In this document: positions 1-62,335 of the stretch, piece after piece
Layout of the letters: each line of letters begins with the position of its first letter
How positions within the stretch are numbered: position 1 is the first letter of the stretch
From: a virus
Taxonomy: Duplodnaviria; Caudoviricetes
Direction: 5' to 3' (one strand)
Length of the DNA stretch: 62,335 nucleotides
Virus record (IMG/VR): IMGVR_UViG_3300033521_000005
Span: 1 to 62,335 of that record
Notes under the pieces: generated by a model
The model's database searches: none
The model's input: only the letters and a program-made list of their open reading frames with translations
What the model was told of the DNA's origin: nothing
Translations under genes and position numbers: made by a program

Positions 1-141
1 CCGGTCAGTCTTGTTGCTGGCGCGGCTGATTACGACTTGGAGCCTCCGACCGCAACTTTGGTGACGAAGGTCATCCGTCTGTTCTACAAGAACCGGGAGC
101 TCAAGCCGGTTGCCCGCGACGACATTGCCTCCGCGACGTTC
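1..141. repeat. Terminal direct repeat, left copy (circularisation overlap)
   Basis: Bases 1-141 match 62195-62335 except position 15 (T) vs 62209 (C). Confidence 0.95.
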
Positions 142-510
142 TACAACCCGGCGGCACCAAACGCCGAGCAACAGTCTGAGCCAATCTGTTGGAGCCAGAA
201 GGACACCACGTCCTTTTCTGTGTGGCCCATCCCGAAAAGCTCTGAGGCTGGAGCCATCACAATCCGCGCGGCGCTGAAGCCAAGCCGGAGCTCAACAGCC
301 TGTCCAGACGTTTTGTTCGAGGACTACGCGGAATACATCGCTGCTGGCGCCAAGGCCCGCCTGATGATCACGCCCAACAAGTCGTACACCAATCCCAATC
401 TGGTGGTCACTAACAACCAGCTTTACATCCAAGGCATTGGCCTTGCCCGCATTCGCGCGGCCAAAGGACATACCCGTGCCAACCAGCGTGTGAAGCAGGT
501 ACGAATCTGA
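1..510 (+). CDS. Head-completion/adaptor protein, 3' part (gene starts at 62057 and wraps; ~215 aa)
   Basis: The frame from ATG 62057 (MASYDDFLPYV...) reads through the overlap into the 37..510 ORF; it follows the capsid/adaptor genes. Confidence 0.75.
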   Translation, partial: PVSLVAGAADYDLEPPTATLVTKVIRLFYKNRELKPVARDDIASATFYNPAAPNAEQQSEPICWSQKDTTSFSVWPIPKSSEAGAITIRAALKPSRSSTACPDVLFEDYAEYIAAGAKARLMITPNKSYTNPNLVVTNNQLYIQGIGLARIRAAKGHTRANQRVKQVRI

Positions 511-525
511 ATTTAGGAGCACCGA

Positions 526-912
526 ATGGCAAAGTACGCCCACCCTGACGTTCTGGACAACGGCCCGAACTACATCAAAACCAACTGCAACAAGATGGCT
601 GTGATCTCGGCCTACACCTTTGGCGCGACCTACGCCACGGTGGCCGCCGCGATCCTTGCCGAAGCCGCGATGGCCTCTGCCGATTTCACGCTCGGCACCG
701 CCACCAACGACCGCACCCTGACCACTGCCACAGGCAAGCAGGACACCGCTGCAAACGCGACCGGAGCCTCCAGTCACATTGCATTCTTGGACACCGTCAA
801 CAGCAAAGTTCTGTGGGTGACCGAGGAAACCTCCGGCCAGACTATCACTCTGGGCAATCCCGTCAACTTCCCCTCGCTGGTCTACACGGCCAAGCAACCC
901 ATCGCCGGTTAA
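526..912 (+). CDS. Small virion fibre subunit (128 aa)
   Basis: RBS AGGAG; Ala/Thr/Gly-rich, beta-type sequence; structural region. Confidence 0.65.
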   Translation: MAKYAHPDVLDNGPNYIKTNCNKMAVISAYTFGATYATVAAAILAEAAMASADFTLGTATNDRTLTTATGKQDTAANATGASSHIAFLDTVNSKVLWVTEETSGQTITLGNPVNFPSLVYTAKQPIAG

Positions 913-931
913 ACCGTAAAGGAAATCTCAA

Positions 932-1348
932 ATGGCAAATGCACTCTACCCCCTGTGGAAAGAAGCCCTGATTACCGGGCTGGCAAACTCCGCCCTGAAC
1001 GGCACAGGCACCACTGGCGTTTTCTGCGCTTTGGTGGACACGGGCGTCTACACCTACAGCGCGGCCCACCAGTTTTACTCGTCCCTGACCGGCGTGGTTG
1101 GCACCGACCAAGAAATTGGCGCGACCAAGACCTACGCAGGCGGCCTGTTTGACGGCGGCGACATCACGTTCCCGACTGTGACCGGCAACAGTGCCGAGGC
1201 TCTGGTCATCTACGTGAAGAACGCTGGCGCCAACACCACTTGGCGTCTGGTCGCTTACATCGACACTGGTGTTACCGGCCTGCCCGTGACCCCCAACGGC
1301 GGCAACATCACCGTCACTTGGAACGCCTCTGGCATTTTCCAACTGTAA
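932..1348 (+). CDS. Small virion fibre subunit (138 aa)
   Basis: RBS AAGGA; FDGGDITFPTVTG and PNGGNITVTW motifs typical of small phage fibre proteins. Confidence 0.65.
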   Translation: MANALYPLWKEALITGLANSALNGTGTTGVFCALVDTGVYTYSAAHQFYSSLTGVVGTDQEIGATKTYAGGLFDGGDITFPTVTGNSAEALVIYVKNAGANTTWRLVAYIDTGVTGLPVTPNGGNITVTWNASGIFQL

Positions 1349-1357
1349 GGGGCTGCA

Positions 1358-2563
1358 ATGGCAGACGTTGCCCTAACCAACGTGATGCAGTCGTGCTCCG
1401 CACCGGGCACGGCTGCTTTTGGCACGTTCACCGCTATTACGGGTCGTGACACCTTTGGCAATCGAATGACTGCCGCGCAGGACTGTCACTACATGGCAAT
1501 GGCTGTGGACGCCAATGGCGTCCCGACGGGCAACTGGGAGGCTGGCGAGGGTACATGGAACGGTTCTGCCCTGAGCCGCAACATCATCTACAAGTCATCC
1601 AACGCCGATGCGGTTGTGAACTTCACTGACGCCAAGGTCTACGTCTACGGCTCTTTGCTGCCAGACGAAACCCTCTGGCTGCAAGATGACCACAGTTTTC
1701 ACCAGCCCGCTTTGTCTGTGACCAACCCAACCAACCCGCCTGCCGGGATCATGGGCCATTTTGTTCGCAGTAATGCGGGTCGATTGATGCCGGGGTTTAT
1801 TGGCCCTTCCGGTTTGGACAGTCTGTTGCAGCCTCACATTGGCCGCAACCGTGCCGCATGGTGGCAGCCGCTGGGCAATGCCACAACCGTTCCAATCACC
1901 ACCGGCATTGCTGCCGCCACCGCAGTCGGCACCGCCACCTCTCGAAATGTGGCTGTAACCAATCTGTTGACCCGCATGAAGCGGCTTGGCTATGTGTCTG
2001 CCGCGACGGCTGGTTCGCTTGCTGGGCATTATTGGGCTACCGCTGGCGCTCAGTACACCGTGGGTACCGGCGCTGGTCTTGGTGGGTTCCATTACCTTTG
2101 CCGCTTTGCCACTTCTGATGCCGCCGCAGTGGCAGGCGCTCGCGCCTTTATTGGCATGTCGAGTTCGACAGCCGCGCCAAGCAACGTCGAACCCAGCACC
2201 CTGACCAACTCGGTCGGTCTTGCCCAGCTTTCGACTGACAACACTCAGTGGTACATGGTCTACGGCGGCTCTGCTGCACAGACGGCCATTGCGTTGGGCA
2301 CCACGATTGGCGCTCCAACGCTGAACAATACGGCGTTTGAACTGGCCCTATTTGCGCCGCCCAACAACAGCGGCCAAGTTGGCTACACCGTTACCAACCT
2401 TGGAACTGGTGTTGCTGTATCCGGCACGTTGACTGGTACTGCTGGCACAGCCATCCCGTCAAGCGCAACCCTGTTGGCACCTCGCGCATGGCGAACCAAC
2501 AACGCTACCGCTTTGGCGGTTGGCGTTGATGTTTGCGGCCTCTACATTGAAACGGACGAGTGA
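1358..2563 (+). CDS. Fibre tip / receptor-binding protein (401 aa)
   Basis: N-terminal WEAGEGTW..LSR..SSN fibre-anchor motif; beta-rich C-terminal domain. Confidence 0.6.
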   Translation: MADVALTNVMQSCSAPGTAAFGTFTAITGRDTFGNRMTAAQDCHYMAMAVDANGVPTGNWEAGEGTWNGSALSRNIIYKSSNADAVVNFTDAKVYVYGSLLPDETLWLQDDHSFHQPALSVTNPTNPPAGIMGHFVRSNAGRLMPGFIGPSGLDSLLQPHIGRNRAAWWQPLGNATTVPITTGIAAATAVGTATSRNVAVTNLLTRMKRLGYVSAATAGSLAGHYWATAGAQYTVGTGAGLGGFHYLCRFATSDAAAVAGARAFIGMSSSTAAPSNVEPSTLTNSVGLAQLSTDNTQWYMVYGGSAAQTAIALGTTIGAPTLNNTAFELALFAPPNNSGQVGYTVTNLGTGVAVSGTLTGTAGTAIPSSATLLAPRAWRTNNATALAVGVDVCGLYIETDE

Positions 2564-2724
2564 TGTACGAAATCAGCTTACAGACTGGTGAGGTTGTCCG
2601 AGTCTCGGACGGTAAGGTGGTTGCGCCTTGCCAGTCTGTTGACGACGCTGATTTCGTGGCCTACATCGAGTGGGTCAACGCTGGTAACCAGCCCGTAGTC
2701 ATCGACCAACCTCCCGCAGAATAA
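2563..2724 (+). CDS. Small tail-fibre assembly chaperone-like protein (53 aa; not in ORF track)
   Basis: TGATG overlap; MYEISLQTGEVVRVSDG...DFVAYIEWVNAGNQP resembles the Y-x-x-W-x-x-x-G-N-x-P chaperone motif. Confidence 0.6.
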   Translation: MYEISLQTGEVVRVSDGKVVAPCQSVDDADFVAYIEWVNAGNQPVVIDQPPAE

Positions 2725-2733
2725 GGTGGCGCT

Positions 2734-5700
2734 ATGGCAGTGCCAACCTTAGTCACTACAGTATCGACAGGGGTCACAAGCGCCGCGCTTTCAATTACCG
2801 CGCCGTCTCTAGCGTCTGTCGCCATAGGCAACGTAATTGTTGTCAAGGTTGCCGTTGTAGGCACTGCACCCGGCATACCGAGCACATGCACAGACACTTT
2901 AGGGAATACATACACTAGGCGAGGCAGCGCCTCAGCGGGCAATGCCTTAGTAGCCATTTTTACTGCGACGGCCACAGCCGCAGGCGCGTCCGTAGTTACG
3001 GTATCTGGATTTACAGGGACAGCCACTCGAATAGACATCGTAGTTGAAAAGTGGACTGGTATTGGCCCGCTTGTCATAGACGGATCACCAGCCAACTATT
3101 TGGCAGCATCAGGCGCATTAACCAACGCCTCGCTGCCTGCGATTGGCCTAACCCGTCCAAACTCGCCAATCACGGCAATTGTTGCTTTCACTGACAACGG
3201 CGGCTCGATTGGCACTGGCGCTGGCAACACATCCAACTACACGGACAACTTTACCGGGGCAATGGGTGTCTCGTCTGAGTACCGGATTTATCCGAACGCA
3301 GGCGCGGCAATTTTTACCAACGGTATAAACCCCAACAGCGTCCAAGAGGTGATGGTTGGTATTGGCTTGCAAGCGGTTTCGCTTGGGCCAACGATTACTG
3401 CCCAGCCCACTAGCAAGGGCGTCATTCAGGGCAGCACGGTTACCTTTGGCCTGACCGCCACCTCGGAGGGCACCGGCCTTTCGTACCAATGGCGCAAAGG
3501 CGGCGTCAACATCAGTCTGGCTACCAGCGCCAGCTACACGACGCCCGTCCTTGGTCTGGTTGATGATGGCGGCTCCTACGACTGCGTTGTCACAGACAGC
3601 TACGGCACAGTCACATCGACCACTGTATATACATCTGTCAGTGCCACGGCGGTTGCTGGCCCTGCATGGCATGAGATTGCCGGTGCAACGGTTGCCGGTA
3701 CGGCCAACGGCCCGCTGGTGGCCTCTGCCGGTGGCCCAGCCACCCAGACCCTGACGCCCGGACTGTTCACCAACAGCCAGAGTTTCTTTGCGCCCACCGT
3801 AGCCAATGCGACTGGTGGCGCACAGACGCTGACCCCAAGCCTTTATACCAACAGCCAAACCTTCTTTGCCCAGACAGTTGGGCGCGGCGCGGTCAATCTT
3901 GCGCCAACGCGGCTGACCAACACCTCGAGCTTGTTTGCGCCGACTGTGGCGGTCGGTGCAGTTGCGCTGACCCCAAGTCTGGTCACCAACGCCCAGACAT
4001 TCCCAGCCCCAACAGTCACTCGCGGCGCGGTCACGCTGGCCCCGTCGCTGCTGACCAATACCCAGAGCTTTTTTGGCCCAACGGTAGCTGTCGGCGCGAG
4101 CTCGCTGGCTCCGTCGCGGGTCACAAACGCTCAGACCTTCTACGGCCCGTCGATCACGGTTGGCCCGGTTACGCTGACCCCCGGTCTGTTCACCAACGCC
4201 CAGACGTTCTACAGCCCAACAGTTGGCCGTGGCGCCATCACGCTGACCCCGGCGCTAGTCAGCAATGCCCAGACCTTCTACGGCGCCACAGTGGCGGCTG
4301 GCGGCAATTCTCTGTCTGCTCCGTTCCTGACCAATAGCCAGACTTTCTTTGCCCCGACGGTTGGCCGAGGCGCAGTTACGCTGACGCAGATTGCGTTCAA
4401 CAGAAGCAACCGCATTCCCAATTCTGTTGCTGCCGGTGCTGTCCTTGGAGTCATTGGCTCCGGCGGCGCAGCGCCTACCGGCTGGTCTATTGGGGCAACA
4501 GTTGGCGTAGTTCGGGAGGTTGTTGGGGTTGGCTCGCTCCCAGACGGGAATCCATACGTTGACATCCGGTGGTACGGAACCAACTCGTCGGCTGCAACAA
4601 TTTTCCCCGACCTGTACTTTGCGCCGACATCGCTAAACATCGCCGCATCTGTTGGGATGACTGTTTCGGCTGGCTTGTATATCGAGCAGATTGCCGGAGC
4701 CAGAACCGGATTTACATCGACCACCAACAAGGTGAGTGTCGGCGGCTGGACTGCCGCAGGTGGGTTTATCGAGGCAACTGGCGTAACGGTAACCAGCGGC
4801 ACCAGAGCAACCGTAACGCGCACTTTGACTGGCGTTGCCAGCGCAAGGACGGCTGGATATGTCGATATGTCCGTCCCGGCCTCTGCCACGGTGGACATTA
4901 CGCTGCGCTTTTCTCAGCCGCAGCTTGAATACGGGACGCCAACAGAATACATCCCGACGTCCGGCACGGCTGTTGAGGCGGCAACGGTCAACCAGTTCTT
5001 CCCGGCGTCTCTTGGGGTGCTGCTGGCCCCGAGCCTGCTTGGAAACAGCCAGACCTTCTACGGCTCAACGGTCACTGTTGGCCCTGCGACCCTAAGCCCG
5101 CCGCGCCTGACCAACGCCCAGACGTTCTATGGCGCAACGGTGGCCGGTGGAGTGGTTGGCGTTGCCCCGGCACTGTTTACCAACAGCCAGACCTTCTTTG
5201 CCCCGGCGGTCGGTCGCGGCACGGTCACGCTGACGCCAACGCTGCTGGCGAGCTCGGGCTCGATCTTTGCGCCAACGCTAACCAAGGGCGCGGTCAATCT
5301 GTCGCCGCCGCTGTTTACCAGCGCCAATACCTTCTACGCAGCCACTGTCGGTCGTGGCGCGATCAGCCTGCTGCCAACCAAGCTCACCAACGCCCAGAGC
5401 TTCTTTGCGCCGTCGGTAGGCCAGATCACGCACACGCTGGCCGGTAATAACGTCGCCACCGCGACGACGTCCACCTCGGCTGCCGTCACTACCGCTCACA
5501 AACTGACCGGCGTAAACGTCGCTCAGGAAACAACTTCGACCTCCGGCTTTGCCGGACACAGCCTGCCACTGATTGGCGCCAATGTTGCGCAGCCCACGAC
5601 ATCTACCTCGGGCGCGGTCACTCAAACCCATGCGCTGACCGGCGCCAATGCTGTGCAGGACACTGCCAGCACGGCAGGACAGATCACGCCTGTTGTTGCC

Positions 5701-5982
5701 CTGTCTGGCAGCGACTCCTCGATCTGGCATGAATCGACGGCTGGCCGCGCAGACCAGATTCACGTCCTTGGCGGCGCAAGCACAGAACAGCCAACGCTTT
5801 CGTCTGTCGGGTACACGTTCCCCTACACATTGACCCCGGCTATTTACGTGGCCTCGGTGACAATCCAAGGCAACGTAGCGAAGGTGGCGGCGACAGCGAA
5901 GGCTTTGCCACCGCAGCCCAACAGATTGCCCGGACGGGTGGTCGCTGCCAACAACCGGGCCGTCGTGGACATGCGGAATTAA
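2734..5982 (+). CDS. Repeat-rich fibre scaffold protein with Ig-like domain (1082 aa)
   Basis: I-set-like motif PTITAQP..SYQWRK..DGGSYDCVV; ~15 copies of a 23-aa repeat and ~6 of a 22-aa repeat. Confidence 0.75.
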   Translation: MAVPTLVTTVSTGVTSAALSITAPSLASVAIGNVIVVKVAVVGTAPGIPSTCTDTLGNTYTRRGSASAGNALVAIFTATATAAGASVVTVSGFTGTATRIDIVVEKWTGIGPLVIDGSPANYLAASGALTNASLPAIGLTRPNSPITAIVAFTDNGGSIGTGAGNTSNYTDNFTGAMGVSSEYRIYPNAGAAIFTNGINPNSVQEVMVGIGLQAVSLGPTITAQPTSKGVIQGSTVTFGLTATSEGTGLSYQWRKGGVNISLATSASYTTPVLGLVDDGGSYDCVVTDSYGTVTSTTVYTSVSATAVAGPAWHEIAGATVAGTANGPLVASAGGPATQTLTPGLFTNSQSFFAPTVANATGGAQTLTPSLYTNSQTFFAQTVGRGAVNLAPTRLTNTSSLFAPTVAVGAVALTPSLVTNAQTFPAPTVTRGAVTLAPSLLTNTQSFFGPTVAVGASSLAPSRVTNAQTFYGPSITVGPVTLTPGLFTNAQTFYSPTVGRGAITLTPALVSNAQTFYGATVAAGGNSLSAPFLTNSQTFFAPTVGRGAVTLTQIAFNRSNRIPNSVAAGAVLGVIGSGGAAPTGWSIGATVGVVREVVGVGSLPDGNPYVDIRWYGTNSSAATIFPDLYFAPTSLNIAASVGMTVSAGLYIEQIAGARTGFTSTTNKVSVGGWTAAGGFIEATGVTVTSGTRATVTRTLTGVASARTAGYVDMSVPASATVDITLRFSQPQLEYGTPTEYIPTSGTAVEAATVNQFFPASLGVLLAPSLLGNSQTFYGSTVTVGPATLSPPRLTNAQTFYGATVAGGVVGVAPALFTNSQTFFAPAVGRGTVTLTPTLLASSGSIFAPTLTKGAVNLSPPLFTSANTFYAATVGRGAISLLPTKLTNAQSFFAPSVGQITHTLAGNNVATATTSTSAAVTTAHKLTGVNVAQETTSTSGFAGHSLPLIGANVAQPTTSTSGAVTQTHALTGANAVQDTASTAGQITPVVALSGSDSSIWHESTAGRADQIHVLGGASTEQPTLSSVGYTFPYTLTPAIYVASVTIQGNVAKVAATAKALPPQPNRLPGRVVAANNRAVVDMRN
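3748..5430 (+). repeat. Coding tandem repeat, 23 aa (L-x-P-x-L-x-T-N-x-Q-T-F-F/Y-x-P-T-V), interrupted by a ~200-aa insert
   Basis: Read directly in the translation: 9 copies, a split copy around the insert, then 6 copies. Confidence 0.85.
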
Positions 5983-5994
5983 GGAAACAGAACC

Positions 5995-6276
5995 ATGAGC
6001 ATCCTTGGCAAATACAACAAGCAGCCGGTCGAAGTCCAAGACTACGACATTGATTTCAACGACTACCTTGAGTTTCACAACGACACCGCTGTCAGTTTTT
6101 CGGCTGTTGCCGAGACCGGCTTGGTAGTGGAGGCGTCCAACCTGACGGACGGCGTGGTCAAGGTTTTTGTATCTGGCGGAACAGACGGCACCACCTACAA
6201 GGTGAGCGCCACAGTCACTACGCAGGGCGGTCGCGTCAAGCAGGGCGACATCCTTGTGAAAGTGAAGGAAGTTTGA
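5995..6276 (+). CDS. Fibre-adaptor/collar-like protein (93 aa)
   Basis: KQPxExxDYDIDF...SGGTDGTTYKV..TT..GR motif; paralog of 8172..8483. Confidence 0.7.
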   Translation: MSILGKYNKQPVEVQDYDIDFNDYLEFHNDTAVSFSAVAETGLVVEASNLTDGVVKVFVSGGTDGTTYKVSATVTTQGGRVKQGDILVKVKEV

Positions 6277-6368
6277 GGGACGTAAGAGGGCTCAGCCCCC
6301 TAAAATCCCTCGGCAAGCGATGACTTCAACGTCGCTATTTCTCAACCCCGGCAATCTTAGGAGTCATC

Positions 6369-6797
6369 ATGCCCGGTTTTTCTAAAGCTCTCGCCCAGTC
6401 GATCTTCGACGCAACCCTTGCCGCCTCGCGCACCAGCTTGTCGGCCAAACCCGGCGTCTATATGTCGCTGCACACCGCCGCCCCGGACGACAACTCTGGC
6501 GGCAATGAGGCCACCTACGCTGGCTATGCCCGCGTGAATGTCGCATCGTCCATGACGTCGTCTGTCACCGGCTCCGCACCGGAACAGTCTGTTACCGCGA
6601 CCAACAGTGCGGACATCAACTTCCCGGCATCGACCGGCGCCAACCAGACTGTGACCCACTGGGCCATTTGGTCTGACCAGTCTCTGGGCACTGGCGCTTA
6701 CCTGATGTACTCGGGCGCTCTGTCCTCGAGCCGCACGGTGCAGGCCGGTGACGTTGTGGTGATCCCAGCCAACCAACTCCAGATTGCACTGACCTAA
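6369..6797 (+). CDS. Small fibre subunit (142 aa)
   Basis: LHTAAP..EATYAGYAR..N..I.FP..HWAIW motif; paralog of the next gene. Confidence 0.75.
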   Translation: MPGFSKALAQSIFDATLAASRTSLSAKPGVYMSLHTAAPDDNSGGNEATYAGYARVNVASSMTSSVTGSAPEQSVTATNSADINFPASTGANQTVTHWAIWSDQSLGTGAYLMYSGALSSSRTVQAGDVVVIPANQLQIALT

Positions 6798-6799
6798 TC

Positions 6800-7231
6800 A
6801 TGGCTGGAATGTCCAAGTACCTCGCGCTCGCGTTGTTCAACGCTACGTTGAACCCGACGCGATCTGCCCTGACGCCTCCTGCTGGGCTTTGGCTTGGACT
6901 GCACACTGCCGCGCCCAGCGATGCAACTTACGGCACGGAAGCGACCTACGCTGGCTACGCGCGACAGGCTCTCAACAGTCTGACCGCAGAGACCCAGAAC
7001 GAGACCGTTGGTGGCGATGTTGACGTCTTGGTCACCAATGGCTCCGCTTTGGTGTTCCCGGCATCAACAGACTCGTCATCGCAGTCCATCAGCTATTGGT
7101 CGATTTGGGACGCGCAGAAGGCTGGCGACGGGAACGTCTTGTACTCTGGGCCTCTTGGCTCCCCGCGTCTGATCTCGTCCGGTGACAGCGTTGTTGTGCC
7201 AGAGGGCAACATTGCAATCCTGCTGAAATGA
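6800..7231 (+). CDS. Small fibre subunit (143 aa)
   Basis: Clear paralog of 6369..6797 (LHTAAP, EATYAGYAR, FPAST, YSG). Confidence 0.75.
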   Translation: MAGMSKYLALALFNATLNPTRSALTPPAGLWLGLHTAAPSDATYGTEATYAGYARQALNSLTAETQNETVGGDVDVLVTNGSALVFPASTDSSSQSISYWSIWDAQKAGDGNVLYSGPLGSPRLISSGDSVVVPEGNIAILLK

Positions 7232-8175
7232 CAGCCAACTACATCAACTCAGACGAAATCAACTCAGTCCCGTTTCCGGGGGCTGAGTCTGGTGCTTCTC
7301 TCGTCCAGTTGGTTGGTGAGATTCAGGCATCGGGCGCACTCAGTAGCGTCACGCTGCGCTTGCTGGCAACGGCGGCCATTGCCTGTACGGCAACGACGTC
7401 CATCCCGGCGGCAAAGGCCCGTTTTGGCGTAACACCGACGACCGAGTGTGTGGCGGCTACAACCGCTACCGCTCAAAGTAAGGTGCGGTTGTCGCCAGTT
7501 GTGCAGCCAGCCATTGCAGACTCCTTTGCATCTGCAATCTGCAAGCGGGCTGTTGGCGGGAGTGCAACGGCAGCAGCGGTGCAGACGGCACCCGTGTCTA
7601 AGGTGATGGTCAGCCTTGGGGCCAGCGCGGCGCCAGCCGCAGAAACAACAGCCTTTGCGTTCCGTAAGTGGCCGGTGTACCCAAATGCGGTTTTTGCTTT
7701 GGCCTCTACTTATGCGCAGGTTTTGTCAAAGGTCTTGCTTGGGGCCTCCACCCAAGGGCAGCCCGTCTCGTCTGTTGCTCCAATAGAGCGGCATCAGATT
7801 TCAGCTATCCAGAGCGCATCCGTCGCATCAACGGTCAACGCAGTTGCGCACCAGTCCGTCTCCGGCAATGCGGTGGCGGCGGCTGTTGCGCCTGCATTCA
7901 CAAGCCGCGCGTATCTGAGGACGCCCGTCACAATCTCCGCTGTGGCGAATGGCCTAGTCAACGCGATTGACCTTGTCCCGCGCAGCGCAAGTGTTGCGGC
8001 GTCCGCAATAACGCCCAACATCAACGCCGCCCTTGTGATGCACTTTGCAGCCGCCACAGTCGCAACAGTTTCCTCCGCCATTGCGGCAGCAGATTACTCA
8101 GCCACCATGCCAGCCCCGCTGGAGCGGCGCATGGCTCTTTCTCCAATCCTTAGACGTATGGAGGTGACAGAGTGA
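7228..8175 (+). CDS. Ala-rich degenerate-repeat fibre scaffold (315 aa)
   Basis: ATGA overlap; N-terminal IN..EIN motif; ~20-aa Ala-rich periodicity. Confidence 0.55.
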   Translation: MTANYINSDEINSVPFPGAESGASLVQLVGEIQASGALSSVTLRLLATAAIACTATTSIPAAKARFGVTPTTECVAATTATAQSKVRLSPVVQPAIADSFASAICKRAVGGSATAAAVQTAPVSKVMVSLGASAAPAAETTAFAFRKWPVYPNAVFALASTYAQVLSKVLLGASTQGQPVSSVAPIERHQISAIQSASVASTVNAVAHQSVSGNAVAAAVAPAFTSRAYLRTPVTISAVANGLVNAIDLVPRSASVAASAITPNINAALVMHFAAATVATVSSAIAAADYSATMPAPLERRMALSPILRRMEVTE

Positions 8176-8483
8176 TCCTCGGCACCTATGAAAAACAACC
8201 CGCCGACTCCTTGGACTATGACATCGACTTCTCAGCGATTCTTGACGCTGGAGATACGCTGGCATCGGTAGGGAGCCCTCCCGTCCCAACCCCACTGAGT
8301 GTTGTCGTGGCCCCGGTTGGGCTCACGATTGGCCCGACATTCGTGACCGAGGACGGCAAGACAATCAAGCAATGGATTTCCGGCGGAACCAACCGGATCA
8401 CCTACAAAATCACCCTCACTGCGACAACCAGTGCGGGCCGCGTAAAGCAAGTTGAATTTGTTGTCCGCGTAAAGGACGTTTGA
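8172..8483 (+). CDS. Fibre-adaptor/collar-like protein (103 aa)
   Basis: Paralog of 5995..6276 (KQP..LDYDIDF, SGGT..TYKI..TT.AGRVKQ). Confidence 0.7.
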   Translation: MILGTYEKQPADSLDYDIDFSAILDAGDTLASVGSPPVPTPLSVVVAPVGLTIGPTFVTEDGKTIKQWISGGTNRITYKITLTATTSAGRVKQVEFVVRVKDV

Positions 8484-8484
8484 T

Positions 8485-11400
8485 ATGGGCACCCAGTTAT
8501 TCAAGAACAACGCGAGCACAACTCTCAGCGGCTCGCTCAGCAATGTCCAGACCGCGATCATTGTTGCCAGCGGTAGTAGCTTCCCCGCAATCACGGGCAG
8601 CGACTACTTCTACGCGACCATGTTTGAGGTGTCTGGCACCACGGAAATCAACATTGAGATCGTCAAGGTCACGGCTGTTGTTGGAAATAACTGGACTGTT
8701 GTGCGCGGGCAAGATGGCACTTCCGCGCGAATCCGCGACGGCGTCACGCCCTGCTACATTGAGCTCCGGCTGACGGCTGCTGGCGCGGGCCTGATGCTCC
8801 AGAAGGACAACAATCTGTCCGACCTGACAAGCGCAGCGACAGCCCGCACAAACCTTGGCCTTGGCTCTCTGGCAACGCAGGCCGCCAACAGCGTAACCAT
8901 CACTGGCGGCACCATTGCTGGCGTCTCCATTACGTCCATTGATTCGACAACCACCATTCAGGACAACCTTGACGCGACCAAGCAGGTGCAGTTTGAGGTC
9001 TCCGGCATTACGACCGGAACTGTCCGCACACTGACCATCCCCAACGCCAGCGGCACTCTCGCCCTGACGTCTGATCTGTCGGCGGGCTACCAGCCTCTGG
9101 ACTCCGATTTGACGGCTGTTGCGGGTCTGGCCGCTACTGGCATCATCGCTCGCACTGGCACCGGGGCAATGGCTGTTCGCAGCATTGCCCAGCCAGTATC
9201 TGGCATCACCATTACCAACGGCGACGGCGTGGCCGGGAACCCCACGCTTGCTCTTGCAAACGACTTGGGCGCGGTAGAGGGCCTGACTGGCACCGGCTTT
9301 GTCCGGCGTACCGCTGCCGATACTTGGTCTGCGTCGTCTCTGGTGGATGCCGACATCCCCGGCGCATTGACTGGCAAGAGCTACAACGGCCTGACGCCAT
9401 CCGCATTGGCAACCGGGTTCTCTCTGGCTGGCGGGACAACCAGCAAGACCCTGACGGTCTCCAACACCATCACTCTGGCGGGAACAGACGGAACCACCAT
9501 CACGTTGCCCAACGTGACCGGAACCGTGGCCCTGAACAACCAGACGATGTATATCGGCACGACGGCGCTGACGATCAACCGCGCCAGCGCCTCGATTGCG
9601 CTGACTGGAATTGCCAGCATTGACGGCTCTGCCGCCAGCGCAACCACCGCAACCACCGCGACCAAGGCCACAAACTTTGTCGGCGGCAATGCAACGACCC
9701 TGCTGGGCGCACTGCCATACCAGTCCAACACAGACACCACCAGTCTGTTGTCACCCAACATTTCTGCGTCCAAGCAGTTCCTTGCCATGACCGGCACCGG
9801 AACCAACGGCGCGGCTCCAGTCTGGAGCTCTGTCGCCAAGGCGGACGTCGGTCTGGGCAGCGTGGAAAACACAGCCCTGTCCACTTGGGCTGGCTCGGCC
9901 AATATCACGACTGTTGGAACTGTTGGAACCGGCACTTGGCAGGCGTCCGCAGTTGGCATTGGCTATGGCGGAACTGGCGCGACCACCAAGGCCGCAGCAT
10001 TCAACGCCCTGACGCCCATGACGACTCTGGGTGACCTCGAGTACCACGACGGCACAAACGCTGTCCGTCTGGCTGGCAACACGACCACCACCAAGAAGCT
10101 CCTGCGCTCGACCGGCAACGGCACGACCTCTGCCGCCCCGGCTTGGGACACGCTGGTGGACAGCGACCTTCCTTCCGCACTGACCGGGAAGACTTACAAC
10201 GGCCTGAGTCTGACGGCAGCAGCGACCGGATTCACGATTGCTGGCGGAACAACCTCGAAGACCCTCACGGTCAACAACACGCTGACCCTGTCTGGAACAG
10301 ACGCCTCCACGCTGAACATTGGCGGCGGCGGAACCTTGGGCACTGCGGCCTTTACCGCCTCCACTGCCTATGCCCCGGCAGGCGGATCGACCAGCATTGC
10401 CACGGTTGGCACCATCACGGCTGGCACTTGGACTGGCAGCGCGGTAGGCGTCAGCTACGGCGGGACTGGCGCGGCCACCAAGGCGGCGGGCTTCAACGCA
10501 TTGTCGCCAATGACCACGCTTGGCGATCTGGAGTACCACGATGGCACCAACGGCGTCCGTCTGGCCGGACATACGGCGGCTGCCAAGCGGTTCCTGACCC
10601 AAACTGGAACAGGAACTGTCTCGGCTGCTCCGGGGTGGAACACCATTGTCGATGGGGACATCCCGAACCTGACAGGAAAGACCTACAACGGGCTGACGCT
10701 CACGGCCAACGCAACAGGTTTTTCTGTTGCAGGCGGCACAACAGCCAAGACCCTTACCGTCAGCAACAACATCACTATCTCCGGCACCGACGGCTCAACA
10801 CTGGCTATTGGGGGCGGCGGGACGCTGGGCACTGGCGCTTACGCGACTATTGCCAACTACGCACCGCTGGCGAACCCGACCTTTACTGGCACCCCGGCGG
10901 CGCCTACGGCTGCGGCTGATACAAACACCACGCAGCTTGCCACCACTGCTTATGTCATTGGGCAGGGCTACCTCAAGGCCACAACCGCCGGTACGACCTA
11001 CCAGACTCAAGCTGGCATGTCGTCGTATCAGACAACGGCTGGCATGTCGTCGTATCAGACAACGGCTGGCATGTCGTCTTACCAGACTGTTGCTGGCATG
11101 TCGTCGTACCAGACGACCGCCGGAATGTCGGCGTATGCGCCTCTGTCTGCCCCTTCGTTCACCACGTCACTGACCTCTGGCGGCCCAGCCACCATCGGCA
11201 GCACACTGGCGAACTACTGGACAATTTCTGGCATTGCAGCCGCAGGCACCCCAACCATTCAGGTGGCCGGTTCTGACGTCAACATCCACGCGCGGATTGC
11301 TGGCAAGGGCACTGGCAACGTCATCCTGCGAGCAAATGGCGTCGATGTCATTTCCGCATGGAACCCTGCCACTGCCGTCAACAACCTGCTCATCAGCGGC

Positions 11401-12156
11401 AACAGCACTGGGTTTGGCCCGACCATTGCCGCAACTGGAACAGACACCAATGTCACCCTGAATCTGGCCGGTAAGGGCACGGGCGGCGTGACCGTCTCCG
11501 GCACCATGACCGCCACGACATTCAGCGGCGCTGGCACAAATCTGACCGGCACGGCAGCCAGCCTGACTGCTGGCGCGGTGACAAACGGCGTGGTGACCAC
11601 TGGCAGCTACTCCGACCCAGCGTGGATTACCAGCCTCGCCTATACCAAGCTGTCAGGCACTGTTCCAACTTGGAACCAGAGCACCACCGGCAGCGCGGCC
11701 AGCGCCACAAGCGCGACCAACGCGGCCAATGTTGCCATTGCGGCAGACACGGCAACGAACGCGACCCACTACGTCCCCTATGCCTCGGCCACAACCGGCA
11801 ACGTGGCGCTCAAGGGAACCCGCCTCACGGTCAACCCAAGCACTGGCGACTTCACTGCCGCCGGTAACGTCACCGCCTACTCTGACGAGCGCGTCAAGGC
11901 TGACTGGACAGACCTAGCCAGCGACTATGTCAATCAACTGGCCCGCGTCAAGAGCGGCACCTATACCCGCTTGGACACCGGAGCTCGACAGATCGGCGTC
12001 TCCGCTCAAAGTCTGTTGGGTGTTGCGCCAGAGGGCGTACTTGGCGAGGACAGGCTATCTGTTGCCTACGGCAACGTGGCGCTGGCGTCGGCTGTTGCAT
12101 TGGCCCGCCGGGTCGTGGAGCTTGAAGCTCGCCTTGCCGCACTGGAGGCTCGCTGA
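8485..12156 (+). CDS. Long tail fibre with C-terminal intramolecular chaperone (peptidase S74-like) (1223 aa)
   Basis: NNLSDL..ARTNLG, GGTGATT and P.FTG.P.APT fibre motifs; C-terminal YSDERVK..GVSAQ..V.YGN plus coiled coil. Confidence 0.85.
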   Translation: MGTQLFKNNASTTLSGSLSNVQTAIIVASGSSFPAITGSDYFYATMFEVSGTTEINIEIVKVTAVVGNNWTVVRGQDGTSARIRDGVTPCYIELRLTAAGAGLMLQKDNNLSDLTSAATARTNLGLGSLATQAANSVTITGGTIAGVSITSIDSTTTIQDNLDATKQVQFEVSGITTGTVRTLTIPNASGTLALTSDLSAGYQPLDSDLTAVAGLAATGIIARTGTGAMAVRSIAQPVSGITITNGDGVAGNPTLALANDLGAVEGLTGTGFVRRTAADTWSASSLVDADIPGALTGKSYNGLTPSALATGFSLAGGTTSKTLTVSNTITLAGTDGTTITLPNVTGTVALNNQTMYIGTTALTINRASASIALTGIASIDGSAASATTATTATKATNFVGGNATTLLGALPYQSNTDTTSLLSPNISASKQFLAMTGTGTNGAAPVWSSVAKADVGLGSVENTALSTWAGSANITTVGTVGTGTWQASAVGIGYGGTGATTKAAAFNALTPMTTLGDLEYHDGTNAVRLAGNTTTTKKLLRSTGNGTTSAAPAWDTLVDSDLPSALTGKTYNGLSLTAAATGFTIAGGTTSKTLTVNNTLTLSGTDASTLNIGGGGTLGTAAFTASTAYAPAGGSTSIATVGTITAGTWTGSAVGVSYGGTGAATKAAGFNALSPMTTLGDLEYHDGTNGVRLAGHTAAAKRFLTQTGTGTVSAAPGWNTIVDGDIPNLTGKTYNGLTLTANATGFSVAGGTTAKTLTVSNNITISGTDGSTLAIGGGGTLGTGAYATIANYAPLANPTFTGTPAAPTAAADTNTTQLATTAYVIGQGYLKATTAGTTYQTQAGMSSYQTTAGMSSYQTTAGMSSYQTVAGMSSYQTTAGMSAYAPLSAPSFTTSLTSGGPATIGSTLANYWTISGIAAAGTPTIQVAGSDVNIHARIAGKGTGNVILRANGVDVISAWNPATAVNNLLISGNSTGFGPTIAATGTDTNVTLNLAGKGTGGVTVSGTMTATTFSGAGTNLTGTAASLTAGAVTNGVVTTGSYSDPAWITSLAYTKLSGTVPTWNQSTTGSAASATSATNAANVAIAADTATNATHYVPYASATTGNVALKGTRLTVNPSTGDFTAAGNVTAYSDERVKADWTDLASDYVNQLARVKSGTYTRLDTGARQIGVSAQSLLGVAPEGVLGEDRLSVAYGNVALASAVALARRVVELEARLAALEAR
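10999..11133 (+). repeat. 27-bp tandem repeat x5 encoding YQTxAGMSS
   Basis: Near-identical nucleotide copies visible. Confidence 0.9.
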
Positions 12157-12803
12157 TGAATGAACTGACCACTCTCCAGCGCACGACCGACGCTCTGGCG
12201 GCGATTGAAAAGCGGTTCTTTGACATCCCGTTCGAGAACTCGCATTTTCAAAATGAGGCATTTGTTCTTGCGGCGCAGATCACCCCTGAGCGGGCCTACC
12301 GTGCCTTGGGCTTGAAGCTCCACTCCAAGCTCCGCGCATTGCAAGACAACTATTTCAACGAGCGCAAACAAGATATTCGGATTGGCGAATTGCAGGAGTT
12401 GATTGAGTCGCCGGATGTTTCAAAATGGGACAAGCTACGCCATCAGTTGGAAATTGAACAAATTTTGACCGGCAGGCCATACACCGAAAAGCTGAAGAAC
12501 GATGCCATGCAGGAAATTCAATTCCTGTATTCGCACCTTGAAAAATTTCCTGAGTACACCCGCCAGCAATTTGAAGATGGCGAGCTCCAGCATTTCCTTG
12601 AAACCTCGAAGCGCCAAGTGCAAGGAATTACTGGTGGTCAAGAGTCGCTGGTGAATATGACAACAGACATCCCGGCGCTTGCGCAATACAAAGAGGCTGT
12701 GCAACAGCTAACCGACAACACCCAGCTAGGGGCTCTGCGTCTCAACATGCAGAACCAGTTGGTCATTGCACAGGAGCAAGCAAATGCCTCTGCCATCCAG
12801 TAG
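12156..12803 (+). CDS. Hypothetical helical protein (215 aa)
   Basis: TGATG overlap with the fibre gene; coherent ORF. Confidence 0.7.
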   Translation: MNELTTLQRTTDALAAIEKRFFDIPFENSHFQNEAFVLAAQITPERAYRALGLKLHSKLRALQDNYFNERKQDIRIGELQELIESPDVSKWDKLRHQLEIEQILTGRPYTEKLKNDAMQEIQFLYSHLEKFPEYTRQQFEDGELQHFLETSKRQVQGITGGQESLVNMTTDIPALAQYKEAVQQLTDNTQLGALRLNMQNQLVIAQEQANASAIQ

Positions 12804-13857
12804 CACCATTTCACTTTCGCAGGTAAATGTTGAGCTCACATTTGCCTCCAATGCCAACATCAACATGAACAGCGCGGGTGTGCGCGGTCTGTTTGGCAAA
12901 GCGTCTGGCGCGATCTCCATGTCTGACGGCTGGGGGAAATCGTCTGGGCGAAAGGGGTATTGGGCTGGCGGAGAGCTAACATTCAATAACTACACGACAG
13001 CAACTAACGAGATTGATGGATGCACACTGACCGCCTCCATGACAATCGTCAACCCAACAGCAGCACTCAGCACTGCTTGTAGTTATGCTCTTGGCGCACT
13101 TTCTACAAGCAACGGTTATATTTTTGGAGGAAGCACATCAACCTCTGCGTTTCTTAAAACAGTCCAGAAACTTTCATTCTCCACCGAGACACTATCAACC
13201 CTTGCGGCAATTTGGGAACTTTACCCCGGTCTTTATGGCGGCATAGATTCTGCCGCAGTAAACGCCACAACAGCGGCATACACTGGTGCCGGGCTTGCTG
13301 AAAACGGGCGCGTGAACAGGGTCTATTCACTCACATTTTCCAGCGAAGCTGTGACGTTGCTTTCCGCAGTTCTTTCGTCTACCCGTCGCGGCTTGACTGG
13401 GTTGACCGCTCCAACCAAAGGCTACTTTGGCGGCGGCAACGGCGCTGCTATCAATAGCGAGCAGATAATTGATGCGCTCACCTATTCAACGCTAACGGTG
13501 GCGCTGCTTTCTGCTGTGATTCCAGACGGCAGCTTGAACTACAACAGCCGATGGATGGGCGGCGTATATTCCGGCACCGCTGGGTATTTCATGGGCGGGT
13601 ATAACTGGCAAACAGTTATTCGGAAGCTCGACTACTCCAACGAAACTTGCGTCAACATTTCGGCCACTATGGTCAATGGCAGGTCATACGCACCCGGCAT
13701 GAGTGGATCAAGTGTTGGCGCGATTGGTGGCGGCTATCAAGGGGCGCCACTCTATGCAGCATCAACTGTGATTGATGTTTTTACCTTTGCAACAGAAACA
13801 TGCAGCAACCCCGGCGTTGCGTTGACTGTTGCCCGATCCAACATGGCCGCAATTTAG
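12784..13857 (+). CDS. Distal fibre adhesin with kelch/propeller-like repeats
   Basis: N-terminal MPLPSS..ISLSQVNVEL..ISMSD adhesin anchor; repeated GYxxGG blades; start re-assigned to ATG 12784. Confidence 0.65.
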   Translation: MPLPSSSTISLSQVNVELTFASNANINMNSAGVRGLFGKASGAISMSDGWGKSSGRKGYWAGGELTFNNYTTATNEIDGCTLTASMTIVNPTAALSTACSYALGALSTSNGYIFGGSTSTSAFLKTVQKLSFSTETLSTLAAIWELYPGLYGGIDSAAVNATTAAYTGAGLAENGRVNRVYSLTFSSEAVTLLSAVLSSTRRGLTGLTAPTKGYFGGGNGAAINSEQIIDALTYSTLTVALLSAVIPDGSLNYNSRWMGGVYSGTAGYFMGGYNWQTVIRKLDYSNETCVNISATMVNGRSYAPGMSGSSVGAIGGGYQGAPLYAASTVIDVFTFATETCSNPGVALTVARSNMAAI

Positions 13858-13871
13858 TTTGAACGCTCGCT

Positions 13872-14072
13872 ATGAAAGCAGTAATAAAACGCCTCAAATC
13901 CAAGACCTACTGGGCCGCAATCATTGGTGCAGCCCTGACTGTTGTCGAGGCAAACAGTGGTCTGTTGAGTAAATTTGTTGACGAGGCTTACCGCGCTTAC
14001 GTTGTAATGATGTGGCCGGTTTTGATGATCGGCCTGCGAGAATTGACGACGGCGCCGCTGGCGGAAAAATGA
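13872..14072 (+). CDS. Small membrane protein, holin candidate (66 aa)
   Basis: Two hydrophobic segments, basic N-terminus, upstream of the endolysin. Confidence 0.55.
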   Translation: MKAVIKRLKSKTYWAAIIGAALTVVEANSGLLSKFVDEAYRAYVVMMWPVLMIGLRELTTAPLAEK

Positions 14073-14090
14073 TGCACGAAGGACGCAGCA

Positions 14091-14408
14091 ATGGACGAGG
14101 AACAGCGTGAGGTTGGGCTTAGTGACACCACAATGGGCGAGATCGGGGAAGTTGTCGCCTCGGCGGTCAAGCAGGCAATCACCGAATCAATGAACACGGA
14201 AAACGCCAAGGTGTTTTGGGTTGCTGGCATCGAGGTGTTGCAGCAGCAGGCCAGCGAACATGCTGGCAAGTTTGTGCTTGGCGGCCTGATGGGCTTGGTG
14301 CGGAAGACGCTGTTCTTTCTGATTGCTGGCGGAATGATTTATGCCCTTGGGGGCTGGAGCGCACTGGCGGCTTTCTTCAAGGCCATTTTTGGGTCTGGAT
14401 CGAATTGA
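14091..14408 (+). CDS. Membrane protein of lysis region (105 aa)
   Basis: C-terminal hydrophobic helix; position in the lysis region. Confidence 0.55.
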   Translation: MDEEQREVGLSDTTMGEIGEVVASAVKQAITESMNTENAKVFWVAGIEVLQQQASEHAGKFVLGGLMGLVRKTLFFLIAGGMIYALGGWSALAAFFKAIFGSGSN

Positions 14409-14426
14409 GCGAGCGACGTGAGTTTT

Positions 14427-14453
14427 ACCGCTGCGTGTGCGGCGGTTTTTTTT
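14427..14453 (+). terminator. Rho-independent terminator
   Basis: ACCGCTGC-GTGT-GCGGCGGT stem followed by a T run. Confidence 0.7.
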
Positions 14454-14465
14454 AAGGATTGAAAC

Positions 14466-14855
14466 ATGGCAACAAGTGACGTCAACAAGCTGATTGGTGT
14501 CCTATTCCTTAGCCGCAATCTGGCGCACCAAGCTCACTTGAAGGCCCGAGGGATTGGCAGCTACGCAGCGCACACGGCGCTTGGTGACTTCTATGAGGCA
14601 ATCGTCGAAAAGGCTGACGCATTTGCCGAGGCTTGGATGGGCTGCTACGACGCGCCGGTTGTGGCCGAGCTCGACAACGAGGCAATGGAAGTCACTGGCG
14701 ACGACATCGCCAAGACTTTGCGGGCCCATGTGGATTACGTCAAAGCCAACCGGGCCAAGGTCTGCGGCGCCAATGAGACTGCGCTGCTCAACATGATTGA
14801 CGACATTGTCGCCACCTACTACGCGGTGCTCTACAAGCTCAGCTTTTTGAAATAA
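14466..14855 (+). CDS. Ferritin/Dps-like four-helix protein (DUF5856-like)
   Basis: H..H....SYAAH.AL.DFY......D..AE and C-terminal L.N..D.I......LYKL pattern. Confidence 0.65.
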   Translation: MATSDVNKLIGVLFLSRNLAHQAHLKARGIGSYAAHTALGDFYEAIVEKADAFAEAWMGCYDAPVVAELDNEAMEVTGDDIAKTLRAHVDYVKANRAKVCGANETALLNMIDDIVATYYAVLYKLSFLK

Positions 14856-14865
14856 GGGGTCAGTC

Positions 14866-15360
14866 ATGCTCGAACTACTTGGCGGCGGCGTTCTCGGCTC
14901 TCTGTTGGGTGGTCTGTTCCGTCTGGCGCCAGAGGTTCTAAAGTGGCTCGACAAGAAGGACGAGCGCAAGCATGAGCTCCTGATGTTCGACCGCCAATGC
15001 ACTCTGGAGGCGGCCCGCGCAGAACAGAAGCTCAAGGAAATTGGGGCCCAACGTGAGTCGGCCATCGACTCCGGCGTAATCGCCGCCCTCAACGCGGCCA
15101 TTTCCCAGCAGGCCGAAATGACAAAGGCCGCCGGGGGCTGGGTCGCCAGTCTGTCGGCGTCTGTTCGCCCGCTTGTGACCTACTGGATTCTGGGAATCTG
15201 GTCTTTCGTCCACGTCTGGTACGCCTACAACGCTTGGGCCAGCGGCCTGCCCCCGGCAGAAGTCTTCAAGCTGATGATGAGCGCGGACTTTGCGGCTCTG
15301 GTCAGCGGCACCCTGAACTACTGGTTCCTTGACCGAACTTTGGCAAAGCGCGGCCTATGA
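14866..15360 (+). CDS. Holin-like membrane protein (164 aa)
   Basis: TM segments, SVRP..TY motif, YWF.DR..K tail; overlaps the endolysin. Confidence 0.6.
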   Translation: MLELLGGGVLGSLLGGLFRLAPEVLKWLDKKDERKHELLMFDRQCTLEAARAEQKLKEIGAQRESAIDSGVIAALNAAISQQAEMTKAAGGWVASLSASVRPLVTYWILGIWSFVHVWYAYNAWASGLPPAEVFKLMMSADFAALVSGTLNYWFLDRTLAKRGL

Positions 15361-15800
15361 GACTTGATCTGGCCGTCCTGCTGTGCAAGAGGTTTGAGGG
15401 CTTCTCCTCAAAGCCATACCTTTGCCCAGCCGACGTCCCGACGATTGGCTACGGCTCCACCTATTACGAGAGTGGGCGCCGGGTCACGCTGCAAGACCCG
15501 CCGATTACCAAGGATCAGGCCGAGGAACTGCTGCTGCATGAGATCGAGCACACCTACGCCCCCGGAGTCGCGCGTCTGTGCCCGACGCTCATCAACAACG
15601 AGACCCGCTTCAATGCCGTCGTGGACTTCGCCTACAACTTGGGCGTGGGGCGCCTGCAAACATCTACACTCAGGCGCAAGCTCAACGAACAGGATTGGGA
15701 AGGCGCTCAGCAACAGATCAAGCTCTGGGTGAGGGGCGGTGGCCGGGTTCTGCCCGGTCTTGTTTTACGCAGAAACGCCGAGGCGGCGTTACTGCAATAG
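15357..15800 (+). CDS. Endolysin, GH24 lysozyme
   Basis: FEG....YLCPA.VPTIGYG catalytic region; F.YN.G; GLV.RR.AE. Confidence 0.92.
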   Translation: MRLDLAVLLCKRFEGFSSKPYLCPADVPTIGYGSTYYESGRRVTLQDPPITKDQAEELLLHEIEHTYAPGVARLCPTLINNETRFNAVVDFAYNLGVGRLQTSTLRRKLNEQDWEGAQQQIKLWVRGGGRVLPGLVLRRNAEAALLQ

Positions 15801-15808
15801 GGGTACAC

Positions 15809-18115
15809 ATGCCAGCCATCGTCATCAAGGCATTCAACGGGATCAAACCCATCGTCAATCAGTTTCTGTTGCAACCGGGCGAGGCCATTGTTGCGGAGAA
15901 TGCGCGGCTCATCAGCGGCGCACTGGTTCCGTTGAAGCTCACCACAGTCCTTCAGGCCCTCCACGTCACCGACCCCCAGACCATCTACCGCTTTGGCAAG
16001 TCCAACTCGGAAAAGGAATTCTGGCTGGAGTTCGCCAACGCCACAGACGTCGTGAGCTCACCGATCCCCGACGACGCCTATGACCGCGTCTACTGGACAG
16101 ACGGCAGCACCCCTAAGTACGCGCCATCCAGCATGGCGATTGCTGGCTCTACGGGCTACCCGGCGGCATCCCTGACCCTCGGCGTCCCAGAGCCTGTTGG
16201 CTCCATGTCGGTCAGCCAAAGCGCCTATGCCAGCGCCAGCGCCACGATCACCGGAACCCAGATCACGACCCTGTTTGTTGGCGACATCCTGTCTGTTCTG
16301 GTGGATCAGAACACTGCTGCCACGGTCACGCTGACCGGCTCGGGCGGCAAAGTCACAGCCGCAACGCTTGCTCAAAATTTAAGCACAGTGGCTGGCTTGA
16401 CGGCTGTCGTATCGGGAACAGACGTCAAGGCTTCGACGTCCTCAACCACCGCCACGTCCGCACTGAAGATCAGCAAAAAGACCGGGGACACAAACGACTA
16501 CTCCTCGGACAAGGTGACCTACAGCCCCCTGATTGGGCCGATCACAGGGGCCACGGCCTCTGGCGTGGACAGCAAGGCCACCTATACCGCAGATGCCTCG
16601 CTGATTGCCTCCATTGCGCCAAACGCCAGACTGGCCGTGAAGGTCAACACGAACGCCGACGTTTTAGTCACGGTCTTGGCTGGAACCGGCACATTCCCGG
16701 CTGCCGTCACGGCAACCTCGCTGCGCTCCGCTCTAAGCGTCAATGGCCTCAATGTCTCCGTCAACGACACCACCAGCCAGTCCCTGACCATTGAGACCGC
16801 CTTGGCTGGCACCAGCGCCTCCTTCACGATCCGCAAGGTCAACCCGGCCATTGTCCCGGTCTACAGCGAGCTCGTCTCCGCGTCCAATACATCGACGGCT
16901 GCGGACAATGAAACGCGCTCCTACGTCTACACCTACGTCACCCAGTACGGCGAAGAAGGCCCGCCCTGCAAGCCATCCTCCTTGGTCACGGTTAATCCGA
17001 ATGCAGCCGTTTCCCTGTCCGGTATGTTGGCCGCGCCGACCGGGAACTACAACATCAAGACCAAGCGCATCTACCGCACCTCCGCAACTGGTACGGCTGC
17101 CGCATTCCAGTACGTTGATGAGATTCCGGTCGCAACGGCAACCTATTCCGACACCAAGAAACAGGCAGAGCTTGGTGAGGTTCTGTTGACCAGCACATGG
17201 ACTCCACCGCCCGTCGGCATGAAGGGCCTGAAGATGATGGCGAACGGCGTGGCCGTCGGCTTCAACGACAACACTTTGTACCTGTCCGAGCCAAACATGC
17301 CACACGCTTGGCCGCACAAGTACCCGGTGGACTACGAGATCATTGGCCTGTCGCCATTCCGACAGTCTGTCGCAATTCTTACAAGCGGCCACCCGTTCTT
17401 GGCCTCCGGCGCCGACCCGGCTGCAATGAGCCTCGAGCGGCTTGAGTTCCCCCATGCCTGTCTGTCCAAAAACTCCATCGTCGAGACTGGCGATGGCTGC
17501 CTGTACGCTGGCGCGGACGGCGTTGTGTCGATTGGTGCTGGCGGCATGAAGATTGTCAGCGACAGCCTATTTAGCCGCGAGCAGTGGCAGGCGCTGAACC
17601 CGGCCACCATGCGGGCCTTCTTCCATGACAGCCGCTACCACGTCATGTACGAAGACAAGAACAAGGTGCGCGGCACTTTGATCTTTGACTTCAGCGGGCA
17701 GGGTGCGATGCTCACAACCAGCACCACCAACACCGGCAACAAGGTCACCGCAGGCTACTCCGACCCGCGAACAGACACCCTGTATCTGTCGCAACTTGGC
17801 AGCATTGTTCGGTTCAATTCCGCAGACACGGCGGCTGTCGCGCGGTGGAAGTCCGGCGTCTACCGGACGGTGCATCCCGTGAGTTTCAGCTTCGGCATGG
17901 TTCGCGCGTCCAGCTACCCTGTTGGTACGCCCATCAAGCTGACCATCTACGCCGACGCCTATACGCCTTTCGTCAAGACGGTCACCGGGCCCGACGCCTT
18001 CCGCTTGCCAGCAGGATTCCGTGCGCAGCACTGGACTGTTGAGGTTGAGTCCGGCGTAGAGGTGACTATGATTGCGCTGGCAACATCGGCGCAAGAGCTC
18101 CAAGGCATCACATGA
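15809..18115 (+). CDS. Tail nozzle / tubular protein
   Basis: Start re-assigned to ATG 15809; R.YVYTYVT..GEEGPP and SEP..PHAWP motifs of podovirus tail stabilisation proteins. Confidence 0.7.
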   Translation: MPAIVIKAFNGIKPIVNQFLLQPGEAIVAENARLISGALVPLKLTTVLQALHVTDPQTIYRFGKSNSEKEFWLEFANATDVVSSPIPDDAYDRVYWTDGSTPKYAPSSMAIAGSTGYPAASLTLGVPEPVGSMSVSQSAYASASATITGTQITTLFVGDILSVLVDQNTAATVTLTGSGGKVTAATLAQNLSTVAGLTAVVSGTDVKASTSSTTATSALKISKKTGDTNDYSSDKVTYSPLIGPITGATASGVDSKATYTADASLIASIAPNARLAVKVNTNADVLVTVLAGTGTFPAAVTATSLRSALSVNGLNVSVNDTTSQSLTIETALAGTSASFTIRKVNPAIVPVYSELVSASNTSTAADNETRSYVYTYVTQYGEEGPPCKPSSLVTVNPNAAVSLSGMLAAPTGNYNIKTKRIYRTSATGTAAAFQYVDEIPVATATYSDTKKQAELGEVLLTSTWTPPPVGMKGLKMMANGVAVGFNDNTLYLSEPNMPHAWPHKYPVDYEIIGLSPFRQSVAILTSGHPFLASGADPAAMSLERLEFPHACLSKNSIVETGDGCLYAGADGVVSIGAGGMKIVSDSLFSREQWQALNPATMRAFFHDSRYHVMYEDKNKVRGTLIFDFSGQGAMLTTSTTNTGNKVTAGYSDPRTDTLYLSQLGSIVRFNSADTAAVARWKSGVYRTVHPVSFSFGMVRASSYPVGTPIKLTIYADAYTPFVKTVTGPDAFRLPAGFRAQHWTVEVESGVEVTMIALATSAQELQGIT

Positions 18116-19644
18116 GCGAACGTACCACCAGCGTCCCGTCAATCTCATCCCCGACGGACAACAACCTCCGGGATGTGGCTCGCCAGATCAAGTCCATCCT
18201 CGATGTGCGCGAGGGGGTGATTGGCGACCCGCTTGATCGCAATGTCACGATCCGGGAATTGGTCTCGGCTGGCATGGCTACCCTCAGTGGCGACACGTTG
18301 ATTGGCGCAACCGCTGCCTCTAACTCCACCACGACGTCCTCCGGCGGCCTTGGCACCACAACCGCAGTCACTGGCACCCCGGAGTATTACAACGGAACAA
18401 TCGACACCACCACGCCACCGGCTGCGGAGAACTTCAAAGCAATAGGGCTGTTCGCATCTGTTCTGTTGGAGTGGGATTTGCCGCGCATCAAGAACTACGC
18501 CTACGCAGAAATCTGGCGCAGTGAGACAGATCAGATCGGCAATGCCATCCTGTTGGGCTCTAGTCGCGGCATGTCCTACTCGGACTACCTTGGCACCTCT
18601 ACGACCAAGTATTACTGGATTCGTTTTGTTACTCAGGCCAACATCACCGGCCCGTTCAACTCGACAAGCGGCACCCCCGGCAGCACGGCAAAAAGCCCCG
18701 GCCTGCTGATTGAGTCCCTGTCTGGGCAGATCACAGAAACCGAGCTCCACAAAGACCTTGGGAGCCGGATTGATCTAGTCGATAAAGCTGGCGGGCTGAC
18801 GACTCAGGTATCGACGCTCAATGGCCGGTACACGGTCAAGATTGATGACAAGGGCTATGTCACCGGGTATGGGCTGGCATCCACCGCAAACAATGGGGTG
18901 CCGACAAGCGAGTTCCTAGTTCGCGCAGATCGCTTTGCCATTGGCACCCCGACTGTTCCGGGTGGCGGGCCAGCCAAGTACCCGTTTGTCGTGCAGACCA
19001 CGCCCACAACAATCCGTGGCGTCACTGTTCCTGCCGGGGTCTACATGGACACTGCGTTCATCAAGACCGCCTCAATCAATGCGGCACAGATTGGCAGCAT
19101 TGACGCAGACACAATCAACGCTGGCTTTGTGTCGTCCGTTGATTTGCAGGGCGCCACAATGTATGGCTCGGAGCTCTACATCGGCGGCACTGCGGTCTAC
19201 GAGTACAACTACCCCGGACAGACCAACAGACGCACCGGCATTGCCTATGTTTCCAACCCCAACATTGCCATCACGCAACACGGGGCCGAGTTCGATGTGG
19301 ACTTTTTCAAGATCAAGAACGGCTCTGTCCTCACGACTCCGTTTGAGGTCTCAGGCGGCGTGGTGCGCATTACCAATGCCTCGATTGGCACCGGCACCAT
19401 CACCTCGGCCAACATTGCCGACACCATCCAGTCCACCACCTATGTTGCTGGCAAGTCCGGCTGGCAAATCAACAAGGCCGGAAGCATGGAGCTGAACAGC
19501 GCCATTTTTCGCGGGGCGCTGGACATTAGGAGCAATACAACAGGTGGCAGTCTCAGAATCACAAACAACGTCATCATGGTGTTTGATTCGAGTGGGAAGT
19601 GCCGGGTCAAGATTGGAGACCTTGCTGCACCGGAGACGCCATGA
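18112..19644 (+). CDS. Tail tip / host-specificity protein (FN3 plus DUF1983-like)
   Basis: EIWRS..YYWIR FN3-like motif; YTVKID..GYVTGYG..SEFLVRADRFAI; GWQINK.G. Confidence 0.75.
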   Translation: MSERTTSVPSISSPTDNNLRDVARQIKSILDVREGVIGDPLDRNVTIRELVSAGMATLSGDTLIGATAASNSTTTSSGGLGTTTAVTGTPEYYNGTIDTTTPPAAENFKAIGLFASVLLEWDLPRIKNYAYAEIWRSETDQIGNAILLGSSRGMSYSDYLGTSTTKYYWIRFVTQANITGPFNSTSGTPGSTAKSPGLLIESLSGQITETELHKDLGSRIDLVDKAGGLTTQVSTLNGRYTVKIDDKGYVTGYGLASTANNGVPTSEFLVRADRFAIGTPTVPGGGPAKYPFVVQTTPTTIRGVTVPAGVYMDTAFIKTASINAAQIGSIDADTINAGFVSSVDLQGATMYGSELYIGGTAVYEYNYPGQTNRRTGIAYVSNPNIAITQHGAEFDVDFFKIKNGSVLTTPFEVSGGVVRITNASIGTGTITSANIADTIQSTTYVAGKSGWQINKAGSMELNSAIFRGALDIRSNTTGGSLRITNNVIMVFDSSGKCRVKIGDLAAPETP

Positions 19645-20045
19645 GTTTTTTTTCCGATCTGCTGAACGGCATACTTGATCTATCTGGAACCATTTTTGGC
19701 ACGCCAAATGGCTCTGGCGGCTCTGTTGGTGGCATTTTCCAGAACTTGGGCAGTTCTAGCACTGGTGAGTTTGGCGTCAACATCATGTCTGGAACTGGGC
19801 GGTTGATTTATTCAACGGCTGTTGTCACATGGAACCAAGTTGATTTTTTTTACTTACCCGGTGGGCAGACATTCAGCAAGTTTTATCAGGTGCTTGTCGG
19901 GAAAGAGGTGCTAGTGACTCAGCTATTTGTCAATCCTCCACCACTTGATCGAGCGGCGGTTGCCTACACAATCTCCTCCAGCAACGGGACTGTGACGCTT
20001 TCCGGTGGCTCTGAGGCTGTTTTTGTTTTGGTGTTGATGCGATGA
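19641..20045 (+). CDS. Tail tip accessory protein
   Basis: ATGA overlap at 19641; position after the tip gene. Confidence 0.5.
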   Translation: MSFFSDLLNGILDLSGTIFGTPNGSGGSVGGIFQNLGSSSTGEFGVNIMSGTGRLIYSTAVVTWNQVDFFYLPGGQTFSKFYQVLVGKEVLVTQLFVNPPPLDRAAVAYTISSSNGTVTLSGGSEAVFVLVLMR

Positions 20046-20959
20046 GCTTTGGATTTGAAGCCACAAACCAAGCGGGCCAAGTGCTGGTCTCAAGTTCCAC
20101 TCGGAATTTGCACTTCATTGGCAAAGCCACGCTGACTACGACCATCAACTCTTTTAACGGGTATGGCGGGCTGCGGCATTGGGCTTTTCGGATCAATACT
20201 ACGCACGCCCCAATGCCGTTCTTTACCGTCCCCACAATGGACTACTACGGCATTGCTGCAATTCGACAGATTTCTGTTGGTCTGTGGGAAATTGAAGTCA
20301 TCCGCAGCGGAGTTAGCGCGACTATTCCCGAGGTCTTTGTTTTTGTCGATCCACGCGGCGCACCAAACTCCGCCGACAACTACGGGATGCAGGTACTCCA
20401 TGACGATGGCACCCCGTCATTTGACAGCCGATTCCATCCATTGTCGGTTTCTGGCGGTGCTCTTGTTGCTCCACCAGCAAATCCAATCATTCATGGCCCC
20501 GGCAGCCTAAGCGCACGGTCTTGCAATAGTGACGCCAGTTCGACCTTGGCCCCGTCCGAATCAACAAACTATATTGTGGACTGGGGCGCAGGAGCGCCGA
20601 TTGTCTTCTTCCCAACATTGGCTCAGGCGCAGCGCGAGTTCACGTACACGGAAACAACATCGTCTTGCCTTGGCATTGACGCTTATGGTGTCTGCTGGGG
20701 GTATGGCGAAGGCACCAAATACCAAAGCACCTATTGGGCTTTCTATCGCGCTGGCGTCCGGCTGATTAGCAACACCTTGTCTTGCGGGTGGATCACAGTC
20801 AAATACGCTTGCAACTGGCGGCAAGAAGAAAAAGGCACCCTTATTGGCATCGGAATATCCGGCGGTACTGATACCGGCGGCGTATGGCCTTATAGCAACC
20901 AAACAATCAATCTTGCGGCGACAGCCGTCATTTCATCGCAAGCGAGTCTTTATGTATAA
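20042..20959 (+). CDS. Tail tip accessory protein (305 aa)
   Basis: MSFGF..N..G and YGMQV...G...FDS motifs. Confidence 0.6.
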   Translation: MSFGFEATNQAGQVLVSSSTRNLHFIGKATLTTTINSFNGYGGLRHWAFRINTTHAPMPFFTVPTMDYYGIAAIRQISVGLWEIEVIRSGVSATIPEVFVFVDPRGAPNSADNYGMQVLHDDGTPSFDSRFHPLSVSGGALVAPPANPIIHGPGSLSARSCNSDASSTLAPSESTNYIVDWGAGAPIVFFPTLAQAQREFTYTETTSSCLGIDAYGVCWGYGEGTKYQSTYWAFYRAGVRLISNTLSCGWITVKYACNWRQEEKGTLIGIGISGGTDTGGVWPYSNQTINLAATAVISSQASLYV

Positions 20960-21149
20960 GCCGTTTGAAATTTTGTCCACAAGGCCCGACCCGCTGGGAA
21001 CGGCTGTTATTTATCGCGCAAGTGTGCGAGAGCTAACTCCTGATACTGACTCCCTCAAGTCTGTTGAAGGCCACCTCTTGGTGCCTCATGGGGCTGACGT
21101 AGATCAGACTGTTTTTGAGTTCCTAAAGAATTGCGGATGGATTCGATGA
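20952..21149 (+). CDS. Hypothetical protein (65 aa)
   Basis: ATG 20952 overlaps the previous stop region; fills the gap in the operon. Confidence 0.5.
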   Translation: MYKPFEILSTRPDPLGTAVIYRASVRELTPDTDSLKSVEGHLLVPHGADVDQTVFEFLKNCGWIR

Positions 21150-21793
21150 CCCCTGTTGAAATAATGTCTGCAAGTGACGGCGACGACCGCACACACTATT
21201 TGCCGGGAACGCCAGAGTTTGGCTCTGTTGTGGCGTCTGTTACCGCAAAGTTTGGGCAGGTGTACCCGGAGGACTGGCACTCGGTATCGTCGCCTCAGTG
21301 GAATAGCATTTACAACGACCACATTGTTTCTGTGATCTTCCTCAACAGGCCAACCTATTTTGGCGATGCCATGCTCCTCGCCGTGGGCCGGAAATACTTC
21401 ATGGACAAGGGGTGGGTCTACGACAAAATCTACCCATTCGTCACTAAAGACAACTGCCCCATCCCATACCCGAGCGGCGGCAGCCCGTTGGCGCTGGGTT
21501 ACATGGTCAACGTCTACGGCCAACCGGGGGATGCCGACCTGACTAGGTACAAGGACGTCTATTTCATGCACCCAGACCATGCCGCTGTGGAGCAGTGGGC
21601 CGGGATGAGTTTGCCAAAGGGGAAGTATGCAACCTTTTACGCGGCAACCTTTGACACCCTTGCCGGGGCCAACAAGCTCTTGCGCATGAAAACCTACGTC
21701 TACGACGACCAGACGCCCTACTCGGACTGGGATGTTTCTTGGCTGCGCATGGCTAAGCATTTGGGCGTGGTTGATACCGCCTTGGGGCTTTGA
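21146..21793 (+). CDS. Hypothetical protein
   Basis: ATGA overlap at 21146; coherent ORF. Confidence 0.6.
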   Translation: MTPVEIMSASDGDDRTHYLPGTPEFGSVVASVTAKFGQVYPEDWHSVSSPQWNSIYNDHIVSVIFLNRPTYFGDAMLLAVGRKYFMDKGWVYDKIYPFVTKDNCPIPYPSGGSPLALGYMVNVYGQPGDADLTRYKDVYFMHPDHAAVEQWAGMSLPKGKYATFYAATFDTLAGANKLLRMKTYVYDDQTPYSDWDVSWLRMAKHLGVVDTALGL

Positions 21794-21828
21794 CCCCTGT
21801 TGGCGCCGCTACCTTCATAGAATTGGGC

Positions 21829-22440
21829 ATGGCTTCTCTGCAACACCACCTCCTACGGCAAGCTATTGCCGCCAATCTGGGGAAAGTTCTCACCCCAGAG
21901 GTGGCCGCTGCCATTGAGGCTGGGTCGTTCGATGACGAGGATCGCAGCCATTCCCCTGACAAGTTCGGTGAACAGATTGCAAGTGGGCTCATCTTCAAGG
22001 TGGAGCGCATCCGCGACATCCAAGACGAGCTCCAGTTGCTCCATGAATTGCAGTTTGCGGAGACAGAACGCCATCGCCTTGGGTTTGGCCTGAAGGTCAA
22101 TTACGACTACATGGCCGAGCGCGAGCGGCGCGGGGAATTGCTCCAGTTCACAGCCCGGACTCCGAGCGGTGCGCTGGTTGGCAACATCCGCATGTACCTC
22201 GAGGAAAGCCTGCACACCGGGACGATCTACGCAACAGAAGACACGTTTTATCTGTTGCCGGAATACCGTCAGGGGTGGACTGCGTTACGGTTCTGGCGGT
22301 TCATGGAGGCAGCGGTGCGCTTCCTTGGAGTTCGTGAGATTCGCACCGACAGCAAGGTCGTGAACAAGGTTCACCGCCTCAACGAGTTTTGCGGCTACAC
22401 CCACGTCGCAAACAAGTACATCAAGATTTTTTCGGAGTAA
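21829..22440 (+). CDS. GNAT-fold protein preceding ejection proteins
   Basis: FYLLPEYRQG motif A-like; C-terminal GY; start uncertain (21790 or 21829). Confidence 0.65.
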   Translation: MASLQHHLLRQAIAANLGKVLTPEVAAAIEAGSFDDEDRSHSPDKFGEQIASGLIFKVERIRDIQDELQLLHELQFAETERHRLGFGLKVNYDYMAERERRGELLQFTARTPSGALVGNIRMYLEESLHTGTIYATEDTFYLLPEYRQGWTALRFWRFMEAAVRFLGVREIRTDSKVVNKVHRLNEFCGYTHVANKYIKIFSE

Positions 22441-22443
22441 GCC

Positions 22444-23250
22444 ATGTGCAAAGACGCGCCTAGTCCCGATCCGCAGATGGGTGCCGCCGCACTCAAAAGC
22501 GCACAGATCAGCGAGGACGCCCTCAACTTTTACAAGACCATCTACGCCAGCGATCTCGCGCCTGCCCAGCGCAAGCAGCAGGAGCTCGCTGAGCGGGTGA
22601 CAGGCAGCTACCTCGAGGATGCGCAAATGGCCCGCGAACAGGCCCGACAGCGCATCGAGGAGGACATTGCCAACAAGCCCCTGCGCGACCGGGTTATTTC
22701 CGATGCGATGAATTACGACTCGCAGGAGGAAATCGACAAGAAGATGGGCATTGCAGCCGCCTCGGTGAATCAACAGTTCTCCAACGCCAACGCCCAAGCC
22801 GCACGCCTGTCGTCGCGCTACGGTCGGATTGGCGGCTCCTTTGGACAGACCAATGAGGCTCTGTTGGCCCAAGCATCTACTGCCGCCGGGTTGATGACCG
22901 GCACTGCGCAGGCCACCAAGGACAAGGCCATTGCTCTACGCGCTGGCGTGGGCGAGACCACACAGGGCCGCGCCAATACGGCAGGCCAGTACCTCGGCTT
23001 GGCCGGTAACAGCATGAGCGGGGCGCTGGGCGCCGGGTCGTCTGCAATGGCCGACATGCGGGCCAACGCTTCGACGATGGGTCAAGGCTATGGCATTTCG
23101 CTCAATGGCCTGCAAACGGCAGGAAACATTTACGGCCAAGAGTTCCAAGGCCGGATGCAGGGCTACCAAGCCCAGATGGGCGCCATCAGCGGACTCGCTG
23201 GCGCGGCAGGAACGTACTACGGCCTTCAGGCCAAACCACCAGTGAAGTGA
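22444..23250 (+). CDS. Internal virion (ejection) protein 1
   Basis: MC..AP.PDP N-terminus; Ala/Gly/Gln-rich; position. Confidence 0.65.
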   Translation: MCKDAPSPDPQMGAAALKSAQISEDALNFYKTIYASDLAPAQRKQQELAERVTGSYLEDAQMAREQARQRIEEDIANKPLRDRVISDAMNYDSQEEIDKKMGIAAASVNQQFSNANAQAARLSSRYGRIGGSFGQTNEALLAQASTAAGLMTGTAQATKDKAIALRAGVGETTQGRANTAGQYLGLAGNSMSGALGAGSSAMADMRANASTMGQGYGISLNGLQTAGNIYGQEFQGRMQGYQAQMGAISGLAGAAGTYYGLQAKPPVK

Positions 23251-23258
23251 GGTAGGAC

Positions 23259-24524
23259 ATGGCATCGTTAGGAATTGGACAAGCGGCGGGCGCATTCGCC
23301 CAGAACTACGCCGCTGCGCTTGGCCTTCGCAGTCGGCTCGACTCCGAGGCTCAGCAGCAAGAGCTAACCAATATCAAGATTCAGCGCGAGCGGGACTTTG
23401 ATACGGCGCAGAAGGAAATGGCGCAGCTTCACAGCAATTTCCTGAATCCTGATTACGACCTCGCCAGCGGCAAGCCATTTGAACAGCCGCAGGGTGGCAT
23501 TGCCGATCCCAGCAAGCCGCGCCCACCGACCAATCCATACACCGACATGGATCGCGTCAACGTCTACTACGACAAGATGACCCCCTTGCTGGAGCGTCAG
23601 GCGTTTGCGTCTGGCAAAGGCAATGAGGTGCTGAACATTCGCAAGACTGTGGAAGACCTTCGCAAGTCCCGCTACATGGAGCGTCTTGGCGAGTCGCTGG
23701 CCCGCATCGAGGCCGGTGACGAAGGCGGCTTCAAGCAACTGGCAGGCGTCTACAAGCTGCACAACGATGGTCGTGATCTGGTGAGCGGCAAGTTCAACGA
23801 AGACGGCACCATCACGCTTTCTTACAACGAAAACGGCGAAGCCAAGGAACAGGTCACCACCTTCGACAAGCTATCGAACATGGCTAAGTCTGCCTTGAAT
23901 TTGGCGGACACGGTCAAGCTGCGCCACGCCAGCCAAGAGGCGGAGAAGGATCGCAAGTTCAAGACCAGCGAGCGCGTTGCCGGTCAAGAGTTCACTTCCG
24001 GCGAGCACACAAAAGACCGCACCTTCCGCGCCGAGGAGGGTAAGAAAGACCGAGAATTCCGCGCCGAGGAAAGCAAGCTCGACCGCCAGAACCGGTCTGC
24101 AATGAACGACGCAGACAACACCACCCGCGTCGGGATTGCCGACAAACAGATTGCAGCCGACAAGCCGAACCGCGATGCGAAATCTCACGACAACCGCGTT
24201 GTCGAGGAAACCCATCGTCAGACCTACTTCGACCGCGAGTTCGATGTGGACAGCAAGTTCGCGCCCAAGAACGAGTCTGAGCTCAAGAATCTGTTTGGCG
24301 AACAGAAGACCGCCTACGAGCGCGACCTCAAACGCTGGGGCGAGGGTCGCAAGCTGTCTCAGGCTGCCAAGACTTTCTCCTCGATCAACCCCGACACTCC
24401 GATGGCAAGCATTTCGCGCATCACGCGCCAGATCGCCAAGGGTGAAATGGATGTCCACCAAGAATCTGACGGCGATAAGCGCCGGTTTGTGACTTACCAA
24501 GGCAAGCGCGTCTACCTCGATTAA
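23259..24524 (+). CDS. Internal virion (ejection) protein 2
   Basis: Helical, with 11-aa DR.F..EE repeats; position. Confidence 0.6.
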   Translation: MASLGIGQAAGAFAQNYAAALGLRSRLDSEAQQQELTNIKIQRERDFDTAQKEMAQLHSNFLNPDYDLASGKPFEQPQGGIADPSKPRPPTNPYTDMDRVNVYYDKMTPLLERQAFASGKGNEVLNIRKTVEDLRKSRYMERLGESLARIEAGDEGGFKQLAGVYKLHNDGRDLVSGKFNEDGTITLSYNENGEAKEQVTTFDKLSNMAKSALNLADTVKLRHASQEAEKDRKFKTSERVAGQEFTSGEHTKDRTFRAEEGKKDREFRAEESKLDRQNRSAMNDADNTTRVGIADKQIAADKPNRDAKSHDNRVVEETHRQTYFDREFDVDSKFAPKNESELKNLFGEQKTAYERDLKRWGEGRKLSQAAKTFSSINPDTPMASISRITRQIAKGEMDVHQESDGDKRRFVTYQGKRVYLD

Positions 24525-24533
24525 GGCTGAAAC

Positions 24534-27500
24534 ATGGCGACCACTCGGCTCCTCCTCGGCAATCCATCAGAGGATGGAAACCCAATTTACAAGACATCCA
24601 CCGACGCCCGCCGAGAGCTCGGTGGCTTCACCACGCTTGGCAAGGTCAGCCTCGACAGTCTGTTCGAGGTGTCGCCATCCAACGACACGCCGTACCCGTC
24701 TCGCCCATCCTCTACCGGTGGCGCTACGAAGCTGGGCAAGCTGAAACTTGACGATCTGTTTGGTGCAGACCCGGAACCCACGCCGGAAGAAAAGCCCAAG
24801 GTTGCCAACGAAGACACTGGCGACGTCATGCGCGGCACCGGCATTGCGCTCGAGCAGACCCCTGCCGCGCTTAAAGGGGCTATTGGCCTTATTGGCGAGT
24901 CCGGCGAGAAGACCTTCGGTAAGGGTGGCATGTTCTCTGCGCTCAAGAGCTACGGCTTTGAGGGCTTCCAGACGGACATGGCAAAGATTGGCGAACGCGC
25001 CAAGGAAACAGACGACGTCACCAAGGCATGGGCCCGCGCCAAGGAAGGCGATATTGGAGCTCTGGTGGATTGGGCTCAGTACGGCCTTGGCTACACCGCT
25101 GGCAACGTGATCGAGGCTGGCGTAATGACGCTGGCCGGTGCCGTCGCTGGCAGCGCAACCGCTGGCCCGGTGGGCGCTGTGGCTGGTGGAGCCAGTGGGC
25201 TTGCCGCCAAAGGCTTGGTGAAGAATCTGATCGAGTCGGCGGTCAAGAAAGAGACCGCAGCCATCTTGGAGAAGTCCGCTGCCAAGGGCATCACCGAGGA
25301 AGCCGCACAGAAGATTGCTGTGCGCAACGTGGCGGCCAACATCGGCGCGACCACGGCTGTTGTGGGCGAGAACATTGCCAAGGAACTGGGCGGCATCTAC
25401 GGCGAGGCCGAGCAAGGTGCTCGCACAGAAGGGCGCGAGCTCGACGCTGGCGACTTGGCGCGTATCTGGGGCTCCGGCGTTGCTGCTGGCGTCGTAGAGG
25501 GCGCGGTTGATCGCCTCGGCATCAAAGCCCTTACGGGCAAGATTCCAATCCCCGGCAATGGAAAATTGGGCCGCGTCATCGTCGGCGGTGCAACCGGCGC
25601 AGGAATCGAGGGCGGAACAGAACTCATCCAGACCGTGTTAGAACGGTATGGCGCAGGACAACAACTGGCCGATGAGGAGGCAATCCATGACTACATCAAT
25701 TCGTTCGCACTGGGCTCTTTGGGCGGCGGTACTTTGGGTAGCATTTCTGGTCTTCGTGGTAAAAAGAACGACGCGCCGGGACTGAAAGACCGGATGCTCA
25801 AACAAGCGGAGGCCGAGCTCGGCTCCGACGATGGCCGCCGCGATCTGTTCGAGTCCATGCTGCAAGACGAGAAGATGCGCGACGTCTTGCAGGTCAACGG
25901 AATCGAGAATTCCGACGACCCCCGCTTCCAGTCTGTTGTCATTCAGGCCATCAACCGTGAGCGCCTGATCGACTCGGTCACTGTCCCGACCGCCGAGGAG
26001 CGCAGCGAAAAAACCAAGCAGCGCGGCGAGGATGTGCAGGCCGCGTTTGGCGACACCGCGTCCACCAGTGTTGGCGTGGGCACTGGCACAGGAGAGCCTG
26101 TGATCCAGCGCGAGTCTGTTGTGCCGAACGAAGAAACAAGTACGCTTGACCCTGTCTCCGGCCAGCCTGTTCCGGCCACGTTGCCTGATGGCAAGACGCT
26201 GGCCCTGTCCGGCGAGGACTTGGTCGCGGCGCAGGCCGGGTTCAATGTGGAGCCCACCTTCAACGTCGGCACCACACAGACCGGCAACCGCTTCACGACA
26301 CAGAGCCAAGCCGAGACCTTCCTGTTCGGCCCAGTCGATCCGAAGTCGGGCAAGCGCAGTGGCGGCTACTCCGAGTCTGTGCCCGATCTGGAGTTTCAGA
26401 TTCGTCGCGGCCAGAAATCCAAGGATGCTGGCGGCGGGTCGTTCTACTTCATCGAGTCGCGCCCGCAACAGCAGCAGCCATCTGGGCAGGCTCCCGCTCC
26501 AGCCCCGGCGCCCGCTCCGGCCCCTGCTCCTGCGCCCGCTCCGGCGCCAACCCCTGCGCCAGCCCCAGCGCCGACACCAGCCCCGGCCCCGGCACCTGCG
26601 GCCAATGCAGCAGCAGCACTCTGGGATGCGTTTGGTGGCGTCAAGTACGACACCCTGCCTGATCCAATCAAGCAGGACTGGGATGAGTCTGTCCAAGAGG
26701 GCTTGAAGCCCGCGATTCTGGCGACCCTGCACCGCAATCTTTCGGCTGCCGCCATGCCCGCCCCTGCCCCCGCACCGGCACCCGCACCGGCAGCCGCCAC
26801 CCCGGCCCCCGCCGCCGATGCTGCGCCTGCCGCTGTAGAACCAACCGCGCCCGCAAAGCCTGTTGAGCCAGCCGCGCCAGTCGAAGTCAAGGTCGAAGCC
26901 CCGGCGCCCGCCCCTGCCCCGACTCGCACCGCAGACCAAGTCCACTCAGAGGCCAAGGTCGCTGGCGAAAAGGCTATGGCTCTGCTCAGCAAGTCCGGCC
27001 AACTGCCCGTCTCCGGCTCGAAGAAGCGAGCCGAGTACGACGCGCTCGTCGAGCAAGAGCGCAAGCTCAAGGATGAGTGGGCCGCCATGACCGGCAAGCC
27101 AGCGCCCGAGACCAAGCCCGCGCCAACTGAACAAGCCACTGAACAAGCTCCGGCCAAACAGACTGTTGAACAGAAGCTCAAGGACAAGCAGAAGCAGAAG
27201 AAAGCCGAGTCCAAGAAGGCTGAGCCCAAGCCTGCGGAAACAAAACCCGCAAACGCCGAAGCCAAGCCAGTTGAGCCAGCCAAGGCCGCCAAGCCCGCCG
27301 AGGCAAAGCCCGCCGAGCCGCCAAAGCCTGCCGAAGCCCAATCCAAGAAGGGCCCCGACGCGGAACTGGGTGAGACTTGGGACGACAACGACCCCGGCGA
27401 CGGCACTCACGTCGCATGGGCAGACTTGCCCGCTGGCTCCAAGGCCCAGTGGCGGACTGCGTCCCGAGACGGCTACTCCAACACGCCGGAGTACGACCGC

Positions 27501-30500
27501 ATCAGCAAGGTGATGCGCCAAAACGCGCGGGCCGACCGTGCGCAGCAGCTTGCGGAACAGAGCCGCAAGAAGGCGGAGGACGACACCAAGTTCCGCACGA
27601 CTAGCAACCCCGGCAGCGGCCTGACGGTTGCCAAGGTGGCAGAGATCGTCACCAAGACGGTCAAGGGCTGGGCCAACCTGCCCAACATCATCGTGGTCGA
27701 AACAGACTACGACATGCCCGCCAACATTCAGGCGGACATCGACAAGGCTGGAGTGCGCGGCACGGTCAAGGGCGCCTTCAGCGGCGGCAAGGTCTACATC
27801 GTCGCATCCAACCACGCCAATCCGACAGACGTCTGGATGACTGTTGCGCACGAAGTTGCTGGGCACTTTGGTTTGCAGGCCATCCTTGGGTCTTCGTACT
27901 CCAAGGTGATGGATCAGATTTACCGTGGCAACAAAAACGTGCGTGATGCCGTTGATGCCATGATGAAGAAGGAGGGCTACCTTAACCGCGCCACGGCTGT
28001 TGAGGAGGTGCTTGCCGACATGGCCGAGAAAGGTGTATCGCCGGAGAACAAGTCTGCGCTGCAAGCTCTGTTCGCCAAGATTCGCCAATGGTTGCGCGAG
28101 ACCTTCAATGTGGCCTTCGTCACGGATAACGACGTTGCATCGCTGGTTGCCAACGCTCGCCGCTTTGCTATGGATGGCGATGTCAAGCGGGGCACGGGCG
28201 AGGCCGCCTTGGGCAGCACGTTCCGCAGCGAAGCACCCACGTTCTACTCCGCGCTCGAGCGGGCCTTCCAGAGCCCCAAGATTCAACTGGACAAGAATGG
28301 CATGACCAGTGCCAGCCAGTGGAAGGCTTGGCTTTTCTCCAAGGACAAGGAGGGCAACATCGTCCCCAAGATCGCTGGCGTAAAGCGTGAGGAGATCGAG
28401 TGGACTGGCATCAACGAGTGGCTTGACCTCAAGGGCAACGAAAAGCTGGCGCCACAACAGATCGCGGCATGGGTGGCACTGAATAAGCCCAAGGTCAACG
28501 ACGTCATGTTGAGCGGCCCCGGCACATTCCTTGAACTGAATGACCTCAAGCAAATGTATGAGGATCAGTACGCCGAGGACGGAATCATTGACCTCTACAC
28601 AGCTACCCGCGAGGAACTGATTTCCGAGCTTGGCCTCGAGGACAACCACGAAGGAACCAAGCACAACAACCAGCGCCTGACGCTGGACGGTGGCCGTTCT
28701 TACGTGGAGCTCGCACTGGTAGACCCGACGGTCAAGCCGTACAAGAAAGACGACACCACTCACTTTGGCGACATCACCCGAGGCAAGACCATCGGCTGGC
28801 TGCGCATGAATGAGCGCAAGGATAAGGACGGCAACACCGTTCTGTTCCTCGAGGAATTGCAGAGCCAGCGCGGCCAAGACCTGCGCCAAGGCAAGGATGT
28901 CCCGCCGACCCCATTCATTAAGAAGACCGAATCTTGGACTGGTCTGTTGTTGAAGCGGGCGATTGCTTACGCCCAGTCTCGCGGTATTGATCGCGTGGTG
29001 TGGACGACCGGCGAGCAACAGAACGAACGCTACAAGTTCCCCGGCGACGAGATCGTCTACGTCAAGGACAAGGCCAAGGGCACCGCAGAGCTCACGGTCA
29101 TGCGCGGTGGCCGCGAGATTCACACGGCCAAGGATGTTCCTTTGGAGAATCTGTCCGACTACGTCGGCCAAGATGCGGCGGCAGCAATTGCCTCCAACCA
29201 AGGCGTCATGCTGGACAACGAGATTGAGGCGTCTGGCTCGCTCAAGGGCGACGACCTGCGCCTGATGGATGCCAACCTCAAGCCTTTCTACGACCGCACC
29301 GTCCCGTCTGTTGCCAAGACAATTGTGGGCAAGGACGCAGTGCAGGTTATGGAGATCGAGGGCACCGGCCAGCAGCTTGGCTTTGTGATCCCGGACAGCT
29401 TGAAGCAACAGATCGCCAGCGACGGTATGCCGCTGTTCCGCCGCGCGGACTACGACAACCAATTCAGCGACCTGCCGGAAGATACCCAGCGCATTGCCCG
29501 CGCCAAGGGAACCCCAACCCCGCCGACCATCCGCGAACGCCTCGAGGCCCTGCGCCCCGAGCTCGGCAAGCGTCTGGTGCAGGGTGCCTTTGACAGCTTC
29601 CGCAGCGTCCGCGACATCAGCGACAAGGCGTACATGATGCTGCGCCTGTCCCGCTCTGTTGACGGAGCCGTTGAGGGTCTAGTCCACTTCGGCCAAGTCT
29701 TCAACGACGACGGCGCACTCAACATCGTCAAGGGCTCCAAGGGACTCATTGACGTGATGAAACCGCTGGCCGGGGAAACAGATCGCTTCATGTTGTGGAT
29801 GGCGGCCAACCGCGCGGCCCAACTGAAGAAGCAAGACCGCGAGCTCTACTTCACCGACGAGGAAATCGCCAAGCTCCAGAAGTTGAACCTCGGGAAGATG
29901 CCCGACGGCAAGGCCCGTGCCGACGCCTACGCCGAAGTGCAGCGCGGCATGAACGCCTTGAACCAGTCTGTTCTGAAGGTGGCTCACCAAGCTGGCCTGA
30001 TCGACGACGCCGGGTTCAAGAAGTTCGCCAGCGACGTCTGGTACGTCCCGTTCTACCGCTACATGGAACAGGACGGCACTCTGTCCAGCGCCATGACATC
30101 GACCGGGTCTGTGAACCAATACTTCAGCCGGGTTCTGGAAGGCAGCGAGCGTCCGCTCGATGACCTGATGAAGAACACCCTGATGAACTGGTCGCACATT
30201 CTGTCGGCCTCGATGAAGAACAACGCCTCCAAGGAAACCCTGTCGGCTGCGGACAAGCTGGGCGGCATCGTCTCCAAGATCACGGCAATCAGCGACGTGA
30301 TGGGTGAGGATTCCAACGGCAACGTCGTCCCGCTCAAGGGCACAGTCAAGGTCATGGAGGGTGGCAAGCCAGTCCATTACGAGATTGACGACCCGTTCCT
30401 GTTGCAGAGTCTGTCCGCCGTTTCTGGCATCGACCACAACGATTTCTTCCTGCGGGTAGCGCGGCCCTTCAAGACCACTCTGACGCGACTGGTTGCTCTG

Positions 30501-32078
30501 AGCCCCACGTTCAAGTTGAACAACTTGATCCGCGACTCGGTGCAATCCATCGGCGTCAGCGAACTGGGCGCAAACCCGCTCAAGAACGTCTTGGCTGGCA
30601 TCAGCGCCTACGAGGAGCACCGCGCGTCTGTTCTGGCTGGCGGCGGCACCTTTACGATGGGCAACGCCTTCGATGGCGACCGCTCCGAAGCGGTGAAGCG
30701 TCTGGTTGCCAAGGGCGTGAATGCCAACGACATCATCGACACCCCGGAGAAGGCCAAGGCTCTGGCCCGCGAGCTCTGGGACGTCTACGACCACGTCTCG
30801 GATGTGGCCGAAAACGCCAACCGCGTGGCCCTGTACGACAAGATGATGAGCGGCGGCGCAACCCACCTTGAGGCATCCTTTGCGGCCCGAGACCTGCAAG
30901 ACTTTTCAAGCTCCGGCGCGTGGGCGGCGATCCGCTATGCCAACCAAGTCTTGCCGTACTTCAACAGCCGGATGCAGGGCCTCTACAAACTGGGCCGCGA
31001 CGGCATCGACCCGGCCATCAAGGTGGTCATGGGCACGGCAACAGACAGCGACCGGGCCAAGGCAAAGAAGTTTGCTTTAACCACGGCTGCCGTCACCCTG
31101 TCTGGCATGGCGCTCTACTTGGCCTACAAGGACGACGAGGAGTTCAAGAAGCGCGAGGACTGGGATCGGGATATGTTCTTCTGGTTCCGCATCCCCGGAA
31201 CAGACAAGGCCATCCGCATTCCGAAGCCGTTTGAAATGGGTGCCATTGCCACCGTGGCAGAGCGCACTCTGGAACAGATCGTGGACAAGGATGTTGAGGG
31301 CCGGGTGTTTGGTCAGCGCATGATGGCCTTACTGGCGGACAACTTCGCCATCAACCCAATCCCGCAGGTCATGCGCCCACTGGATGACATCCGGACGAAT
31401 GTGGACAGCCTGAGTGGCCGCCCCATTGAGACCGAAGCCATGCGGAATCTGTCCGCCGATGAGCGCATCAACCCGCGCACCTCTGGCGCAGGCATTGCCT
31501 TGAACCGGGTCAACAGTATGGTTGCCGACGGCATTGGCAAGCTGACCGGCGTTGATCCAGAGAAGATGAAGTTCTCGCCCATCCAGTACGACTACATGCT
31601 TCGCGGCTACCTCGGGTGGCTTGGAACGGTCATCGAGCTCAATTCCTACTACGCCATGCAGGCGGTCAAGCCCGGTGCCATGCCAGACCTGCGGGTGGAC
31701 GACGTTCTGTTGGTGGGCAACTTTGTCCGCGACCTACCGGCGGGCCAGTCCAAGTACGTGACCCAGTTCTACCAGACCGCAGAGCGGGCGGCTCGCGCGG
31801 GCGCCGACTTGCGCAACATGGCAAAGCAGCCCGGACGCCAGAAGGAAGCCGAGGCTTTCTACAAGGAGAACGAGTCCGCGCTGGAGCTTGAAAGCCCGTA
31901 CAACTCGGTGAAGCGGCAACTGACCGACATCAACAACAACATCAAGTTGATCGAGGGCGACACCGTGATGACCGGGGCCGAGAAGCGCAAACAGATCGAC
32001 GAGCTCCAAGGCTATCGCCATGAGCTTGCCAAGCAGATCGAGCTCGAGCGGATTGGCCGGGATAGGGCGCGGCGGTAG
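24534..32078 (+). CDS. Large polyvalent ejection protein (2514 aa; zincin-like HE..GH domain, LPD38-like C-terminus)
   Basis: AHEVAGHFGL motif; IPKPFEMG motif; hydrophobic Gly/Ala N-terminal part; AP-rich linkers. Confidence 0.8.
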   Translation: MATTRLLLGNPSEDGNPIYKTSTDARRELGGFTTLGKVSLDSLFEVSPSNDTPYPSRPSSTGGATKLGKLKLDDLFGADPEPTPEEKPKVANEDTGDVMRGTGIALEQTPAALKGAIGLIGESGEKTFGKGGMFSALKSYGFEGFQTDMAKIGERAKETDDVTKAWARAKEGDIGALVDWAQYGLGYTAGNVIEAGVMTLAGAVAGSATAGPVGAVAGGASGLAAKGLVKNLIESAVKKETAAILEKSAAKGITEEAAQKIAVRNVAANIGATTAVVGENIAKELGGIYGEAEQGARTEGRELDAGDLARIWGSGVAAGVVEGAVDRLGIKALTGKIPIPGNGKLGRVIVGGATGAGIEGGTELIQTVLERYGAGQQLADEEAIHDYINSFALGSLGGGTLGSISGLRGKKNDAPGLKDRMLKQAEAELGSDDGRRDLFESMLQDEKMRDVLQVNGIENSDDPRFQSVVIQAINRERLIDSVTVPTAEERSEKTKQRGEDVQAAFGDTASTSVGVGTGTGEPVIQRESVVPNEETSTLDPVSGQPVPATLPDGKTLALSGEDLVAAQAGFNVEPTFNVGTTQTGNRFTTQSQAETFLFGPVDPKSGKRSGGYSESVPDLEFQIRRGQKSKDAGGGSFYFIESRPQQQQPSGQAPAPAPAPAPAPAPAPAPAPTPAPAPAPTPAPAPAPAANAAAALWDAFGGVKYDTLPDPIKQDWDESVQEGLKPAILATLHRNLSAAAMPAPAPAPAPAPAAATPAPAADAAPAAVEPTAPAKPVEPAAPVEVKVEAPAPAPAPTRTADQVHSEAKVAGEKAMALLSKSGQLPVSGSKKRAEYDALVEQERKLKDEWAAMTGKPAPETKPAPTEQATEQAPAKQTVEQKLKDKQKQKKAESKKAEPKPAETKPANAEAKPVEPAKAAKPAEAKPAEPPKPAEAQSKKGPDAELGETWDDNDPGDGTHVAWADLPAGSKAQWRTASRDGYSNTPEYDRISKVMRQNARADRAQQLAEQSRKKAEDDTKFRTTSNPGSGLTVAKVAEIVTKTVKGWANLPNIIVVETDYDMPANIQADIDKAGVRGTVKGAFSGGKVYIVASNHANPTDVWMTVAHEVAGHFGLQAILGSSYSKVMDQIYRGNKNVRDAVDAMMKKEGYLNRATAVEEVLADMAEKGVSPENKSALQALFAKIRQWLRETFNVAFVTDNDVASLVANARRFAMDGDVKRGTGEAALGSTFRSEAPTFYSALERAFQSPKIQLDKNGMTSASQWKAWLFSKDKEGNIVPKIAGVKREEIEWTGINEWLDLKGNEKLAPQQIAAWVALNKPKVNDVMLSGPGTFLELNDLKQMYEDQYAEDGIIDLYTATREELISELGLEDNHEGTKHNNQRLTLDGGRSYVELALVDPTVKPYKKDDTTHFGDITRGKTIGWLRMNERKDKDGNTVLFLEELQSQRGQDLRQGKDVPPTPFIKKTESWTGLLLKRAIAYAQSRGIDRVVWTTGEQQNERYKFPGDEIVYVKDKAKGTAELTVMRGGREIHTAKDVPLENLSDYVGQDAAAAIASNQGVMLDNEIEASGSLKGDDLRLMDANLKPFYDRTVPSVAKTIVGKDAVQVMEIEGTGQQLGFVIPDSLKQQIASDGMPLFRRADYDNQFSDLPEDTQRIARAKGTPTPPTIRERLEALRPELGKRLVQGAFDSFRSVRDISDKAYMMLRLSRSVDGAVEGLVHFGQVFNDDGALNIVKGSKGLIDVMKPLAGETDRFMLWMAANRAAQLKKQDRELYFTDEEIAKLQKLNLGKMPDGKARADAYAEVQRGMNALNQSVLKVAHQAGLIDDAGFKKFASDVWYVPFYRYMEQDGTLSSAMTSTGSVNQYFSRVLEGSERPLDDLMKNTLMNWSHILSASMKNNASKETLSAADKLGGIVSKITAISDVMGEDSNGNVVPLKGTVKVMEGGKPVHYEIDDPFLLQSLSAVSGIDHNDFFLRVARPFKTTLTRLVALSPTFKLNNLIRDSVQSIGVSELGANPLKNVLAGISAYEEHRASVLAGGGTFTMGNAFDGDRSEAVKRLVAKGVNANDIIDTPEKAKALARELWDVYDHVSDVAENANRVALYDKMMSGGATHLEASFAARDLQDFSSSGAWAAIRYANQVLPYFNSRMQGLYKLGRDGIDPAIKVVMGTATDSDRAKAKKFALTTAAVTLSGMALYLAYKDDEEFKKREDWDRDMFFWFRIPGTDKAIRIPKPFEMGAIATVAERTLEQIVDKDVEGRVFGQRMMALLADNFAINPIPQVMRPLDDIRTNVDSLSGRPIETEAMRNLSADERINPRTSGAGIALNRVNSMVADGIGKLTGVDPEKMKFSPIQYDYMLRGYLGWLGTVIELNSYYAMQAVKPGAMPDLRVDDVLLVGNFVRDLPAGQSKYVTQFYQTAERAARAGADLRNMAKQPGRQKEAEAFYKENESALELESPYNSVKRQLTDINNNIKLIEGDTVMTGAEKRKQIDELQGYRHELAKQIELERIGRDRARR
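26490..26920 (+). repeat. Low-complexity (Ala-Pro)n coding linkers
   Basis: Long AP runs with varied synonymous codons. Confidence 0.8.
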
Positions 32079-32248
32079 CTGTGACCGAAATGTGTGTCAC
32101 GGTTCACAGGGGCAAGTAGTCACAGGCAGTAGTTTGCTGTGGCTACTTGTTGCTGGGGCTGGAACCACCCGGACAGGGGAGGGCATAGGTTGCTGATTCA
32201 ATGGGGAAAATCTGTTGCCTGTTGCGGCCCGACGTGTGCTGCTTTCCA

Positions 32249-32307
32249 GACTTAAAATCCGCTGGCCCTCGCGGGCCGTGCCGGTTCAAGTCCGGCTCCG
32301 GGCACCA
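32249..32307 (+). other. attP: attP core: 3' half of tRNA-Leu (TAA)
   Basis: GACTTAAAATCC anticodon loop, long variable arm, GGTTCAAGTCC T-arm and CCA end; no 5' half; adjacent to the integrase stop; IHF-like AATCAGGTACTTA at 32310-32322. Confidence 0.88.
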
Positions 32308-32319
32308 ATAATCAGGTAC

Positions 32320-33375
32320 TTACGACACGGCCTTCAGTTCCGACCGGGACTCCTGTGGCCGGAACTGTGACACCAGCACCTCATCCACCTTGGAAGCGTA
32401 GGGCGCGAGCGATTCCAAGCTGTGGTGGCGGTAGCGATCCACCATCCTCGGAGTCTCCCATGCCCCCAGTTTCTGGAGGACGCTGTCCGGCACTCCGCGC
32501 TGCGCCAGCATCGACGCCCACGTATGCCGCATGTCGTGGGGGCGGAAGTCCGTGATGCCCGCCCGCCGCAGTGCCCGCTTCCACATATCGCTGCTGCACT
32601 GGTTGATGCGCTTGCCCTTGTGCGTGAAGACGTAGGTGTGGTGCTCACCGATCTTGCGCCGCAAGACTTCGATGGCCGCCTCGTTCAACGGAATGCCGAG
32701 GTCTTTCCCGCCCTTCATCTTTTCCGCGTCCACAAACAGAGTGCGCCGGGTGAGGCTGACCTGTTGCCAAGTCAATCCAAGCACGTTGCTCTGCCGTAGG
32801 CCGGTGGCAAACGAGAACGCCGCAATGTCCTTCCAGTGTGGCGGCAGGGCATCCAACAGTCTGGCGATCTCGTCAGGCTCCAACCAGCGGGTGCGGCCCT
32901 TGGGCTCCTCGTACAGAAAGAAGTCCGGCAGGTTGTCCCGCTTGATCCACTTGTACTTGATGCACACCAACCGCAGTGTCGCGCGGAGCGTAGCCAGATA
33001 CCTGTTGCGCGTGGCTGGCCCGAGCCTGTCTTCGAGCTTTTTGATGGTGTTGACTACAAGCTCTTGCGTGATCTGGCTCACGTTGAGGCCCTTGAACTCT
33101 TGGAGCCAGAACTGCGACCGCTGTTCATAGTCTTCGATGGACTTGAGCTTTTCCTTGCGCTTGTCCGCAAGAAACAGTTCGACCGCCTCCGAGAACTTGT
33201 GCTCTGGCTTGATCCCCAGCCGCTTCTGTTCCCAGACCTCATGCTTGGTGCGGTCGAACAATTCCTGCGCTAACTGCTTGTTCTCCGTGCCAGTTGTCTC
33301 GCGCCTCCGCTGCCCTGCGGCATCGGTGTAGCTCATCCACCAGACTGCGGATTCCTTCCTTCGATAGAGCGCCAT
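32320..33375 (-). CDS. int: Tyrosine integrase
   Basis: TGLR, HDMRHTWAS, LGAW and RY catalytic residues; N-terminal arm-binding domain. Confidence 0.95.
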   Translation of the reverse strand: MALYRRKESAVWWMSYTDAAGQRRRETTGTENKQLAQELFDRTKHEVWEQKRLGIKPEHKFSEAVELFLADKRKEKLKSIEDYEQRSQFWLQEFKGLNVSQITQELVVNTIKKLEDRLGPATRNRYLATLRATLRLVCIKYKWIKRDNLPDFFLYEEPKGRTRWLEPDEIARLLDALPPHWKDIAAFSFATGLRQSNVLGLTWQQVSLTRRTLFVDAEKMKGGKDLGIPLNEAAIEVLRRKIGEHHTYVFTHKGKRINQCSSDMWKRALRRAGITDFRPHDMRHTWASMLAQRGVPDSVLQKLGAWETPRMVDRYRHHSLESLAPYASKVDEVLVSQFRPQESRSELKAVS

Positions 33376-33386
33376 CCTTCACTCCT

Positions 33387-33593
33387 TTAGGCGCCCTTCC
33401 CCTGTCCGGGGGAGCCTTCAGCTTGGCGCTGTTTGATGTAGTTGTCAACGTCCGAGGCGTAGAACCTCCAGTGACCACGGCTGTGCATCTTGAACGCCGG
33501 GATGATCTGAGAGACGGCCCAGCGACGGGCCGTTTCCTTGTTCACCCCTAGCAGTTTCGCTGCCTCTGCGAGACCGAGAATCTGTTGCTGCAT
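33387..33593 (-). CDS. xis: Excisionase-like HTH protein
   Basis: EAAKLLGV..ET.RRW....IPAFK...WRF; directly upstream of int. Confidence 0.8.
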   Translation of the reverse strand: MQQQILGLAEAAKLLGVNKETARRWAVSQIIPAFKMHSRGHWRFYASDVDNYIKQRQAEGSPGQGKGA

Positions 33594-33594
33594 T

Positions 33595-33927
33595 TCATTC
33601 GCCCTTATCAAGTCGTGCTGCGGCCAGTGTGTCGCTGTACTGCTCTGGGTAGCGGATGCGCAGCTTGCCGATATTCTGCTCAGCGACCATGTCCATCGAG
33701 ACGCCGAGGGCTTTGCACCCCAGCGCCACGAACCACAACAGATCGCCTAGCTCCTCGACGGCGTTGGTCTTGTCGAGCGGCTTGCCGTAGACCGTGTGCT
33801 TCTTCACACAGTCCACGTACTCACCGGCCTCGCCAGCCAAGCCGAGCGCGGAGTGCAACAGATCGCCGGTCTCGCCCAGACTCTTTGCCGTGCGAATTGC
33901 AAGGGTTTGGTACTGGACGAAATCCAT
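33595..33927 (-). CDS. MazG-like nucleotide pyrophosphohydrolase
   Basis: LGLAGEAGE..D.VKK and EELGDLLW..N..KL..RY motifs. Confidence 0.88.
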   Translation of the reverse strand: MDFVQYQTLAIRTAKSLGETGDLLHSALGLAGEAGEYVDCVKKHTVYGKPLDKTNAVEELGDLLWFVALGCKALGVSMDMVAEQNIGKLRIRYPEQYSDTLAAARLDKGE

Positions 33928-33930
33928 GAC

Positions 33931-34131
33931 TTACTCCGCTTCCACTTCGGGCTTGGTGGTTTCCAGCGTCACGCCACTGGAGACCAACTGGGCCACGTCA
34001 TAGGGCGAGGCGACTCGCACCATGAACTGCTCGGCAGCAACGTGGCGAACAGCCTGTGCGGGGTTGCCAGCTTCGATCAGGCGGGCCTTTTGGGTTGCGT
34101 TGTCGTGAACGACGTAAATGCGATGGGACAT
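33931..34131 (-). CDS. Hypothetical protein (66 aa)
   Basis: RBS AGGA; in operon. Confidence 0.65.
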   Translation of the reverse strand: MSHRIYVVHDNATQKARLIEAGNPAQAVRHVAAEQFMVRVASPYDVAQLVSSGVTLETTKPEVEAE

Positions 34132-34156
34132 AGTTTTCCTTTCGGGTGGTTAAAAA

Positions 34157-34531
34157 TTAGGCAGACAGTTTTGTGCGGAGCTCATAGCCCATCAGGGGCC
34201 AGACTTTCTGCACGGCATTGGCGCGGGCGATCCGGCGACCGATCTCCGCATTGAAGTTCTCCGGGCTGGCACAAGCCGACTCACCCGTTACGGTGAAGCC
34301 GTTCTTCAGTACCAGCACACAGAACGTCAACAGACCCAAGGCTTCTGGAACCATGCCGGTGAAGCACTGGACTGCACCTTGCTGGCCTTCCTTGGCTGTG
34401 AAGTAGTGTTCGCTGGCGATGTTCGCCTCGAGGTCGGCAGGCGTGATCCGTGGGGCCACGTCTGCTCCAACAGCCTTGATCTGTTGCTCGAGACCTGCGT
34501 CGTCAGTGCGGGGGGAATTTGCGTTGAACAC
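34157..34531 (-). CDS. Phage gp49/66-family protein (possible Acb4-like nucleotide sponge)
   Basis: LTFCVLVLKNGFTVTGESACASPENFNAEIGRRIA..W..GY family signature. Confidence 0.7.
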   Translation of the reverse strand: MFNANSPRTDDAGLEQQIKAVGADVAPRITPADLEANIASEHYFTAKEGQQGAVQCFTGMVPEALGLLTFCVLVLKNGFTVTGESACASPENFNAEIGRRIARANAVQKVWPLMGYELRTKLSA

Positions 34532-34540
34532 GTTGCACCA

Positions 34541-34744
34541 TTACTCGTTGGCTGGCTCGACCTTGGGGTCAACGGGCTTGGCGTCCAAATCCTTGGCAGC
34601 GCGTTCCTGTTCCTGCACGGCCATGATGGCGCGGGAGCGGAGCACGTCGATGTGGGGCTGAGCCTGATCGTAGGGGAACTTTGCCAGCGCACTGATGGCA
34701 GCGTTCACGGTGTCGATTGGGATGGTGATTGTGATTTCGTTCAT
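34541..34744 (-). CDS. Hypothetical protein (67 aa)
   Basis: ATGA coupling; in operon. Confidence 0.6.
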   Translation of the reverse strand: MNEITITIPIDTVNAAISALAKFPYDQAQPHIDVLRSRAIMAVQEQERAAKDLDAKPVDPKVEPANE

Positions 34745-35046
34745 GGCGTTGCTTGGTTGGGGTTGAAGATTGCTTTCAGGACGCGCTGGCTGCGGCCAGA
34801 TACGCCCTTCCTGCGCTCACCTGTGTCCACGATCCTGCCTTTGCGTAGCAGGGGCGCGAAGCGCGGGGTGATTGTGTTCCAGCGGAAGCCGGGTAACTCG
34901 CGCTCGAGCTCGTCGGCAGTACACCCTTCGGGAAACTGCGCGATGGCCTCGAGGACGATCTTTTCCATCTGCGTTGCGTCAACAGACTTGGCCGCCAGAT
35001 GACTGGTGTCCGGGTCTGTTGCGCGGGCCAGTGCCTCGGTGTTCAT
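34741..35046 (-). CDS. Winged-helix DNA-binding protein
   Basis: ARATDPDTSH.AA; R..L...G.IVDTGERR..SGR pattern. Confidence 0.65.
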   Translation of the reverse strand: MNTEALARATDPDTSHLAAKSVDATQMEKIVLEAIAQFPEGCTADELERELPGFRWNTITPRFAPLLRKGRIVDTGERRKGVSGRSQRVLKAIFNPNQATP

Positions 35047-35048
35047 GG

Positions 35049-35402
35049 TCAGAACGGGATGTCGTCATCCATGTCATCGAAACCACCACCAGCGGGCTGG
35101 CGTGGGTCTTGGCGCTGGGGCTGGGGGCGCTGCTGCGGGCGCGGCGCGGGGTTTCCCCGGCTGGACTGCGAGTAGCCACCGCCACCGCCGCGCTGCTGTT
35201 GCTGTTCCTGCTTGGGTTGCAATGCCAGACTGAAGAACTTCTGTCCCTCGAGCTTGCTGCCCTCGCGGCCTTCCTTGATCCATGCGGACAGCCAGTATTC
35301 CTGACCGCCCACGTTGATCGAGCCCGTGTAGTCGGGGTGGGTGTCGCGCTCCTTGCGCTGGTTCTTTGCGAGGAGACCGGAGTTGGTGTTGTCGTAAGCC
35401 AT
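35049..35402 (-). CDS. Single-stranded DNA-binding protein (phage type)
   Basis: HPDYTG.I...G.EYWLSAW core; Gln/Gly linker; acidic DDIPF tail. Confidence 0.8.
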   Translation of the reverse strand: MAYDNTNSGLLAKNQRKERDTHPDYTGSINVGGQEYWLSAWIKEGREGSKLEGQKFFSLALQPKQEQQQQRGGGGGYSQSSRGNPAPRPQQRPQPQRQDPRQPAGGGFDDMDDDIPF

Positions 35403-35412
35403 TTGGGTTCTT

Positions 35413-36036
35413 TCAGATTTGGGTTGCGTCTAATTCAAAAAGTTGTTCGGCCTCTATCTCGAGTTTGAAGTCGGGCGTCGGCTGTTTCTTTTCGCGGGGT
35501 GGTTCGATGCCGGACTCATACCAGCACCAAAAATCCGCCAGTCGCACATGCAGCCAGTCCCAATAGACTTTGCTGCGGTGTACGCGGCGAATGCTGAGTT
35601 GACCCGGCACCCAGACGACGAAGTCCCACCACGATCTGTTGGTGATCTCCATCAGCCCCTGTACCTGAGCCATGTAGTAAGCCGGAATTTCCGGGTAGAT
35701 TTCTTTTGACATGGGGCACTTGATCTCGCCGCCGCCCTCCAGCCCGATCAGGAAGTCCGGGCTACCGCCCAGCCAGTCGATCTCGGGATGGGGCACGAAG
35801 CCGCACAGATCGGCCTTGGTCTGTTTTGCGATCTCGTAGGCACCCAGTGCCACGGGCTCGTTGTCTTCGCCCCACTGGGTGGCCGCATTGCCCTCGAAAG
35901 TCTCGAGCTTGTGCAGCCGACGCCAGAGTTGCTGGCGCGAGCCGGGGGCCAGCCCAGCCGCCTGTCCAAAAACAGACGCCGTGAGCTTGCCTTCGCGTTC
36001 CTTGAACCATTCAGCAGAGCGTTGCGGTGCGTTCAT
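35413..36036 (-). CDS. YqaJ / lambda-exonuclease family
   Basis: QRS.EW...R.GKLTAS; SPD..EIKCP; Y.AQVQ. Confidence 0.9.
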   Translation of the reverse strand: MNAPQRSAEWFKEREGKLTASVFGQAAGLAPGSRQQLWRRLHKLETFEGNAATQWGEDNEPVALGAYEIAKQTKADLCGFVPHPEIDWLGGSPDFLIGLEGGGEIKCPMSKEIYPEIPAYYMAQVQGLMEITNRSWWDFVVWVPGQLSIRRVHRSKVYWDWLHVRLADFWCWYESGIEPPREKKQPTPDFKLEIEAEQLFELDATQI

Positions 36037-36045
36037 GTCCGTGCC

Positions 36046-36846
36046 TTACTTGACGTTGATGAACGGCACCACGCCAGCATTGGTGGTGGGCAGCTTGCCG
36101 TCCCATTTTTCGATAGCCTTGAGCTCCACGTATTCCTTGCCGCCCTGCTTGGACACGGCCTCGGCCTTGATGCGGATAGCGTCAGCCTCGCCCTGTGCTT
36201 CGGCGCGTTTGCGGTCGGCCTCCACCTTGGCGACTTCCAGCTTGTTCTTTTCCTCTTGCAGTTTGAACAGAGCTTGGGCGGACGCCTTGATGTTGGCCTC
36301 GAGCGCCGGGTCTGTTACCAGATTGCGCACATTGGCCGAGCGGACAAAGAACATGCCCTTGCCAGCCTCGGCATCGAGGTTTGATTGCAGGTCTTTCACC
36401 ACGTCGGCGGCGATCTGGCTGCGCTCTGTGTGAACAGTCGCGGAGCCGCGCCGTGCAACTGCGGAATAGACGGCCTCGCGGGCTTGGCGCATCACGTAGT
36501 TGAAGCCGATGCGAACACCTTCCTCGCCTTTAACCGCGACTGCGTCACCGGGCCACTTGGTCATAATGTCCGAAGCCTTGGCCGGGTCGATCTGGACGTA
36601 AATGTCTACGTCCAAGTCGGACAGTGTGATCTTGTCGGATGTCTGCGGCTTCATGTCATCCAGCGCCAGCGGAACTTCCTTGGCAATGACCTCAGTCACC
36701 CGCTTGAACATCGTGAAGTACACGCCGGGGGGCATGGTTTCTTTCTTGACCTGACCCAGTGTGGATTCGACGCCGACGTTGCCGGTGTCGATCTGCGAAC
36801 AGGCGCCCAACAGAACAATGGGCAGGGAGAGCAATAGCTTTTTCAT
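36046..36846 (-). CDS. SPFH/prohibitin-domain lipoprotein
   Basis: Lipobox LGAC; A.GEA.A repeats; IEKWDGKLP tail. Confidence 0.85.
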   Translation of the reverse strand: MKKLLLSLPIVLLGACSQIDTGNVGVESTLGQVKKETMPPGVYFTMFKRVTEVIAKEVPLALDDMKPQTSDKITLSDLDVDIYVQIDPAKASDIMTKWPGDAVAVKGEEGVRIGFNYVMRQAREAVYSAVARRGSATVHTERSQIAADVVKDLQSNLDAEAGKGMFFVRSANVRNLVTDPALEANIKASAQALFKLQEEKNKLEVAKVEADRKRAEAQGEADAIRIKAEAVSKQGGKEYVELKAIEKWDGKLPTTNAGVVPFINVK

Positions 36847-36851
36847 GGTGC

Positions 36852-37043
36852 TTAAATAAGTTGGGTTGCGGGTAGTTGTGCTGCCGTCCAGATCAGCAAC
36901 AGAATCAACAGAATCATTGCGCCGATGCGCCAGAAGTGGCGTCCGATGGCCTTGGTGGCTTCCTTGCGCGACTCCTCGTCAGAGAAGTGCCACGCCACAT
37001 ACAGCGTCAGAACAAAGACCATCAGGAGCAGGAGGTGCTTCAC
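36852..37043 (-). CDS. Small two-TM protein (63 aa)
   Basis: Two hydrophobic helices; coupled to its neighbours. Confidence 0.6.
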   Translation of the reverse strand: MKHLLLLMVFVLTLYVAWHFSDEESRKEATKAIGRHFWRIGAMILLILLLIWTAAQLPATQLI

Positions 37044-37525
37044 GGCACGATCTCCCAGTCCTCGGCCAGCATGTCGGTCTGTGAGGCCAGCCAGCCCACG
37101 ACGACCGTATCTGTTGCGGTCTTCATGGCGATGGAGTCCACGAATGCGAGGCCGAGTGTTCCGTGCTCTACGGGCAGTGGCAGGGGGCCGAACGATGTGG
37201 CCTTGACCAAGAACAGATACATGCCCTTGCCGTTCCAGCCCTTGCGGGCGACCTTGAAGCCGAACTTCAGGGCCGCGATGGCGCCGCCAAAGGCCAGTGC
37301 GTCTGTTGGCCGGTACGACCGCTCAAACACGTCCTTCGGACTCCAGCTTATGTAGCCGATGTAGTCCGTGTGATTGGCTTGTCCGCCGTCCATGTATTCA
37401 ACAAGGTAGCCCTCGTCCGCGCCGTTCTCGTCGGCTGGCAATTCCCATCCGCGCAGCACGCTGTACTCGGCGCGGGTCATGGGCTTGGCGTAAACCTGTT
37501 TGGTTCCGAGGTAGTGGCTGGTCAT
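37040..37525 (-). CDS. DUF2829 / Tad2-like protein with extra N-terminal domain (161 aa)
   Basis: Start re-assigned to 37525; F..A...LK.G.KVARKGWNGKGM and W.ASQTDMLAEDW motifs. Confidence 0.78.
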   Translation of the reverse strand: MTSHYLGTKQVYAKPMTRAEYSVLRGWELPADENGADEGYLVEYMDGGQANHTDYIGYISWSPKDVFERSYRPTDALAFGGAIAALKFGFKVARKGWNGKGMYLFLVKATSFGPLPLPVEHGTLGLAFVDSIAMKTATDTVVVGWLASQTDMLAEDWEIVP

Positions 37526-38088
37526 TCCGCAGCCTTGCTCGGCAGGTTGGACGACAGAGCCTGAGCGTAGGTCTTGGTGACCTCGCGGACAGGGGCTGGC
37601 AGGGCCGTGAAGACAGAGCGCAGTTCCTCGACAGTCTCGCAGTTGGCAAGGGCTTCCTTGGCCTTCTGCAAGTCCTCGACGCTCACCTTGGGCTTGGGCG
37701 GCTCTGGCTTTTCTTCCTCGTAGGGAAGGTCTTCGCCAGCGTAGATGTAGAGACCCAGACCGTGCAGCGCGATTGCCTTCGCCAAGCACCGCTGCATTGC
37801 GGTGTTGATCTGGAACGAGTCGGGCTCGGGGATGGGTTTGTTGCGGTGATCCATGACCGGCAGTTGCGCCGTCATGTTCTTTCCGAATGCGTTGACGGTG
37901 CAGAACACCATCATCGTTGCGTTGCCGTACACCATCGGCTCGCCGTAGCTCCAAGTTGCAGCGGGATCAGCTCGCAACAGTTGGTCAACAGCCCAAGCCC
38001 ACGACAGGTAGGTCAGGTTCTGCTTCTTTTCCGTCTTGTCATTGACGTTAATAGAAGCGAGGCGCAGGTATGCGCTTTCTTCAGCCAT
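37522..38088 (-). CDS. Sak/DUF1071 ssDNA-annealing recombinase
   Basis: LTYLSWAWA; LPVMDHRN; IN...RCL.KAIALHGLGLYIYAGED. Confidence 0.88.
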   Translation of the reverse strand: MAEESAYLRLASINVNDKTEKKQNLTYLSWAWAVDQLLRADPAATWSYGEPMVYGNATMMVFCTVNAFGKNMTAQLPVMDHRNKPIPEPDSFQINTAMQRCLAKAIALHGLGLYIYAGEDLPYEEEKPEPPKPKVSVEDLQKAKEALANCETVEELRSVFTALPAPVREVTKTYAQALSSNLPSKAAE

Positions 38089-38133
38089 CGTTTACTCCTT
38101 CAATCCCGCTACACAAACGAGCGGTACAAGTGG

Positions 38134-38172
38134 ACTATACGTGGCTACCTGTAGATTGACAACTTGACTTGT
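38134..38172 (-). promoter_or_regulatory. Leftward sigma70 promoter with overlapping 434-type operator
   Basis: Minus strand TTGTCA-17-TATAGT; ACAACTTGACTTGT at 38159-38172. Confidence 0.65.
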
Positions 38173-38249
38173 AGGAAGACCCAGTAGATTGGTGGGTTAT
38201 GTTGTGGTCTGTAGTGGCATGTAGTGGAGCGCGGCTTGTCGTAGACAAC

Positions 38250-38273
38250 AAAAAACCCCGCAAAGGCGGGGCT
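38250..38273 (-). terminator. Terminator after cI
   Basis: GC stem CCCCGC/GCGGGG with a T run on the minus strand. Confidence 0.7.
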
Positions 38274-38293
38274 CTTGCAACAAGTCGGCAGGT

Positions 38294-38950
38294 TTACTTC
38301 TGCCGTCTGTACGTCCGGTGCTCGATCATTACGCCGACCACATTGGCGCCGTCCTCGCTCCGAACCACCGGCCAGTCCGAGTTAATTGGGGCCAACTCAA
38401 ACAGCAACAGACCGTCCTGTTTCCCGCGTTCCCGATACTTGCGGAACGTGATTGCGCCGGAGTGAACTGCGCAAACGAAGTCACCGGGCTCTGGGAATAA
38501 GTCCGGGTCGATTACTACCTTGTCGCCAGCCGCGAATGCCGGGGCCATGCTCTCGCCCTCGAGCTCAATCGCAAAACATCTGGGCCTATGCAGCGCCTCT
38601 GTCATTAGTGCTCTCCCTACGGTGGCAGGCAACAAACCTGTTGCCGCAAATGCCAATGCCTGATCGCTAGACAAGAGCGGGATTCTGACTACAGACACCT
38701 CGATCCCGCTCACCTCAATACGCACTACCGGGTGGTACTTCCCTGCGCCGCCGTACTGCAACCACGACGGATTTACACCCAACGCCTCCGCGATCTTGGT
38801 TGTGTAGCGCGATGACTCCGCGCCGTTGTCAGAACAGATATAGCTAACCGTCTGTTGCTTTACCCCGACGGCACGGGCCAGAGCCGATTGACTCATGTTC
38901 CGTTCTTCCAAGACTTGGCGAATCCTCGCCCCAAGCGTTCCGTCTGGCAT
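38294..38950 (-). CDS. cI: cI-like repressor (Xre HTH plus S24-like domain)
   Basis: SQ..LA..VGVKQQTVS HTH; GESM.P.F..GD.V.IDP; sits between divergent operons. Confidence 0.88.
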   Translation of the reverse strand: MPDGTLGARIRQVLEERNMSQSALARAVGVKQQTVSYICSDNGAESSRYTTKIAEALGVNPSWLQYGGAGKYHPVVRIEVSGIEVSVVRIPLLSSDQALAFAATGLLPATVGRALMTEALHRPRCFAIELEGESMAPAFAAGDKVVIDPDLFPEPGDFVCAVHSGAITFRKYRERGKQDGLLLFELAPINSDWPVVRSEDGANVVGVMIEHRTYRRQK

Positions 38951-39042
38951 TCCCTACGCCCCTCCGGTTCGGTGTGAAACCACAAGAAGACACGACAAAG
39001 TACAACAAGTCCCACTAAATCGCAAGGACATTCGCGCCAGAC

Positions 39043-39074
39043 TTGCCAGACCGATTGTCAACAAGCACACTTGT
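39043..39074 (+). promoter_or_regulatory. Rightward promoter candidate with 434-type operator
   Basis: TTGCCA-17-CACACT; palindrome ACAAGCACACTTGT at 39061-39074. Confidence 0.5.
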
Positions 39075-39078
39075 GCCT

Positions 39079-39151
39079 GCCGGGATAGGTCGGGGGTCGC
39101 TCCTCTAGCCGATAAGCGGGGAACTTCCTCCTTCATTACCCACTTCCCGGC
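39079..39151 (+). ncRNA. Structured leader, possibly c4-antisense-like RNA
   Basis: Closing stem GCCGGGA/TCCCGGC enclosing two hairpins, upstream of the replication gene. Confidence 0.35.
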
Positions 39152-39195
39152 TCCTTCGGGATCGCAAAAGGGAGGAGTAGTTTTGAAGGAGCACG

Positions 39196-39918
39196 ATGTA
39201 CCACTACCCGTTTCACGTCCGTGATTACGTGGCGCGAACACGCCATTTATCACCAATGGAGGACTTGGCCTACCGCCGCCTCTTGGACACCTACTACACC
39301 GACGAAAAGCCGCTGCCGCCTGATACGCACCGCTGCGCACGGCTGATTGCTATGCCAGAGGCGTTCGACGCCGTCGATCTGGTGCTCAACGAATTTTTTG
39401 ATCTGCGCGAAGACGGCTGGCACAACGAGCGTTGTGACGAGGAGCTTGCGAAGTACCGCGCCATGTCCGATGGGGGGCGCAAAGGGGCTTCGATAAGGTG
39501 GGCGAAGGGGGGCGATAGCCACCCCAATGGCTCCCCTAATAAGGGGGCTACTAAGGGGGGCAATAACCCCCCCATCGACCCCCTAATAGCAACCAAGAAC
39601 CAAGAACCAAGAACCAAGAAACCCCCTGTAGTCCCCCAAGGGGACGACGAGCTCGGGTTTGCCGAGTTCTGGACTGCGTACCCACGCAAAGACGGCAGGG
39701 CCCCGGCATTGAAGTCGTGGCTCAAGATCAAGCCCGACGAATCCCTGCGTCAACGAATCATTGCAGCCGTCAAGGCTCGCGCCGTCACCAAGGAATGGAC
39801 AAAGGACAACGGCCAATTCATTCCGATGGCGACGACCTACCTGAATAACTCCCGATGGGAAGACGAGCTTGCCACCGCAGAGGCTGGCTTCTGGGCAGAG
39901 CAGGAGCCGTGGCAATGA
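39196..39918 (+). CDS. Replication initiator (YdaU/DUF1376 family)
   Basis: YYPFHV.DY...T.HL...E..AYRRLLD.YY; C-terminal F.EFW.AYPRK..TYLN..RW.D; internal iterons. Confidence 0.88.
   Translation: MYHYPFHVRDYVARTRHLSPMEDLAYRRLLDTYYTDEKPLPPDTHRCARLIAMPEAFDAVDLVLNEFFDLREDGWHNERCDEELAKYRAMSDGGRKGASIRWAKGGDSHPNGSPNKGATKGGNNPPIDPLIATKNQEPRTKKPPVVPQGDDELGFAEFWTAYPRKDGRAPALKSWLKIKPDESLRQRIIAAVKARAVTKEWTKDNGQFIPMATTYLNNSRWEDELATAEAGFWAEQEPWQ
39466..39630 (+). repeat. Putative replication origin inside initiator gene (G/C-run iterons plus (AACCAAG)x4)
   Basis: AT-N-(G/C run) units at ~11-12 bp period, then AACCAAG x4 at 39591-39618; lambdoid arrangement. Confidence 0.7.
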
Positions 39919-40349
39919 GCAAGGTCGAAGCCCTGTTGTCCCGGCTGGAGCGCGTCAAGGGCCGCAACGGCTCATGGACTGCGTCATGCCCCGCCCATGC
40001 CGACCGCTCACCGTCCCTCGCCATCCGCGAGAAAGAGGACGGACGCATCCTGTTGCACTGCTTCGGCGGCTGCTCGACTCCCGAGGTACTGGGTGCCGTC
40101 GGGATGGATATGACCGATCTGTTCCCCGACAAGATCGAGTACGACTACACGAAGCCGCGCAAACCCGACGGCCCTCGTTTCTACGCCAGCGACATGCTCC
40201 GTGTGATTGCCTTTGAGGCCACCGTAGTCATGGTCGCTGCAAGCGATATGTCCCGTGGCCGCAAGCTCAATGAAGCGGACATGGAGCGCATGACCAAAGC
40301 CTATCAACGTATTGAATCAGCACTGAAAGCAGCAGATGTCCAGCCTTAG
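39915..40349 (+). CDS. Primase-type zinc-finger protein
   Basis: CPAH.D..PSL...LLHCFGGC; ATGA overlap at 39915. Confidence 0.8.
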   Translation: MSKVEALLSRLERVKGRNGSWTASCPAHADRSPSLAIREKEDGRILLHCFGGCSTPEVLGAVGMDMTDLFPDKIEYDYTKPRKPDGPRFYASDMLRVIAFEATVVMVAASDMSRGRKLNEADMERMTKAYQRIESALKAADVQP

Positions 40350-41298
40350 TTCCATTGAAAAAGCAGCCCTTGGCCTTGACGAATACCGCCGGTCTCGCGT
40401 GAAAGAGCAGGCCGTCGATTTCGACAGCTACATGAAAGCCCGCGACGAAGACGTGGGTCGCATCAAGGGCCCAACAGATTTCCGCGACGACCTTATCAAC
40501 GAGTTCCACGGGGACGCCGAGCTCGAGGGCTGCGTCTTCCCGTGGCCCAAGACCGAGGACAAGTTCCGCCTGCGCCGTGGCGAGGTCACGATCTGGGCCG
40601 GATTCAACGGCCACATGAAGTCGATGGTGAGCGGGTATGTGTCGCTGGCGCTGATGGCGCAGGGCGAGAAGTGCTGCATTGCCTCGTTTGAAATGAAGCC
40701 GCGCAAGACCCTGCGCCGTCTGGCGTCACAGGCTTGCGGCACCGGGCGGCCAACAGAAAAGTACATTGACCTGTTCCTTGATGGTCTGGTGGACAAGCTC
40801 TGGCTCTACGACCAGCAGGGTGAGACGTCGCCCGAGCGGGTGCTTGGCGTCGTCTACTACTGCGCCGAGCAACTGGGCGTGACCCACTTCTTTATCGACT
40901 CGCTGATGAAAGTGATCGCCGCCGAGGACGACTACAACGGACAGAAGCGGTTCATTGCCGCGCTTTGCACAGCCGCAAAGGACTTGAACATTTCGATCCA
41001 CCTCGTTCACCACTCGCGCAAGCGCGAGGACGAGCGCAGCCGCCCCGGCAAGCAGGACGCCAAGGGTACAGGCGCCATCGTTGACCAGACTGACAACTTC
41101 ATCACGGTCTTCAAGACGCCAAAGAAGCCCGAGGACGGCGAGGAGAAGCCGGACTTTTTCCTGTACGTGGACAAGCAGCGGCACGGCGAATGGGAGGGGG
41201 CGATCCCGCTCTGGTTCCTCGACTCCTGCCTGCAATTCCACGACCGCCCGAACGCGCACCCGCGCAACTGGGTGAAGACCCCGGAAACAGATTTTTAA
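40336..41298 (+). CDS. DnaB/T7 gp4-like replicative helicase
   Basis: Walker-A-like GFNGHMKS, SFEM, IDSL, LVHH.RK, KGTG, KQR.G. Confidence 0.85.
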   Translation: MSSLSSIEKAALGLDEYRRSRVKEQAVDFDSYMKARDEDVGRIKGPTDFRDDLINEFHGDAELEGCVFPWPKTEDKFRLRRGEVTIWAGFNGHMKSMVSGYVSLALMAQGEKCCIASFEMKPRKTLRRLASQACGTGRPTEKYIDLFLDGLVDKLWLYDQQGETSPERVLGVVYYCAEQLGVTHFFIDSLMKVIAAEDDYNGQKRFIAALCTAAKDLNISIHLVHHSRKREDERSRPGKQDAKGTGAIVDQTDNFITVFKTPKKPEDGEEKPDFFLYVDKQRHGEWEGAIPLWFLDSCLQFHDRPNAHPRNWVKTPETDF

Positions 41299-41308
41299 GG
41301 AGACCGCA

Positions 41309-41683
41309 ATGGCAATACCAGTAGATCACGTCCAAAAACTGGAGGACGACAACAACCGCCTACGAAACGAGGCGGCGGCGCAGGCGAAGACGCTCGCGCA
41401 GTACAAGGACGCTGTGAAAAGCCTGTCCTTCGACCTTGAAATGGCCCGAACCAGCTACGACACCGCGAAGATTGTCGATGCCCTGTCTGCGGCCCGCAAG
41501 GCGGCGCTGGAACAGGCAGCCGATCTGTTGATGGATCACGGGGTGGTTGTTAGCGGGCATGAATTGGTCGATGTCTGCGAACAGATCAAGGCCCTTGCCA
41601 CCAAGCCGCCGAGAACCGACTTCCCGTGGTCGCAAAAGCCCAAAGGCGGCAAAGACGCGGAGCTCCCGTCGTGGCTGAGATAA
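41309..41683 (+). CDS. Hypothetical coiled-coil protein
   Basis: RBS AAGGAG; in operon. Confidence 0.6.
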   Translation: MAIPVDHVQKLEDDNNRLRNEAAAQAKTLAQYKDAVKSLSFDLEMARTSYDTAKIVDALSAARKAALEQAADLLMDHGVVVSGHELVDVCEQIKALATKPPRTDFPWSQKPKGGKDAELPSWLR

Positions 41684-41919
41684 AAAAACTTACGCGCGAG
41701 GAACAGGCCAAGCGCAACAGAGAGCTCATGCCCAACGTGGCCGCAATGGTCGATGAGTTCCGCGCCGCGTTCCCCGGACTGAGGTTGATCTACGCCAAAG
41801 ACCCGGAGACCGGCCACTCTGTTGGCGTCCCGCCCGAGGAAGACCCCGACAAGGTCTTCGCCATCCCAAAGAACTATTACCCAACGCGCACCTGCGACGA
41901 CAAAGTGCGCAAGAAATGA
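41626..41919 (+). CDS. Hypothetical protein (start uncertain)
   Basis: NR..MP.VA..VD..R..F pattern; fills the operon. Confidence 0.5.
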   Translation: MVAKAQRRQRRGAPVVAEIKKLTREEQAKRNRELMPNVAAMVDEFRAAFPGLRLIYAKDPETGHSVGVPPEEDPDKVFAIPKNYYPTRTCDDKVRKK

Positions 41920-41941
41920 GCAACATCGAGGAGAATCAGTG

Positions 41942-42286
41942 GTGAGTAACAACGACAGAATTGAAGCCAGATTACAGGAGCTTCGTGACATGGCTGCCGA
42001 CTTCGCATCCGCCTACGCGCAGCGGACGCACTTGGATGAAATGAAGAAGTCGAAGCTGGCGATCTTGATGAAACAGGCTGAGATCGAGGGGCACAAGACA
42101 ACAGCCGCACAGGAACGTGAGGCGCGAGCCCACCCGGAATACCTTCAGCTACTTGAGGGGCTGAAGATTGCAACAGAACAGAGCGAACACCTCCGCTGGC
42201 AACTCGAGGTGGCGAAGCTGGGGGTCGGCGTATGGCAGACCATGAACGCAAACGAGCGAGCCGAGCGCCGCGCATACGGAGCATGA
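41942..42286 (+). CDS. Helical protein (AQEREA...Y..W family)
   Basis: RBS GAGGAG before GTG; coiled-coil composition. Confidence 0.55.
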   Translation: MSNNDRIEARLQELRDMAADFASAYAQRTHLDEMKKSKLAILMKQAEIEGHKTTAAQEREARAHPEYLQLLEGLKIATEQSEHLRWQLEVAKLGVGVWQTMNANERAERRAYGA

Positions 42287-42287
42287 A

Positions 42288-42533
42288 ATGACGACAGCAA
42301 ATGACAAACAGATTGGCGGTTCCCACTATCACGATCTCGGGCAGTTCCAGCCGTGGGATGTGCTCCGCGCATGGCTGACGCCAGAGGAGTACCGGGGCTG
42401 GATGAAGGGCAACGCCATCGTTTACCTCGCCCGCGAGCAACAGAAGGGGCAAGACCAAGACATTGCGAAGGCCGCCCACCACCTCGAGAAACTGATCGAG
42501 GTACTGGATGGCACGAAGGGCAACAGTCTGTGA
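42288..42533 (+). CDS. DUF3310 / SaV-like protein
   Basis: Q.GG.HY..QPW..GNAI.Y..R...K....D..KA.H. Confidence 0.8.
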   Translation: MTTANDKQIGGSHYHDLGQFQPWDVLRAWLTPEEYRGWMKGNAIVYLAREQQKGQDQDIAKAAHHLEKLIEVLDGTKGNSL

Positions 42534-42865
42534 GGCAGGTTCCAAGCTACCTGACGTTCGAGCAGGCGCTCAGCCGGGGGTACTTGGGCCGGATCGAGGA
42601 TCGCAAGTACCTCGACTGGGTCAAAACCCTGCCATGCTGTTCTTGCGACAGACCGGCTGACGACCCGCACCACGTCCACGGTCGCGGGTTCAAGGGGATG
42701 GGCACCAAAGTCCCCGACTACTTCACCATTCCCTTGTGCCGCAACTGTCACGACGCCCTTCACCACGACGTGGATGGATGGGAAGACGTGAATGGCCCAC
42801 AGATGAAGCATGTGAACCTGACTCTGTTGCGGGGGATTCTCGAGGGGAAGGTCGGTGACGTTTAA
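42530..42865 (+). CDS. DUF968-like zinc/HNH-type protein
   Basis: YL.WV..LPC..C....DPHH; G.K.PD..T.PLC..CH...H. Confidence 0.78.
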   Translation: MRQVPSYLTFEQALSRGYLGRIEDRKYLDWVKTLPCCSCDRPADDPHHVHGRGFKGMGTKVPDYFTIPLCRNCHDALHHDVDGWEDVNGPQMKHVNLTLLRGILEGKVGDV

Positions 42866-43379
42866 GCGCGTCTCCTCCGGTCGCACATCCCGTTGCTCTG
42901 TCGATGGATGCAACCGGGTTCCCGGCATGTTCGGGGCTTGCAGCGAGCACCAGCACATCCCCATCGAGATCGAGTTCAACGCGGCGGTCGCGCGAGGGGC
43001 GGCGCCAACAGACCGGCCACCCTGTTTCTCAAGCCATGAGCTCTGGCAGGAATACGTGGCCTGCTGGGCGCTCAAAGAGCGGATCACGGCCCGCTACTCA
43101 AAGCACGTTGAATTCTGTCGTGACTGTTCGCCGAAGTACCGGGACTCAATGCAGCGAGAGGGCCGCTGCACCCACCACGAAACCATCTTCGTGAGGAAAC
43201 AGACTGGCGAGGTCGAGGGCGTGTCCTCGCATTTTGTGTCACGATGGGAGAGCGCCCTGCTGGGTCTGCATGGAGAGGTCGTGTCCATGCCGAGCCATGA
43301 GGTCGTTGCCAGAACAGAGGAGCGTATTGCAGCAGCAAGAGCGCCCAAGAAAATGGGTCGCCCTAGAAAGGCAGTTTGA
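42855..43379 (+). CDS. Cys-rich hypothetical protein
   Basis: Several CxxC-type motifs; in operon. Confidence 0.55.
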   Translation: MTFKRVSSGRTSRCSVDGCNRVPGMFGACSEHQHIPIEIEFNAAVARGAAPTDRPPCFSSHELWQEYVACWALKERITARYSKHVEFCRDCSPKYRDSMQREGRCTHHETIFVRKQTGEVEGVSSHFVSRWESALLGLHGEVVSMPSHEVVARTEERIAAARAPKKMGRPRKAV

Positions 43380-43786
43380 TGTTGGAGTTTTTTGTACCCG
43401 GCGAGCCCCACGGGAAAGGGCGCCCTCGCGTGTCCACACGGGGCGGATTCAGCAGGATGTTCACGCCGCCCAAGACAGTGGCCTACGAGGCTGAGGTTGC
43501 GCACTGTGCGGCACGGGCAATGGATGGGGCAGACCCGCTAGACGGGCCTGTGGCGGTCGAAATTGAGGCGATCCACGGCATCCCCCAGTCGTGGTCGAAA
43601 AAGAAGCAGGCGGCGGCTGTTGGCGGCCCTGTGACGGCCAAGCCAGACATCGACAATCTCATCAAGTCGGTGGCCGATGGCGCAAATGGCGTGGCGTGGG
43701 TTGACGACAAACAGATTGCCAAGATCACAGCCCGGAAGATTTACGGCACGGAGCCGGGTGTGCGTGTGCGTGTGAGTGCAATGTGA
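43376..43786 (+). CDS. rusA: RusA-family Holliday junction resolvase
   Basis: GKGRPR; KPDIDN..K...D..NG....DD.QI. Confidence 0.88.
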   Translation: MMLEFFVPGEPHGKGRPRVSTRGGFSRMFTPPKTVAYEAEVAHCAARAMDGADPLDGPVAVEIEAIHGIPQSWSKKKQAAAVGGPVTAKPDIDNLIKSVADGANGVAWVDDKQIAKITARKIYGTEPGVRVRVSAM

Positions 43787-44271
43787 AGTTCCGCTCGGTC
43801 GATCACGCAGTCAGGTTCGCGTACCGTATGCGCGAGCGCGAAGAATACGCGCGGTCAGACCCGGCGTCTGTTCGCGGTCAGGGTCATGGCATGAGCCCGC
43901 TCGAGCTCCACGGCGAGTCCGCGCTGATTCTGGCGAAGGTGCTGGCTCTGCCAGAGGCAGAGAGGTTTGCCGTTGTGGCGATGTATGGGGGGAAAAACGA
44001 AAGGCTGGAAGCAGTAGCTCATCTGGTGAGCCACTTGATGCCGCTCATTGCGAGCGACTTGCCTAATAAACAGACAGCGATGGTGCTGTTGTTGCACTGG
44101 ACTGCGCGAGCCCCGTCCATACGGGAGATCGCACAGCAGTATGAGGTGAGTTATCGAAAAGTCTGTCGCTGGAGAATGGTGGTTGCTAGCCACCTCACTC
44201 CAATTCTTGCAAGGGCCATCACCAGACTCGAGGACAGTCTGTTCGGCCCCGGCGGATACGAGCAAGAGTGA
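43783..44271 (+). CDS. Q-like late regulator / antiterminator candidate
   Basis: Last gene of the rightward operon; C-terminal HTH (SIREIAQQY.VS). Confidence 0.5.
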   Translation: MKFRSVDHAVRFAYRMREREEYARSDPASVRGQGHGMSPLELHGESALILAKVLALPEAERFAVVAMYGGKNERLEAVAHLVSHLMPLIASDLPNKQTAMVLLLHWTARAPSIREIAQQYEVSYRKVCRWRMVVASHLTPILARAITRLEDSLFGPGGYEQE

Positions 44272-44283
44272 CGCGCCGTGTGC

Positions 44284-44571
44284 TCATGTCTTTTCATCCT
44301 CGCTGCGCTGATCTTCCTCGAAAGTTGCCTCGATTAAAGCCGGGTCTGTGATCACAGACTTGCCCTCATCGGAACAAATCGCCTGATTCCCGGTGCTTGG
44401 GTGCTCGATTTGTTCTTGTGAGGTCACTTCAGCGCCATGCAAAATGTGCAGCGCCCAGTTGAGCGCAGAAAGCTCGGCGTTGTCATAGCTGTTGCGTTTG
44501 ATGCCTTGAAGGTAGTCATGGCGTCGGCGTAACGCTCTAATGTTTTTCTCAACAAAACGTAGAGGGGTCAA
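44284..44571 (-). CDS. Hypothetical protein
   Basis: Last ORF of the leftward early operon. Confidence 0.5.
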   Translation of the reverse strand: MTPLRFVEKNIRALRRRHDYLQGIKRNSYDNAELSALNWALHILHGAEVTSQEQIEHPSTGNQAICSDEGKSVITDPALIEATFEEDQRSEDEKT

Positions 44572-44789
44572 GATTGCACCTCCTTCAAAGCACGGATGGC
44601 TTCATGTCCACCGCTGCCTTCTTCATACTGCTCACACACCAATGCAGCCTCCTCCAGCGCGGCGTTGCGGACGGCGATCATCTGGGCCTGTACCTCCGCA
44701 GCAAGTGCGGCACGGGCTTCTGTGATTAACGCAGGGTATGTCTCCCTTGCGTATTCGTCTGCCAGTTCAAGAATCTTGCTCCTAGTCAT
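44568..44789 (-). CDS. Hypothetical protein (73 aa)
   Basis: RNAALEEAA..C motif; coupled overlaps. Confidence 0.6.
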   Translation of the reverse strand: MTRSKILELADEYARETYPALITEARAALAAEVQAQMIAVRNAALEEAALVCEQYEEGSGGHEAIRALKEVQS

Positions 44790-45100
44790 AACAAATCTCC
44801 TAGTTTTGAAAAGCCAGTATCTGGCTCAGGCCAGTCGGCACCGTCGATCTGGTGAATCTGTTCTGTTTGCCGCTGGGCTCCTCTGGCCTCGATGGCGGCG
44901 AGGATGCGGTCTCGCATTCTGTTCTGCGTCGAGTCCGGCCCATTGCGCGGCGTGTTGAGCTTCACGTCCAGAATGCAGGCCGCCCTCTCCTGCTCTGTCC
45001 CGTGCTTTGCCCCGGCCTCAAATGCAGTCTCGAGCCACGGGTAGATGTCGCGCTCGTCGATGTACTTGGCATTGTCTTCAAGCCACTGTTGGTAGGTCAT
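44786..45100 (-). CDS. Hypothetical protein (104 aa)
   Basis: ATGA coupling on both sides. Confidence 0.6.
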   Translation of the reverse strand: MTYQQWLEDNAKYIDERDIYPWLETAFEAGAKHGTEQERAACILDVKLNTPRNGPDSTQNRMRDRILAAIEARGAQRQTEQIHQIDGADWPEPDTGFSKLGDLL

Positions 45101-45315
45101 GCTCGCCCCCTTGCACGGATTCGCTGGGACAAAGATGTGCGCGGCTCTGCCTTGAGTCTTTCGACTTCTGTTCGCAGGTCTTCGAGCTCCTTGTCGATTG
45201 CGTCGAACCGCTCTCGCAGCCCCTTTGCCAGCGTGTCAAAGATTTGCTCCAGCGCCGCCAAGTCCGCATTGGATATTCCGCCGCGCACCACCACAGTTTT
45301 TGTGAACAGACTCAT
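45097..45315 (-). CDS. Hypothetical coiled-coil protein (72 aa)
   Basis: RBS GGAGG; ATGA coupling. Confidence 0.6.
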   Translation of the reverse strand: MSLFTKTVVVRGGISNADLAALEQIFDTLAKGLRERFDAIDKELEDLRTEVERLKAEPRTSLSQRIRARGRA

Positions 45316-45692
45316 TGCATCCTCCTTGAAAATTCAGACATCAGTTCTTGCGAGATTGCTTGGATGGCATAAGCCTCCTGCTCTCGCGCCGAGGGGTTTT
45401 CCCCGTAGTAGTCGCACCACTCCTGCCAAGCGTGGACTGCTTCGTGAACCAACAGACCAGCAACCTCAACGGGGTCACGGCCTTCGTGGTTCCGCAAACA
45501 GATCACAGCCGCCAACCCCTTGGGTGAGCGAGCGTGGTGTGTTGTTGCGTCAGCCTGCGGCGTCTTTATCCAAGCGTCCACAGGTTCGCACCCCATATCT
45601 TTGAGTGCCTGTTTGTACTCAGCCTCAGACAGACAGAGGCACAGGTATGGGCCGGGTGCGGATATGCGCCGGTCAAGCCACTTCACTTTCAT
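45312..45692 (-). CDS. Small HExxH zincin-like protein
   Basis: LVHEAVH..E..AY motif. Confidence 0.6.
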   Translation of the reverse strand: MKVKWLDRRISAPGPYLCLCLSEAEYKQALKDMGCEPVDAWIKTPQADATTHHARSPKGLAAVICLRNHEGRDPVEVAGLLVHEAVHAWQEWCDYYGENPSAREQEAYAIQAISQELMSEFSRRMQ

Positions 45693-45979
45693 ACTGCTTG
45701 CACCCCGCAGACCTTTTCCATATAGGCCACATAGACCTGATCAGGCGTCTCGTACTGGCGGTCATCGCCATCAAGGAAGAAGACCAGCTTGCCCTCCTTC
45801 CAGCCCGAGTAAATGTCGTTCTTGCGCTTGCGCTCTGTTATGAGCTCCTTCTGCACGCCAAGGTCTTCGTTGCGGTACATCCTGTGGGCACCCCAGTCGA
45901 AGACGACGCCCCGTGTGTAGGTCATGGGGTGGGCGCAAAACTCCTCGAAGGTCAACTCTTTCAACTTTTTCATTTCCAT
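45689..45979 (-). CDS. Hypothetical protein (96 aa)
   Basis: Coupled ORF. Confidence 0.6.
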   Translation of the reverse strand: MEMKKLKELTFEEFCAHPMTYTRGVVFDWGAHRMYRNEDLGVQKELITERKRKNDIYSGWKEGKLVFFLDGDDRQYETPDQVYVAYMEKVCGVQAV

Positions 45980-46419
45980 ACTCCAAATAAATCTGTGCTT
46001 GTTACTTTGATGGTTCTGCTTGCTTCTGTTTTGGGCTTTTTGGGTTGCGGCTTGCGCCCCGGTCTGTCCCCTGACTTGGCCCTAACTTCCGCGCTGATCT
46101 GTGCCAGCTTGTTGCGGTACGCTGCCTCTGACTTGCGCAAATCGCCCATCATGGCCTCAACAGTTTCTGGCCTTGCTTCGTTGTAGTGCAGCAGCCACTC
46201 ACGCAGCGATGACGTGAGCACAACCACAGCCAACCTCCTCGTTCTGCCGAGTAGTGGCATAGTCTTTGATGGTCTGTTGTTTGAGCCGTTGATGCCAACC
46301 AGATACAAGTCCCATCGGTGCCCCGGTAGTGCTTGCATCAATGCCGCAAGGTGCATGTACTCACCATCCTGCGGCTGCCATGCAACTAGCTCTCTCTCAA
46401 TCTGTCTGCGCTTCGACAT
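45970..46419 (-). CDS. Hypothetical protein
   Basis: ATG 46419; fills the operon. Confidence 0.5.
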   Translation of the reverse strand: MSKRRQIERELVAWQPQDGEYMHLAALMQALPGHRWDLYLVGINGSNNRPSKTMPLLGRTRRLAVVVLTSSLREWLLHYNEARPETVEAMMGDLRKSEAAYRNKLAQISAEVRAKSGDRPGRKPQPKKPKTEASRTIKVTSTDLFGVWK

Positions 46420-46759
46420 TTGTTTCGTCCGCAATCATTTCCAACAGACCTTTCGTATCACCCATTGCGCACCGTCCAACGTCGCCCAAGTACGGGTACA
46501 CCTCCCAGTAAGGAGTGGGCTCGTTACCTACGCCGCCAAAGAACCCGAGCGAGTCCCTGACGTCGAGGTAGATCGACTTCGTCATTCCAGACGGGAGTTT
46601 CACGACAAAACGCACAGCCGCATCCCCGAACGGGGGGATGACCTTGACCTGCCAATCTGTTGGGAACGATATGAATGGAATTGCATCGCCAGTCTCGCGC
46701 CATTCTTGTTCGACCTCGATCTTGTACCGGGCCATCTGTTGTTCAAAATTTGGTCTCAT
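46397..46759 (-). CDS. Hypothetical protein (120 aa)
   Basis: RBS GAGG; PPF..A.VRF and PYWEVYP motifs. Confidence 0.6.
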   Translation of the reverse strand: MRPNFEQQMARYKIEVEQEWRETGDAIPFISFPTDWQVKVIPPFGDAAVRFVVKLPSGMTKSIYLDVRDSLGFFGGVGNEPTPYWEVYPYLGDVGRCAMGDTKGLLEMIADETNVEAQTD

Positions 46760-46947
46760 TTCTGTTCCTCGATCTGTGCTGGTTTAATTGAGCCCTTGGG
46801 GATGACCCAAAGGTAGCGTTGGCTTCCTGCATACATGCGGACTGCGCCGGGGATGCGGTCAGCTTTGAGTAGCTGGTGCATCCGCTGGCGGGTAACTCCC
46901 ATGATGCGAGCCGCCTCCCTCATTGAGACGTACTCGCCCTGCATCAT
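46756..46947 (-). CDS. Small HTH protein
   Basis: S..EAA..MGVTRQR..QL....RIPGA; start re-assigned. Confidence 0.7.
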   Translation of the reverse strand: MMQGEYVSMREAARIMGVTRQRMHQLLKADRIPGAVRMYAGSQRYLWVIPKGSIKPAQIEEQK

Positions 46948-47666
46948 TCGCCTCGCTTGGACAGGATTTCTTGCAACAGAGGGCCAACAGCCGACTTCTC
47001 GGCCTCGCCCAGTTTGTCGGCCCACTTGACGAGCTCCTTGGCAGAGCCATCGCCCTTGTCTGTCAGCTTGCCAAGCCTTGCAGCTTGGTAAACCATCTGT
47101 GCAGCCATATCAGCCGCAGCTTCTCGGGTCAGCAAGGCAATGGCCTCGGGTGGGCGGTGCTCGCCTTGGGTCATTGAGACCAGCACGTTGACAATGTCCA
47201 TCAGGCGGTGGCTCATGTGCAGAATGAGGGCGACCTGAGCAAACTCCTCGCCGTGATGGGCCTTGATGGATTCGAGCATTTCTTCCCGAGCATCCGTCAC
47301 GTCTTCGATCACGTTTTTCTTTTTGGCCTTGGCCTTGCCGCCACCCTTGAGGGAGCCTTCACGGAACAGATCGAGGGCCACTTGCACCTTGCAAGCAGCG
47401 CCAGCATTCAGACCGCCAACGTGCCAGTTGGTGATCTTCTCGGTGGGTGTGCCCTGCTTGCCGCAGTAGTTCACGCCATCCTTGTAGTTGTAGATAGTGG
47501 CAACAGGGCCATCGTCGAACTCGACAATCCACTCCGCATCAGTCTTGTTGCAGCCAGCCAAGGGCTTGCCGAACAGATCGGCCAGTTCCTTGTATGTGGC
47601 GGCGATGTGACCTTGCAGGCTGGTGCCGCTAATGTCGTGGGTGTTGTGGGTGTGGGTCTTGAACAT
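46944..47666 (-). CDS. Two-domain hypothetical protein
   Basis: RBS GGAG before ATG 47666; GTSLQG...Y..L...FG.P..EW..TIY.YK..W.VGG N-terminal domain. Confidence 0.6.
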   Translation of the reverse strand: MFKTHTHNTHDISGTSLQGHIAATYKELADLFGKPLAGCNKTDAEWIVEFDDGPVATIYNYKDGVNYCGKQGTPTEKITNWHVGGLNAGAACKVQVALDLFREGSLKGGGKAKAKKKNVIEDVTDAREEMLESIKAHHGEEFAQVALILHMSHRLMDIVNVLVSMTQGEHRPPEAIALLTREAAADMAAQMVYQAARLGKLTDKGDGSAKELVKWADKLGEAEKSAVGPLLQEILSKRGE

Positions 47667-47730
47667 GATTTGATTCTCCAGAAAAAAGAAAGGCCGCATA
47701 GCGGCCCATTGGGTTACGAAACAGATTTGC

Positions 47731-48093
47731 TTACAGCTTGAGCCAAGCGACTTCGCCATTCACACGGAGGGGCATAACGAAGGCCACCTTTTCTTGCACT
47801 TCCTTGAGGGTGACGTGAGGCTTGACGCTCTCGCCTTCCCTGTCGCTGCCGAGGATGAGCCCCTTGCCAGCCAGCGGGTTGCCGTAGCCGTTGTAGACGA
47901 AGAAGGCTTGCTCCTCCTTGAACAGACCCTCGTCATCAACAAAGATGCCATCGCCCTTGGCGTTGATCCGGGCAACGTCAAAGGTATCGCAGTCTGTTAG
48001 CTGGTAGATGTGGTGGTAGTCGCCATTCCAATCCACCTCGGAAACGGTGCGCTTGAACGGGTCGATCAGGATTGCTTTGCAGGGTTGTGCCAT
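47731..48093 (-). CDS. DUF3846-like protein
   Basis: RBS GGAGG before ATG 48093; AILIDP..IFVDDEGL..LAG.G.I.G. Confidence 0.65.
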   Translation of the reverse strand: MAQPCKAILIDPFKRTVSEVDWNGDYHHIYQLTDCDTFDVARINAKGDGIFVDDEGLFKEEQAFFVYNGYGNPLAGKGLILGSDREGESVKPHVTLKEVQEKVAFVMPLRVNGEVAWLKL

Positions 48094-48109
48094 GTTGGCC
48101 TCCAGTGGG

Positions 48110-48313
48110 TTAGATGAAAACGAGAACGAGGAAACAGAGGAAACAGATTCGGATTGCGACCTTGCGGATGTAGTCATCCACTTGGGTCTCGCGCTGTCGC
48201 TGCAACAGGGCCAGTTGTATTTGTTGCATGTCAGTGCAGGGCAGTTGGGCTGGCGGGATTGGGTCGTAAGCCAGACCGATTTTGACCTTGCCGGTGTTGT
48301 ATGGGACGTTCAT
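48110..48313 (-). CDS. Small protein with C-terminal TM segment
   Basis: PY.TGKV.IG..Y; hydrophobic tail. Confidence 0.55.
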   Translation of the reverse strand: MNVPYNTGKVKIGLAYDPIPPAQLPCTDMQQIQLALLQRQRETQVDDYIRKVAIRICFLCFLVLVFI

Positions 48314-48816
48314 GCTTGCGGGTCTTTCAGGTTAGGAGGCACCTTCGGCAGTTGCACTGCCATGCCTCTACGAATGAGCATCTTTGCCTTGGCAATCGCA
48401 GTCTCAATGTCCCCGACTGTGACGACTTCCATCTGGGCATCGTGCAGTTCCATGAGGGTATTGAGGGCTGTTATCTCGGGGCCTGTTGGAACGAAGCGCA
48501 GCTTCTCTGTGGCCCGCCAGACGATGGACAGAATGGCGTAGCGCCCCTCTGTTGAAACGTCCTTGTAGTCCACGCCAAACCCCATCTGTTGCAGTGCCTC
48601 AACGATGTTGGACATTGCGATCAGCGTGTCCATGTCGATCTTGTTGGCCTTGCCTTGAAGCAGCAGCTTCATGGCTAGGTGGTTCTTGATCTTCAAGTCC
48701 GCCAGATAGTCGCTGTACTCGGTCACGGGCCGGAACCCTTCGAGCACATAGGCCAGCGGGTTCGCCAGCCTTTCCTTGGGGCGGTAAGCCTTACGAGGCT
48801 TTTTGTTTTTCGACAT
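48310..48816 (-). CDS. Hypothetical protein
   Basis: ATG 48816; KPRK.Y.P N-terminus; LHD.Q motif. Confidence 0.6.
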   Translation of the reverse strand: MSKNKKPRKAYRPKERLANPLAYVLEGFRPVTEYSDYLADLKIKNHLAMKLLLQGKANKIDMDTLIAMSNIVEALQQMGFGVDYKDVSTEGRYAILSIVWRATEKLRFVPTGPEITALNTLMELHDAQMEVVTVGDIETAIAKAKMLIRRGMAVQLPKVPPNLKDPQA

Positions 48817-49084
48817 TGGCCGGGACGATGGACGGGGCAACAGACTTCGCAATGACAGGGGCTGGCTCAGGCTCTACGGGCTCTGGAGCACCAATGGCCT
48901 GCCGTACTTGCTTCATTGCTTCACGGATGCTCTGGTTGCCTTTGCTGCGCTGTTCGATCAGGCCAATCACGGCGACACAGGCATCCTTCATGGCTCCGTC
49001 ACTCATGGGCTCGTTTGCCTTAGTGGCTCCGGCAATGGAGCCGATCAGACCGGCAACAGATTCGACGGTTTGGGCTATGGTCAT
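48791..49084 (-). CDS. Hypothetical protein (97 aa)
   Basis: RBS AAGGAG. Confidence 0.55.
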   Translation of the reverse strand: MTIAQTVESVAGLIGSIAGATKANEPMSDGAMKDACVAVIGLIEQRSKGNQSIREAMKQVRQAIGAPEPVEPEPAPVIAKSVAPSIVPANVEKQKAS

Positions 49085-49293
49085 GCTTTCTCCTTTGTGG
49101 CTAATGCTAGGTTGCGGCGCTCGGCTTCACGCACTGCTCGGTCAAAATAATTGACCAAGCTGCGGCGGTAGCCTTGCGGCCTGAGTACGGGGCCGATCAC
49201 CCTGCGGCGACCAGTCTCGCGGTTGATGATGGCCCAGTGACGGGGCAGACTGTTGTCCACTACCCAAGGGCCGGGGACTGTGGTTTCGATCAC
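49081..49293 (-). CDS. Hypothetical protein (70 aa)
   Basis: RBS GAGGAG; GTGA overlap. Confidence 0.55.
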   Translation of the reverse strand: MIETTVPGPWVVDNSLPRHWAIINRETGRRRVIGPVLRPQGYRRSLVNYFDRAVREAERRNLALATKEKA

Positions 49294-49691
49294 TTGTGGC
49301 TCCTCGTAAAGCTGATGAGCACATCGGCAAGCCCAAGCTGTGCCGAGGGGTGCAGGTAGGCTTCTGGAGTGCGCCAGAAGGGCGTTTTACCGGCAAGGAT
49401 GACCTCGCAGGTCAGCACCAGCAGGCCGACGACGTGCTGGACGCCATAGCCGTGCATTTGCAGCGGGTGGTCGGGCAGGTCAATGTCAGGAAAGATCGTC
49501 CGAAACATCGTGATGAACTGGGGCGTCTTTTTAAGACAGCGCCAGCTTTCTGGCCCGATCTGTTTGGCCCTGTTCATGGTGTCCATCGGGTCGATGGAAA
49601 CCACATCCGGGCGGTCGTTGATGATGTTCACATTGCCGTGGTGGCAAAGGATGTTGATGGGCGCCTCTAATGGCGTTTCGGACAGTTTCAT
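49290..49691 (-). CDS. Hypothetical protein with PE..LHP..Q motif
   Basis: ATG 49691; motif reminiscent of an ABC-ATPase D-loop fragment. Confidence 0.5.
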   Translation of the reverse strand: MKLSETPLEAPINILCHHGNVNIINDRPDVVSIDPMDTMNRAKQIGPESWRCLKKTPQFITMFRTIFPDIDLPDHPLQMHGYGVQHVVGLLVLTCEVILAGKTPFWRTPEAYLHPSAQLGLADVLISFTRSHK

Positions 49692-49852
49692 GCGGTCACC
49701 TTCCTTTCCTGAATCCAGTAGTGGCACAGCCTGTCTGGGTCGGACTGTTTCATGTGCCGAATGCAGGACTCGGCAACAGTCTTGTCGAAGAACAGTTCCT
49801 CGATCCACTTGTCGCGGCCATCGCTGGCCCAGAGCAAAAACACATACCTCAT
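49688..49852 (-). CDS. Hypothetical protein (54 aa; not in ORF track)
   Basis: RBS AAGGAG; MRYVFLLWASDGRDKW...; ATGA coupling on both sides. Confidence 0.55.
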   Translation of the reverse strand: MRYVFLLWASDGRDKWIEELFFDKTVAESCIRHMKQSDPDRLCHYWIQERKVTA

Positions 49853-50301
49853 GTGAGCTCCTTCATCAGTTGCTTGAACTCGAGGTAGGCCGCAAATTTC
49901 TCCGCCTCGGTCAGATCGGATGCCAGCTTGCGTTTCACGGGGGCTGGCACCTTGGGAGAATCTGTTGCAGCAGCAACAGGGGCCACCTTGGCTGCCTTTT
50001 TCTTGCTCCGGTCATAGGGGACACGCTCCTCGTATGCCAACGGGTTGGTCACGCTGTAACGCTTGAGCTTGTAGGTAATCCCCTTCATGCCGTGCTTGCG
50101 GCTTACATCGCTGTAAGCCTTGATTACCCCGCTCCCCTCCATTTCATTGAGAATGGCAGCGGGTCGGTAGGACAGCTTCAAAGCTGTCGTTATATCTTCC
50201 TGTGTCTTTTCTGGGTGGTCTTTCAGCCAGTGCCAGACTCGATAGCGCACACTGGGGAGTTTCACTCCAGCATCGGATAGTGCTTTGGTCATTGCGTTCA
50301 T
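49849..50301 (-). CDS. Winged-helix-like protein
   Basis: RBS GAGGAG; RVW.WLKDHP..T..I pattern. Confidence 0.55.
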   Translation of the reverse strand: MNAMTKALSDAGVKLPSVRYRVWHWLKDHPEKTQEDITTALKLSYRPAAILNEMEGSGVIKAYSDVSRKHGMKGITYKLKRYSVTNPLAYEERVPYDRSKKKAAKVAPVAAATDSPKVPAPVKRKLASDLTEAEKFAAYLEFKQLMKELT

Positions 50302-50367
50302 ACGCTCCTCACAATCAGGCAACAGCGCCCGGTAATGCCCTGACGGTCAGGGCATTGGCTGGTGCTG

Positions 50368-50589
50368 TTAGTGCTTGAACACGTCAAAGACGCCAACACG
50401 ATTGCCGTTTGCATCCATCAGGACGTGGGCTGTGTTGACCTTGAGCGGCACATAGCCAGCGGCAACAGATTCAGCCAGTTCTCGAAGGATGCGGGCCACT
50501 TCCGACTGGCATGTGCCGTCGTCTTCTGGGCTGCCGTACTCGGGGCCAAAGGCTGCGTTGTCTGTGCCCATCATTAGGTTGATTCGCAT
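50368..50589 (-). CDS. Hypothetical protein (73 aa)
   Basis: DNAAF..EVARIL..LA..D.NGN.VG motif; RBS AGGAG. Confidence 0.65.
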   Translation of the reverse strand: MRINLMMGTDNAAFGPEYGSPEDDGTCQSEVARILRELAESVAAGYVPLKVNTAHVLMDANGNRVGVFDVFKH

Positions 50590-50870
50590 TGCTGTTTCTC
50601 CTGTTCACGTTGATAAATCTGGTAGCGCATTTCCTCGGCAACGAGGATGAGTTTTGCCCTGGCGATCAGGGCCAACAGTCTGTTCATAGTCCAGCCTCAC
50701 GTAGTCTGTGCATGTATTCCTCGTAGCCGAACTCGCATTCGTCCGGGCTCATTGGAATCGGTTCACCAGTACGACAAAGGCCATGTATGGCAAAGGGGTG
50801 AACCCTTGTCGGTAGGCACTCAGTACGTGGGCCTGATATTGGTCGTGCATCTTCGTCCTCCTCGGTCTGT

Positions 50871-51119
50871 TTACTCATCATCGTCTTCGTAGTTGTCGGG
50901 GTCGTTGGGGTTTCGCGGGTCACCCTTGAACTTGAAGTCGATGTAGGGGAAAGCCTGTTCAAAGCAGGTCAACAGATTGTTGTAGTCGCCGCTCCGCATA
51001 TCGGTAAGCAGCTTGTCAATCTGGGCCTTCGGCCACTCCAGTTGCTTTGCCCATGTCGAAGCCAATCCCATCAGCACAATGGCGTTGCCCTGTGGGCCTC
51101 GCAGGTCAATCACTCGCAT
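50871..51119 (-). CDS. Hypothetical protein
   Basis: IDL.GP.GNA..LMG..M.SGDY..LL..F motif; RBS AAGGAG. Confidence 0.65.
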   Translation of the reverse strand: MRVIDLRGPQGNAIVLMGLASTWAKQLEWPKAQIDKLLTDMRSGDYNNLLTCFEQAFPYIDFKFKGDPRNPNDPDNYEDDDE

Positions 51120-51196
51120 GTCGTTTCTCCTTCGTAGCGAATAGTGCAAAGCGCACTGGTCAGAGCACTCCTTGGAGTGCCCTGCACCGCTGAGCT

Positions 51197-52069
51197 TTAC
51201 TCGGCAGGTTGGGGGTCGAGCTCTGCCATGACCTTGTCAATCCAAGCCTCGGCAGAGGCTTTGTTTTCCACGGGGTCTTGAACGATGGCGTTCTCGGGGA
51301 TGACGGGCAGCATCTTGGCGATCTGTGCCACTCCGTTGTGGGTGACAGTCCCCAGTCCGCCGTTTGCCCTACGGCCCATCAGGTCACATCCAAGGATAAT
51401 TCCGCCGAACAGAGCGGTGCGGAAGTAACCCGGCATCGCTGTAAGCGCCGCCAGTCTGTCCAAGTCCAAAGGCTGATCTTCAGCCTTGATTTCGACGAAC
51501 TGTGCAACGCTGGTGACCGAGCTCTCGCAGCTCTTGTGGCCTGACTCGAATCCGTAGATGGCTACGTTGTAGCCAGCTTCCATCAGAGCCGTGGTCAGCT
51601 TGAGGGCCGCAGCGCCCCGCCAGAACAGACTGTTTGCTCCGGTGTCGGAGTTGGCGCCGAGGTTGCAAAGGATTGCAACGGTGCGAACTCCAGAGCCAGA
51701 CCGGCGCCGAGTCCGAGTCCATGCTCGGCTCAGGTCGCCACGGTAAACGGCGTGGATGTCGAGCTCCGCTCCTTGGTCGGCCCGTTCCCGACGACGTCGA
51801 ATAGACGTCGGGTTGATTTCGCGGGTCGCCAGCTTCAACAGTCTGTCGGAACCGTCAGGCCAACCGTCTTTCAGACGGCGATTAAGCTCCTTGATGTTGG
51901 GAGCACCTAGCCAATGCTCACCGCTTTCGCCGTAGGCATTGGAAATAAACTTGTCGGCCCGATTGGCTTGGCCTTGATCTTTCCAAGTCTGTGACTTGGA
52001 CATTCCGTAGGGCTCCATCGTGGATTCCCAGAACATGGCAATTTGATTGCCATCAATTACGTGCAGCAT
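51197..52069 (-). CDS. vWA/CobT-like partner of AAA ATPase
   Basis: RBS TAGGAG before ATG 52069; G.ELDI......G..W then beta/alpha pattern; adjacent to the AAA gene. Confidence 0.55.
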   Translation of the reverse strand: MLHVIDGNQIAMFWESTMEPYGMSKSQTWKDQGQANRADKFISNAYGESGEHWLGAPNIKELNRRLKDGWPDGSDRLLKLATREINPTSIRRRRERADQGAELDIHAVYRGDLSRAWTRTRRRSGSGVRTVAILCNLGANSDTGANSLFWRGAAALKLTTALMEAGYNVAIYGFESGHKSCESSVTSVAQFVEIKAEDQPLDLDRLAALTAMPGYFRTALFGGIILGCDLMGRRANGGLGTVTHNGVAQIAKMLPVIPENAIVQDPVENKASAEAWIDKVMAELDPQPAE

Positions 52070-52152
52070 TGCAACTCCTAGCCAGTAGCGACACTGGCAA
52101 AGCCTCATCAGTACGGGAGCAACCCGCAGACCCCCCGAAGGGGGTTTCGGCA

Positions 52153-53289
52153 TCAGGCCACGTCAACCTTGGCCCTGTCTTCGTCTTTCCAGTCGAGGAA
52201 GAACTTGTTCTTCACTCGGCTGAAGTCCGCTCCGGCTTTCAGCAACTTCGTTGCATCGAGCAGGAATCGGGTGGACATCACCCGCTGCATCTTCAGTTCG
52301 GAAATACGTTTCCGAACAGCCCAGCCCCAAGCCAACAGATCGGGGGCAACGGCTTTGCGTTCAAAGCTGGTGTCGTAGTTCACGAAGTGACGACCGGCAC
52401 GGAACCGATCAAGAAAGGCTTCGTCAAGCCTTTCCCGTCCGGCATAAGCTGCCGAGGCACCGTTGCCGAAGGTGTTGGCACAAGCAATGCAGATGAAATC
52501 TGCATGGCGGGTCACCTTGCTGTTGCCACGGCGTTGCGGCAGGAAGAACGAGCCGTTAGCCAGAGCCTGATTGATGAACAGCAGGGTGTTGGGGTCAGCC
52601 GCATCGACTTCGTCGAACAGGAAGACGCCGCCGTTTTCGTAGAGCCTGACGAAGTCCGACTCAACGTAGTTGAAAGCGCCGCCGTCAGTTGGCAACAGCC
52701 AACCGGACAGAACAGATTCCGACATTCCTGCTGTGCAGGAAACCGACGCAAACTCGCGGCCCAGAGCTTCAGCCACTTGGTGAGCCAAGTGGGTTTTGCC
52801 GGAACCGGCAGGGCCTACCAACAGAATGTTGAGGCCGCATCCTGCATCGAGCAGGACGTCCTGAAATTCAGGACGAACGTGACCCGACGGTTTCCATTCG
52901 GAACCGTCAAGCCGCTTGACCTCGAATTTCATAACGGGAGACCGTTCAAGGGCAGCCTCCACTTCGTGGAGAACGATGGCCCGAACCTTGTCTTCGTTCA
53001 CTGCATTGCCAGCTAAGCTGGCAAACAGAGCGCCGATCTGGTTGGCAACAGCCGTCTGATCGACGTTGGGAGCCGACGGAGTCGGAGCGGGAGCCGATGG
53101 CATAGGAGCCGAAGGCTGGACATGCTCCATTGCAGAGCGGATGGCAGCCTCATCGTAAGCTCCAAGGAGCTTATCGACGCATTCGGTTTTCTTGGCTCGC
53201 TCATGGTCGAAACCGACCGAGCCGCTGTTCAAGAACTTGAACAGATCGAGGATGTATGCCTTTGGCATACCGAGTAGTTGGTCACGCAT
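52153..53289 (-). CDS. MoxR/CbbQ/CobS-type AAA+ ATPase
   Basis: GPAGSGKT, FLFDEVDAA, ANTFG.G, LD.A.LDRF. Confidence 0.9.
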   Translation of the reverse strand: MRDQLLGMPKAYILDLFKFLNSGSVGFDHERAKKTECVDKLLGAYDEAAIRSAMEHVQPSAPMPSAPAPTPSAPNVDQTAVANQIGALFASLAGNAVNEDKVRAIVLHEVEAALERSPVMKFEVKRLDGSEWKPSGHVRPEFQDVLLDAGCGLNILLVGPAGSGKTHLAHQVAEALGREFASVSCTAGMSESVLSGWLLPTDGGAFNYVESDFVRLYENGGVFLFDEVDAADPNTLLFINQALANGSFFLPQRRGNSKVTRHADFICIACANTFGNGASAAYAGRERLDEAFLDRFRAGRHFVNYDTSFERKAVAPDLLAWGWAVRKRISELKMQRVMSTRFLLDATKLLKAGADFSRVKNKFFLDWKDEDRAKVDVA

Positions 53290-53746
53290 TTGGTTTTCCT
53301 CCGGAAAGTGACAGTGGTTGAGAACGTCCAGACAAACCCCCTACGCTGCTAAAGCAGCGACGAAGCGGTGCCGTTGCAGCGAAAGGGGTTTGTGCTTGAC
53401 GCTCTGAAAGAGCGTTGTGTTAGGTGACGCCTCACGGCGTGGCCTGTGTGTATCTTGGTGGCGGAAGTTGTCCGCTCACCTCTCGGACACAGAGACGAAG
53501 TCTCTGAACCTTCCCTTCGGTTCGGGCTTAGAAACCCTAGTCAGCTTTGCTGATGCCTCACGGCATGAATGCTGACTCCTCTGGAGTCCGACGCTACCTC
53601 GCCGTTAGGGCCGAACCGCTCGGTTCGATGCGTCACCGTCAGACTCTGCTTAGCCCCTTCTACGAAGGGCTTCACCTATCGGTCTCACGGTGCTTTAGCA
53701 CCTACTGGTCGGGAAGTTCAGCGTTACCGCCGAATCGACGTTTTCA

Positions 53747-53786
53747 ACTGTAATGGCTGGCTTGTCACTGTGTCAAGTCCCCTTGT
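53747..53786 (-). promoter_or_regulatory. Sigma70 promoter for early operon with operator-like site
   Basis: Minus strand TTGACA-18-TACAGT; TCAAGTCCCCTTGT at 53773-53786. Confidence 0.6.
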
Positions 53787-53964
53787 TTTCTGTGACGAAG
53801 TCACAGGAGGTTGTGATGCGAGGCGTGATGCGGTGCGCAACGCGAAGGAAGGCCGGGAAAAACCCCTGATCCCAAACAGTCCGGGCACAGCTTCGCTGTC
53901 ACATGCTGTTCAAAGGAGCTAGAGAGGAGAGATAAGTACCCTAAAGGGTAGGGAGTCATTCAGG

Positions 53965-53977
53965 CAAGTTATTGATT
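53965..53977 (-). promoter_or_regulatory. IHF consensus site
   Basis: AATCAATAACTTG matches WATCAR-N4-TTR. Confidence 0.6.
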
Positions 53978-54156
53978 CCAAAGGAATCAGCAGTACGGTG
54001 AATGGGAAATGTCACGACATTGCACACACCGCGTCACGCCACACGAAGTTTTGCCTTCGGCAACAGGTCAACAGACTGTTATTCCTAGCTGCCAAATCTG
54101 GCCTCTCTATCCCTTTGGGATAGCCCACACGACCCAGTTTTGTCACAGTCTGGAGC

Positions 54157-54169
54157 TAAGTTGTTGATT
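54157..54169 (-). promoter_or_regulatory. IHF consensus site
   Basis: AATCAACAACTTA matches WATCAR-N4-TTR. Confidence 0.6.
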
Positions 54170-54317
54170 CCTAAAGGAATCAGGCGGCTCAAATGCCCGC
54201 TGTGTGGCCCGTTGGGGGTGGGTGGCGGGGGTGGCGCGGGCCTAGCTGGGCGCGTGGCCGGGCGCGTGAGCCTCTACTGATGGGTATGCCTCGAACACCC
54301 AGTCCCACCTCTTAGTT

Positions 54318-54670
54318 ATAGGGGGGGTATAGGGGGGCCATTAGGGGGGCTAATGGGGGGGCATTAGGGTAGTGGGCGAAATTTTGCAGAAAACGTGGGA
54401 ATGGAGTGCTCCGAACACCTCCGTTGAGCTCCATTTGCTCAAAAAACAGGCAAATTTGAGCACTTCCGGCCTGACAGACAGACCTCACGCTGCTTAAAAA
54501 ATAGGCAGAAAGTGTCGAAAAACACGGGAAAACACCCCAAAACAGCCTTTTTCGATAGGGGGGCTATAGGGGGGCTATGGCCCCCCCAATAGGGGGGCCT
54601 ATGGGGGGGCGTATAGCAACCAAGAACCAAGAACCAAGAATACATAAATACCCCCTACCCCCTTGGGACG
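54318..54670 (+). repeat. Origin-like iteron arrays plus (AACCAAG)x3
   Basis: ATAGGGGGGCT-type units at 54318-54369 and 54555-54612; 28 bp identical to 39586-39613. Confidence 0.8.
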
Positions 54671-54935
54671 TTGGAAAACAGGCCGGGGGCAGGGTTGGAG
54701 TCCCGTCGGGTACAATTTTTTGCGAAAGTCCCACAACAGGGCTTGTGAAGTGCGGATCAGGGCATTACAGTCGCCCACAGCATGGATGCTCATCGGTCTG
54801 TGCAGCGTAGAGAAGCGCCCTCAAGCGGTGTGTGAGGCCAACTACCGCACCTGAAGGCCCTCATCCCTCCTCCTGTGGTGGGCTGATTCAGGCGTATCGG
54901 TTCCGCGTCAAGGGCCGTTGAACATTGAAAGTCGT

Positions 54936-55244
54936 ATGGCAACACGGAAGGTCGTCAAAAAGTCGGTGGATCAGGACATTGCGGAATACCGCGATAAGCG
55001 CCGCGCTGCCCACGGCGAATTGGTGCGCGAGTCGATCCAGACGACCCAACTGGTGAATCTGTTGCAGGACTTTGCCCTCGGCAAGTCCAAGGCAAAGATG
55101 ACCGCCATCCGGCTGAAGTCCATCGAAATGCTGCTCGACAAATCTGTGCCCGACCTTGCGTCAGTGAAGCACGATGTCGAAGTGCAGCACGTCACGTTCA
55201 ACATCAACACCGACTTTGTCGCGCCAAAGACGGTCGAGGCTTGA
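54936..55244 (+). CDS. terS: Terminase small subunit (putative)
   Basis: Overlaps terL; R..IQ...L...LQ..LL.K..PDL motif. Confidence 0.6.
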   Translation: MATRKVVKKSVDQDIAEYRDKRRAAHGELVRESIQTTQLVNLLQDFALGKSKAKMTAIRLKSIEMLLDKSVPDLASVKHDVEVQHVTFNINTDFVAPKTVEA

Positions 55245-56686
55245 TGCAGGACGACAACGCTCCCATCACGTACTACCCACCGGGGCCGGTGGCGGCAGCG
55301 TTCCATCGTTCTGAGAAATTTGTCCGCGTTTTGAAGGGGCCGGTCGGCTCCGGGAAATCGTCGTCGTGCTGCGTTGAGATCGTGAAGCACACGATGAAGC
55401 AGAAACCTTGGAAGGGCGTTCGCCGCGCCCGCTGGGGCGTGATCCGCGCGACCTACCCAAGCCTGAAGACCACGACGATCAAGACGTGGGAAGCGTGGTT
55501 TCCGGGGCACATAGCCCCGATCAAGTACGACACCCCAATCATCAGCCGGATGCGGATCAAGGACTGCGGCGACGGCTACGGGATGGACTTGGAAGTGATC
55601 TTCATTGCGATGGAGACCGCCCAAGACACCGACAAGCTGAGATCGCTCGAGCTCACCGGGGCGTGGATCAACGAAGGGTCGGAAGTGCCGAAGGAAGTCT
55701 TCGACATGGTGACCCAGCGCGTAGGCCGCTTCCCCCCGAAGCGCGAAGGCGGGCCCGTCCATCCCTGCGTCATCATGGACACCAACCCGCCGGATGACGA
55801 CTCGTACATCTACAAGTTCGACGAAGAACAGCCCGACGGGTTTGAGTTCTTCCACCAGCCCGGTGGTCTCATCAAGATTGTCGAAGGGGACAAGGCTCGC
55901 TACGAGCCAAACCCCGAAGCGGAGAACGCGCTCAATCTCCCGCAGGGCTACCAGTATTACTTCAACATGCTGGCGGGCAAGACAGACGACTGGATCAAGG
56001 TCTTCGTGCTTGGCGACTACGGCACCACTGCCGACGGCAAGCCGGTCTACCCCGAGTACAACGACAAGGTTCACGTCGCCGCCGAGGAGCTAAAGGTCAA
56101 CCCCGGCCTGCCGATCTACCTCGGCTGGGACTTCGGGCTCACGCCAAGCTGCATCATCGGACAGATTTCGGCCAAGGGCCAGTTGCTCATCCTCGAGGAA
56201 CTGGTGGCCGAGGATATGGGTATTCGCCAGTTTGCGACAGACGTCGTCAAGCCTGTGCTCCTCAACAAGTACCAGCGTAACAAGTTCATTTCGGTGGGCG
56301 ACCCCGCTGGCATGAACAGATCGCAGACAGACGAGCGAACCTGTTTTCAGGAACTGCTCGAGGCTGGGATTTCAACCGAGCCAGCCAATACCAACGACTT
56401 CATTCCGCGCCGTGAATCGGTGGCTTTCTACCTGAACCGCATGGCGTCAGGCGAGCCCGGATTCCTGATCTCGCCCAACTGCCGCACATTGCGCAAGGGC
56501 TTTATCGGTGGCTACCGCTACGAGCGGCTGAAGGTTGCTGGCGAACGCTACCGGGATCGCCCGGTGAAAGACAGATTCAGTCACCCGCACGACGGCCTTC
56601 AATACCTGTGTTTGAAAGCCCGCGACGGTGGCGTCAACACGCGGGCTCGCAAGGTCAGCAAAGCATCAAGTAAGGGTTGGGTGTAA
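55241..56686 (+). CDS. terL: Terminase large subunit
   Basis: GPVGSGKS Walker A, W.NE Walker B, DTNPP, GWDFG, DPAG, SH..D.LQY. Confidence 0.93.
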   Translation: MMQDDNAPITYYPPGPVAAAFHRSEKFVRVLKGPVGSGKSSSCCVEIVKHTMKQKPWKGVRRARWGVIRATYPSLKTTTIKTWEAWFPGHIAPIKYDTPIISRMRIKDCGDGYGMDLEVIFIAMETAQDTDKLRSLELTGAWINEGSEVPKEVFDMVTQRVGRFPPKREGGPVHPCVIMDTNPPDDDSYIYKFDEEQPDGFEFFHQPGGLIKIVEGDKARYEPNPEAENALNLPQGYQYYFNMLAGKTDDWIKVFVLGDYGTTADGKPVYPEYNDKVHVAAEELKVNPGLPIYLGWDFGLTPSCIIGQISAKGQLLILEELVAEDMGIRQFATDVVKPVLLNKYQRNKFISVGDPAGMNRSQTDERTCFQELLEAGISTEPANTNDFIPRRESVAFYLNRMASGEPGFLISPNCRTLRKGFIGGYRYERLKVAGERYRDRPVKDRFSHPHDGLQYLCLKARDGGVNTRARKVSKASSKGWV

Positions 56687-58681
56687 ATGGAACTCGCAAT
56701 CGCAAAGCCTTCTGCCGAGAAAGGCGACACTCAACTGAACCCACAGGACAACTCCGACCTGTTGGCGTCCGCAATTTCTCGCCACATCACCAACGCTTGG
56801 AGCCAAGCCAAGTACGCCAAGACACAGATCACAGAGCGTCTGTTGCGTTGCGAGCGCCAGCGGCGCGGTGAGTATGACCCCGAGCGGGCCGCACAGATCA
56901 AGGAGACCGGCGGCAGTGACATCTACATGATGCTCACGGACATCAAGTGCCGCGCTGCCAAGTCTTGGATCATCGACGTGATGTTCAATCAGGGTCAAAT
57001 CCCCTTTGACCTTGCGCCGTCCAAAGACCCTGAAATGCCTCCCGAGCTCAAGATGATGGTCATCGAGCACGTCCGCATGGAGGCCGAGGACTTCCTGTCT
57101 ACCGGCGCACAGATGCACCCCGACGCCTTCCGCGAGCGCATGGAAGAAGTCGAGGACATGATCCGCCTGCGCTTGCGCGAGGAGGCCAAGGAAACGGCCC
57201 AGCGCATGACCAACGTCATCAACGACCAAATGGAGCAAGGCGGGTTCCGCCGCGCCGCCCAAGAATTCGTTGACGACTTCGTGACCTACCCGACGGCCAT
57301 TATGAAAGGCCCGTCTGTTCGCAAGAAAAAGCGTCTGGCTTGGGGGGCGAACTTCCAGCCCGTCATCCTCAACGACTTCTCGCGCGACGTCGAGCGCGTC
57401 TCGCCTTACGACATCTTCCCGTCCGCCAACTCATCCGGCGTGGACGAGGGTTTCCTGATCCAGCGCCACCGCCTGACGCTCAAGGACGTCGAGAACCTGA
57501 AGGGCGTCCCCGGCTACAACGACAGCGAGATCGAGCAAGTGCTCATCCGCTATGGCCGCGACGGCTACCGCTACCAAGAGTACGGCGACATTGAGCAACA
57601 GAAGCTCAAGGGCCAAATGAACGGCAGCTACTGGACGAGCAACTTTATCGAAGCCCTCGAGTTTTGGGGCCCGGTGATGGGCGACATGCTCAAGGACTGG
57701 GGTGTACCCAACATCGACGCGAAAGCCGTCTACGAAGTCAACGCTTGGCAGATCGGCTCCTTCGTCATCAAGGTGGTGTTGAACCCAGACCCGCTTGGCC
57801 GCCGCCCCTACGAGATCGCATCGTGGAGCGACATTCCCGGCGCCTTCTGGGGTCAGGCCCTGCCTGAGACGATGGCCGACATTCAGGTCATGTGCAACGC
57901 CGCCGCGCGGTCGCTCGCCAACAACATGGGCATTGCCTCGGGCCCGCAGGTTGAGGTGACTGTTGACCGCCTGCCCGATGGCGAAGACGTCACGACCATG
58001 TACCCGTGGAAGCTGTGGCAGACCACGTCCGACAAGACCGGCGGCGGCCAGCCCGCCATCCGCTTCTTCCAGCCGGACATGAAAGCGTCCGAACTGATGG
58101 GCGTGTACCAGACGTTTGCCAAGCAGGCCGACGAGGTCACCGGTGTCCCGAACTACATCTACGGCTCCGGTCAGGCGTCCGGCGCTGGCCGCACAGCTTC
58201 TGGTCTGTCCATGCTCATGGACAACGCGGCCAAGGGCATCAAGTTGGCGATCACCCGGATCGACCATGTGGTGACGATGGTGGTGGATCGCTACTACGTC
58301 CACAACATGCTCTACAGCATGGACAACTTCATCAAGGGCGACATGAAGGTCGTGAGCAAGGGTGCTCTGGGCCTGATCGCCAAGGAAGCCATCCAGCAGC
58401 GCCGCAACGAATTCTTGCAGGCAGTCACCAACCCGGTGGATGTCAGCATCATCGGCCCAGAAGGCCGCAGCTACCTGCTGCGGGAAATGGCCGAGGGCCT
58501 GCAAATGGACACCGACAAAATCATTCCAGCCCCGGAAATGATCAAGTTCAAAGCCGAGCAAGCCGCCGTGCAACAGGCACAGCAACAGGCCCTTGGCATG
58601 GCTGGCGACCCCGCCGCCCAAGGAGCTATGCCGCCGCTTGCGGGCGCTGGCATGGCGCCTCCTGCCCAACCGGCAATGTAA
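56687..58681 (+). CDS. Portal protein
   Basis: 664 aa directly after terL; RVSP.D..P and RTASG.SML motifs. Confidence 0.85.
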   Translation: MELAIAKPSAEKGDTQLNPQDNSDLLASAISRHITNAWSQAKYAKTQITERLLRCERQRRGEYDPERAAQIKETGGSDIYMMLTDIKCRAAKSWIIDVMFNQGQIPFDLAPSKDPEMPPELKMMVIEHVRMEAEDFLSTGAQMHPDAFRERMEEVEDMIRLRLREEAKETAQRMTNVINDQMEQGGFRRAAQEFVDDFVTYPTAIMKGPSVRKKKRLAWGANFQPVILNDFSRDVERVSPYDIFPSANSSGVDEGFLIQRHRLTLKDVENLKGVPGYNDSEIEQVLIRYGRDGYRYQEYGDIEQQKLKGQMNGSYWTSNFIEALEFWGPVMGDMLKDWGVPNIDAKAVYEVNAWQIGSFVIKVVLNPDPLGRRPYEIASWSDIPGAFWGQALPETMADIQVMCNAAARSLANNMGIASGPQVEVTVDRLPDGEDVTTMYPWKLWQTTSDKTGGGQPAIRFFQPDMKASELMGVYQTFAKQADEVTGVPNYIYGSGQASGAGRTASGLSMLMDNAAKGIKLAITRIDHVVTMVVDRYYVHNMLYSMDNFIKGDMKVVSKGALGLIAKEAIQQRRNEFLQAVTNPVDVSIIGPEGRSYLLREMAEGLQMDTDKIIPAPEMIKFKAEQAAVQQAQQQALGMAGDPAAQGAMPPLAGAGMAPPAQPAM

Positions 58682-58690
58682 GGAAACAGA

Positions 58691-58924
58691 TTGCTTTCAA
58701 AACCAGACACCAAAGTTTTGAGTGCCCTTGCCTCACTGGCAGGGCACCCGAGCTTTGAGACCGTAAGAGGATGGCTCATAGAGAGCCTGAACGACCTATA
58801 CGTGAACGGCTCCCAAGCCAAGGACGATGTAATCGCCCGGTGGCATCAGGGGGCAGCGCAGGCCGTGAGGGAACTTCTCGACAAAGCTGAGTCAGCCCCT
58901 GAAGTCCTCCGCAAGTCGCGGTGA
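58691..58924 (+). CDS. Small helical protein between portal and scaffold
   Basis: RBS AAGGA; QG.AQ motif. Confidence 0.65.
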   Translation: MLSKPDTKVLSALASLAGHPSFETVRGWLIESLNDLYVNGSQAKDDVIARWHQGAAQAVRELLDKAESAPEVLRKSR

Positions 58925-59055
58925 GCCGAAAGGCTCATGCAGCATCCCGCTGCGAACGTGTCCCGGCACGGTAAACGGGAACCGCTGAACACCGAAAAGT
59001 AAGTAGTGAACACCGCGAGGCTCACATAGCGACCTGATCGGCTCACGGAGTATCA

Positions 59056-60012
59056 ATGTCATCTTTACCACGCAAAGTTATCGAAGCCGAAGCACTGGCC
59101 GAGAAGCTGCAACAAGAACTGCTGAATGGTCAGCAGCCCACCGAGTCCAAGCCCAGCGGGCAAGGCAACGGTCAGCAACAGTCCGACGGACAGACTGGGA
59201 ACCAGCCTGCGTCTGTTGAAACTGTTGACCCGAACGCCGCACCTGTCGGGCTGAGTCCGAACCCCAATGCCGATGACGGCTCCCAGTCCCAACCGGACAA
59301 CTGGGAACACCGCTTCAAGGTCTTGCAGGGCAAGTACAACTCGGAAGTTCCCCGCCTGTCGTCGGAGAACAAGGAACTGAAGGTAAGCCTCAAGTCCATC
59401 CAAGAACAACTGGATGACCTGAAGAATGCCAAGCCTGTCGAACCGCTGGTCAAACAGTCTGAGATCGACGAGTACGGAGAGGGCCTGATTGACGTTGCCC
59501 GCCGCATTGCCCGCGAGGAGCTTGCGACGAAGGACACGGAAATCCAGAAGCTCAAATCCAAGCTCGATTCGCTCGAGGGCGTGACGTCCAAGACGGTAGA
59601 AAAGGACTTCTATTCCTCGCTCGACGCGAAGGTGCCGGATTGGACAAAGCTCAACCAAGACAAGTCATTCCACAAATGGCTGGACGAGGTTGACGAGCTC
59701 ACTGGCTATCGACGCCAAGACATGCTCAGCCAAGCCGAACGGGACAAGGACGCCGACCGAGTCGCCAAGTTCTTTGCCGCGTTCAAGAAGACATCCCAAA
59801 CGCAGATGGAAACCACGTCCGCCGCGCTGGAAACCCAAGTGACACCGAGCTCGACGAAGACGCCGAACACGCCCCCTGCCAAGAAAATTTGGACTCGGGC
59901 CGAGATCAGCGACTTCTACCGCCGGGTGCGCACCGGGTTGGTCAGCGATGCAGATCAGGTAACCATCGAATCCGATATTCATGCGGCTACCGTCGAAGGA
60001 CGGATCAGATAG
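59056..60012 (+). CDS. Capsid scaffolding protein
   Basis: W..RFKVLQGKY..EVP coiled coil; C-terminal I..A..EGRI; precedes the capsid gene. Confidence 0.8.
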   Translation: MSSLPRKVIEAEALAEKLQQELLNGQQPTESKPSGQGNGQQQSDGQTGNQPASVETVDPNAAPVGLSPNPNADDGSQSQPDNWEHRFKVLQGKYNSEVPRLSSENKELKVSLKSIQEQLDDLKNAKPVEPLVKQSEIDEYGEGLIDVARRIAREELATKDTEIQKLKSKLDSLEGVTSKTVEKDFYSSLDAKVPDWTKLNQDKSFHKWLDEVDELTGYRRQDMLSQAERDKDADRVAKFFAAFKKTSQTQMETTSAALETQVTPSSTKTPNTPPAKKIWTRAEISDFYRRVRTGLVSDADQVTIESDIHAATVEGRIR

Positions 60013-60041
60013 TCGTTTAGTGACCCGAAAGGAAATTCAAT

Positions 60042-60983
60042 ATGTCAGTAGCAGTAACAACCGGCTATTACGGCGCCGGTACAACCGACCAGTACGCCGC
60101 AGCGGGCGCAGCCAAGTTCATCCCTGAAATTTGGTCTGGCAAGCTCCAAGCGAAATACTACAAGTCCACCGTTCTGGGTGAGATCACCAACAACGATTGG
60201 GAAGGCGAAATCAAGGGCCAAGGCGACAAGGTCAAGATTCGCTCCATTCCGACCATCACCATCCGCGACTACACCAAGGGTCTGAACCTGACCTCTGAAG
60301 TGCCGCAAAGCACCCCCTTGGAACTCCTGATCGACAAGGGCAAATACTTTGCCGTCGTTCTGGACGACGTGGACAAGGTGCAGGCCGACGTGGCGCTGAT
60401 GGATATGTTCACCAACGACGCATCCATGCAGATGAAGATCGCCATCGACAATTTGGTGCTCGACGGCGTGAAGGCATCTATGGCTGCTGCCAACTTGGGT
60501 GCAACCGCTGGCGCGATCTCTGCCAACCTGAACTTGGGCACCGACGCGGCTCCTCGCGCCTGTTCCAAGACCACCATTCTGGACATCATTCTGGACATGG
60601 GTCAGGCGCTGGACGAACAGAACGTGCCAGAGACTGGCCGCTGGCTGGTGATCCCGGCTTGGATGGCCGCGATGATCAAGGCTTCTGATCTGAAGCAAGC
60701 CTACTTGACTGGTGACAGCGTCTCCCCGCTGCGCAACGGCAAGATCGGCATGATCGACCGCTTCCAGGTCTACATCAGCAACAACCTGCCCAAGACTGTC
60801 GATAATGACAGCTACGTCATGGCTGGTACGCGCGATGCGATCTCCTTCGCCTCGCAAATGACCAACGTGGAAACCCTGCGCTCTCAGTCCACCTTCGGCA
60901 ACATCGTCCGTGGTCTGAATGTGTTTGGCTACCAAGTGACGAAGCCCGAGGCTCTGACTCGCGCTATCGTGGTTAAGGCTTAA
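60042..60983 (+). CDS. Major capsid protein
   Basis: FIPEIWS.KL; N.D.EGEI...GD.V.I; G.IG.IDRF; F...VRGL.V.G. Confidence 0.92.
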   Translation: MSVAVTTGYYGAGTTDQYAAAGAAKFIPEIWSGKLQAKYYKSTVLGEITNNDWEGEIKGQGDKVKIRSIPTITIRDYTKGLNLTSEVPQSTPLELLIDKGKYFAVVLDDVDKVQADVALMDMFTNDASMQMKIAIDNLVLDGVKASMAAANLGATAGAISANLNLGTDAAPRACSKTTILDIILDMGQALDEQNVPETGRWLVIPAWMAAMIKASDLKQAYLTGDSVSPLRNGKIGMIDRFQVYISNNLPKTVDNDSYVMAGTRDAISFASQMTNVETLRSQSTFGNIVRGLNVFGYQVTKPEALTRAIVVKA

Positions 60984-60999
60984 TCAGCCTGAGTGAAAT

Positions 61000-61028
61000 T
61001 GGTCGGGGCTACGGCCCCGGCCATTTCT
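61000..61028 (+). terminator. Terminator-like hairpin after capsid gene
   Basis: TGGTCGGGGC-TACG-GCCCCGGCCA-TTTCT. Confidence 0.6.
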
Positions 61029-61041
61029 AAGGAAATACCCC

Positions 61042-61353
61042 ATGAAGTTGATGCGCCGCAAACGCGATGGGCGGGTTGCTGTATTTGACGCCCGGATTGT
61101 TGCCGACGGAGATTGGGAGCTCTTTGAAGAAGCCCCAGCACCACAGCCCGAGCCTCCTGCGCCCGAGCCAAAGCCTGAGCCCGCAAAGCCCAAGGCCCCA
61201 CAGATTCCCCGCTCTCTGCGCCCCGTGAAACCCTTGGTGCGCGAGACCGATCCAGAACAGGTCACCGCTCTGTTTGAGCCGCCTGTTATTCAAGAGACCC
61301 AGACTGCGAAAATGACCCCGGCTGATAAGGCCGAGGACGTACAGTCGGAGTAG
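61042..61353 (+). CDS. Pro-rich hypothetical protein
   Basis: RBS TAAGGA; in the head operon. Confidence 0.6.
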   Translation: MKLMRRKRDGRVAVFDARIVADGDWELFEEAPAPQPEPPAPEPKPEPAKPKAPQIPRSLRPVKPLVRETDPEQVTALFEPPVIQETQTAKMTPADKAEDVQSE

Positions 61354-61364
61354 TGAGGTAACCC

Positions 61365-62054
61365 ATGCTTGCAAGTGAAATCATTGACCGCGCCCGCGTT
61401 GTTTTGAATGACGCCGACGGTGTGCGCTGGCTGGATGCAGAGTTTTTCAAGTGGATCAACGATGCTCAGCGCGTGATTGCACTTGTCCGCCCGGACTCTG
61501 TTGTCTCCAACACATCCATCACGCTGGTGCTTGGCACCAAGCAGACTCTGCCTGCTGACAGCCTGCGTCTGTTGGACGTGGTGCGGAACCTGACCTCCAC
61601 CGGTGCCGGTGGCCGCGCGGTACGCCATGTGGATCGTGACGTTCTGGACACCCAGAATCCTGACTGGCACGGCGACACCCCGGCTGCCACGATCAAGAAC
61701 TTCGTCTACGACAACCGCGACCCCAAAACCTTCTACGTGTACCCGCCCTCGCAGGCCGGTGCCAAGCTCGAGGTCATCTACTCCAAGAACCCAACAGACG
61801 TCTCGGCTCTGGGCTCGAGTCTGGCCGTGGCCGACATCTACGCCGACCCGCTGCTGAACTACGTTCTGTACCGGGCCTATTCCAAGGACGCTGAGTTTGC
61901 GCAAAACGCCCAGTTGTCTGGAGCCTACCTTGGCGCCTTCAACTCCATGTTGGGCATCAAGACCTCCAAGGACGCGGCCTACTCCCCAGACCTGCACAGC
62001 AAGGGCCGCACAACGGCCCCCAATGCCGCAGCCCTCCAAATGGGTAGTGTCTAA
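61365..62054 (+). CDS. Head-tail adaptor protein (DUF6682-like)
   Basis: L.D....RW......WIND.Q......RPD; FYVYPP; Y.LYRAYSKD.E. Confidence 0.75.
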   Translation: MLASEIIDRARVVLNDADGVRWLDAEFFKWINDAQRVIALVRPDSVVSNTSITLVLGTKQTLPADSLRLLDVVRNLTSTGAGGRAVRHVDRDVLDTQNPDWHGDTPAATIKNFVYDNRDPKTFYVYPPSQAGAKLEVIYSKNPTDVSALGSSLAVADIYADPLLNYVLYRAYSKDAEFAQNAQLSGAYLGAFNSMLGIKTSKDAAYSPDLHSKGRTTAPNAAALQMGSV

Positions 62055-62056
62055 GC

Positions 62057-62335
62057 ATGGCCTCCTACGACGACTTCCTCCCTTACGTCCTCACGGATGT
62101 GCCGGGGTGCGCCGAAATCGTCGCCATCCAAGCCATCCGCAACACCGCCATCGACTTCTGCGAGAAGTCCTTGGTGGTGGAGGCTGACCTTGACCCGGTC
62201 AGTCTTGTCGCTGGCGCGGCTGATTACGACTTGGAGCCTCCGACCGCAACTTTGGTGACGAAGGTCATCCGTCTGTTCTACAAGAACCGGGAGCTCAAGC
62301 CGGTTGCCCGCGACGACATTGCCTCCGCGACGTTC
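62057..62335 (+). CDS. Head-completion/adaptor protein, 5' part (continues into 1..510)
   Basis: ATG 62057, open to the window end and in frame with 1..510. Confidence 0.75.
   Translation, partial: MASYDDFLPYVLTDVPGCAEIVAIQAIRNTAIDFCEKSLVVEADLDPVSLVAGAADYDLEPPTATLVTKVIRLFYKNRELKPVARDDIASATF
62195..62335. repeat. Terminal direct repeat, right copy
   Basis: Matches 1-141 with one mismatch. Confidence 0.95.

Follow-up and report, generated by a model that had tools for sequence, protein, structure and literature searches.

Genome Organization

The phage record is complete and temperate, and the window, meaning the whole stretch of DNA analyzed, comprises all 62,335 bp of it (62.3 kb; 58.7% GC). 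The features that bear on what follows are:

1–62335, both strands: the hexamer AACAGA/TCTGTT (the word), 176 copies, with 89 AACAGA and 87 TCTGTT on the plus strand
526–15360, plus strand: tail and tail-fibre gene block, mostly absent from relatives; word present at lower density
24534–32078, plus strand: 2514-aa polyvalent virion protein with an LPD38 domain, 27 word copies; named as a candidate reader of the word by an earlier, sequence-only reading
35413–36036, minus strand: YqaJ-like exonuclease of the recombination module (46–63% identity)
39915–40349, plus strand: stand-alone CHC2 zinc-ribbon protein resembling the DnaG zinc-binding domain, between a DUF1376 initiator and a DnaB-like helicase; candidate for priming
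42353–42865, plus strand: DUF968/HNH endonuclease; weak candidate reader
44238–54085, unstranded: interval of minus-strand early genes and spacers, called dense by the sequence-only reading; 41 copies, 4.16 per kb
44857–44867, minus strand: two overlapping direct word copies, TCTGTTCTGTT on the plus strand (positions from the count)
54918–55244, plus strand: putative small terminase (TerS) of 108 aa, identified from its location upstream of TerL; possible reader
55244–56686, plus strand: large terminase (TerL), whose identity is the clade-defining marker

Excess and Sharpness of the Word

A genome-wide over-representation of AACAGA/TCTGTT had been claimed from the letters alone, and it is borne out under three null models, each of which places the word first among 2080 hexamers. 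Zero-order composition predicts 19.6 copies against the 176 observed, a 9.0-fold excess (z 35). Shuffling synonymous codons within genes yields 50.5 ± 4.4 copies (300 shuffles, maximum 65; z 28.7). Under a stricter shuffle, in which the base following each codon is retained as well, the figure is 83.2 ± 5.7 (200 shuffles, maximum 101; z 16.2). The excess survives these amino-acid- and codon-preserving shuffles, and no other hexamer matches it. It is also sharp: none of the 18 one-letter variants of AACAGA comes close, the best being GACAGA (62 copies, 32 expected) and AACAGT (52, 27 expected). The preference extends to [C/G]AACAGA[C/T], with 89 copies of CAACAGA, and the core AACAG is, as previously remarked, commoner still at 356 copies (94.7 expected).

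Called genes hold 158 copies (approximately 27 expected) and the remaining DNA 18 (2.4 expected). The description of the word as present on both strands and between genes therefore stands; copies use mainly four of the six reading frames (coding-strand frames 0, 1, and 2 contain 7, 29, and 32 AACAGA and 30, 3, and 51 TCTGTT). The reported use of AT-ending codons is confirmed by 30 TCT GTT pairs.

The proposal that selection acts on DNA and not on protein is supported because the excess survives shuffles that hold protein sequence, codon usage, and codon junctions constant, because the intergenic excess is as strong as the genic one, and because close relatives retain word sites above matched control words. 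In pairs of genomes 86–88% identical, 39 of 53, 17 of 24, 15 of 21, and 18 of 32 word sites are retained, as compared with fractions of 0.42–0.47 for 7-mers of the same composition. Sites nevertheless turn over: between this phage (G000) and a relative using the same word (G001), only 10 of 61 alignable sites lie at the same place. The word is best read as a dispersed recognition site for which copy number matters, not position or strand.

Placement of Copies

Spacing is Poisson-like (mean gap 355 bp, CV 0.94) and lacks polarity, with one site per approximately 700 nt on each strand. The interval 44238–54085 had been credited with at least 41 copies; it contains exactly 41, and all ten example coordinates given for it are correct. 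The accompanying density of about 4 per kb agrees with the count; for the rest of the genome, given as roughly 2 per kb, the measured density is 2.57 per kb. The further claim that the word is densest in the early operon holds for raw density (4.16 vs. 2.57 per kb, Poisson p 0.011; 11.4-fold over local composition vs. 8.4-fold elsewhere) but not after shuffle correction, where the genes of the interval show a 4.6-fold excess and those elsewhere 4.5–9.0-fold; the effect is weak. In addition to the overlapping copies at 44857, direct copies lie close together at 48133/48142, 36898/36907, and 42172/42177 (start positions). When six genomes are pooled, same-orientation pairs 4–12 bp apart number 2–10 per distance, with approximately 3.6 expected, and inverted pairs show no fixed spacing. 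The tail block (526–15360), most genes of which have no tblastn match in relatives, carries 29 copies compared with 4.6 under zero-order composition, and genes within 1–15400 carry 30 compared with 6.4 by synonymous shuffle.

Clade Distribution and Dialects

A survey of related phages, suggested earlier as a check, reveals the word to be a clade trait, described here for the first time. Of 34 non-redundant records whose TerL is at least 60.5% identical, 23 show enrichment of the ACAGA core, as do 2 of 17 at 56–60.5% and 0 of 44 below 56%. The first fraction is limited by statistical power, since 10 of the 11 close relatives below the enrichment criterion are 2–8 kb fragments with a 1.5–2.6-fold excess. 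One locus, L034, has a TerL 65% identical, yet its ACAGA stands at only 0.8-fold. Flanking letters vary by sub-lineage (A-ACAGA-Y, R-ACAGA-T, Y-ACAGA-G, C-ACAGA-C), and AACAGA is best explained as the local spelling of a clade-specific word, N-ACAGA-N. Sister subclades have other sharp words, including GATCAAG (22 vs. 2.2 expected), ACTGATG (11 vs. 0.6), and AACAGCT (27 vs. 3.4). Dialects co-vary with GC content (49–65%) and for this reason may track hosts.

Some modules are poor in the word. The tail-fibre genes of G001 include a 4460-bp stretch lacking it, where 0.0014 such gaps are expected, and in a third phage, G003, the final 5.7 kb contain a single site. The word-free tail-fibre modules look recently acquired, and the broader notion of a self-marking code, raised in the sequence-only reading, fits both them and the dialects. 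A fourth phage, G002, lacks the replication, lysogeny, and SSAP genes of G000 and possesses TerS, TerL, portal, capsid, and virion proteins together with a dialect of its own. From such gene content, the trait appears to follow the head and packaging block across otherwise mosaic genomes, and not the replication module.

Bacterial genomes present a different picture. In a 1-Mb MAG holding a relative's contig, an assignment that rests on binning, the 14.9-kb phage contig accounts for 15 CAACAGA and the remaining sequence for 68; that remaining sequence has 101 copies of the reversed control word. None of 5 + 401 further bacterial genomes reaches the 1.43 per kb of the window (maximum 0.44), the 401 representing one class and one spelling, so that the reader may yet be host-encoded. 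In the four word-densest bacterial genomes AACAGA ranks only 74th–191st among hexamers. The best reading is that the word is inherited with the phage lineage rather than drawn from a host pool.

A Proposed Reader of the Phage Chromosome

Our preferred explanation, to which we assign a probability of roughly 0.5, is that DNA-level selection keeps N-ACAGA-N numerous along the whole chromosome of a temperate, lambdoid-organized phage lineage. Some protein presumably reads the word. That this reader is encoded by the phage is plausible at a little under even odds; equating it with the packaging machinery is a tentative, rather improbable proposal. TerS and the packaging machinery are nonetheless the leading single candidate because the trait follows head and packaging genes across mosaic genomes. 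A TerS homolog occurs in 27 of 33 word-bearing loci and, among non-word loci, in L034 only, a link that is fully confounded with phylogeny; TerS of this phage has no PHROG match. A cluster of words at terS is absent in five of six ACAGA genomes, G002 being the only one with its densest word window there, and also in seven sister-subclade loci. Also counting against packaging, we know of no mechanism by which a terminase would require approximately 176 sites.

The readers named previously are not clade-wide: the 2514-aa protein has in G002 a match covering only 16% of its length at 30% identity, and the early HTH protein (43783–44271) has no match there. Among non-structural genes, only that of the YqaJ-like exonuclease recurs in all five of the ACAGA relatives that were compared.

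Alternative Explanations

The word might instead be a host Chi-like sequence that tames RecBCD, an AddAB-type helicase-nuclease, or another translocating nuclease, protecting linear phage DNA and promoting RecA-dependent circularization and concatemers, with dialects reflecting different hosts. This is the best of the rivals, and we consider it unlikely. In the published compilation (PMC12315714, Table 1), Chi richness is frequent among lambdoid phages that have no anti-RecBCD gene, those with a nuclease and annealing protein included; the present phage has a YqaJ exonuclease, a Sak SSAP, and an SSB-like protein, and no anti-RecBCD protein was recognized among the ORFs scanned. The Chi-rich phages described there (LLS, MD8, Gifsy-1 class) are likewise temperate and lambdoid with a short non-palindromic word, no recognizable RecBCD inhibitor, Chi-poor stretches left by module shuffling, and one-letter variants between host groups (PMC12315714, Genome Research). 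One-letter Chi variants are reported across Proteobacteria (GCTGGTGG, GCTGGCGG, GCTGCTGG, GGTGGTGG, GCTGGAGG; 10.1101/2020.08.13.249359). By our reasoning, a phage that packages by headful and has permuted ends should require both orientations throughout. The earlier suggestion of a host Chi-like site nevertheless fares poorly on strand and position: the Chi-rich phages in that account show strand ratios of 20:3, 32:0, or 23:2, clusters at one end, and at most 25–32 sites per genome (PMC12315714), as opposed to 89:87, no end clustering, and a several-fold higher density here. Chi is moreover G-rich and the phage word A-rich, the core is constant across phages of 49–65% GC, and no word enrichment was found in the relative's MAG or in 406 other sampled genomes.

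Distinctly less probable is a role as scattered lagging-strand priming sites, the template reading 5'-(N)TCTGT(N)-3'. Primases recognize trinucleotides (T7 gp4 5'-GTC-3', T4 gp61 5'-GTT-3', E. coli DnaG 5'-CTG-3') that need no enrichment, although an extended site would need it to recur every ~700 nt per strand. Such spacing is of the order of Okazaki fragments, TCTGT-N contains both GT-N and CTG, the variable letter 5' of ACAGA may correspond to the cryptic template nucleotide, and a DnaG-type zinc ribbon adjoins the DnaB-like helicase in G000 and G001. The zinc-ribbon gene is, however, present in just these two of four complete word-bearing genomes; G003 lacks it despite having the same initiator and helicase. 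Prim-Pol had no match in five genomes, no primase catalytic domain and no clade-wide primase were found among the ORFs scanned, and the word tracks the head module rather than the replication module.

It is very unlikely that the word is the target of a modification, nicking, or restriction-type enzyme with dense marks protecting the DNA. The form is suitable: MmeI/BREX-type sites are asymmetric, 6–7 bp long, and have A next to last, and target-recognition domains drift by single flanking letters, as the word does between lineages. Four word-bearing genomes (G000, G001, G003, and G002) share a conserved HNH endonuclease (DUF968), but so does G007, a relative without the word. A modification would be invisible in assembled sequence; the modification-target proposal loses ground in that four methyltransferase families (N6_N4_Mtase, DNA_methylase, N6_Mtase, Eco57I) are unmatched in the four complete clade genomes (G000–G003) and in G006, while control genomes matched. 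Phages usually avoid restriction targets, as this one avoids GCCGGC and CCWGG.

Least probable is an unselected by-product of avoidance of other words or of context-specific mutation or repair bias (very-short-patch-like), which would suit the Poisson-like spread, the equal coding and non-coding enrichment on both strands, and the many avoided palindromes that shift other words (GCCAGC 178 vs. 98 expected, with GCCGGC at 0). Against it, no one-letter neighbor shows the strong depletion expected of a source (AATAGA 10 vs. 6, AACAAA 26 vs. 25), and Pfam or PHROG scans of 59 ORFs showed no DNA polymerase. A bias from host replication would extend to the whole host, whereas the word is missing from sampled bacteria and from some tail-fibre modules, and repair effects are, to our knowledge, far too small to yield a 9-fold excess confined to one sharp hexamer.

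Comparison with Known Systems and Implications

With these alternatives weighed, selection for a numerous, phage-inherited word remains preferred, and its closest parallels include DNA uptake sequences, the 9–12 bp DUS of Neisseriaceae (with dialects) and USS of Pasteurellaceae. These are short and asymmetric, lie on both strands and in every frame that can accommodate them, are spread in a roughly Poisson manner, thin out in DNA of recent acquisition, and are kept in number over place, with dialects sharing a common core. The phage word differs in being 6–7 bp, at about 1 per 350 bp, and in belonging to a phage lineage and not a competent bacterium, with no uptake receptor and with sampled bacteria lacking it. 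HIP1 (GCGATCGC) of cyanobacteria, of which variant highly iterated palindromes exist, is also hyper-abundant, runs through genes in every frame, has lineage variants, and is of debated cause; unlike the phage word it is palindromic, chromosomal, and methyltransferase-linked, whereas this asymmetric, phage-borne word has no methyltransferase match. The stoperators of cluster A mycobacteriophages (13 bp, 24–36 copies, oriented with transcription) are asymmetric sites for a phage protein scattered genome-wide, as the word may be here, but the phage word is shorter (6–7 bp), has 176 copies, and follows no orientation rule.

The word points to a factor that reads the entire phage chromosome. Such a reader would be sequence-specific, would travel with the phage lineage and not the host, and may mark or handle phage DNA as "self" over its full length; a terminase could in this way engage phage DNA at many places, not at one pac site.

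The word in the window

AACAGA/TCTGTT is a genome-wide signal that is under selection, specific to one clade and spelled in dialects. The window has 89 copies of AACAGA and 87 of TCTGTT, 176 in total where base composition predicts 19.6, and this 9.0-fold excess makes it the most over-represented hexamer. Permuting synonymous codons within each gene, with the amino acids and the codon usage of the gene fixed and the spacers unchanged, yields 50.5 ± 4.4 copies (maximum 65 in 300 shuffles). A tighter shuffle, which in addition fixes the base that opens the next codon and leaves Leu, Ser and Arg codons within their families, yields 83.2 ± 5.7 (maximum 101 in 200 shuffles). The word ranks first among 2080 hexamers under both. 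The over-representation reported in an earlier sequence-only reading is confirmed against all three expectations. That reading had named as its refutation the loss of the excess under a shuffle preserving codons and amino acids, or its being matched by many other hexamers; given the top rank and the excess that remain, this does not occur. All ten coordinates it quoted are among the word copies, and its count of at least 41 copies in the early operon is borne out, as the interval 44238-54085 holds exactly 41.

Copies lie both inside called genes (158, about 27 expected) and outside them (18, 2.4 expected). Coding strands read the word as xAA CAG Axx (29), xxA ACA GAx (32), TCT GTT (30) and xxT CTG TTx (51). 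The proposal that all frames are used holds for these four, but the word is rare in the two frames requiring AGA or Cys codons. Coding strands carry TCTGTT slightly more often than AACAGA (84 vs 68), in keeping with the frames usable by each. The early operon had also been singled out as densest. This stands only for raw density, with 4.16 copies per kb against 2.57 elsewhere (p 0.011). Enrichment over local composition is 11.4-fold in that interval and 8.4-fold elsewhere, and its genes, at 4.6-fold over the synonymous shuffle, are no higher than other regions (4.5-9.0). The word is sharply defined, with none of its 18 one-letter variants coming near it (the best, GACAGA, has 62 vs 32), and its flanks show a slight preference: C or G tends to precede it (T in just 5 cases), and C or T to follow.

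The copies are dispersed. Gaps between them are near-exponential (mean 355 bp, CV 0.94), and the largest is 1712 bp, a size of which 1.4 would be expected. The two orientations are balanced in the window (89:87) and in two of the relatives fetched for comparison, G001 (67:75) and G003 (58:53), and no polarity is seen along the window. Direct pairs at distances of 4-12 bp are modestly common. Inverted pairs favour no spacing, and dimer-type sites, which would require a fixed one, are rejected.

The window also avoids restriction-type words wholly or nearly, as judged by both synonymous shuffles: GCCGGC (0, 54-64 expected), GCGCGC (0, 32), CGGCCG (0, 29), TGGCCA (0, 32), CCATGG (0, 15), hexamers containing CCWGG (0-1, 28-64) and CAGCTC (3, 39-47). 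GCCAGC is in excess (178 vs 98), apparently as a codon-level by-product of GCCGGC avoidance.

Genome organization

The window, 62,335 bp at 58.7% GC with an IMG/VR completeness rating of 100%, is a temperate phage of lambdoid organization.

Features of the window
32216-32306 (+): attP-like fragment, similar to the 3' half of a long-arm tRNA
32320-33336 (-): tyrosine integrase, adjoining that fragment, which resembles the 3' half of tRNA-Leu
37040-37525 (-) and 36046-36846 (-): Tad2-like (anti-Thoeris) domain protein and SPFH/Band-7 protein
38294-38950 (-): CI-like repressor with S24 peptidase domain
39915-40349 (+): stand-alone CHC2 zinc-ribbon protein
42353-42865 (+): DUF968/HNH nuclease
51197-53289 (-): CobS-like AAA+ protein (AAA_5/CbbQ_C ATPase) and its DUF7192 partner, upstream of the packaging genes
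54918-55244 (+): putative small terminase, TerS
55244-56686 (+): large terminase, TerL
54.9-62.3 kb, continuing into 1-0.5 kb: head and packaging genes

The recombination module comprises a Sak annealing protein, a YqaJ exonuclease and an SSB-like protein, and the Tad2-like and SPFH/Band-7 genes sit within it, between Sak and YqaJ. Replication genes encode a DUF1376 initiator, the CHC2 protein and a DnaB-like helicase; RusA, a DUF968/HNH nuclease, internal virion proteins and a 2514-aa polyvalent protein with an LPD38 domain are also encoded. GenBank phages give no DNA match to the window except for a 110-bp linker, and the best TerL match among them is 45% identical. The attP-like fragment falls in the Rfam tRNA clan (23 bits, E 0.027). 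Over 30-58 nt it shows 80-97% identity to tRNA-Leu genes or attP regions of Ralstonia, Acinetobacter, Pectobacterium and E. coli phages; ARAGORN calls no tRNA anywhere in the window.

Clade distribution and dialects

TerL searches returned 80 IMG/VR loci and 21 loci from GTDB genomes, from which 16 rows were removed as duplicates or the same record as another row; 10 full or partial relatives were fetched. The core ACAGA was scored as enriched in a record at 1.8-fold or more with Poisson p < 1e-3. It is enriched in 23 of 34 records whose TerL is at least 60.5% identical to that of the window, in 2 of 17 at 56-60.5%, and in none of 44 below 56%. Ten of the 11 misses in the closest band are head-gene fragments of 2-8 kb with an excess of 1.5-2.6-fold. 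The sole well-sized close exception is the locus L034 (10.4 kb, TerL 65% identical), which is truly without excess (0.8-fold). L034 is rich in CCTGGA and CCAGGA (29 and 25 vs 6.9), words that the window wholly avoids, although its CCWGG-containing words are classed as chance-level.

Within the clade the core is spelled in several dialects, which also track GC content (49-65%). Sister subclades at 57-59% TerL identity bear other, equally sharp words, over-represented about 8-20-fold.

Dialects of the core and words of sister subclades (G000, the window; other G, fetched relatives; L, loci from TerL searches)
A-ACAGA-Y: G000, G001, G005, L016, L089
R-ACAGA-T: G003, G004 and about a dozen 50%-GC relatives
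T/C-ACAGA-G: G002, L057, L039
C-ACAGA-C: L035
GATCAAG: L045-L047, L051 (in L047, 22 vs 2.2, neighbouring words not enriched)
ACTGATG: L048 (11 vs 0.6)
AACAGCT (also ACAGCTG): G006/L043 (AACAGCT in G006, 27 vs 3.4)

As each sister subclade has a sharp 7-mer of its own, private words seem general in this phage family. Two further words were seen. CAACGAC in L009 lies 9:1 on one strand, is at chance level and is probably codon-driven. A Sphingomonas MAG contig, L097, carries GGTTTGA and its complement as inverted pairs 11 nt apart (for example 350/361, 5344/5355 and 7025/7036), with 22 copies in 15 kb vs 0.9 expected; these resemble a palindromic element of the REP type and have no apparent relation to the phage word.

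Turnover of sites

Individual sites are not fixed in position. Only 10 of 61 alignable window sites lie in the same place in G001, where word and density are identical, and co-location in other relatives is similarly sparse (G005 6/44, G003 7/58, G004 1/30, G002 1/22). In pairs of genomes 86-88% identical, word sites are retained at 39/53, 17/24, 15/21 and 18/32, compared with 0.42-0.47 for control 7-mers of the same composition; at 79-80% identity retention is down to background (9/34 and 5/21). Protection in close pairs and loss in distant ones therefore indicate that copy number is kept by weak per-site purifying selection, with turnover. Some tail-fibre modules are poor in the word. G001 has a word-free stretch of 4460 bp (0.0014 such gaps expected) and G003 a single copy across its last 5.7 kb, with the ACAGA core near expectation in both (4 vs 6.1 and 18 vs 12). 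Donor words were sought in these modules, and no candidate stood out.

Phage or host

Indirect evidence favors the word being a property of the phage lineage rather than of its host. Across 401 genomes sampled evenly from one class, the one spelling counted reaches at most 0.44 per kb, compared with 1.43 in the window, and in the four densest of these AACAGA ranks 74th-191st among hexamers. Densities in five bacterial genomes from which distant TerL loci came are 0.02-0.23 per kb. In a 1-Mb MAG that includes a relative's contig, CAACAGA occurs 15 times on the 14.9-kb contig and 68 times in the remainder (reversed control word, 101), the link between MAG and host being a weak one made by binning. 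GTDB species genomes gave no prophage, apart from contigs that had been binned into MAGs; the integrase matches a single 1.6-kb metagenome contig, and a capsid atlas search returned viral clusters only. The tRNA-Leu fragment gives a host clue no finer than Proteobacteria-type tRNAs. Tail-protein relatives, taken as same-host controls, include none with the word, and at 36-55% identity they are too distant to inform. The window stretch is present in four wetland-metagenome sequencing runs from a single study.

Candidate readers

Every ACAGA genome compared has TerS, TerL, portal, a scaffold-like protein, capsid, two or three virion proteins and the YqaJ exonuclease. Replication and annealing genes differ in G002 (SNF2-type helicase, ParB-like protein, VRR-NUC-like protein and Erf). 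Inheritance of the word therefore follows the head and packaging block. The sequence-only reading had suggested that the 2514-aa protein or an early HTH protein binds the word. Neither suits a clade-wide reader: the former is poorly shared with G002 and has no nucleic-acid enzyme domain, nor is one listed for its 120 homologues, and the latter is absent from G002. The excisionase is rejected on the same ground of absence from G002. CobS/CobT-like AAA+/VWA pairs, with the CobS-like and DUF7192 proteins in the window and a diverged AAA_5 protein and a CobT_C/VWA protein in the same role in G002 (9781-13740), are present in each of the four complete genomes of the clade. The non-word loci L047, L053 and L059 have such pairs too, and they are rejected as well.

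TerS is the only classical sequence reader within the head and packaging block. A homologue is detected in 27 of 33 word-bearing loci and, among non-word loci, in L034 only, a correlation inseparable from phylogeny. In several of the six word-bearing loci without a match, TerL begins right at the end of the contig or close to it; L039 gives no match despite 1.8 kb of upstream sequence. A peak of word density at terS occurs in G002 only and is absent from G000, G005 and G004; G001 and G003 have modest clusters upstream of terS, and the sister subclades none. A pac-like clustering of the word, seen only in G002, is rejected.

We put at about 0.45-0.5 the probability that the word serves as a dispersed recognition site for a factor passed down with the phage lineage. 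The packaging machinery is the single best guess for that factor, though a doubtful one. A broader proposal is tentative: tailed-phage lineages may carry private, fast-evolving 'identity words' read by a phage-encoded factor of head and packaging heritage. Such a word would be a tag of 6-7 bp present in hundreds of copies through genes and spacers. The factor reading it, inherited with the head and packaging genes, would have the small terminase as first suspect. Phage machinery could then recognise its own chromosome, at any point along it, as distinct from host DNA and from rival phages, while sub-lineages would co-evolve reader and spelling, giving A-ACAGA-Y, R-ACAGA-T and Y-ACAGA-G, or GATCAAG and ACTGATG in sister clades.

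Alternatives and known systems

An unlikely alternative, though the strongest of the rivals, is a Chi-like signal of the host. Chi-rich lambdoid phages appear to be the nearest described phage case (PMC12315714). The phages without anti-RecBCD genes described there have 8-32 Chi sites, nearly all on one strand (ratios of 20:3, 32:0 and 23:2) and clustered at one end (PMC12315714), and one-letter variants are described among Proteobacterial Chi sequences (10.1101/2020.08.13.249359). The likeness is that of a short, non-palindromic, over-represented word with dialects, in a window where no anti-RecBCD inhibitor is recognised among the ORFs scanned. Relative to the Chi-rich phages of that account, however, the word lacks strand bias (89:87) and end clustering (gap CV 0.94), and its density is several-fold higher.

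That the copies are priming sites is improbable. A primase combines a zinc-binding and a catalytic domain. The CHC2 protein of the window (144 aa, DnaG-type, CPAH...HCFGGC), encoded between the DUF1376 initiator and a 320-aa helicase with DnaB_C only, has a zinc ribbon without the catalytic domain, and none of the scanned ORFs supplies one; Prim-Pol is found in 0 of 5 genomes. The zinc ribbon occurs in G000 and G001 only, two of the four complete word-bearing genomes, with G003 having the same initiator and helicase without it, and it is rejected as a clade-wide reader.

A modification or nicking target, which the sequence-only reading had also considered, has little probability. HIP-type words are palindromes with a cognate methyltransferase, whereas AACAGA is not its own reverse complement, and four methyltransferase families (PF01555, PF00145, PF02384 and PF07669) are found in none of five genomes (G006 and four complete genomes of the clade), while the controls were positive. 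Restriction and BREX-type targets are depleted or strand-biased in exposed phages; this word is instead enriched 9-fold, and real avoidance here concerns GCCGGC (0) and CCWGG (0-1). A mutational by-product is the least probable reading.

Two other kinds of site bear comparison. Pac sites are concentrated in or beside terS, which the window word is not. DUS and USS are a chromosomal trait of naturally competent bacteria, read by their uptake machinery. They resemble the word in being dispersed in both orientations and across reading frames, with dialects around a common core, but its carrier is a complete phage record and the sampled bacteria show no excess. No description of phage-lineage-specific words of this kind was found in the limited literature searched.

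Implications

The observation made in the sequence-only reading is confirmed and extended. To our knowledge, genome-wide selected words are few (Chi, uptake sequences, KOPS, HIP1), and each has revealed a machine that reads the whole chromosome. Here the word belongs to a phage lineage, comes in dialects, decays and forms anew, and is absent from some tail-fibre modules. Should the reader be encoded by the host, the dialects would be Chi-like sequences of uncultured bacteria and would offer a new route for linking phage to host. If it is encoded by the phage, it would add a new level at which phages discriminate self from non-self, be it in packaging, protection or priming. The word would likewise serve as a signature by which mosaic fragments could be assigned to lineages and as a means of dating module exchange, and would impose a constraint on the recoding or engineering of phage genomes.

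Follow-up and report, generated by a model that had tools for sequence, protein, structure and literature searches.

The window analysed here (the whole 62,335-nt stretch of IMG/VR virus record IMGVR_UViG_3300033521_000005, Caudoviricetes; genome GC content 58%) contains a polar domain of small perfect hairpins that runs from ~54182 down to ~49400. Its non-coding head is a dense array of about 20 mini-hairpins, to which the earlier note had drawn attention. That observation is confirmed and proved to be understated: the left limit claimed for the array, 53332, does not hold, as the same hairpin density carries on through coding sequence to ~51.2 kb. What we observe comprises the array and how far it reaches, its conservation and turnover among relatives, and its DNA-type signature. 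The features of the domain are the following:

53332-54182, unstranded: non-coding mini-hairpin array with 20 perfect hairpins; the transcribed leader accounts for 11 of them and the stretch upstream of the promoter for 9
51197-54182, unstranded: domain core with ~22 hairpins/kb, comprising the non-coding region and the ATPase and VWA-like genes
49400-51196, unstranded: domain tail with ~8-10 hairpins/kb, comprising small genes without annotated function
53747-53776, minus strand: sigma-70-like promoter (TTGACA, 18-nt spacer, TACAGT), directed leftward at the ATPase gene
53290-53745, minus strand: leader of ~450 nt with a highly conserved core of ~190 nt (53545-53745) and nested inverted repeats
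52153-53289, minus strand: gene for an AAA_5 (MoxR/CobS/NorQ-like) ATPase with 26 hairpins, against 4.2 from synonymous shuffles
51197-52153, minus strand: DUF7192 gene with 15 hairpins (2.9 expected); the fold of its product is weakly VWA/NorD-like

Hairpins were counted as perfect Watson-Crick stems of at least 5 bp with loops of 3-5 nt. An independent scan with these thresholds recovered 19 of the 20 positions claimed for the array (53344, 53399, 53427, 53461, 53490, 53541, 53553, 53574, 53612 and 53655 in the first half; 53689, 53790, 53887, 53937, 53973, 54008, 54051, 54107 and 54165 in the second). The remaining one, at 54070, turned out to be a palindrome with a 1-nt centre, outside the loop range of the scan, and an extra overlapping hairpin at 53939 brings the total in 53332-54182 to 20. 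The comparison with shuffled controls that the earlier note had proposed bears out the density: dinucleotide shuffles of this 851-nt region contain 2.5 +/- 1.7 hairpins (maximum of 8 in 200 shuffles), and stems of at least 7 bp, six of which are observed, number 0.2. As single-stranded DNA, the array folds with z = -5.2 (plus strand) and -6.5 (minus strand), and none of 20 shuffles matches it on either strand; the folding energies are -162.7 and -161.7 kcal/mol, respectively. The loop is 3 nt long in 10 of the 20 hairpins and 4 nt long in 8, the closing pair is 5'C..G3' in 16, and longer stems enclose several of the hairpins (I1 at 53332-53393, I5 and I7). No Rfam family matched the window at gathering score, and at E<=1 over 53200-54700 the sole hit was a miRNA model (E=0.1; 23.9 bits, the gathering score being 90). 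The tRNA/tmRNA scan found nothing, and blastn of 53290-54970 against cultured phages returned no match. A near-identical palindrome pair, 53973-53989 and 54165-54182, could represent operators.

Over 49400-54200 there are 80 hairpins compared with 14.7 +/- 4.0 in shuffles, and 28 stems of at least 7 bp compared with 0.9. The remainder of the genome (1-49000) is not enriched, with 183 hairpins against 162 in shuffles. Within the domain, one hairpin occurs about every 50-60 nt and hairpins cover ~30% of bases. The start of the domain is abrupt, at a GC-rich box, in all five lineages in which the box was found. The first 500 nt past the box hold 7-11 hairpins in five lineages; the density then falls gradually over 3-6 kb and is at background level by about +5-6 kb. 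Regular tiling of the hairpins was considered and set aside: the coefficient of variation of their spacing (0.37-0.62, pooled 0.55) is slightly below that of random placement (0.65 +/- 0.08), which is not decisive. A two-sided domain was likewise rejected. On the terminase side of the window, TerL contains 11 hairpins against 3.5 expected and 54201-62335 contains 54 against 25.6, partly from overlapping G-rich repeats; the terminase side of relatives is at background level, and we therefore treat the domain as one-sided. Terminator-like sites (a GC-rich stem followed by a T run) number 3, compared with 2.1 +/- 1.3 in shuffles. The operon continues for another 5 kb free of hairpins.

Hairpins inside genes are written partly via synonymous codon choice. 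The ATPase gene carries 16-27 of them in all 12 aligned lineages, and in all seven lineages compared with 200 synonymous-codon shuffles the expectation is 3.5-6.9. The integrase, helicase, internal virion protein and capsid genes show no hairpin enrichment over synonymous shuffles. Since the AAA_5 ATPase lies beside the weakly VWA-like DUF7192 protein, a MoxR/NorQ-VWA type pair is suggested, in which a DNA role is not evident. DUF7192 as a hairpin-acting enzyme was considered and rejected; a modest structural model (pLDDT 67) bears a weak resemblance to NorD and VWA domains (best E 2.7e-3).

The carriers of the domain are a group of uncultured temperate phages. The domain is found in all nine assessable loci whose TerL is at least 71% identical and is absent from all 26 loci with TerL at 61% identity or below. 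Single hairpins appear and vanish across lineages while density stays constant, so it is the bulk property that is conserved. Structural conservation in relatives thus holds for density, and not for fixed positions. Retention is nevertheless measurable: from lineage L007 to L008, 12 of 21 hairpins are intact, compared with ~2.2 under a codon-position-matched null. Some positions persist with the stem sequence wholly replaced, one of them immediately upstream of the -35 box; the hairpin at 53790-53806, just upstream of the promoter, keeps its position with a variable sequence. In the proposed search for stem covariation without G:U, compensatory double changes exceed slid controls: they occur in 223 of 730 column pairs (132-167 in the controls) and, in a second set, in 238 of 591 (124-157).

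The composition of the hairpins has a DNA-type signature. Loops of 3 nt are found in 212 of 481 domain hairpins, and the background loop distribution is flat. GAA/TTC loops make up 75 of these 212 triloops, with the GAA loop on either strand, as the earlier note had observed (one-strand counts of 25 for C(GAA)G and 29 for C(TTC)G). The 5'C..G3' pair closes 311 of 505 domain hairpins, compared with 54 of 183 in the background, and the top enriched 7-mers are CCTTCGG/CCGAAGG and GCGAAGC. Loops and closing pairs fit the class of stable d(C-GNA-G) mini-hairpins, in agreement with the original claim. The stems are unrelated in sequence, perfect and sharply ended, with wobble extension on neither strand and loops facing either strand. 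The reported intolerance of G:U also stands: orthologues with a single mismatch comprise 42 of G:U type, 50 of A:C type and 97 others, and the pairs flanking each stem (n=424) are at chance level, with 73 of G:U type and 87 of A:C type. One transcript cannot explain the array, given hairpins on both sides of the promoter, strand-symmetric loops and the lack of G:U tolerance. An element that is coded by structure, at the DNA level, is supported. No oriented k-mers are enriched except hairpin centres. Chi-type protection was rejected as well, GCTGGTGG occurring 8 times against 4.1 expected and never in the domain.

The surroundings of the domain start include repeats, a link to the replication-initiator (rep) gene and the terminase genes:

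54200-54290, unstranded: conserved GC-rich box, at which the domain starts
54319-54640, unstranded: iteron-like repeats, the same words occurring in the rep gene
39500-39625, unstranded: corresponding cluster of repeats within the replication-initiator gene (39196-39918)
54918-56686, plus strand: orf108, which matches no family and may be the small terminase, and the large terminase; transcription of both leads away from the domain

The box contains the reverse complement of AGAGGCTCAnGCGCC (54261-54275) and a G-rich tract (54213-54245). Clusters of TAGGGGGG at 54319-54364 and 54556-54612 flank an A/T-rich stretch, and the second cluster is followed by (AACCAAG)n at 54610-54640. The cluster in the rep gene includes a 28-nt stretch identical to the intergenic repeats, together with G6 words. 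Repeat words are common to the terS-proximal intergenic region and the rep-gene locus in all four lineages examined, namely the window's and three others; in these three the shared words are lineage-specific, one having its main word 1.1 kb upstream of the rep gene. Because the same words recur in the rep gene, the flanking G-rich repeats look like Rep iterons: they are direct repeats accompanied by an A/T-rich stretch, and they also occur in or near the gene for the initiator. Hairpins are not dense beside the iteron copy in the rep gene (at 39-40 kb there are 4 per 500 nt), so an iteron site alone does not require a hairpin domain. The GC box and the repeats sit just upstream of terS/terL, as a lambda-like cos site would. 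Judging from the recurrence of the repeats in the initiator gene, an origin-type context appears as likely as a genome end.

Hairpins of this class are known from other systems. According to PMC4496689, N4 hairpins extrude at a superhelical density of -0.035 and in vivo, and the N4 precedent for small-hairpin extrusion, invoked previously, stands; during N4 entry, the first 500 bp go in and then become supercoiled. PMC13037366 describes poor SSB binding and exonuclease resistance of mini-hairpins and places them at the G4 origin, RSF1010 ssiA (CCGAAGG) and N4 promoters. Judged by both sources, the N4 early promoters are similar in geometry (5-7 bp stems, 3-nt GNA loops, C:G closing pair), in acting at the DNA level and in being located in the early region, and extrusion at or below physiological supercoiling has been shown for N4. 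However, the three N4 promoters have a sequence (-17 to +1) and an orientation in common and are read by a 3500-aa injected polymerase, whereas here ~80 hairpins have unrelated stems, face either strand and lie mostly inside genes; by the same scan the N4 left end has 9-11 hairpins/kb, and GAA/TTC accounts for 2 of its 39 triloops. The ssi signals share a mini-hairpin core that SSB cannot melt, CCGAAGG in ssiA and GCGAAAGC in G4, and the RSF1010 core adjoins iterons, as the mini-hairpins do here (PMC13037366 for the known signals). These signals (RSF1010 ssiA/ssiB, the G4 complementary-strand origin) are one or two defined sites with a cognate primase, unlike the present dense array of ~80 sites whose positions turn over. 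The T5 injection stop/first-step-transfer region is, by its record annotation, palindrome- and repeat-rich and tied to DNA entry. It is non-coding, ~1 kb long and inside a terminal repeat of a 38% GC genome, and it has 7-10 hairpins/kb by the same scan, with no triloop or GAA bias; the domain described here is at least twice as dense and mostly coding sequence. The lambda right end has 1-5 hairpins/kb. At the lambda origin, iteron hairpins sensed by OLD/Lamassu resemble the present case in that single-stranded DNA hairpins arise beside Rep-bound iterons upon melting; there the iterons themselves are palindromic, whereas here a separate kilobase-long array lies beside them (bioRxiv 10.64898/2026.07.10.737580). 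The same preprint reports that single-stranded origin hairpins trigger OLD and Lamassu defence and are SbcCD substrates; the array is therefore likely to be costly. In the full-text literature searched, no description of a kilobase-long hairpin array inside phage genes was found, and such an element seems undescribed so far.

Our best reading, held tentatively and with a little less than even confidence, is a DNA-level array of mini-hairpins able to extrude or to resist SSB. The DNA of the 3-5 kb polar domain would itself be written to form many small, unusually stable hairpins of d(C-GNA-G) type, with density maintained rather than single sites, and in coding sequence this would be achieved via synonymous codons. 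Since the hairpins are strand-symmetric, negative supercoiling of the duplex would extrude them as small cruciforms, as it does with the N4 promoter hairpins, which belong to this class; alternatively, wherever the duplex is unwound, they would appear on both strands and withstand both SSB melting and single-strand nucleases. From the start of the domain at the GC box, beside the iterons and the terminase genes, we infer that it may serve a process that begins at this hub and runs leftward. Two settings would carry about equal weight, origin-proximal unwinding or priming and, if the hub is a packaging end, DNA-end entry or protection. On this reading the hairpins would form in vivo, and their upkeep would be due to selection rather than to mutation bias. 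It is possible, though doubtful, that the clade encodes a bulk physical property, namely a 3-5 kb zone with ~20 extrudable, SSB-resistant mini-hairpins per kb, selected on density alone as a structural device. Such a device might be a store of supercoils or unwound DNA, a single-strand zone that excludes SSB and nucleases, or an entry ratchet. Placed where the replication repeats adjoin the packaging genes, it would be a DNA-structure element of a new class that overlaps coding sequence.

Mutation bias is the main rival to selection, as it could yield an identical symmetric, Watson-Crick-only pattern. Quasi-palindrome correction by template switching produces inverted repeats that are perfect and purely Watson-Crick, along with changes that look compensatory. 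In a stretch that is often single-stranded, owing to polar unwinding or end resection from the GC box, template switching in quasi-palindromes might create and perfect repeats around the most stable loops, with purifying selection limiting the changes to synonymous sites. This would account for the perfect, sharply ended stems without wobble extension, the full strand symmetry, the fast turnover at unchanged density and the gradual decay with distance, and arm-to-arm templated correction would give the compensatory double changes. We consider such a footprint unlikely all the same. An excess of at least five-fold in 12 of 12 lineages despite coding drag needs a very high local rate; hairpins are retained above the codon-position-matched null or, at some positions, kept though their stem sequence has fully changed; and this explanation, too, requires a polar process, itself unexplained, that is anchored at the GC box and yields single strands. 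Quasi-palindrome correction is known as a single-site mutation hotspot, not as a conserved kilobase-long domain. A role at the RNA level, in which a structured leader and the 5' part of the leftward early mRNA would guard against Rho, RNases and R-loop formation, is very unlikely. The early promoter claimed at 53776-53747 does have its elements on the minus strand, is conserved within the window's subclade and points into the domain; the leader holds 11 of the 20 array hairpins, its core has nested stems with RNA-like covariation, and density drops with distance from the promoter. However, the ~500 nt upstream of the promoter are equally hairpin-dense and the operon's next 5 kb is hairpin-free. 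In addition, G:U is not preferred over A:C-type mismatches, GAA and UUC loops are equally common, contrary to RNA energetics, the consensus folds are equal in energy in sense and antisense (-44.8 and -44.3 kcal/mol), and no Rfam family matches.

The earlier note had taken the array for the first-injected genome end, and this part of it was not borne out: the clade's long contigs are permuted around the site and contig starts scatter. If it were the end of a cos-type genome that is packaged last and ejected first, the domain might block exonuclease/RecBCD, make the entering DNA pause or ratchet inward, or offer a platform to an ejected protein. In a lambda-like cos phage, the last-packaged end would lie on that side of the terS/terL region which faces away from the terminase genes, and the domain occupies just this side. 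It starts within ~35 nt of the conserved GC-rich tract, its gradient from a single point fits an end effect, and some short contigs start in or near the tract, two of one species at the identical base; the two-stage entry of N4 and the encoded 2514-aa polyvalent virion-type protein would also fit. Yet the GC-box site is not the end of any of the five long contigs, which measure 50-62 kb, and the one bearing end repeats is read as a circular assembly. Contig starts are spread over >1 kb, and the repeats shared with rep would themselves break assemblies; the TerL relatives include Mx8, which we take to be a headful packager; and nothing comparable is found by the same scan in the T5 first-step-transfer region, the N4 left end or the lambda right end. 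The evidence leans against the GC box being where the genome physically ends, and we regard the cos-end explanation as distinctly unlikely. Evasion of guide- or spacer-based immunity, whereby fragments from a RecBCD zone would self-fold into poor CRISPR prespacers or Argonaute guides, is highly improbable. Spacer acquisition is polar from injected ends, which agrees with a domain that is indifferent to strand and extends for a few kb in one direction from a single point, but a genome end is not established, no oriented Chi-like word is enriched, and a type III-A system prefers acquiring spacers from DNA hairpins (PMC8860593). An array of N4-type hairpin promoters or protein-binding palindromes is largely refuted by the sequence and barely credible. 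The stem and loop geometry is that of N4 (PMC4496689 and PMC13037366), and the palindrome pair noted above might bind a protein. Against this stand the unrelated stems, loops on either strand and ~80 copies mostly in genes, as well as the giant protein, which is without an RNA-polymerase-like match.

If selection maintains the domain, it would represent a second, structural code over kilobases of protein-coding phage DNA, built from the most stable DNA hairpin known and amounting to a new kind of cis-acting element; it would also provide a natural setting in which to test whether small cruciforms, or hairpins on single strands, form and act in vivo. The domain bears on the recent reports of defence systems sensing origin hairpins. 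If instead it is mutational, it would be a rare footprint of habitual single-strandedness in a phage genome, marking its place and direction. On either reading, neutrality cannot be assumed for the synonymous sites of such regions, and the sequence is unusual for assemblers and gene finders.

Several encoded functions touch on these questions. The 2514-aa protein has LPD38 as its only Pfam match, and its homologues carry polyvalent-protein domains; one homologue bears the label Planctomycetota, a hint at the host. As an N4-like polymerase it gains no support from Pfam, PDB sequences or homologue names; an N4-type virion RNA polymerase is found by none of the three, as the earlier note had stated. 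No primase gene was recognised in the genome. The phage encodes a RusA-like resolvase, which could cut cruciforms.

The window comprises a complete, or nearly complete, virus record (62335 nt) from a temperate tailed phage, and the public runs that contain its sequence are labeled as wetland metagenome. The hairpin array reported in the earlier note at 53332-54182 lies in a 1.6-kb gap that has a leftward operon on one side and the terminase genes on the other. The relevant features are as follows.

1-32 kb: tail and internal virion protein genes, including one for a 2514-aa LPD38 polyvalent protein
24534-32078, plus strand: the 2514-aa ORF, with LPD38 (large polyvalent protein domain) as its sole Pfam match
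32320-33375, minus strand: integrase
38294-38950, minus strand: CI-type repressor
39196-39918: replication initiator, with a DnaB-like helicase gene next
39500-39625: repeats inside the initiator gene that match those at 54319-54640 (TAGGGGGG words, AACCAAG heptamers and a 28-nt identical stretch)
43376-43786, plus strand: RusA-like Holliday-junction resolvase gene
about 53.3 kb to about 44.3 kb, minus strand: leftward gene chain
51197-53289, minus strand: AAA_5 (MoxR/CobS-type) ATPase and DUF7192 genes, the hairpin-dense part and start of the leftward operon
53776-53747, minus strand: promoter-like site, the sole one in the gap, conserved in relatives
53973-53989 and 54165-54182: near-identical 7+7 palindromes, TGATTCC-(T)AAA-GGAATCA
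54213-54245: G-rich tract (runs of 3-5 G on the plus strand) within a conserved GC box
54319-54640: repeats to the right of the GC box, two TAGGGGGG clusters flanking an A/T-rich stretch, then (AACCAAG)n
55241-56686, plus strand: large terminase (TerL), followed by portal and capsid genes

Using a scan for perfectly paired hairpins (stem of at least 5, loop of 3-5), we recovered 19 of the 20 positions listed in the earlier note; the only one missed is palindromic around a single nucleotide. Hairpin density is indeed above that of shuffled controls (20 hairpins versus 2.5 +/- 1.7 in 200 dinucleotide shuffles, the largest count being 8). Folded as single-stranded DNA, the array gives z-scores of -5.2 and -6.5 for the two strands, with equal energies, and 16 of its 20 hairpins have a 5'C..G3' closing pair. 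Hairpins occur on either side of the promoter-like site, 11 in the 450-nt leader and 9 upstream; therefore, a single transcript from this promoter cannot span all of them. The two palindromes, 192 nt apart and with similar flanks, lie upstream of the leftward promoter and may be operators. At both places, relatives have other palindromes in which the CTTA-type centre is conserved.

The array is real within 53332-54182 but larger than reported, as it continues into genes. Per 500 nt, we counted 11-12 hairpins at 52.0-54.0 kb; the count drops to 8 at 51.5 kb and stays at 4-7 as far as 49.5 kb, compared with about 2 elsewhere in the window. The entire domain (49400-54200) contains 80 hairpins versus 14.7 +/- 4.0 in shuffles, and 28 versus 0.9 if only stems of at least 7 bp are counted, while the 49 kb to its left show no excess (183 versus 162 in shuffles). 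Within the domain there is about one hairpin per 50-60 nt, spaced only slightly more regularly than by random placement, and 27-31% of bases are within hairpins. Within-gene shuffling of synonymous codons predicted 4.2 hairpins for the ATPase gene and 2.9 for the DUF7192 gene; the observed numbers are 26 and 15. Therefore, the hairpins are encoded through synonymous codon choice. None of five control genes showed a clear excess over such shuffles (portal, 15 versus 9.4, is inside the shuffle range). The TerL gene of the window shows a mild excess (11 versus 3.5), and the TerL genes of relatives are at background level. As for the proteins, a DUF7192 model of modest quality (pLDDT 67) weakly resembles NorD and VWA domains, suggesting a pair of the MoxR/NorQ-VWA type.

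The signature of the domain is of the DNA rather than the RNA type. Loops of 3 nt occur in 212 of 481 domain hairpins from six lineages, whereas background loop lengths are flat; 75 of these 212 triloops are GAA/TTC. The 5'C..G3' closing pair is found in 311 of 505 domain hairpins versus 54 of 183 in the background, and the most enriched 7-mers are CCGAAGG/CCTTCGG and GCGAAGC. The domain hairpins belong to the d(C-GNA-G) mini-hairpin class, described as exceptionally stable, poorly bound by SSB and exonuclease resistant, and known from the G4 origin, RSF1010 ssiA (CCGAAGG) and N4 promoters (PMC13037366). An RNA explanation needs both G:U tolerance and a single strand, and neither was observed. 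Loops fall on either strand, as noted earlier (sense-strand C(GAA)G 25, C(TTC)G 29, other GNA loops being equally symmetric), and for the conserved leader neither strand has the better consensus fold (-44.8 kcal/mol with 8 sequences and -44.3 kcal/mol with 6). Pairing stops abruptly at the stem ends: one position further out, pairs are G:U-type in 73 and A:C-type in 87 of 424 cases, as expected by chance. Nor is G:U favoured in relatives: where codon alignments of the ATPase and DUF7192 genes (12 lineages) show an orthologous site with exactly one bad pair, this pair is G:U-type in 42 cases, A:C-type in 50 and other in 97.

Stem covariation, which the earlier note had proposed as a check, is present in relatives. 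Compensatory double changes occur in 223 of 730 column pairs versus 132-167 in slid-partner controls, and in 238 of 591 versus 124-157. At one position CTCCAC-GAA-GTGGAG is replaced by GTTGAC-GAA-GTCAAC; the second clear case is the hairpin immediately upstream of the -35 box. From L007 to L008, two of the related lineages, 12 of 21 hairpins stay intact, with about 2.2 expected from a codon-position-matched null. Between lineages with 67-75% nucleotide identity, the majority of sites have been lost, with at least two bad pairs in 12-18 out of 23-27, and yet every lineage has 16-27 hairpins per ATPase gene. It is density, not position, that is maintained. This speaks against site-specific roles, such as promoters, defined sites of priming or a particular RNA fold, and in favour of either a bulk property or steady mutational input.

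Relatives were collected by their ATPase from viral, metagenome and genome collections. The same hairpin density was found in eight lineages with at least 63% ATPase protein identity and was not seen in relatives at or below 47%. Of 80 loci collected by TerL, we examined the 39 whose upstream sequence exceeded about 1.3 kb. All 9 assessable loci with TerL at least 71% identical have the domain, and all 26 with TerL identity of at most 61% lack it; the other four (TerL 72-73% identical) were left out because of too short upstream sequence. The domain is invariably accompanied by the divergently placed ATPase and VWA-like module, and therefore the two are inseparable by distribution. In all five lineages carrying the conserved box AGAGGCTCAnGCGCC, the domain starts abruptly at it, with 1-6 hairpins per 500 nt before and 7-14 after, and density returns to background by 5-6 kb from the box irrespective of the small genes there.

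The two matching repeat sets lie 15 kb apart, in the initiator gene and on the terminase side. Each of three further lineages has its own gap repeat word that recurs at its rep (replication initiator) locus, in one of them with the main word 1.1 kb upstream of the rep gene. Since the words are common to both loci, the gap repeats look, by sequence, like Rep iterons and not (or not only) terminase sites. We found no hairpin-dense flank beside the rep-gene copy. The paired sets are reminiscent of two-site replication elements such as P4 ori and crr.

The earlier note presumed a genome end at the array, which the contigs do not show: none of five long contigs ends there, and one has end repeats. 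Short assembled contigs often begin in the gap, at scattered positions, and the repeats common to the gap and the rep locus could alone break assemblies. L050 and L054, different records of one species, start at the same base (position 5934 of L053), 115 nt upstream of the homologue of orf108, a possible small terminase gene; a third contig, L053, continues across this point. The shared start may reflect a genuine terminus in that subclade, or else a break in assembly caused by repeats. TerL relatives include Mx8, a headful packager.

In the same scan, the T5 first-step-transfer region has 7-10 hairpins per kb, the N4 left end 9-11 and lambda 1-5, all without the triloop or GAA bias. Judged by defining features, the array does not qualify as a set of N4 promoters or ssi signals, as a T5-type stop region, as structured RNA or as terminators, and full-text searches of a limited literature collection did not find a comparable one. 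The building block is known; it is the arrangement, with some 20 hairpins in each kb for several kilobases, mostly intragenic and with conserved density, for which these searches gave no description.

The best-supported reading is a DNA-level mini-hairpin array making up a polar domain whose anchor is the GC box. N4-type hairpins of like size and loop are reported to extrude at a superhelical density of -0.035 and in vivo (PMC4496689), which makes cruciform formation in the domain, by analogy, physically plausible. Once the DNA is unwound, the domain's hairpins would withstand SSB. Whatever force maintains the domain, the data point to a process that begins at the GC-box hub and heads leftward; it could be origin-proximal unwinding, or DNA-end events should the hub double as the packaging end. 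Selection and templated mutation bias would both fit these data, and we give the mutation bias a fairly low probability. Evasion of spacer acquisition is a less convincing role, given a type III-A system described as acquiring preferentially from hairpin DNA (PMC8860593). Hairpins at origins are also described as triggering OLD and Lamassu and being cut by SbcCD (bioRxiv 10.64898/2026.07.10.737580); together with the phage's own RusA-like resolvase, which could cut extruded cruciforms, this makes the array likely to be costly to the phage.

Two further observations concern single features. The G-rich tract at 54213-54245 could fold into a G-quadruplex or, with rightward transcription, give an R-loop. 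The 2514-aa ORF has 174 homologues of 1.4-4.4 kaa with varied polyvalent-protein domains, one of them labeled Planctomycetota, and its product is probably an ejected multi-domain protein.
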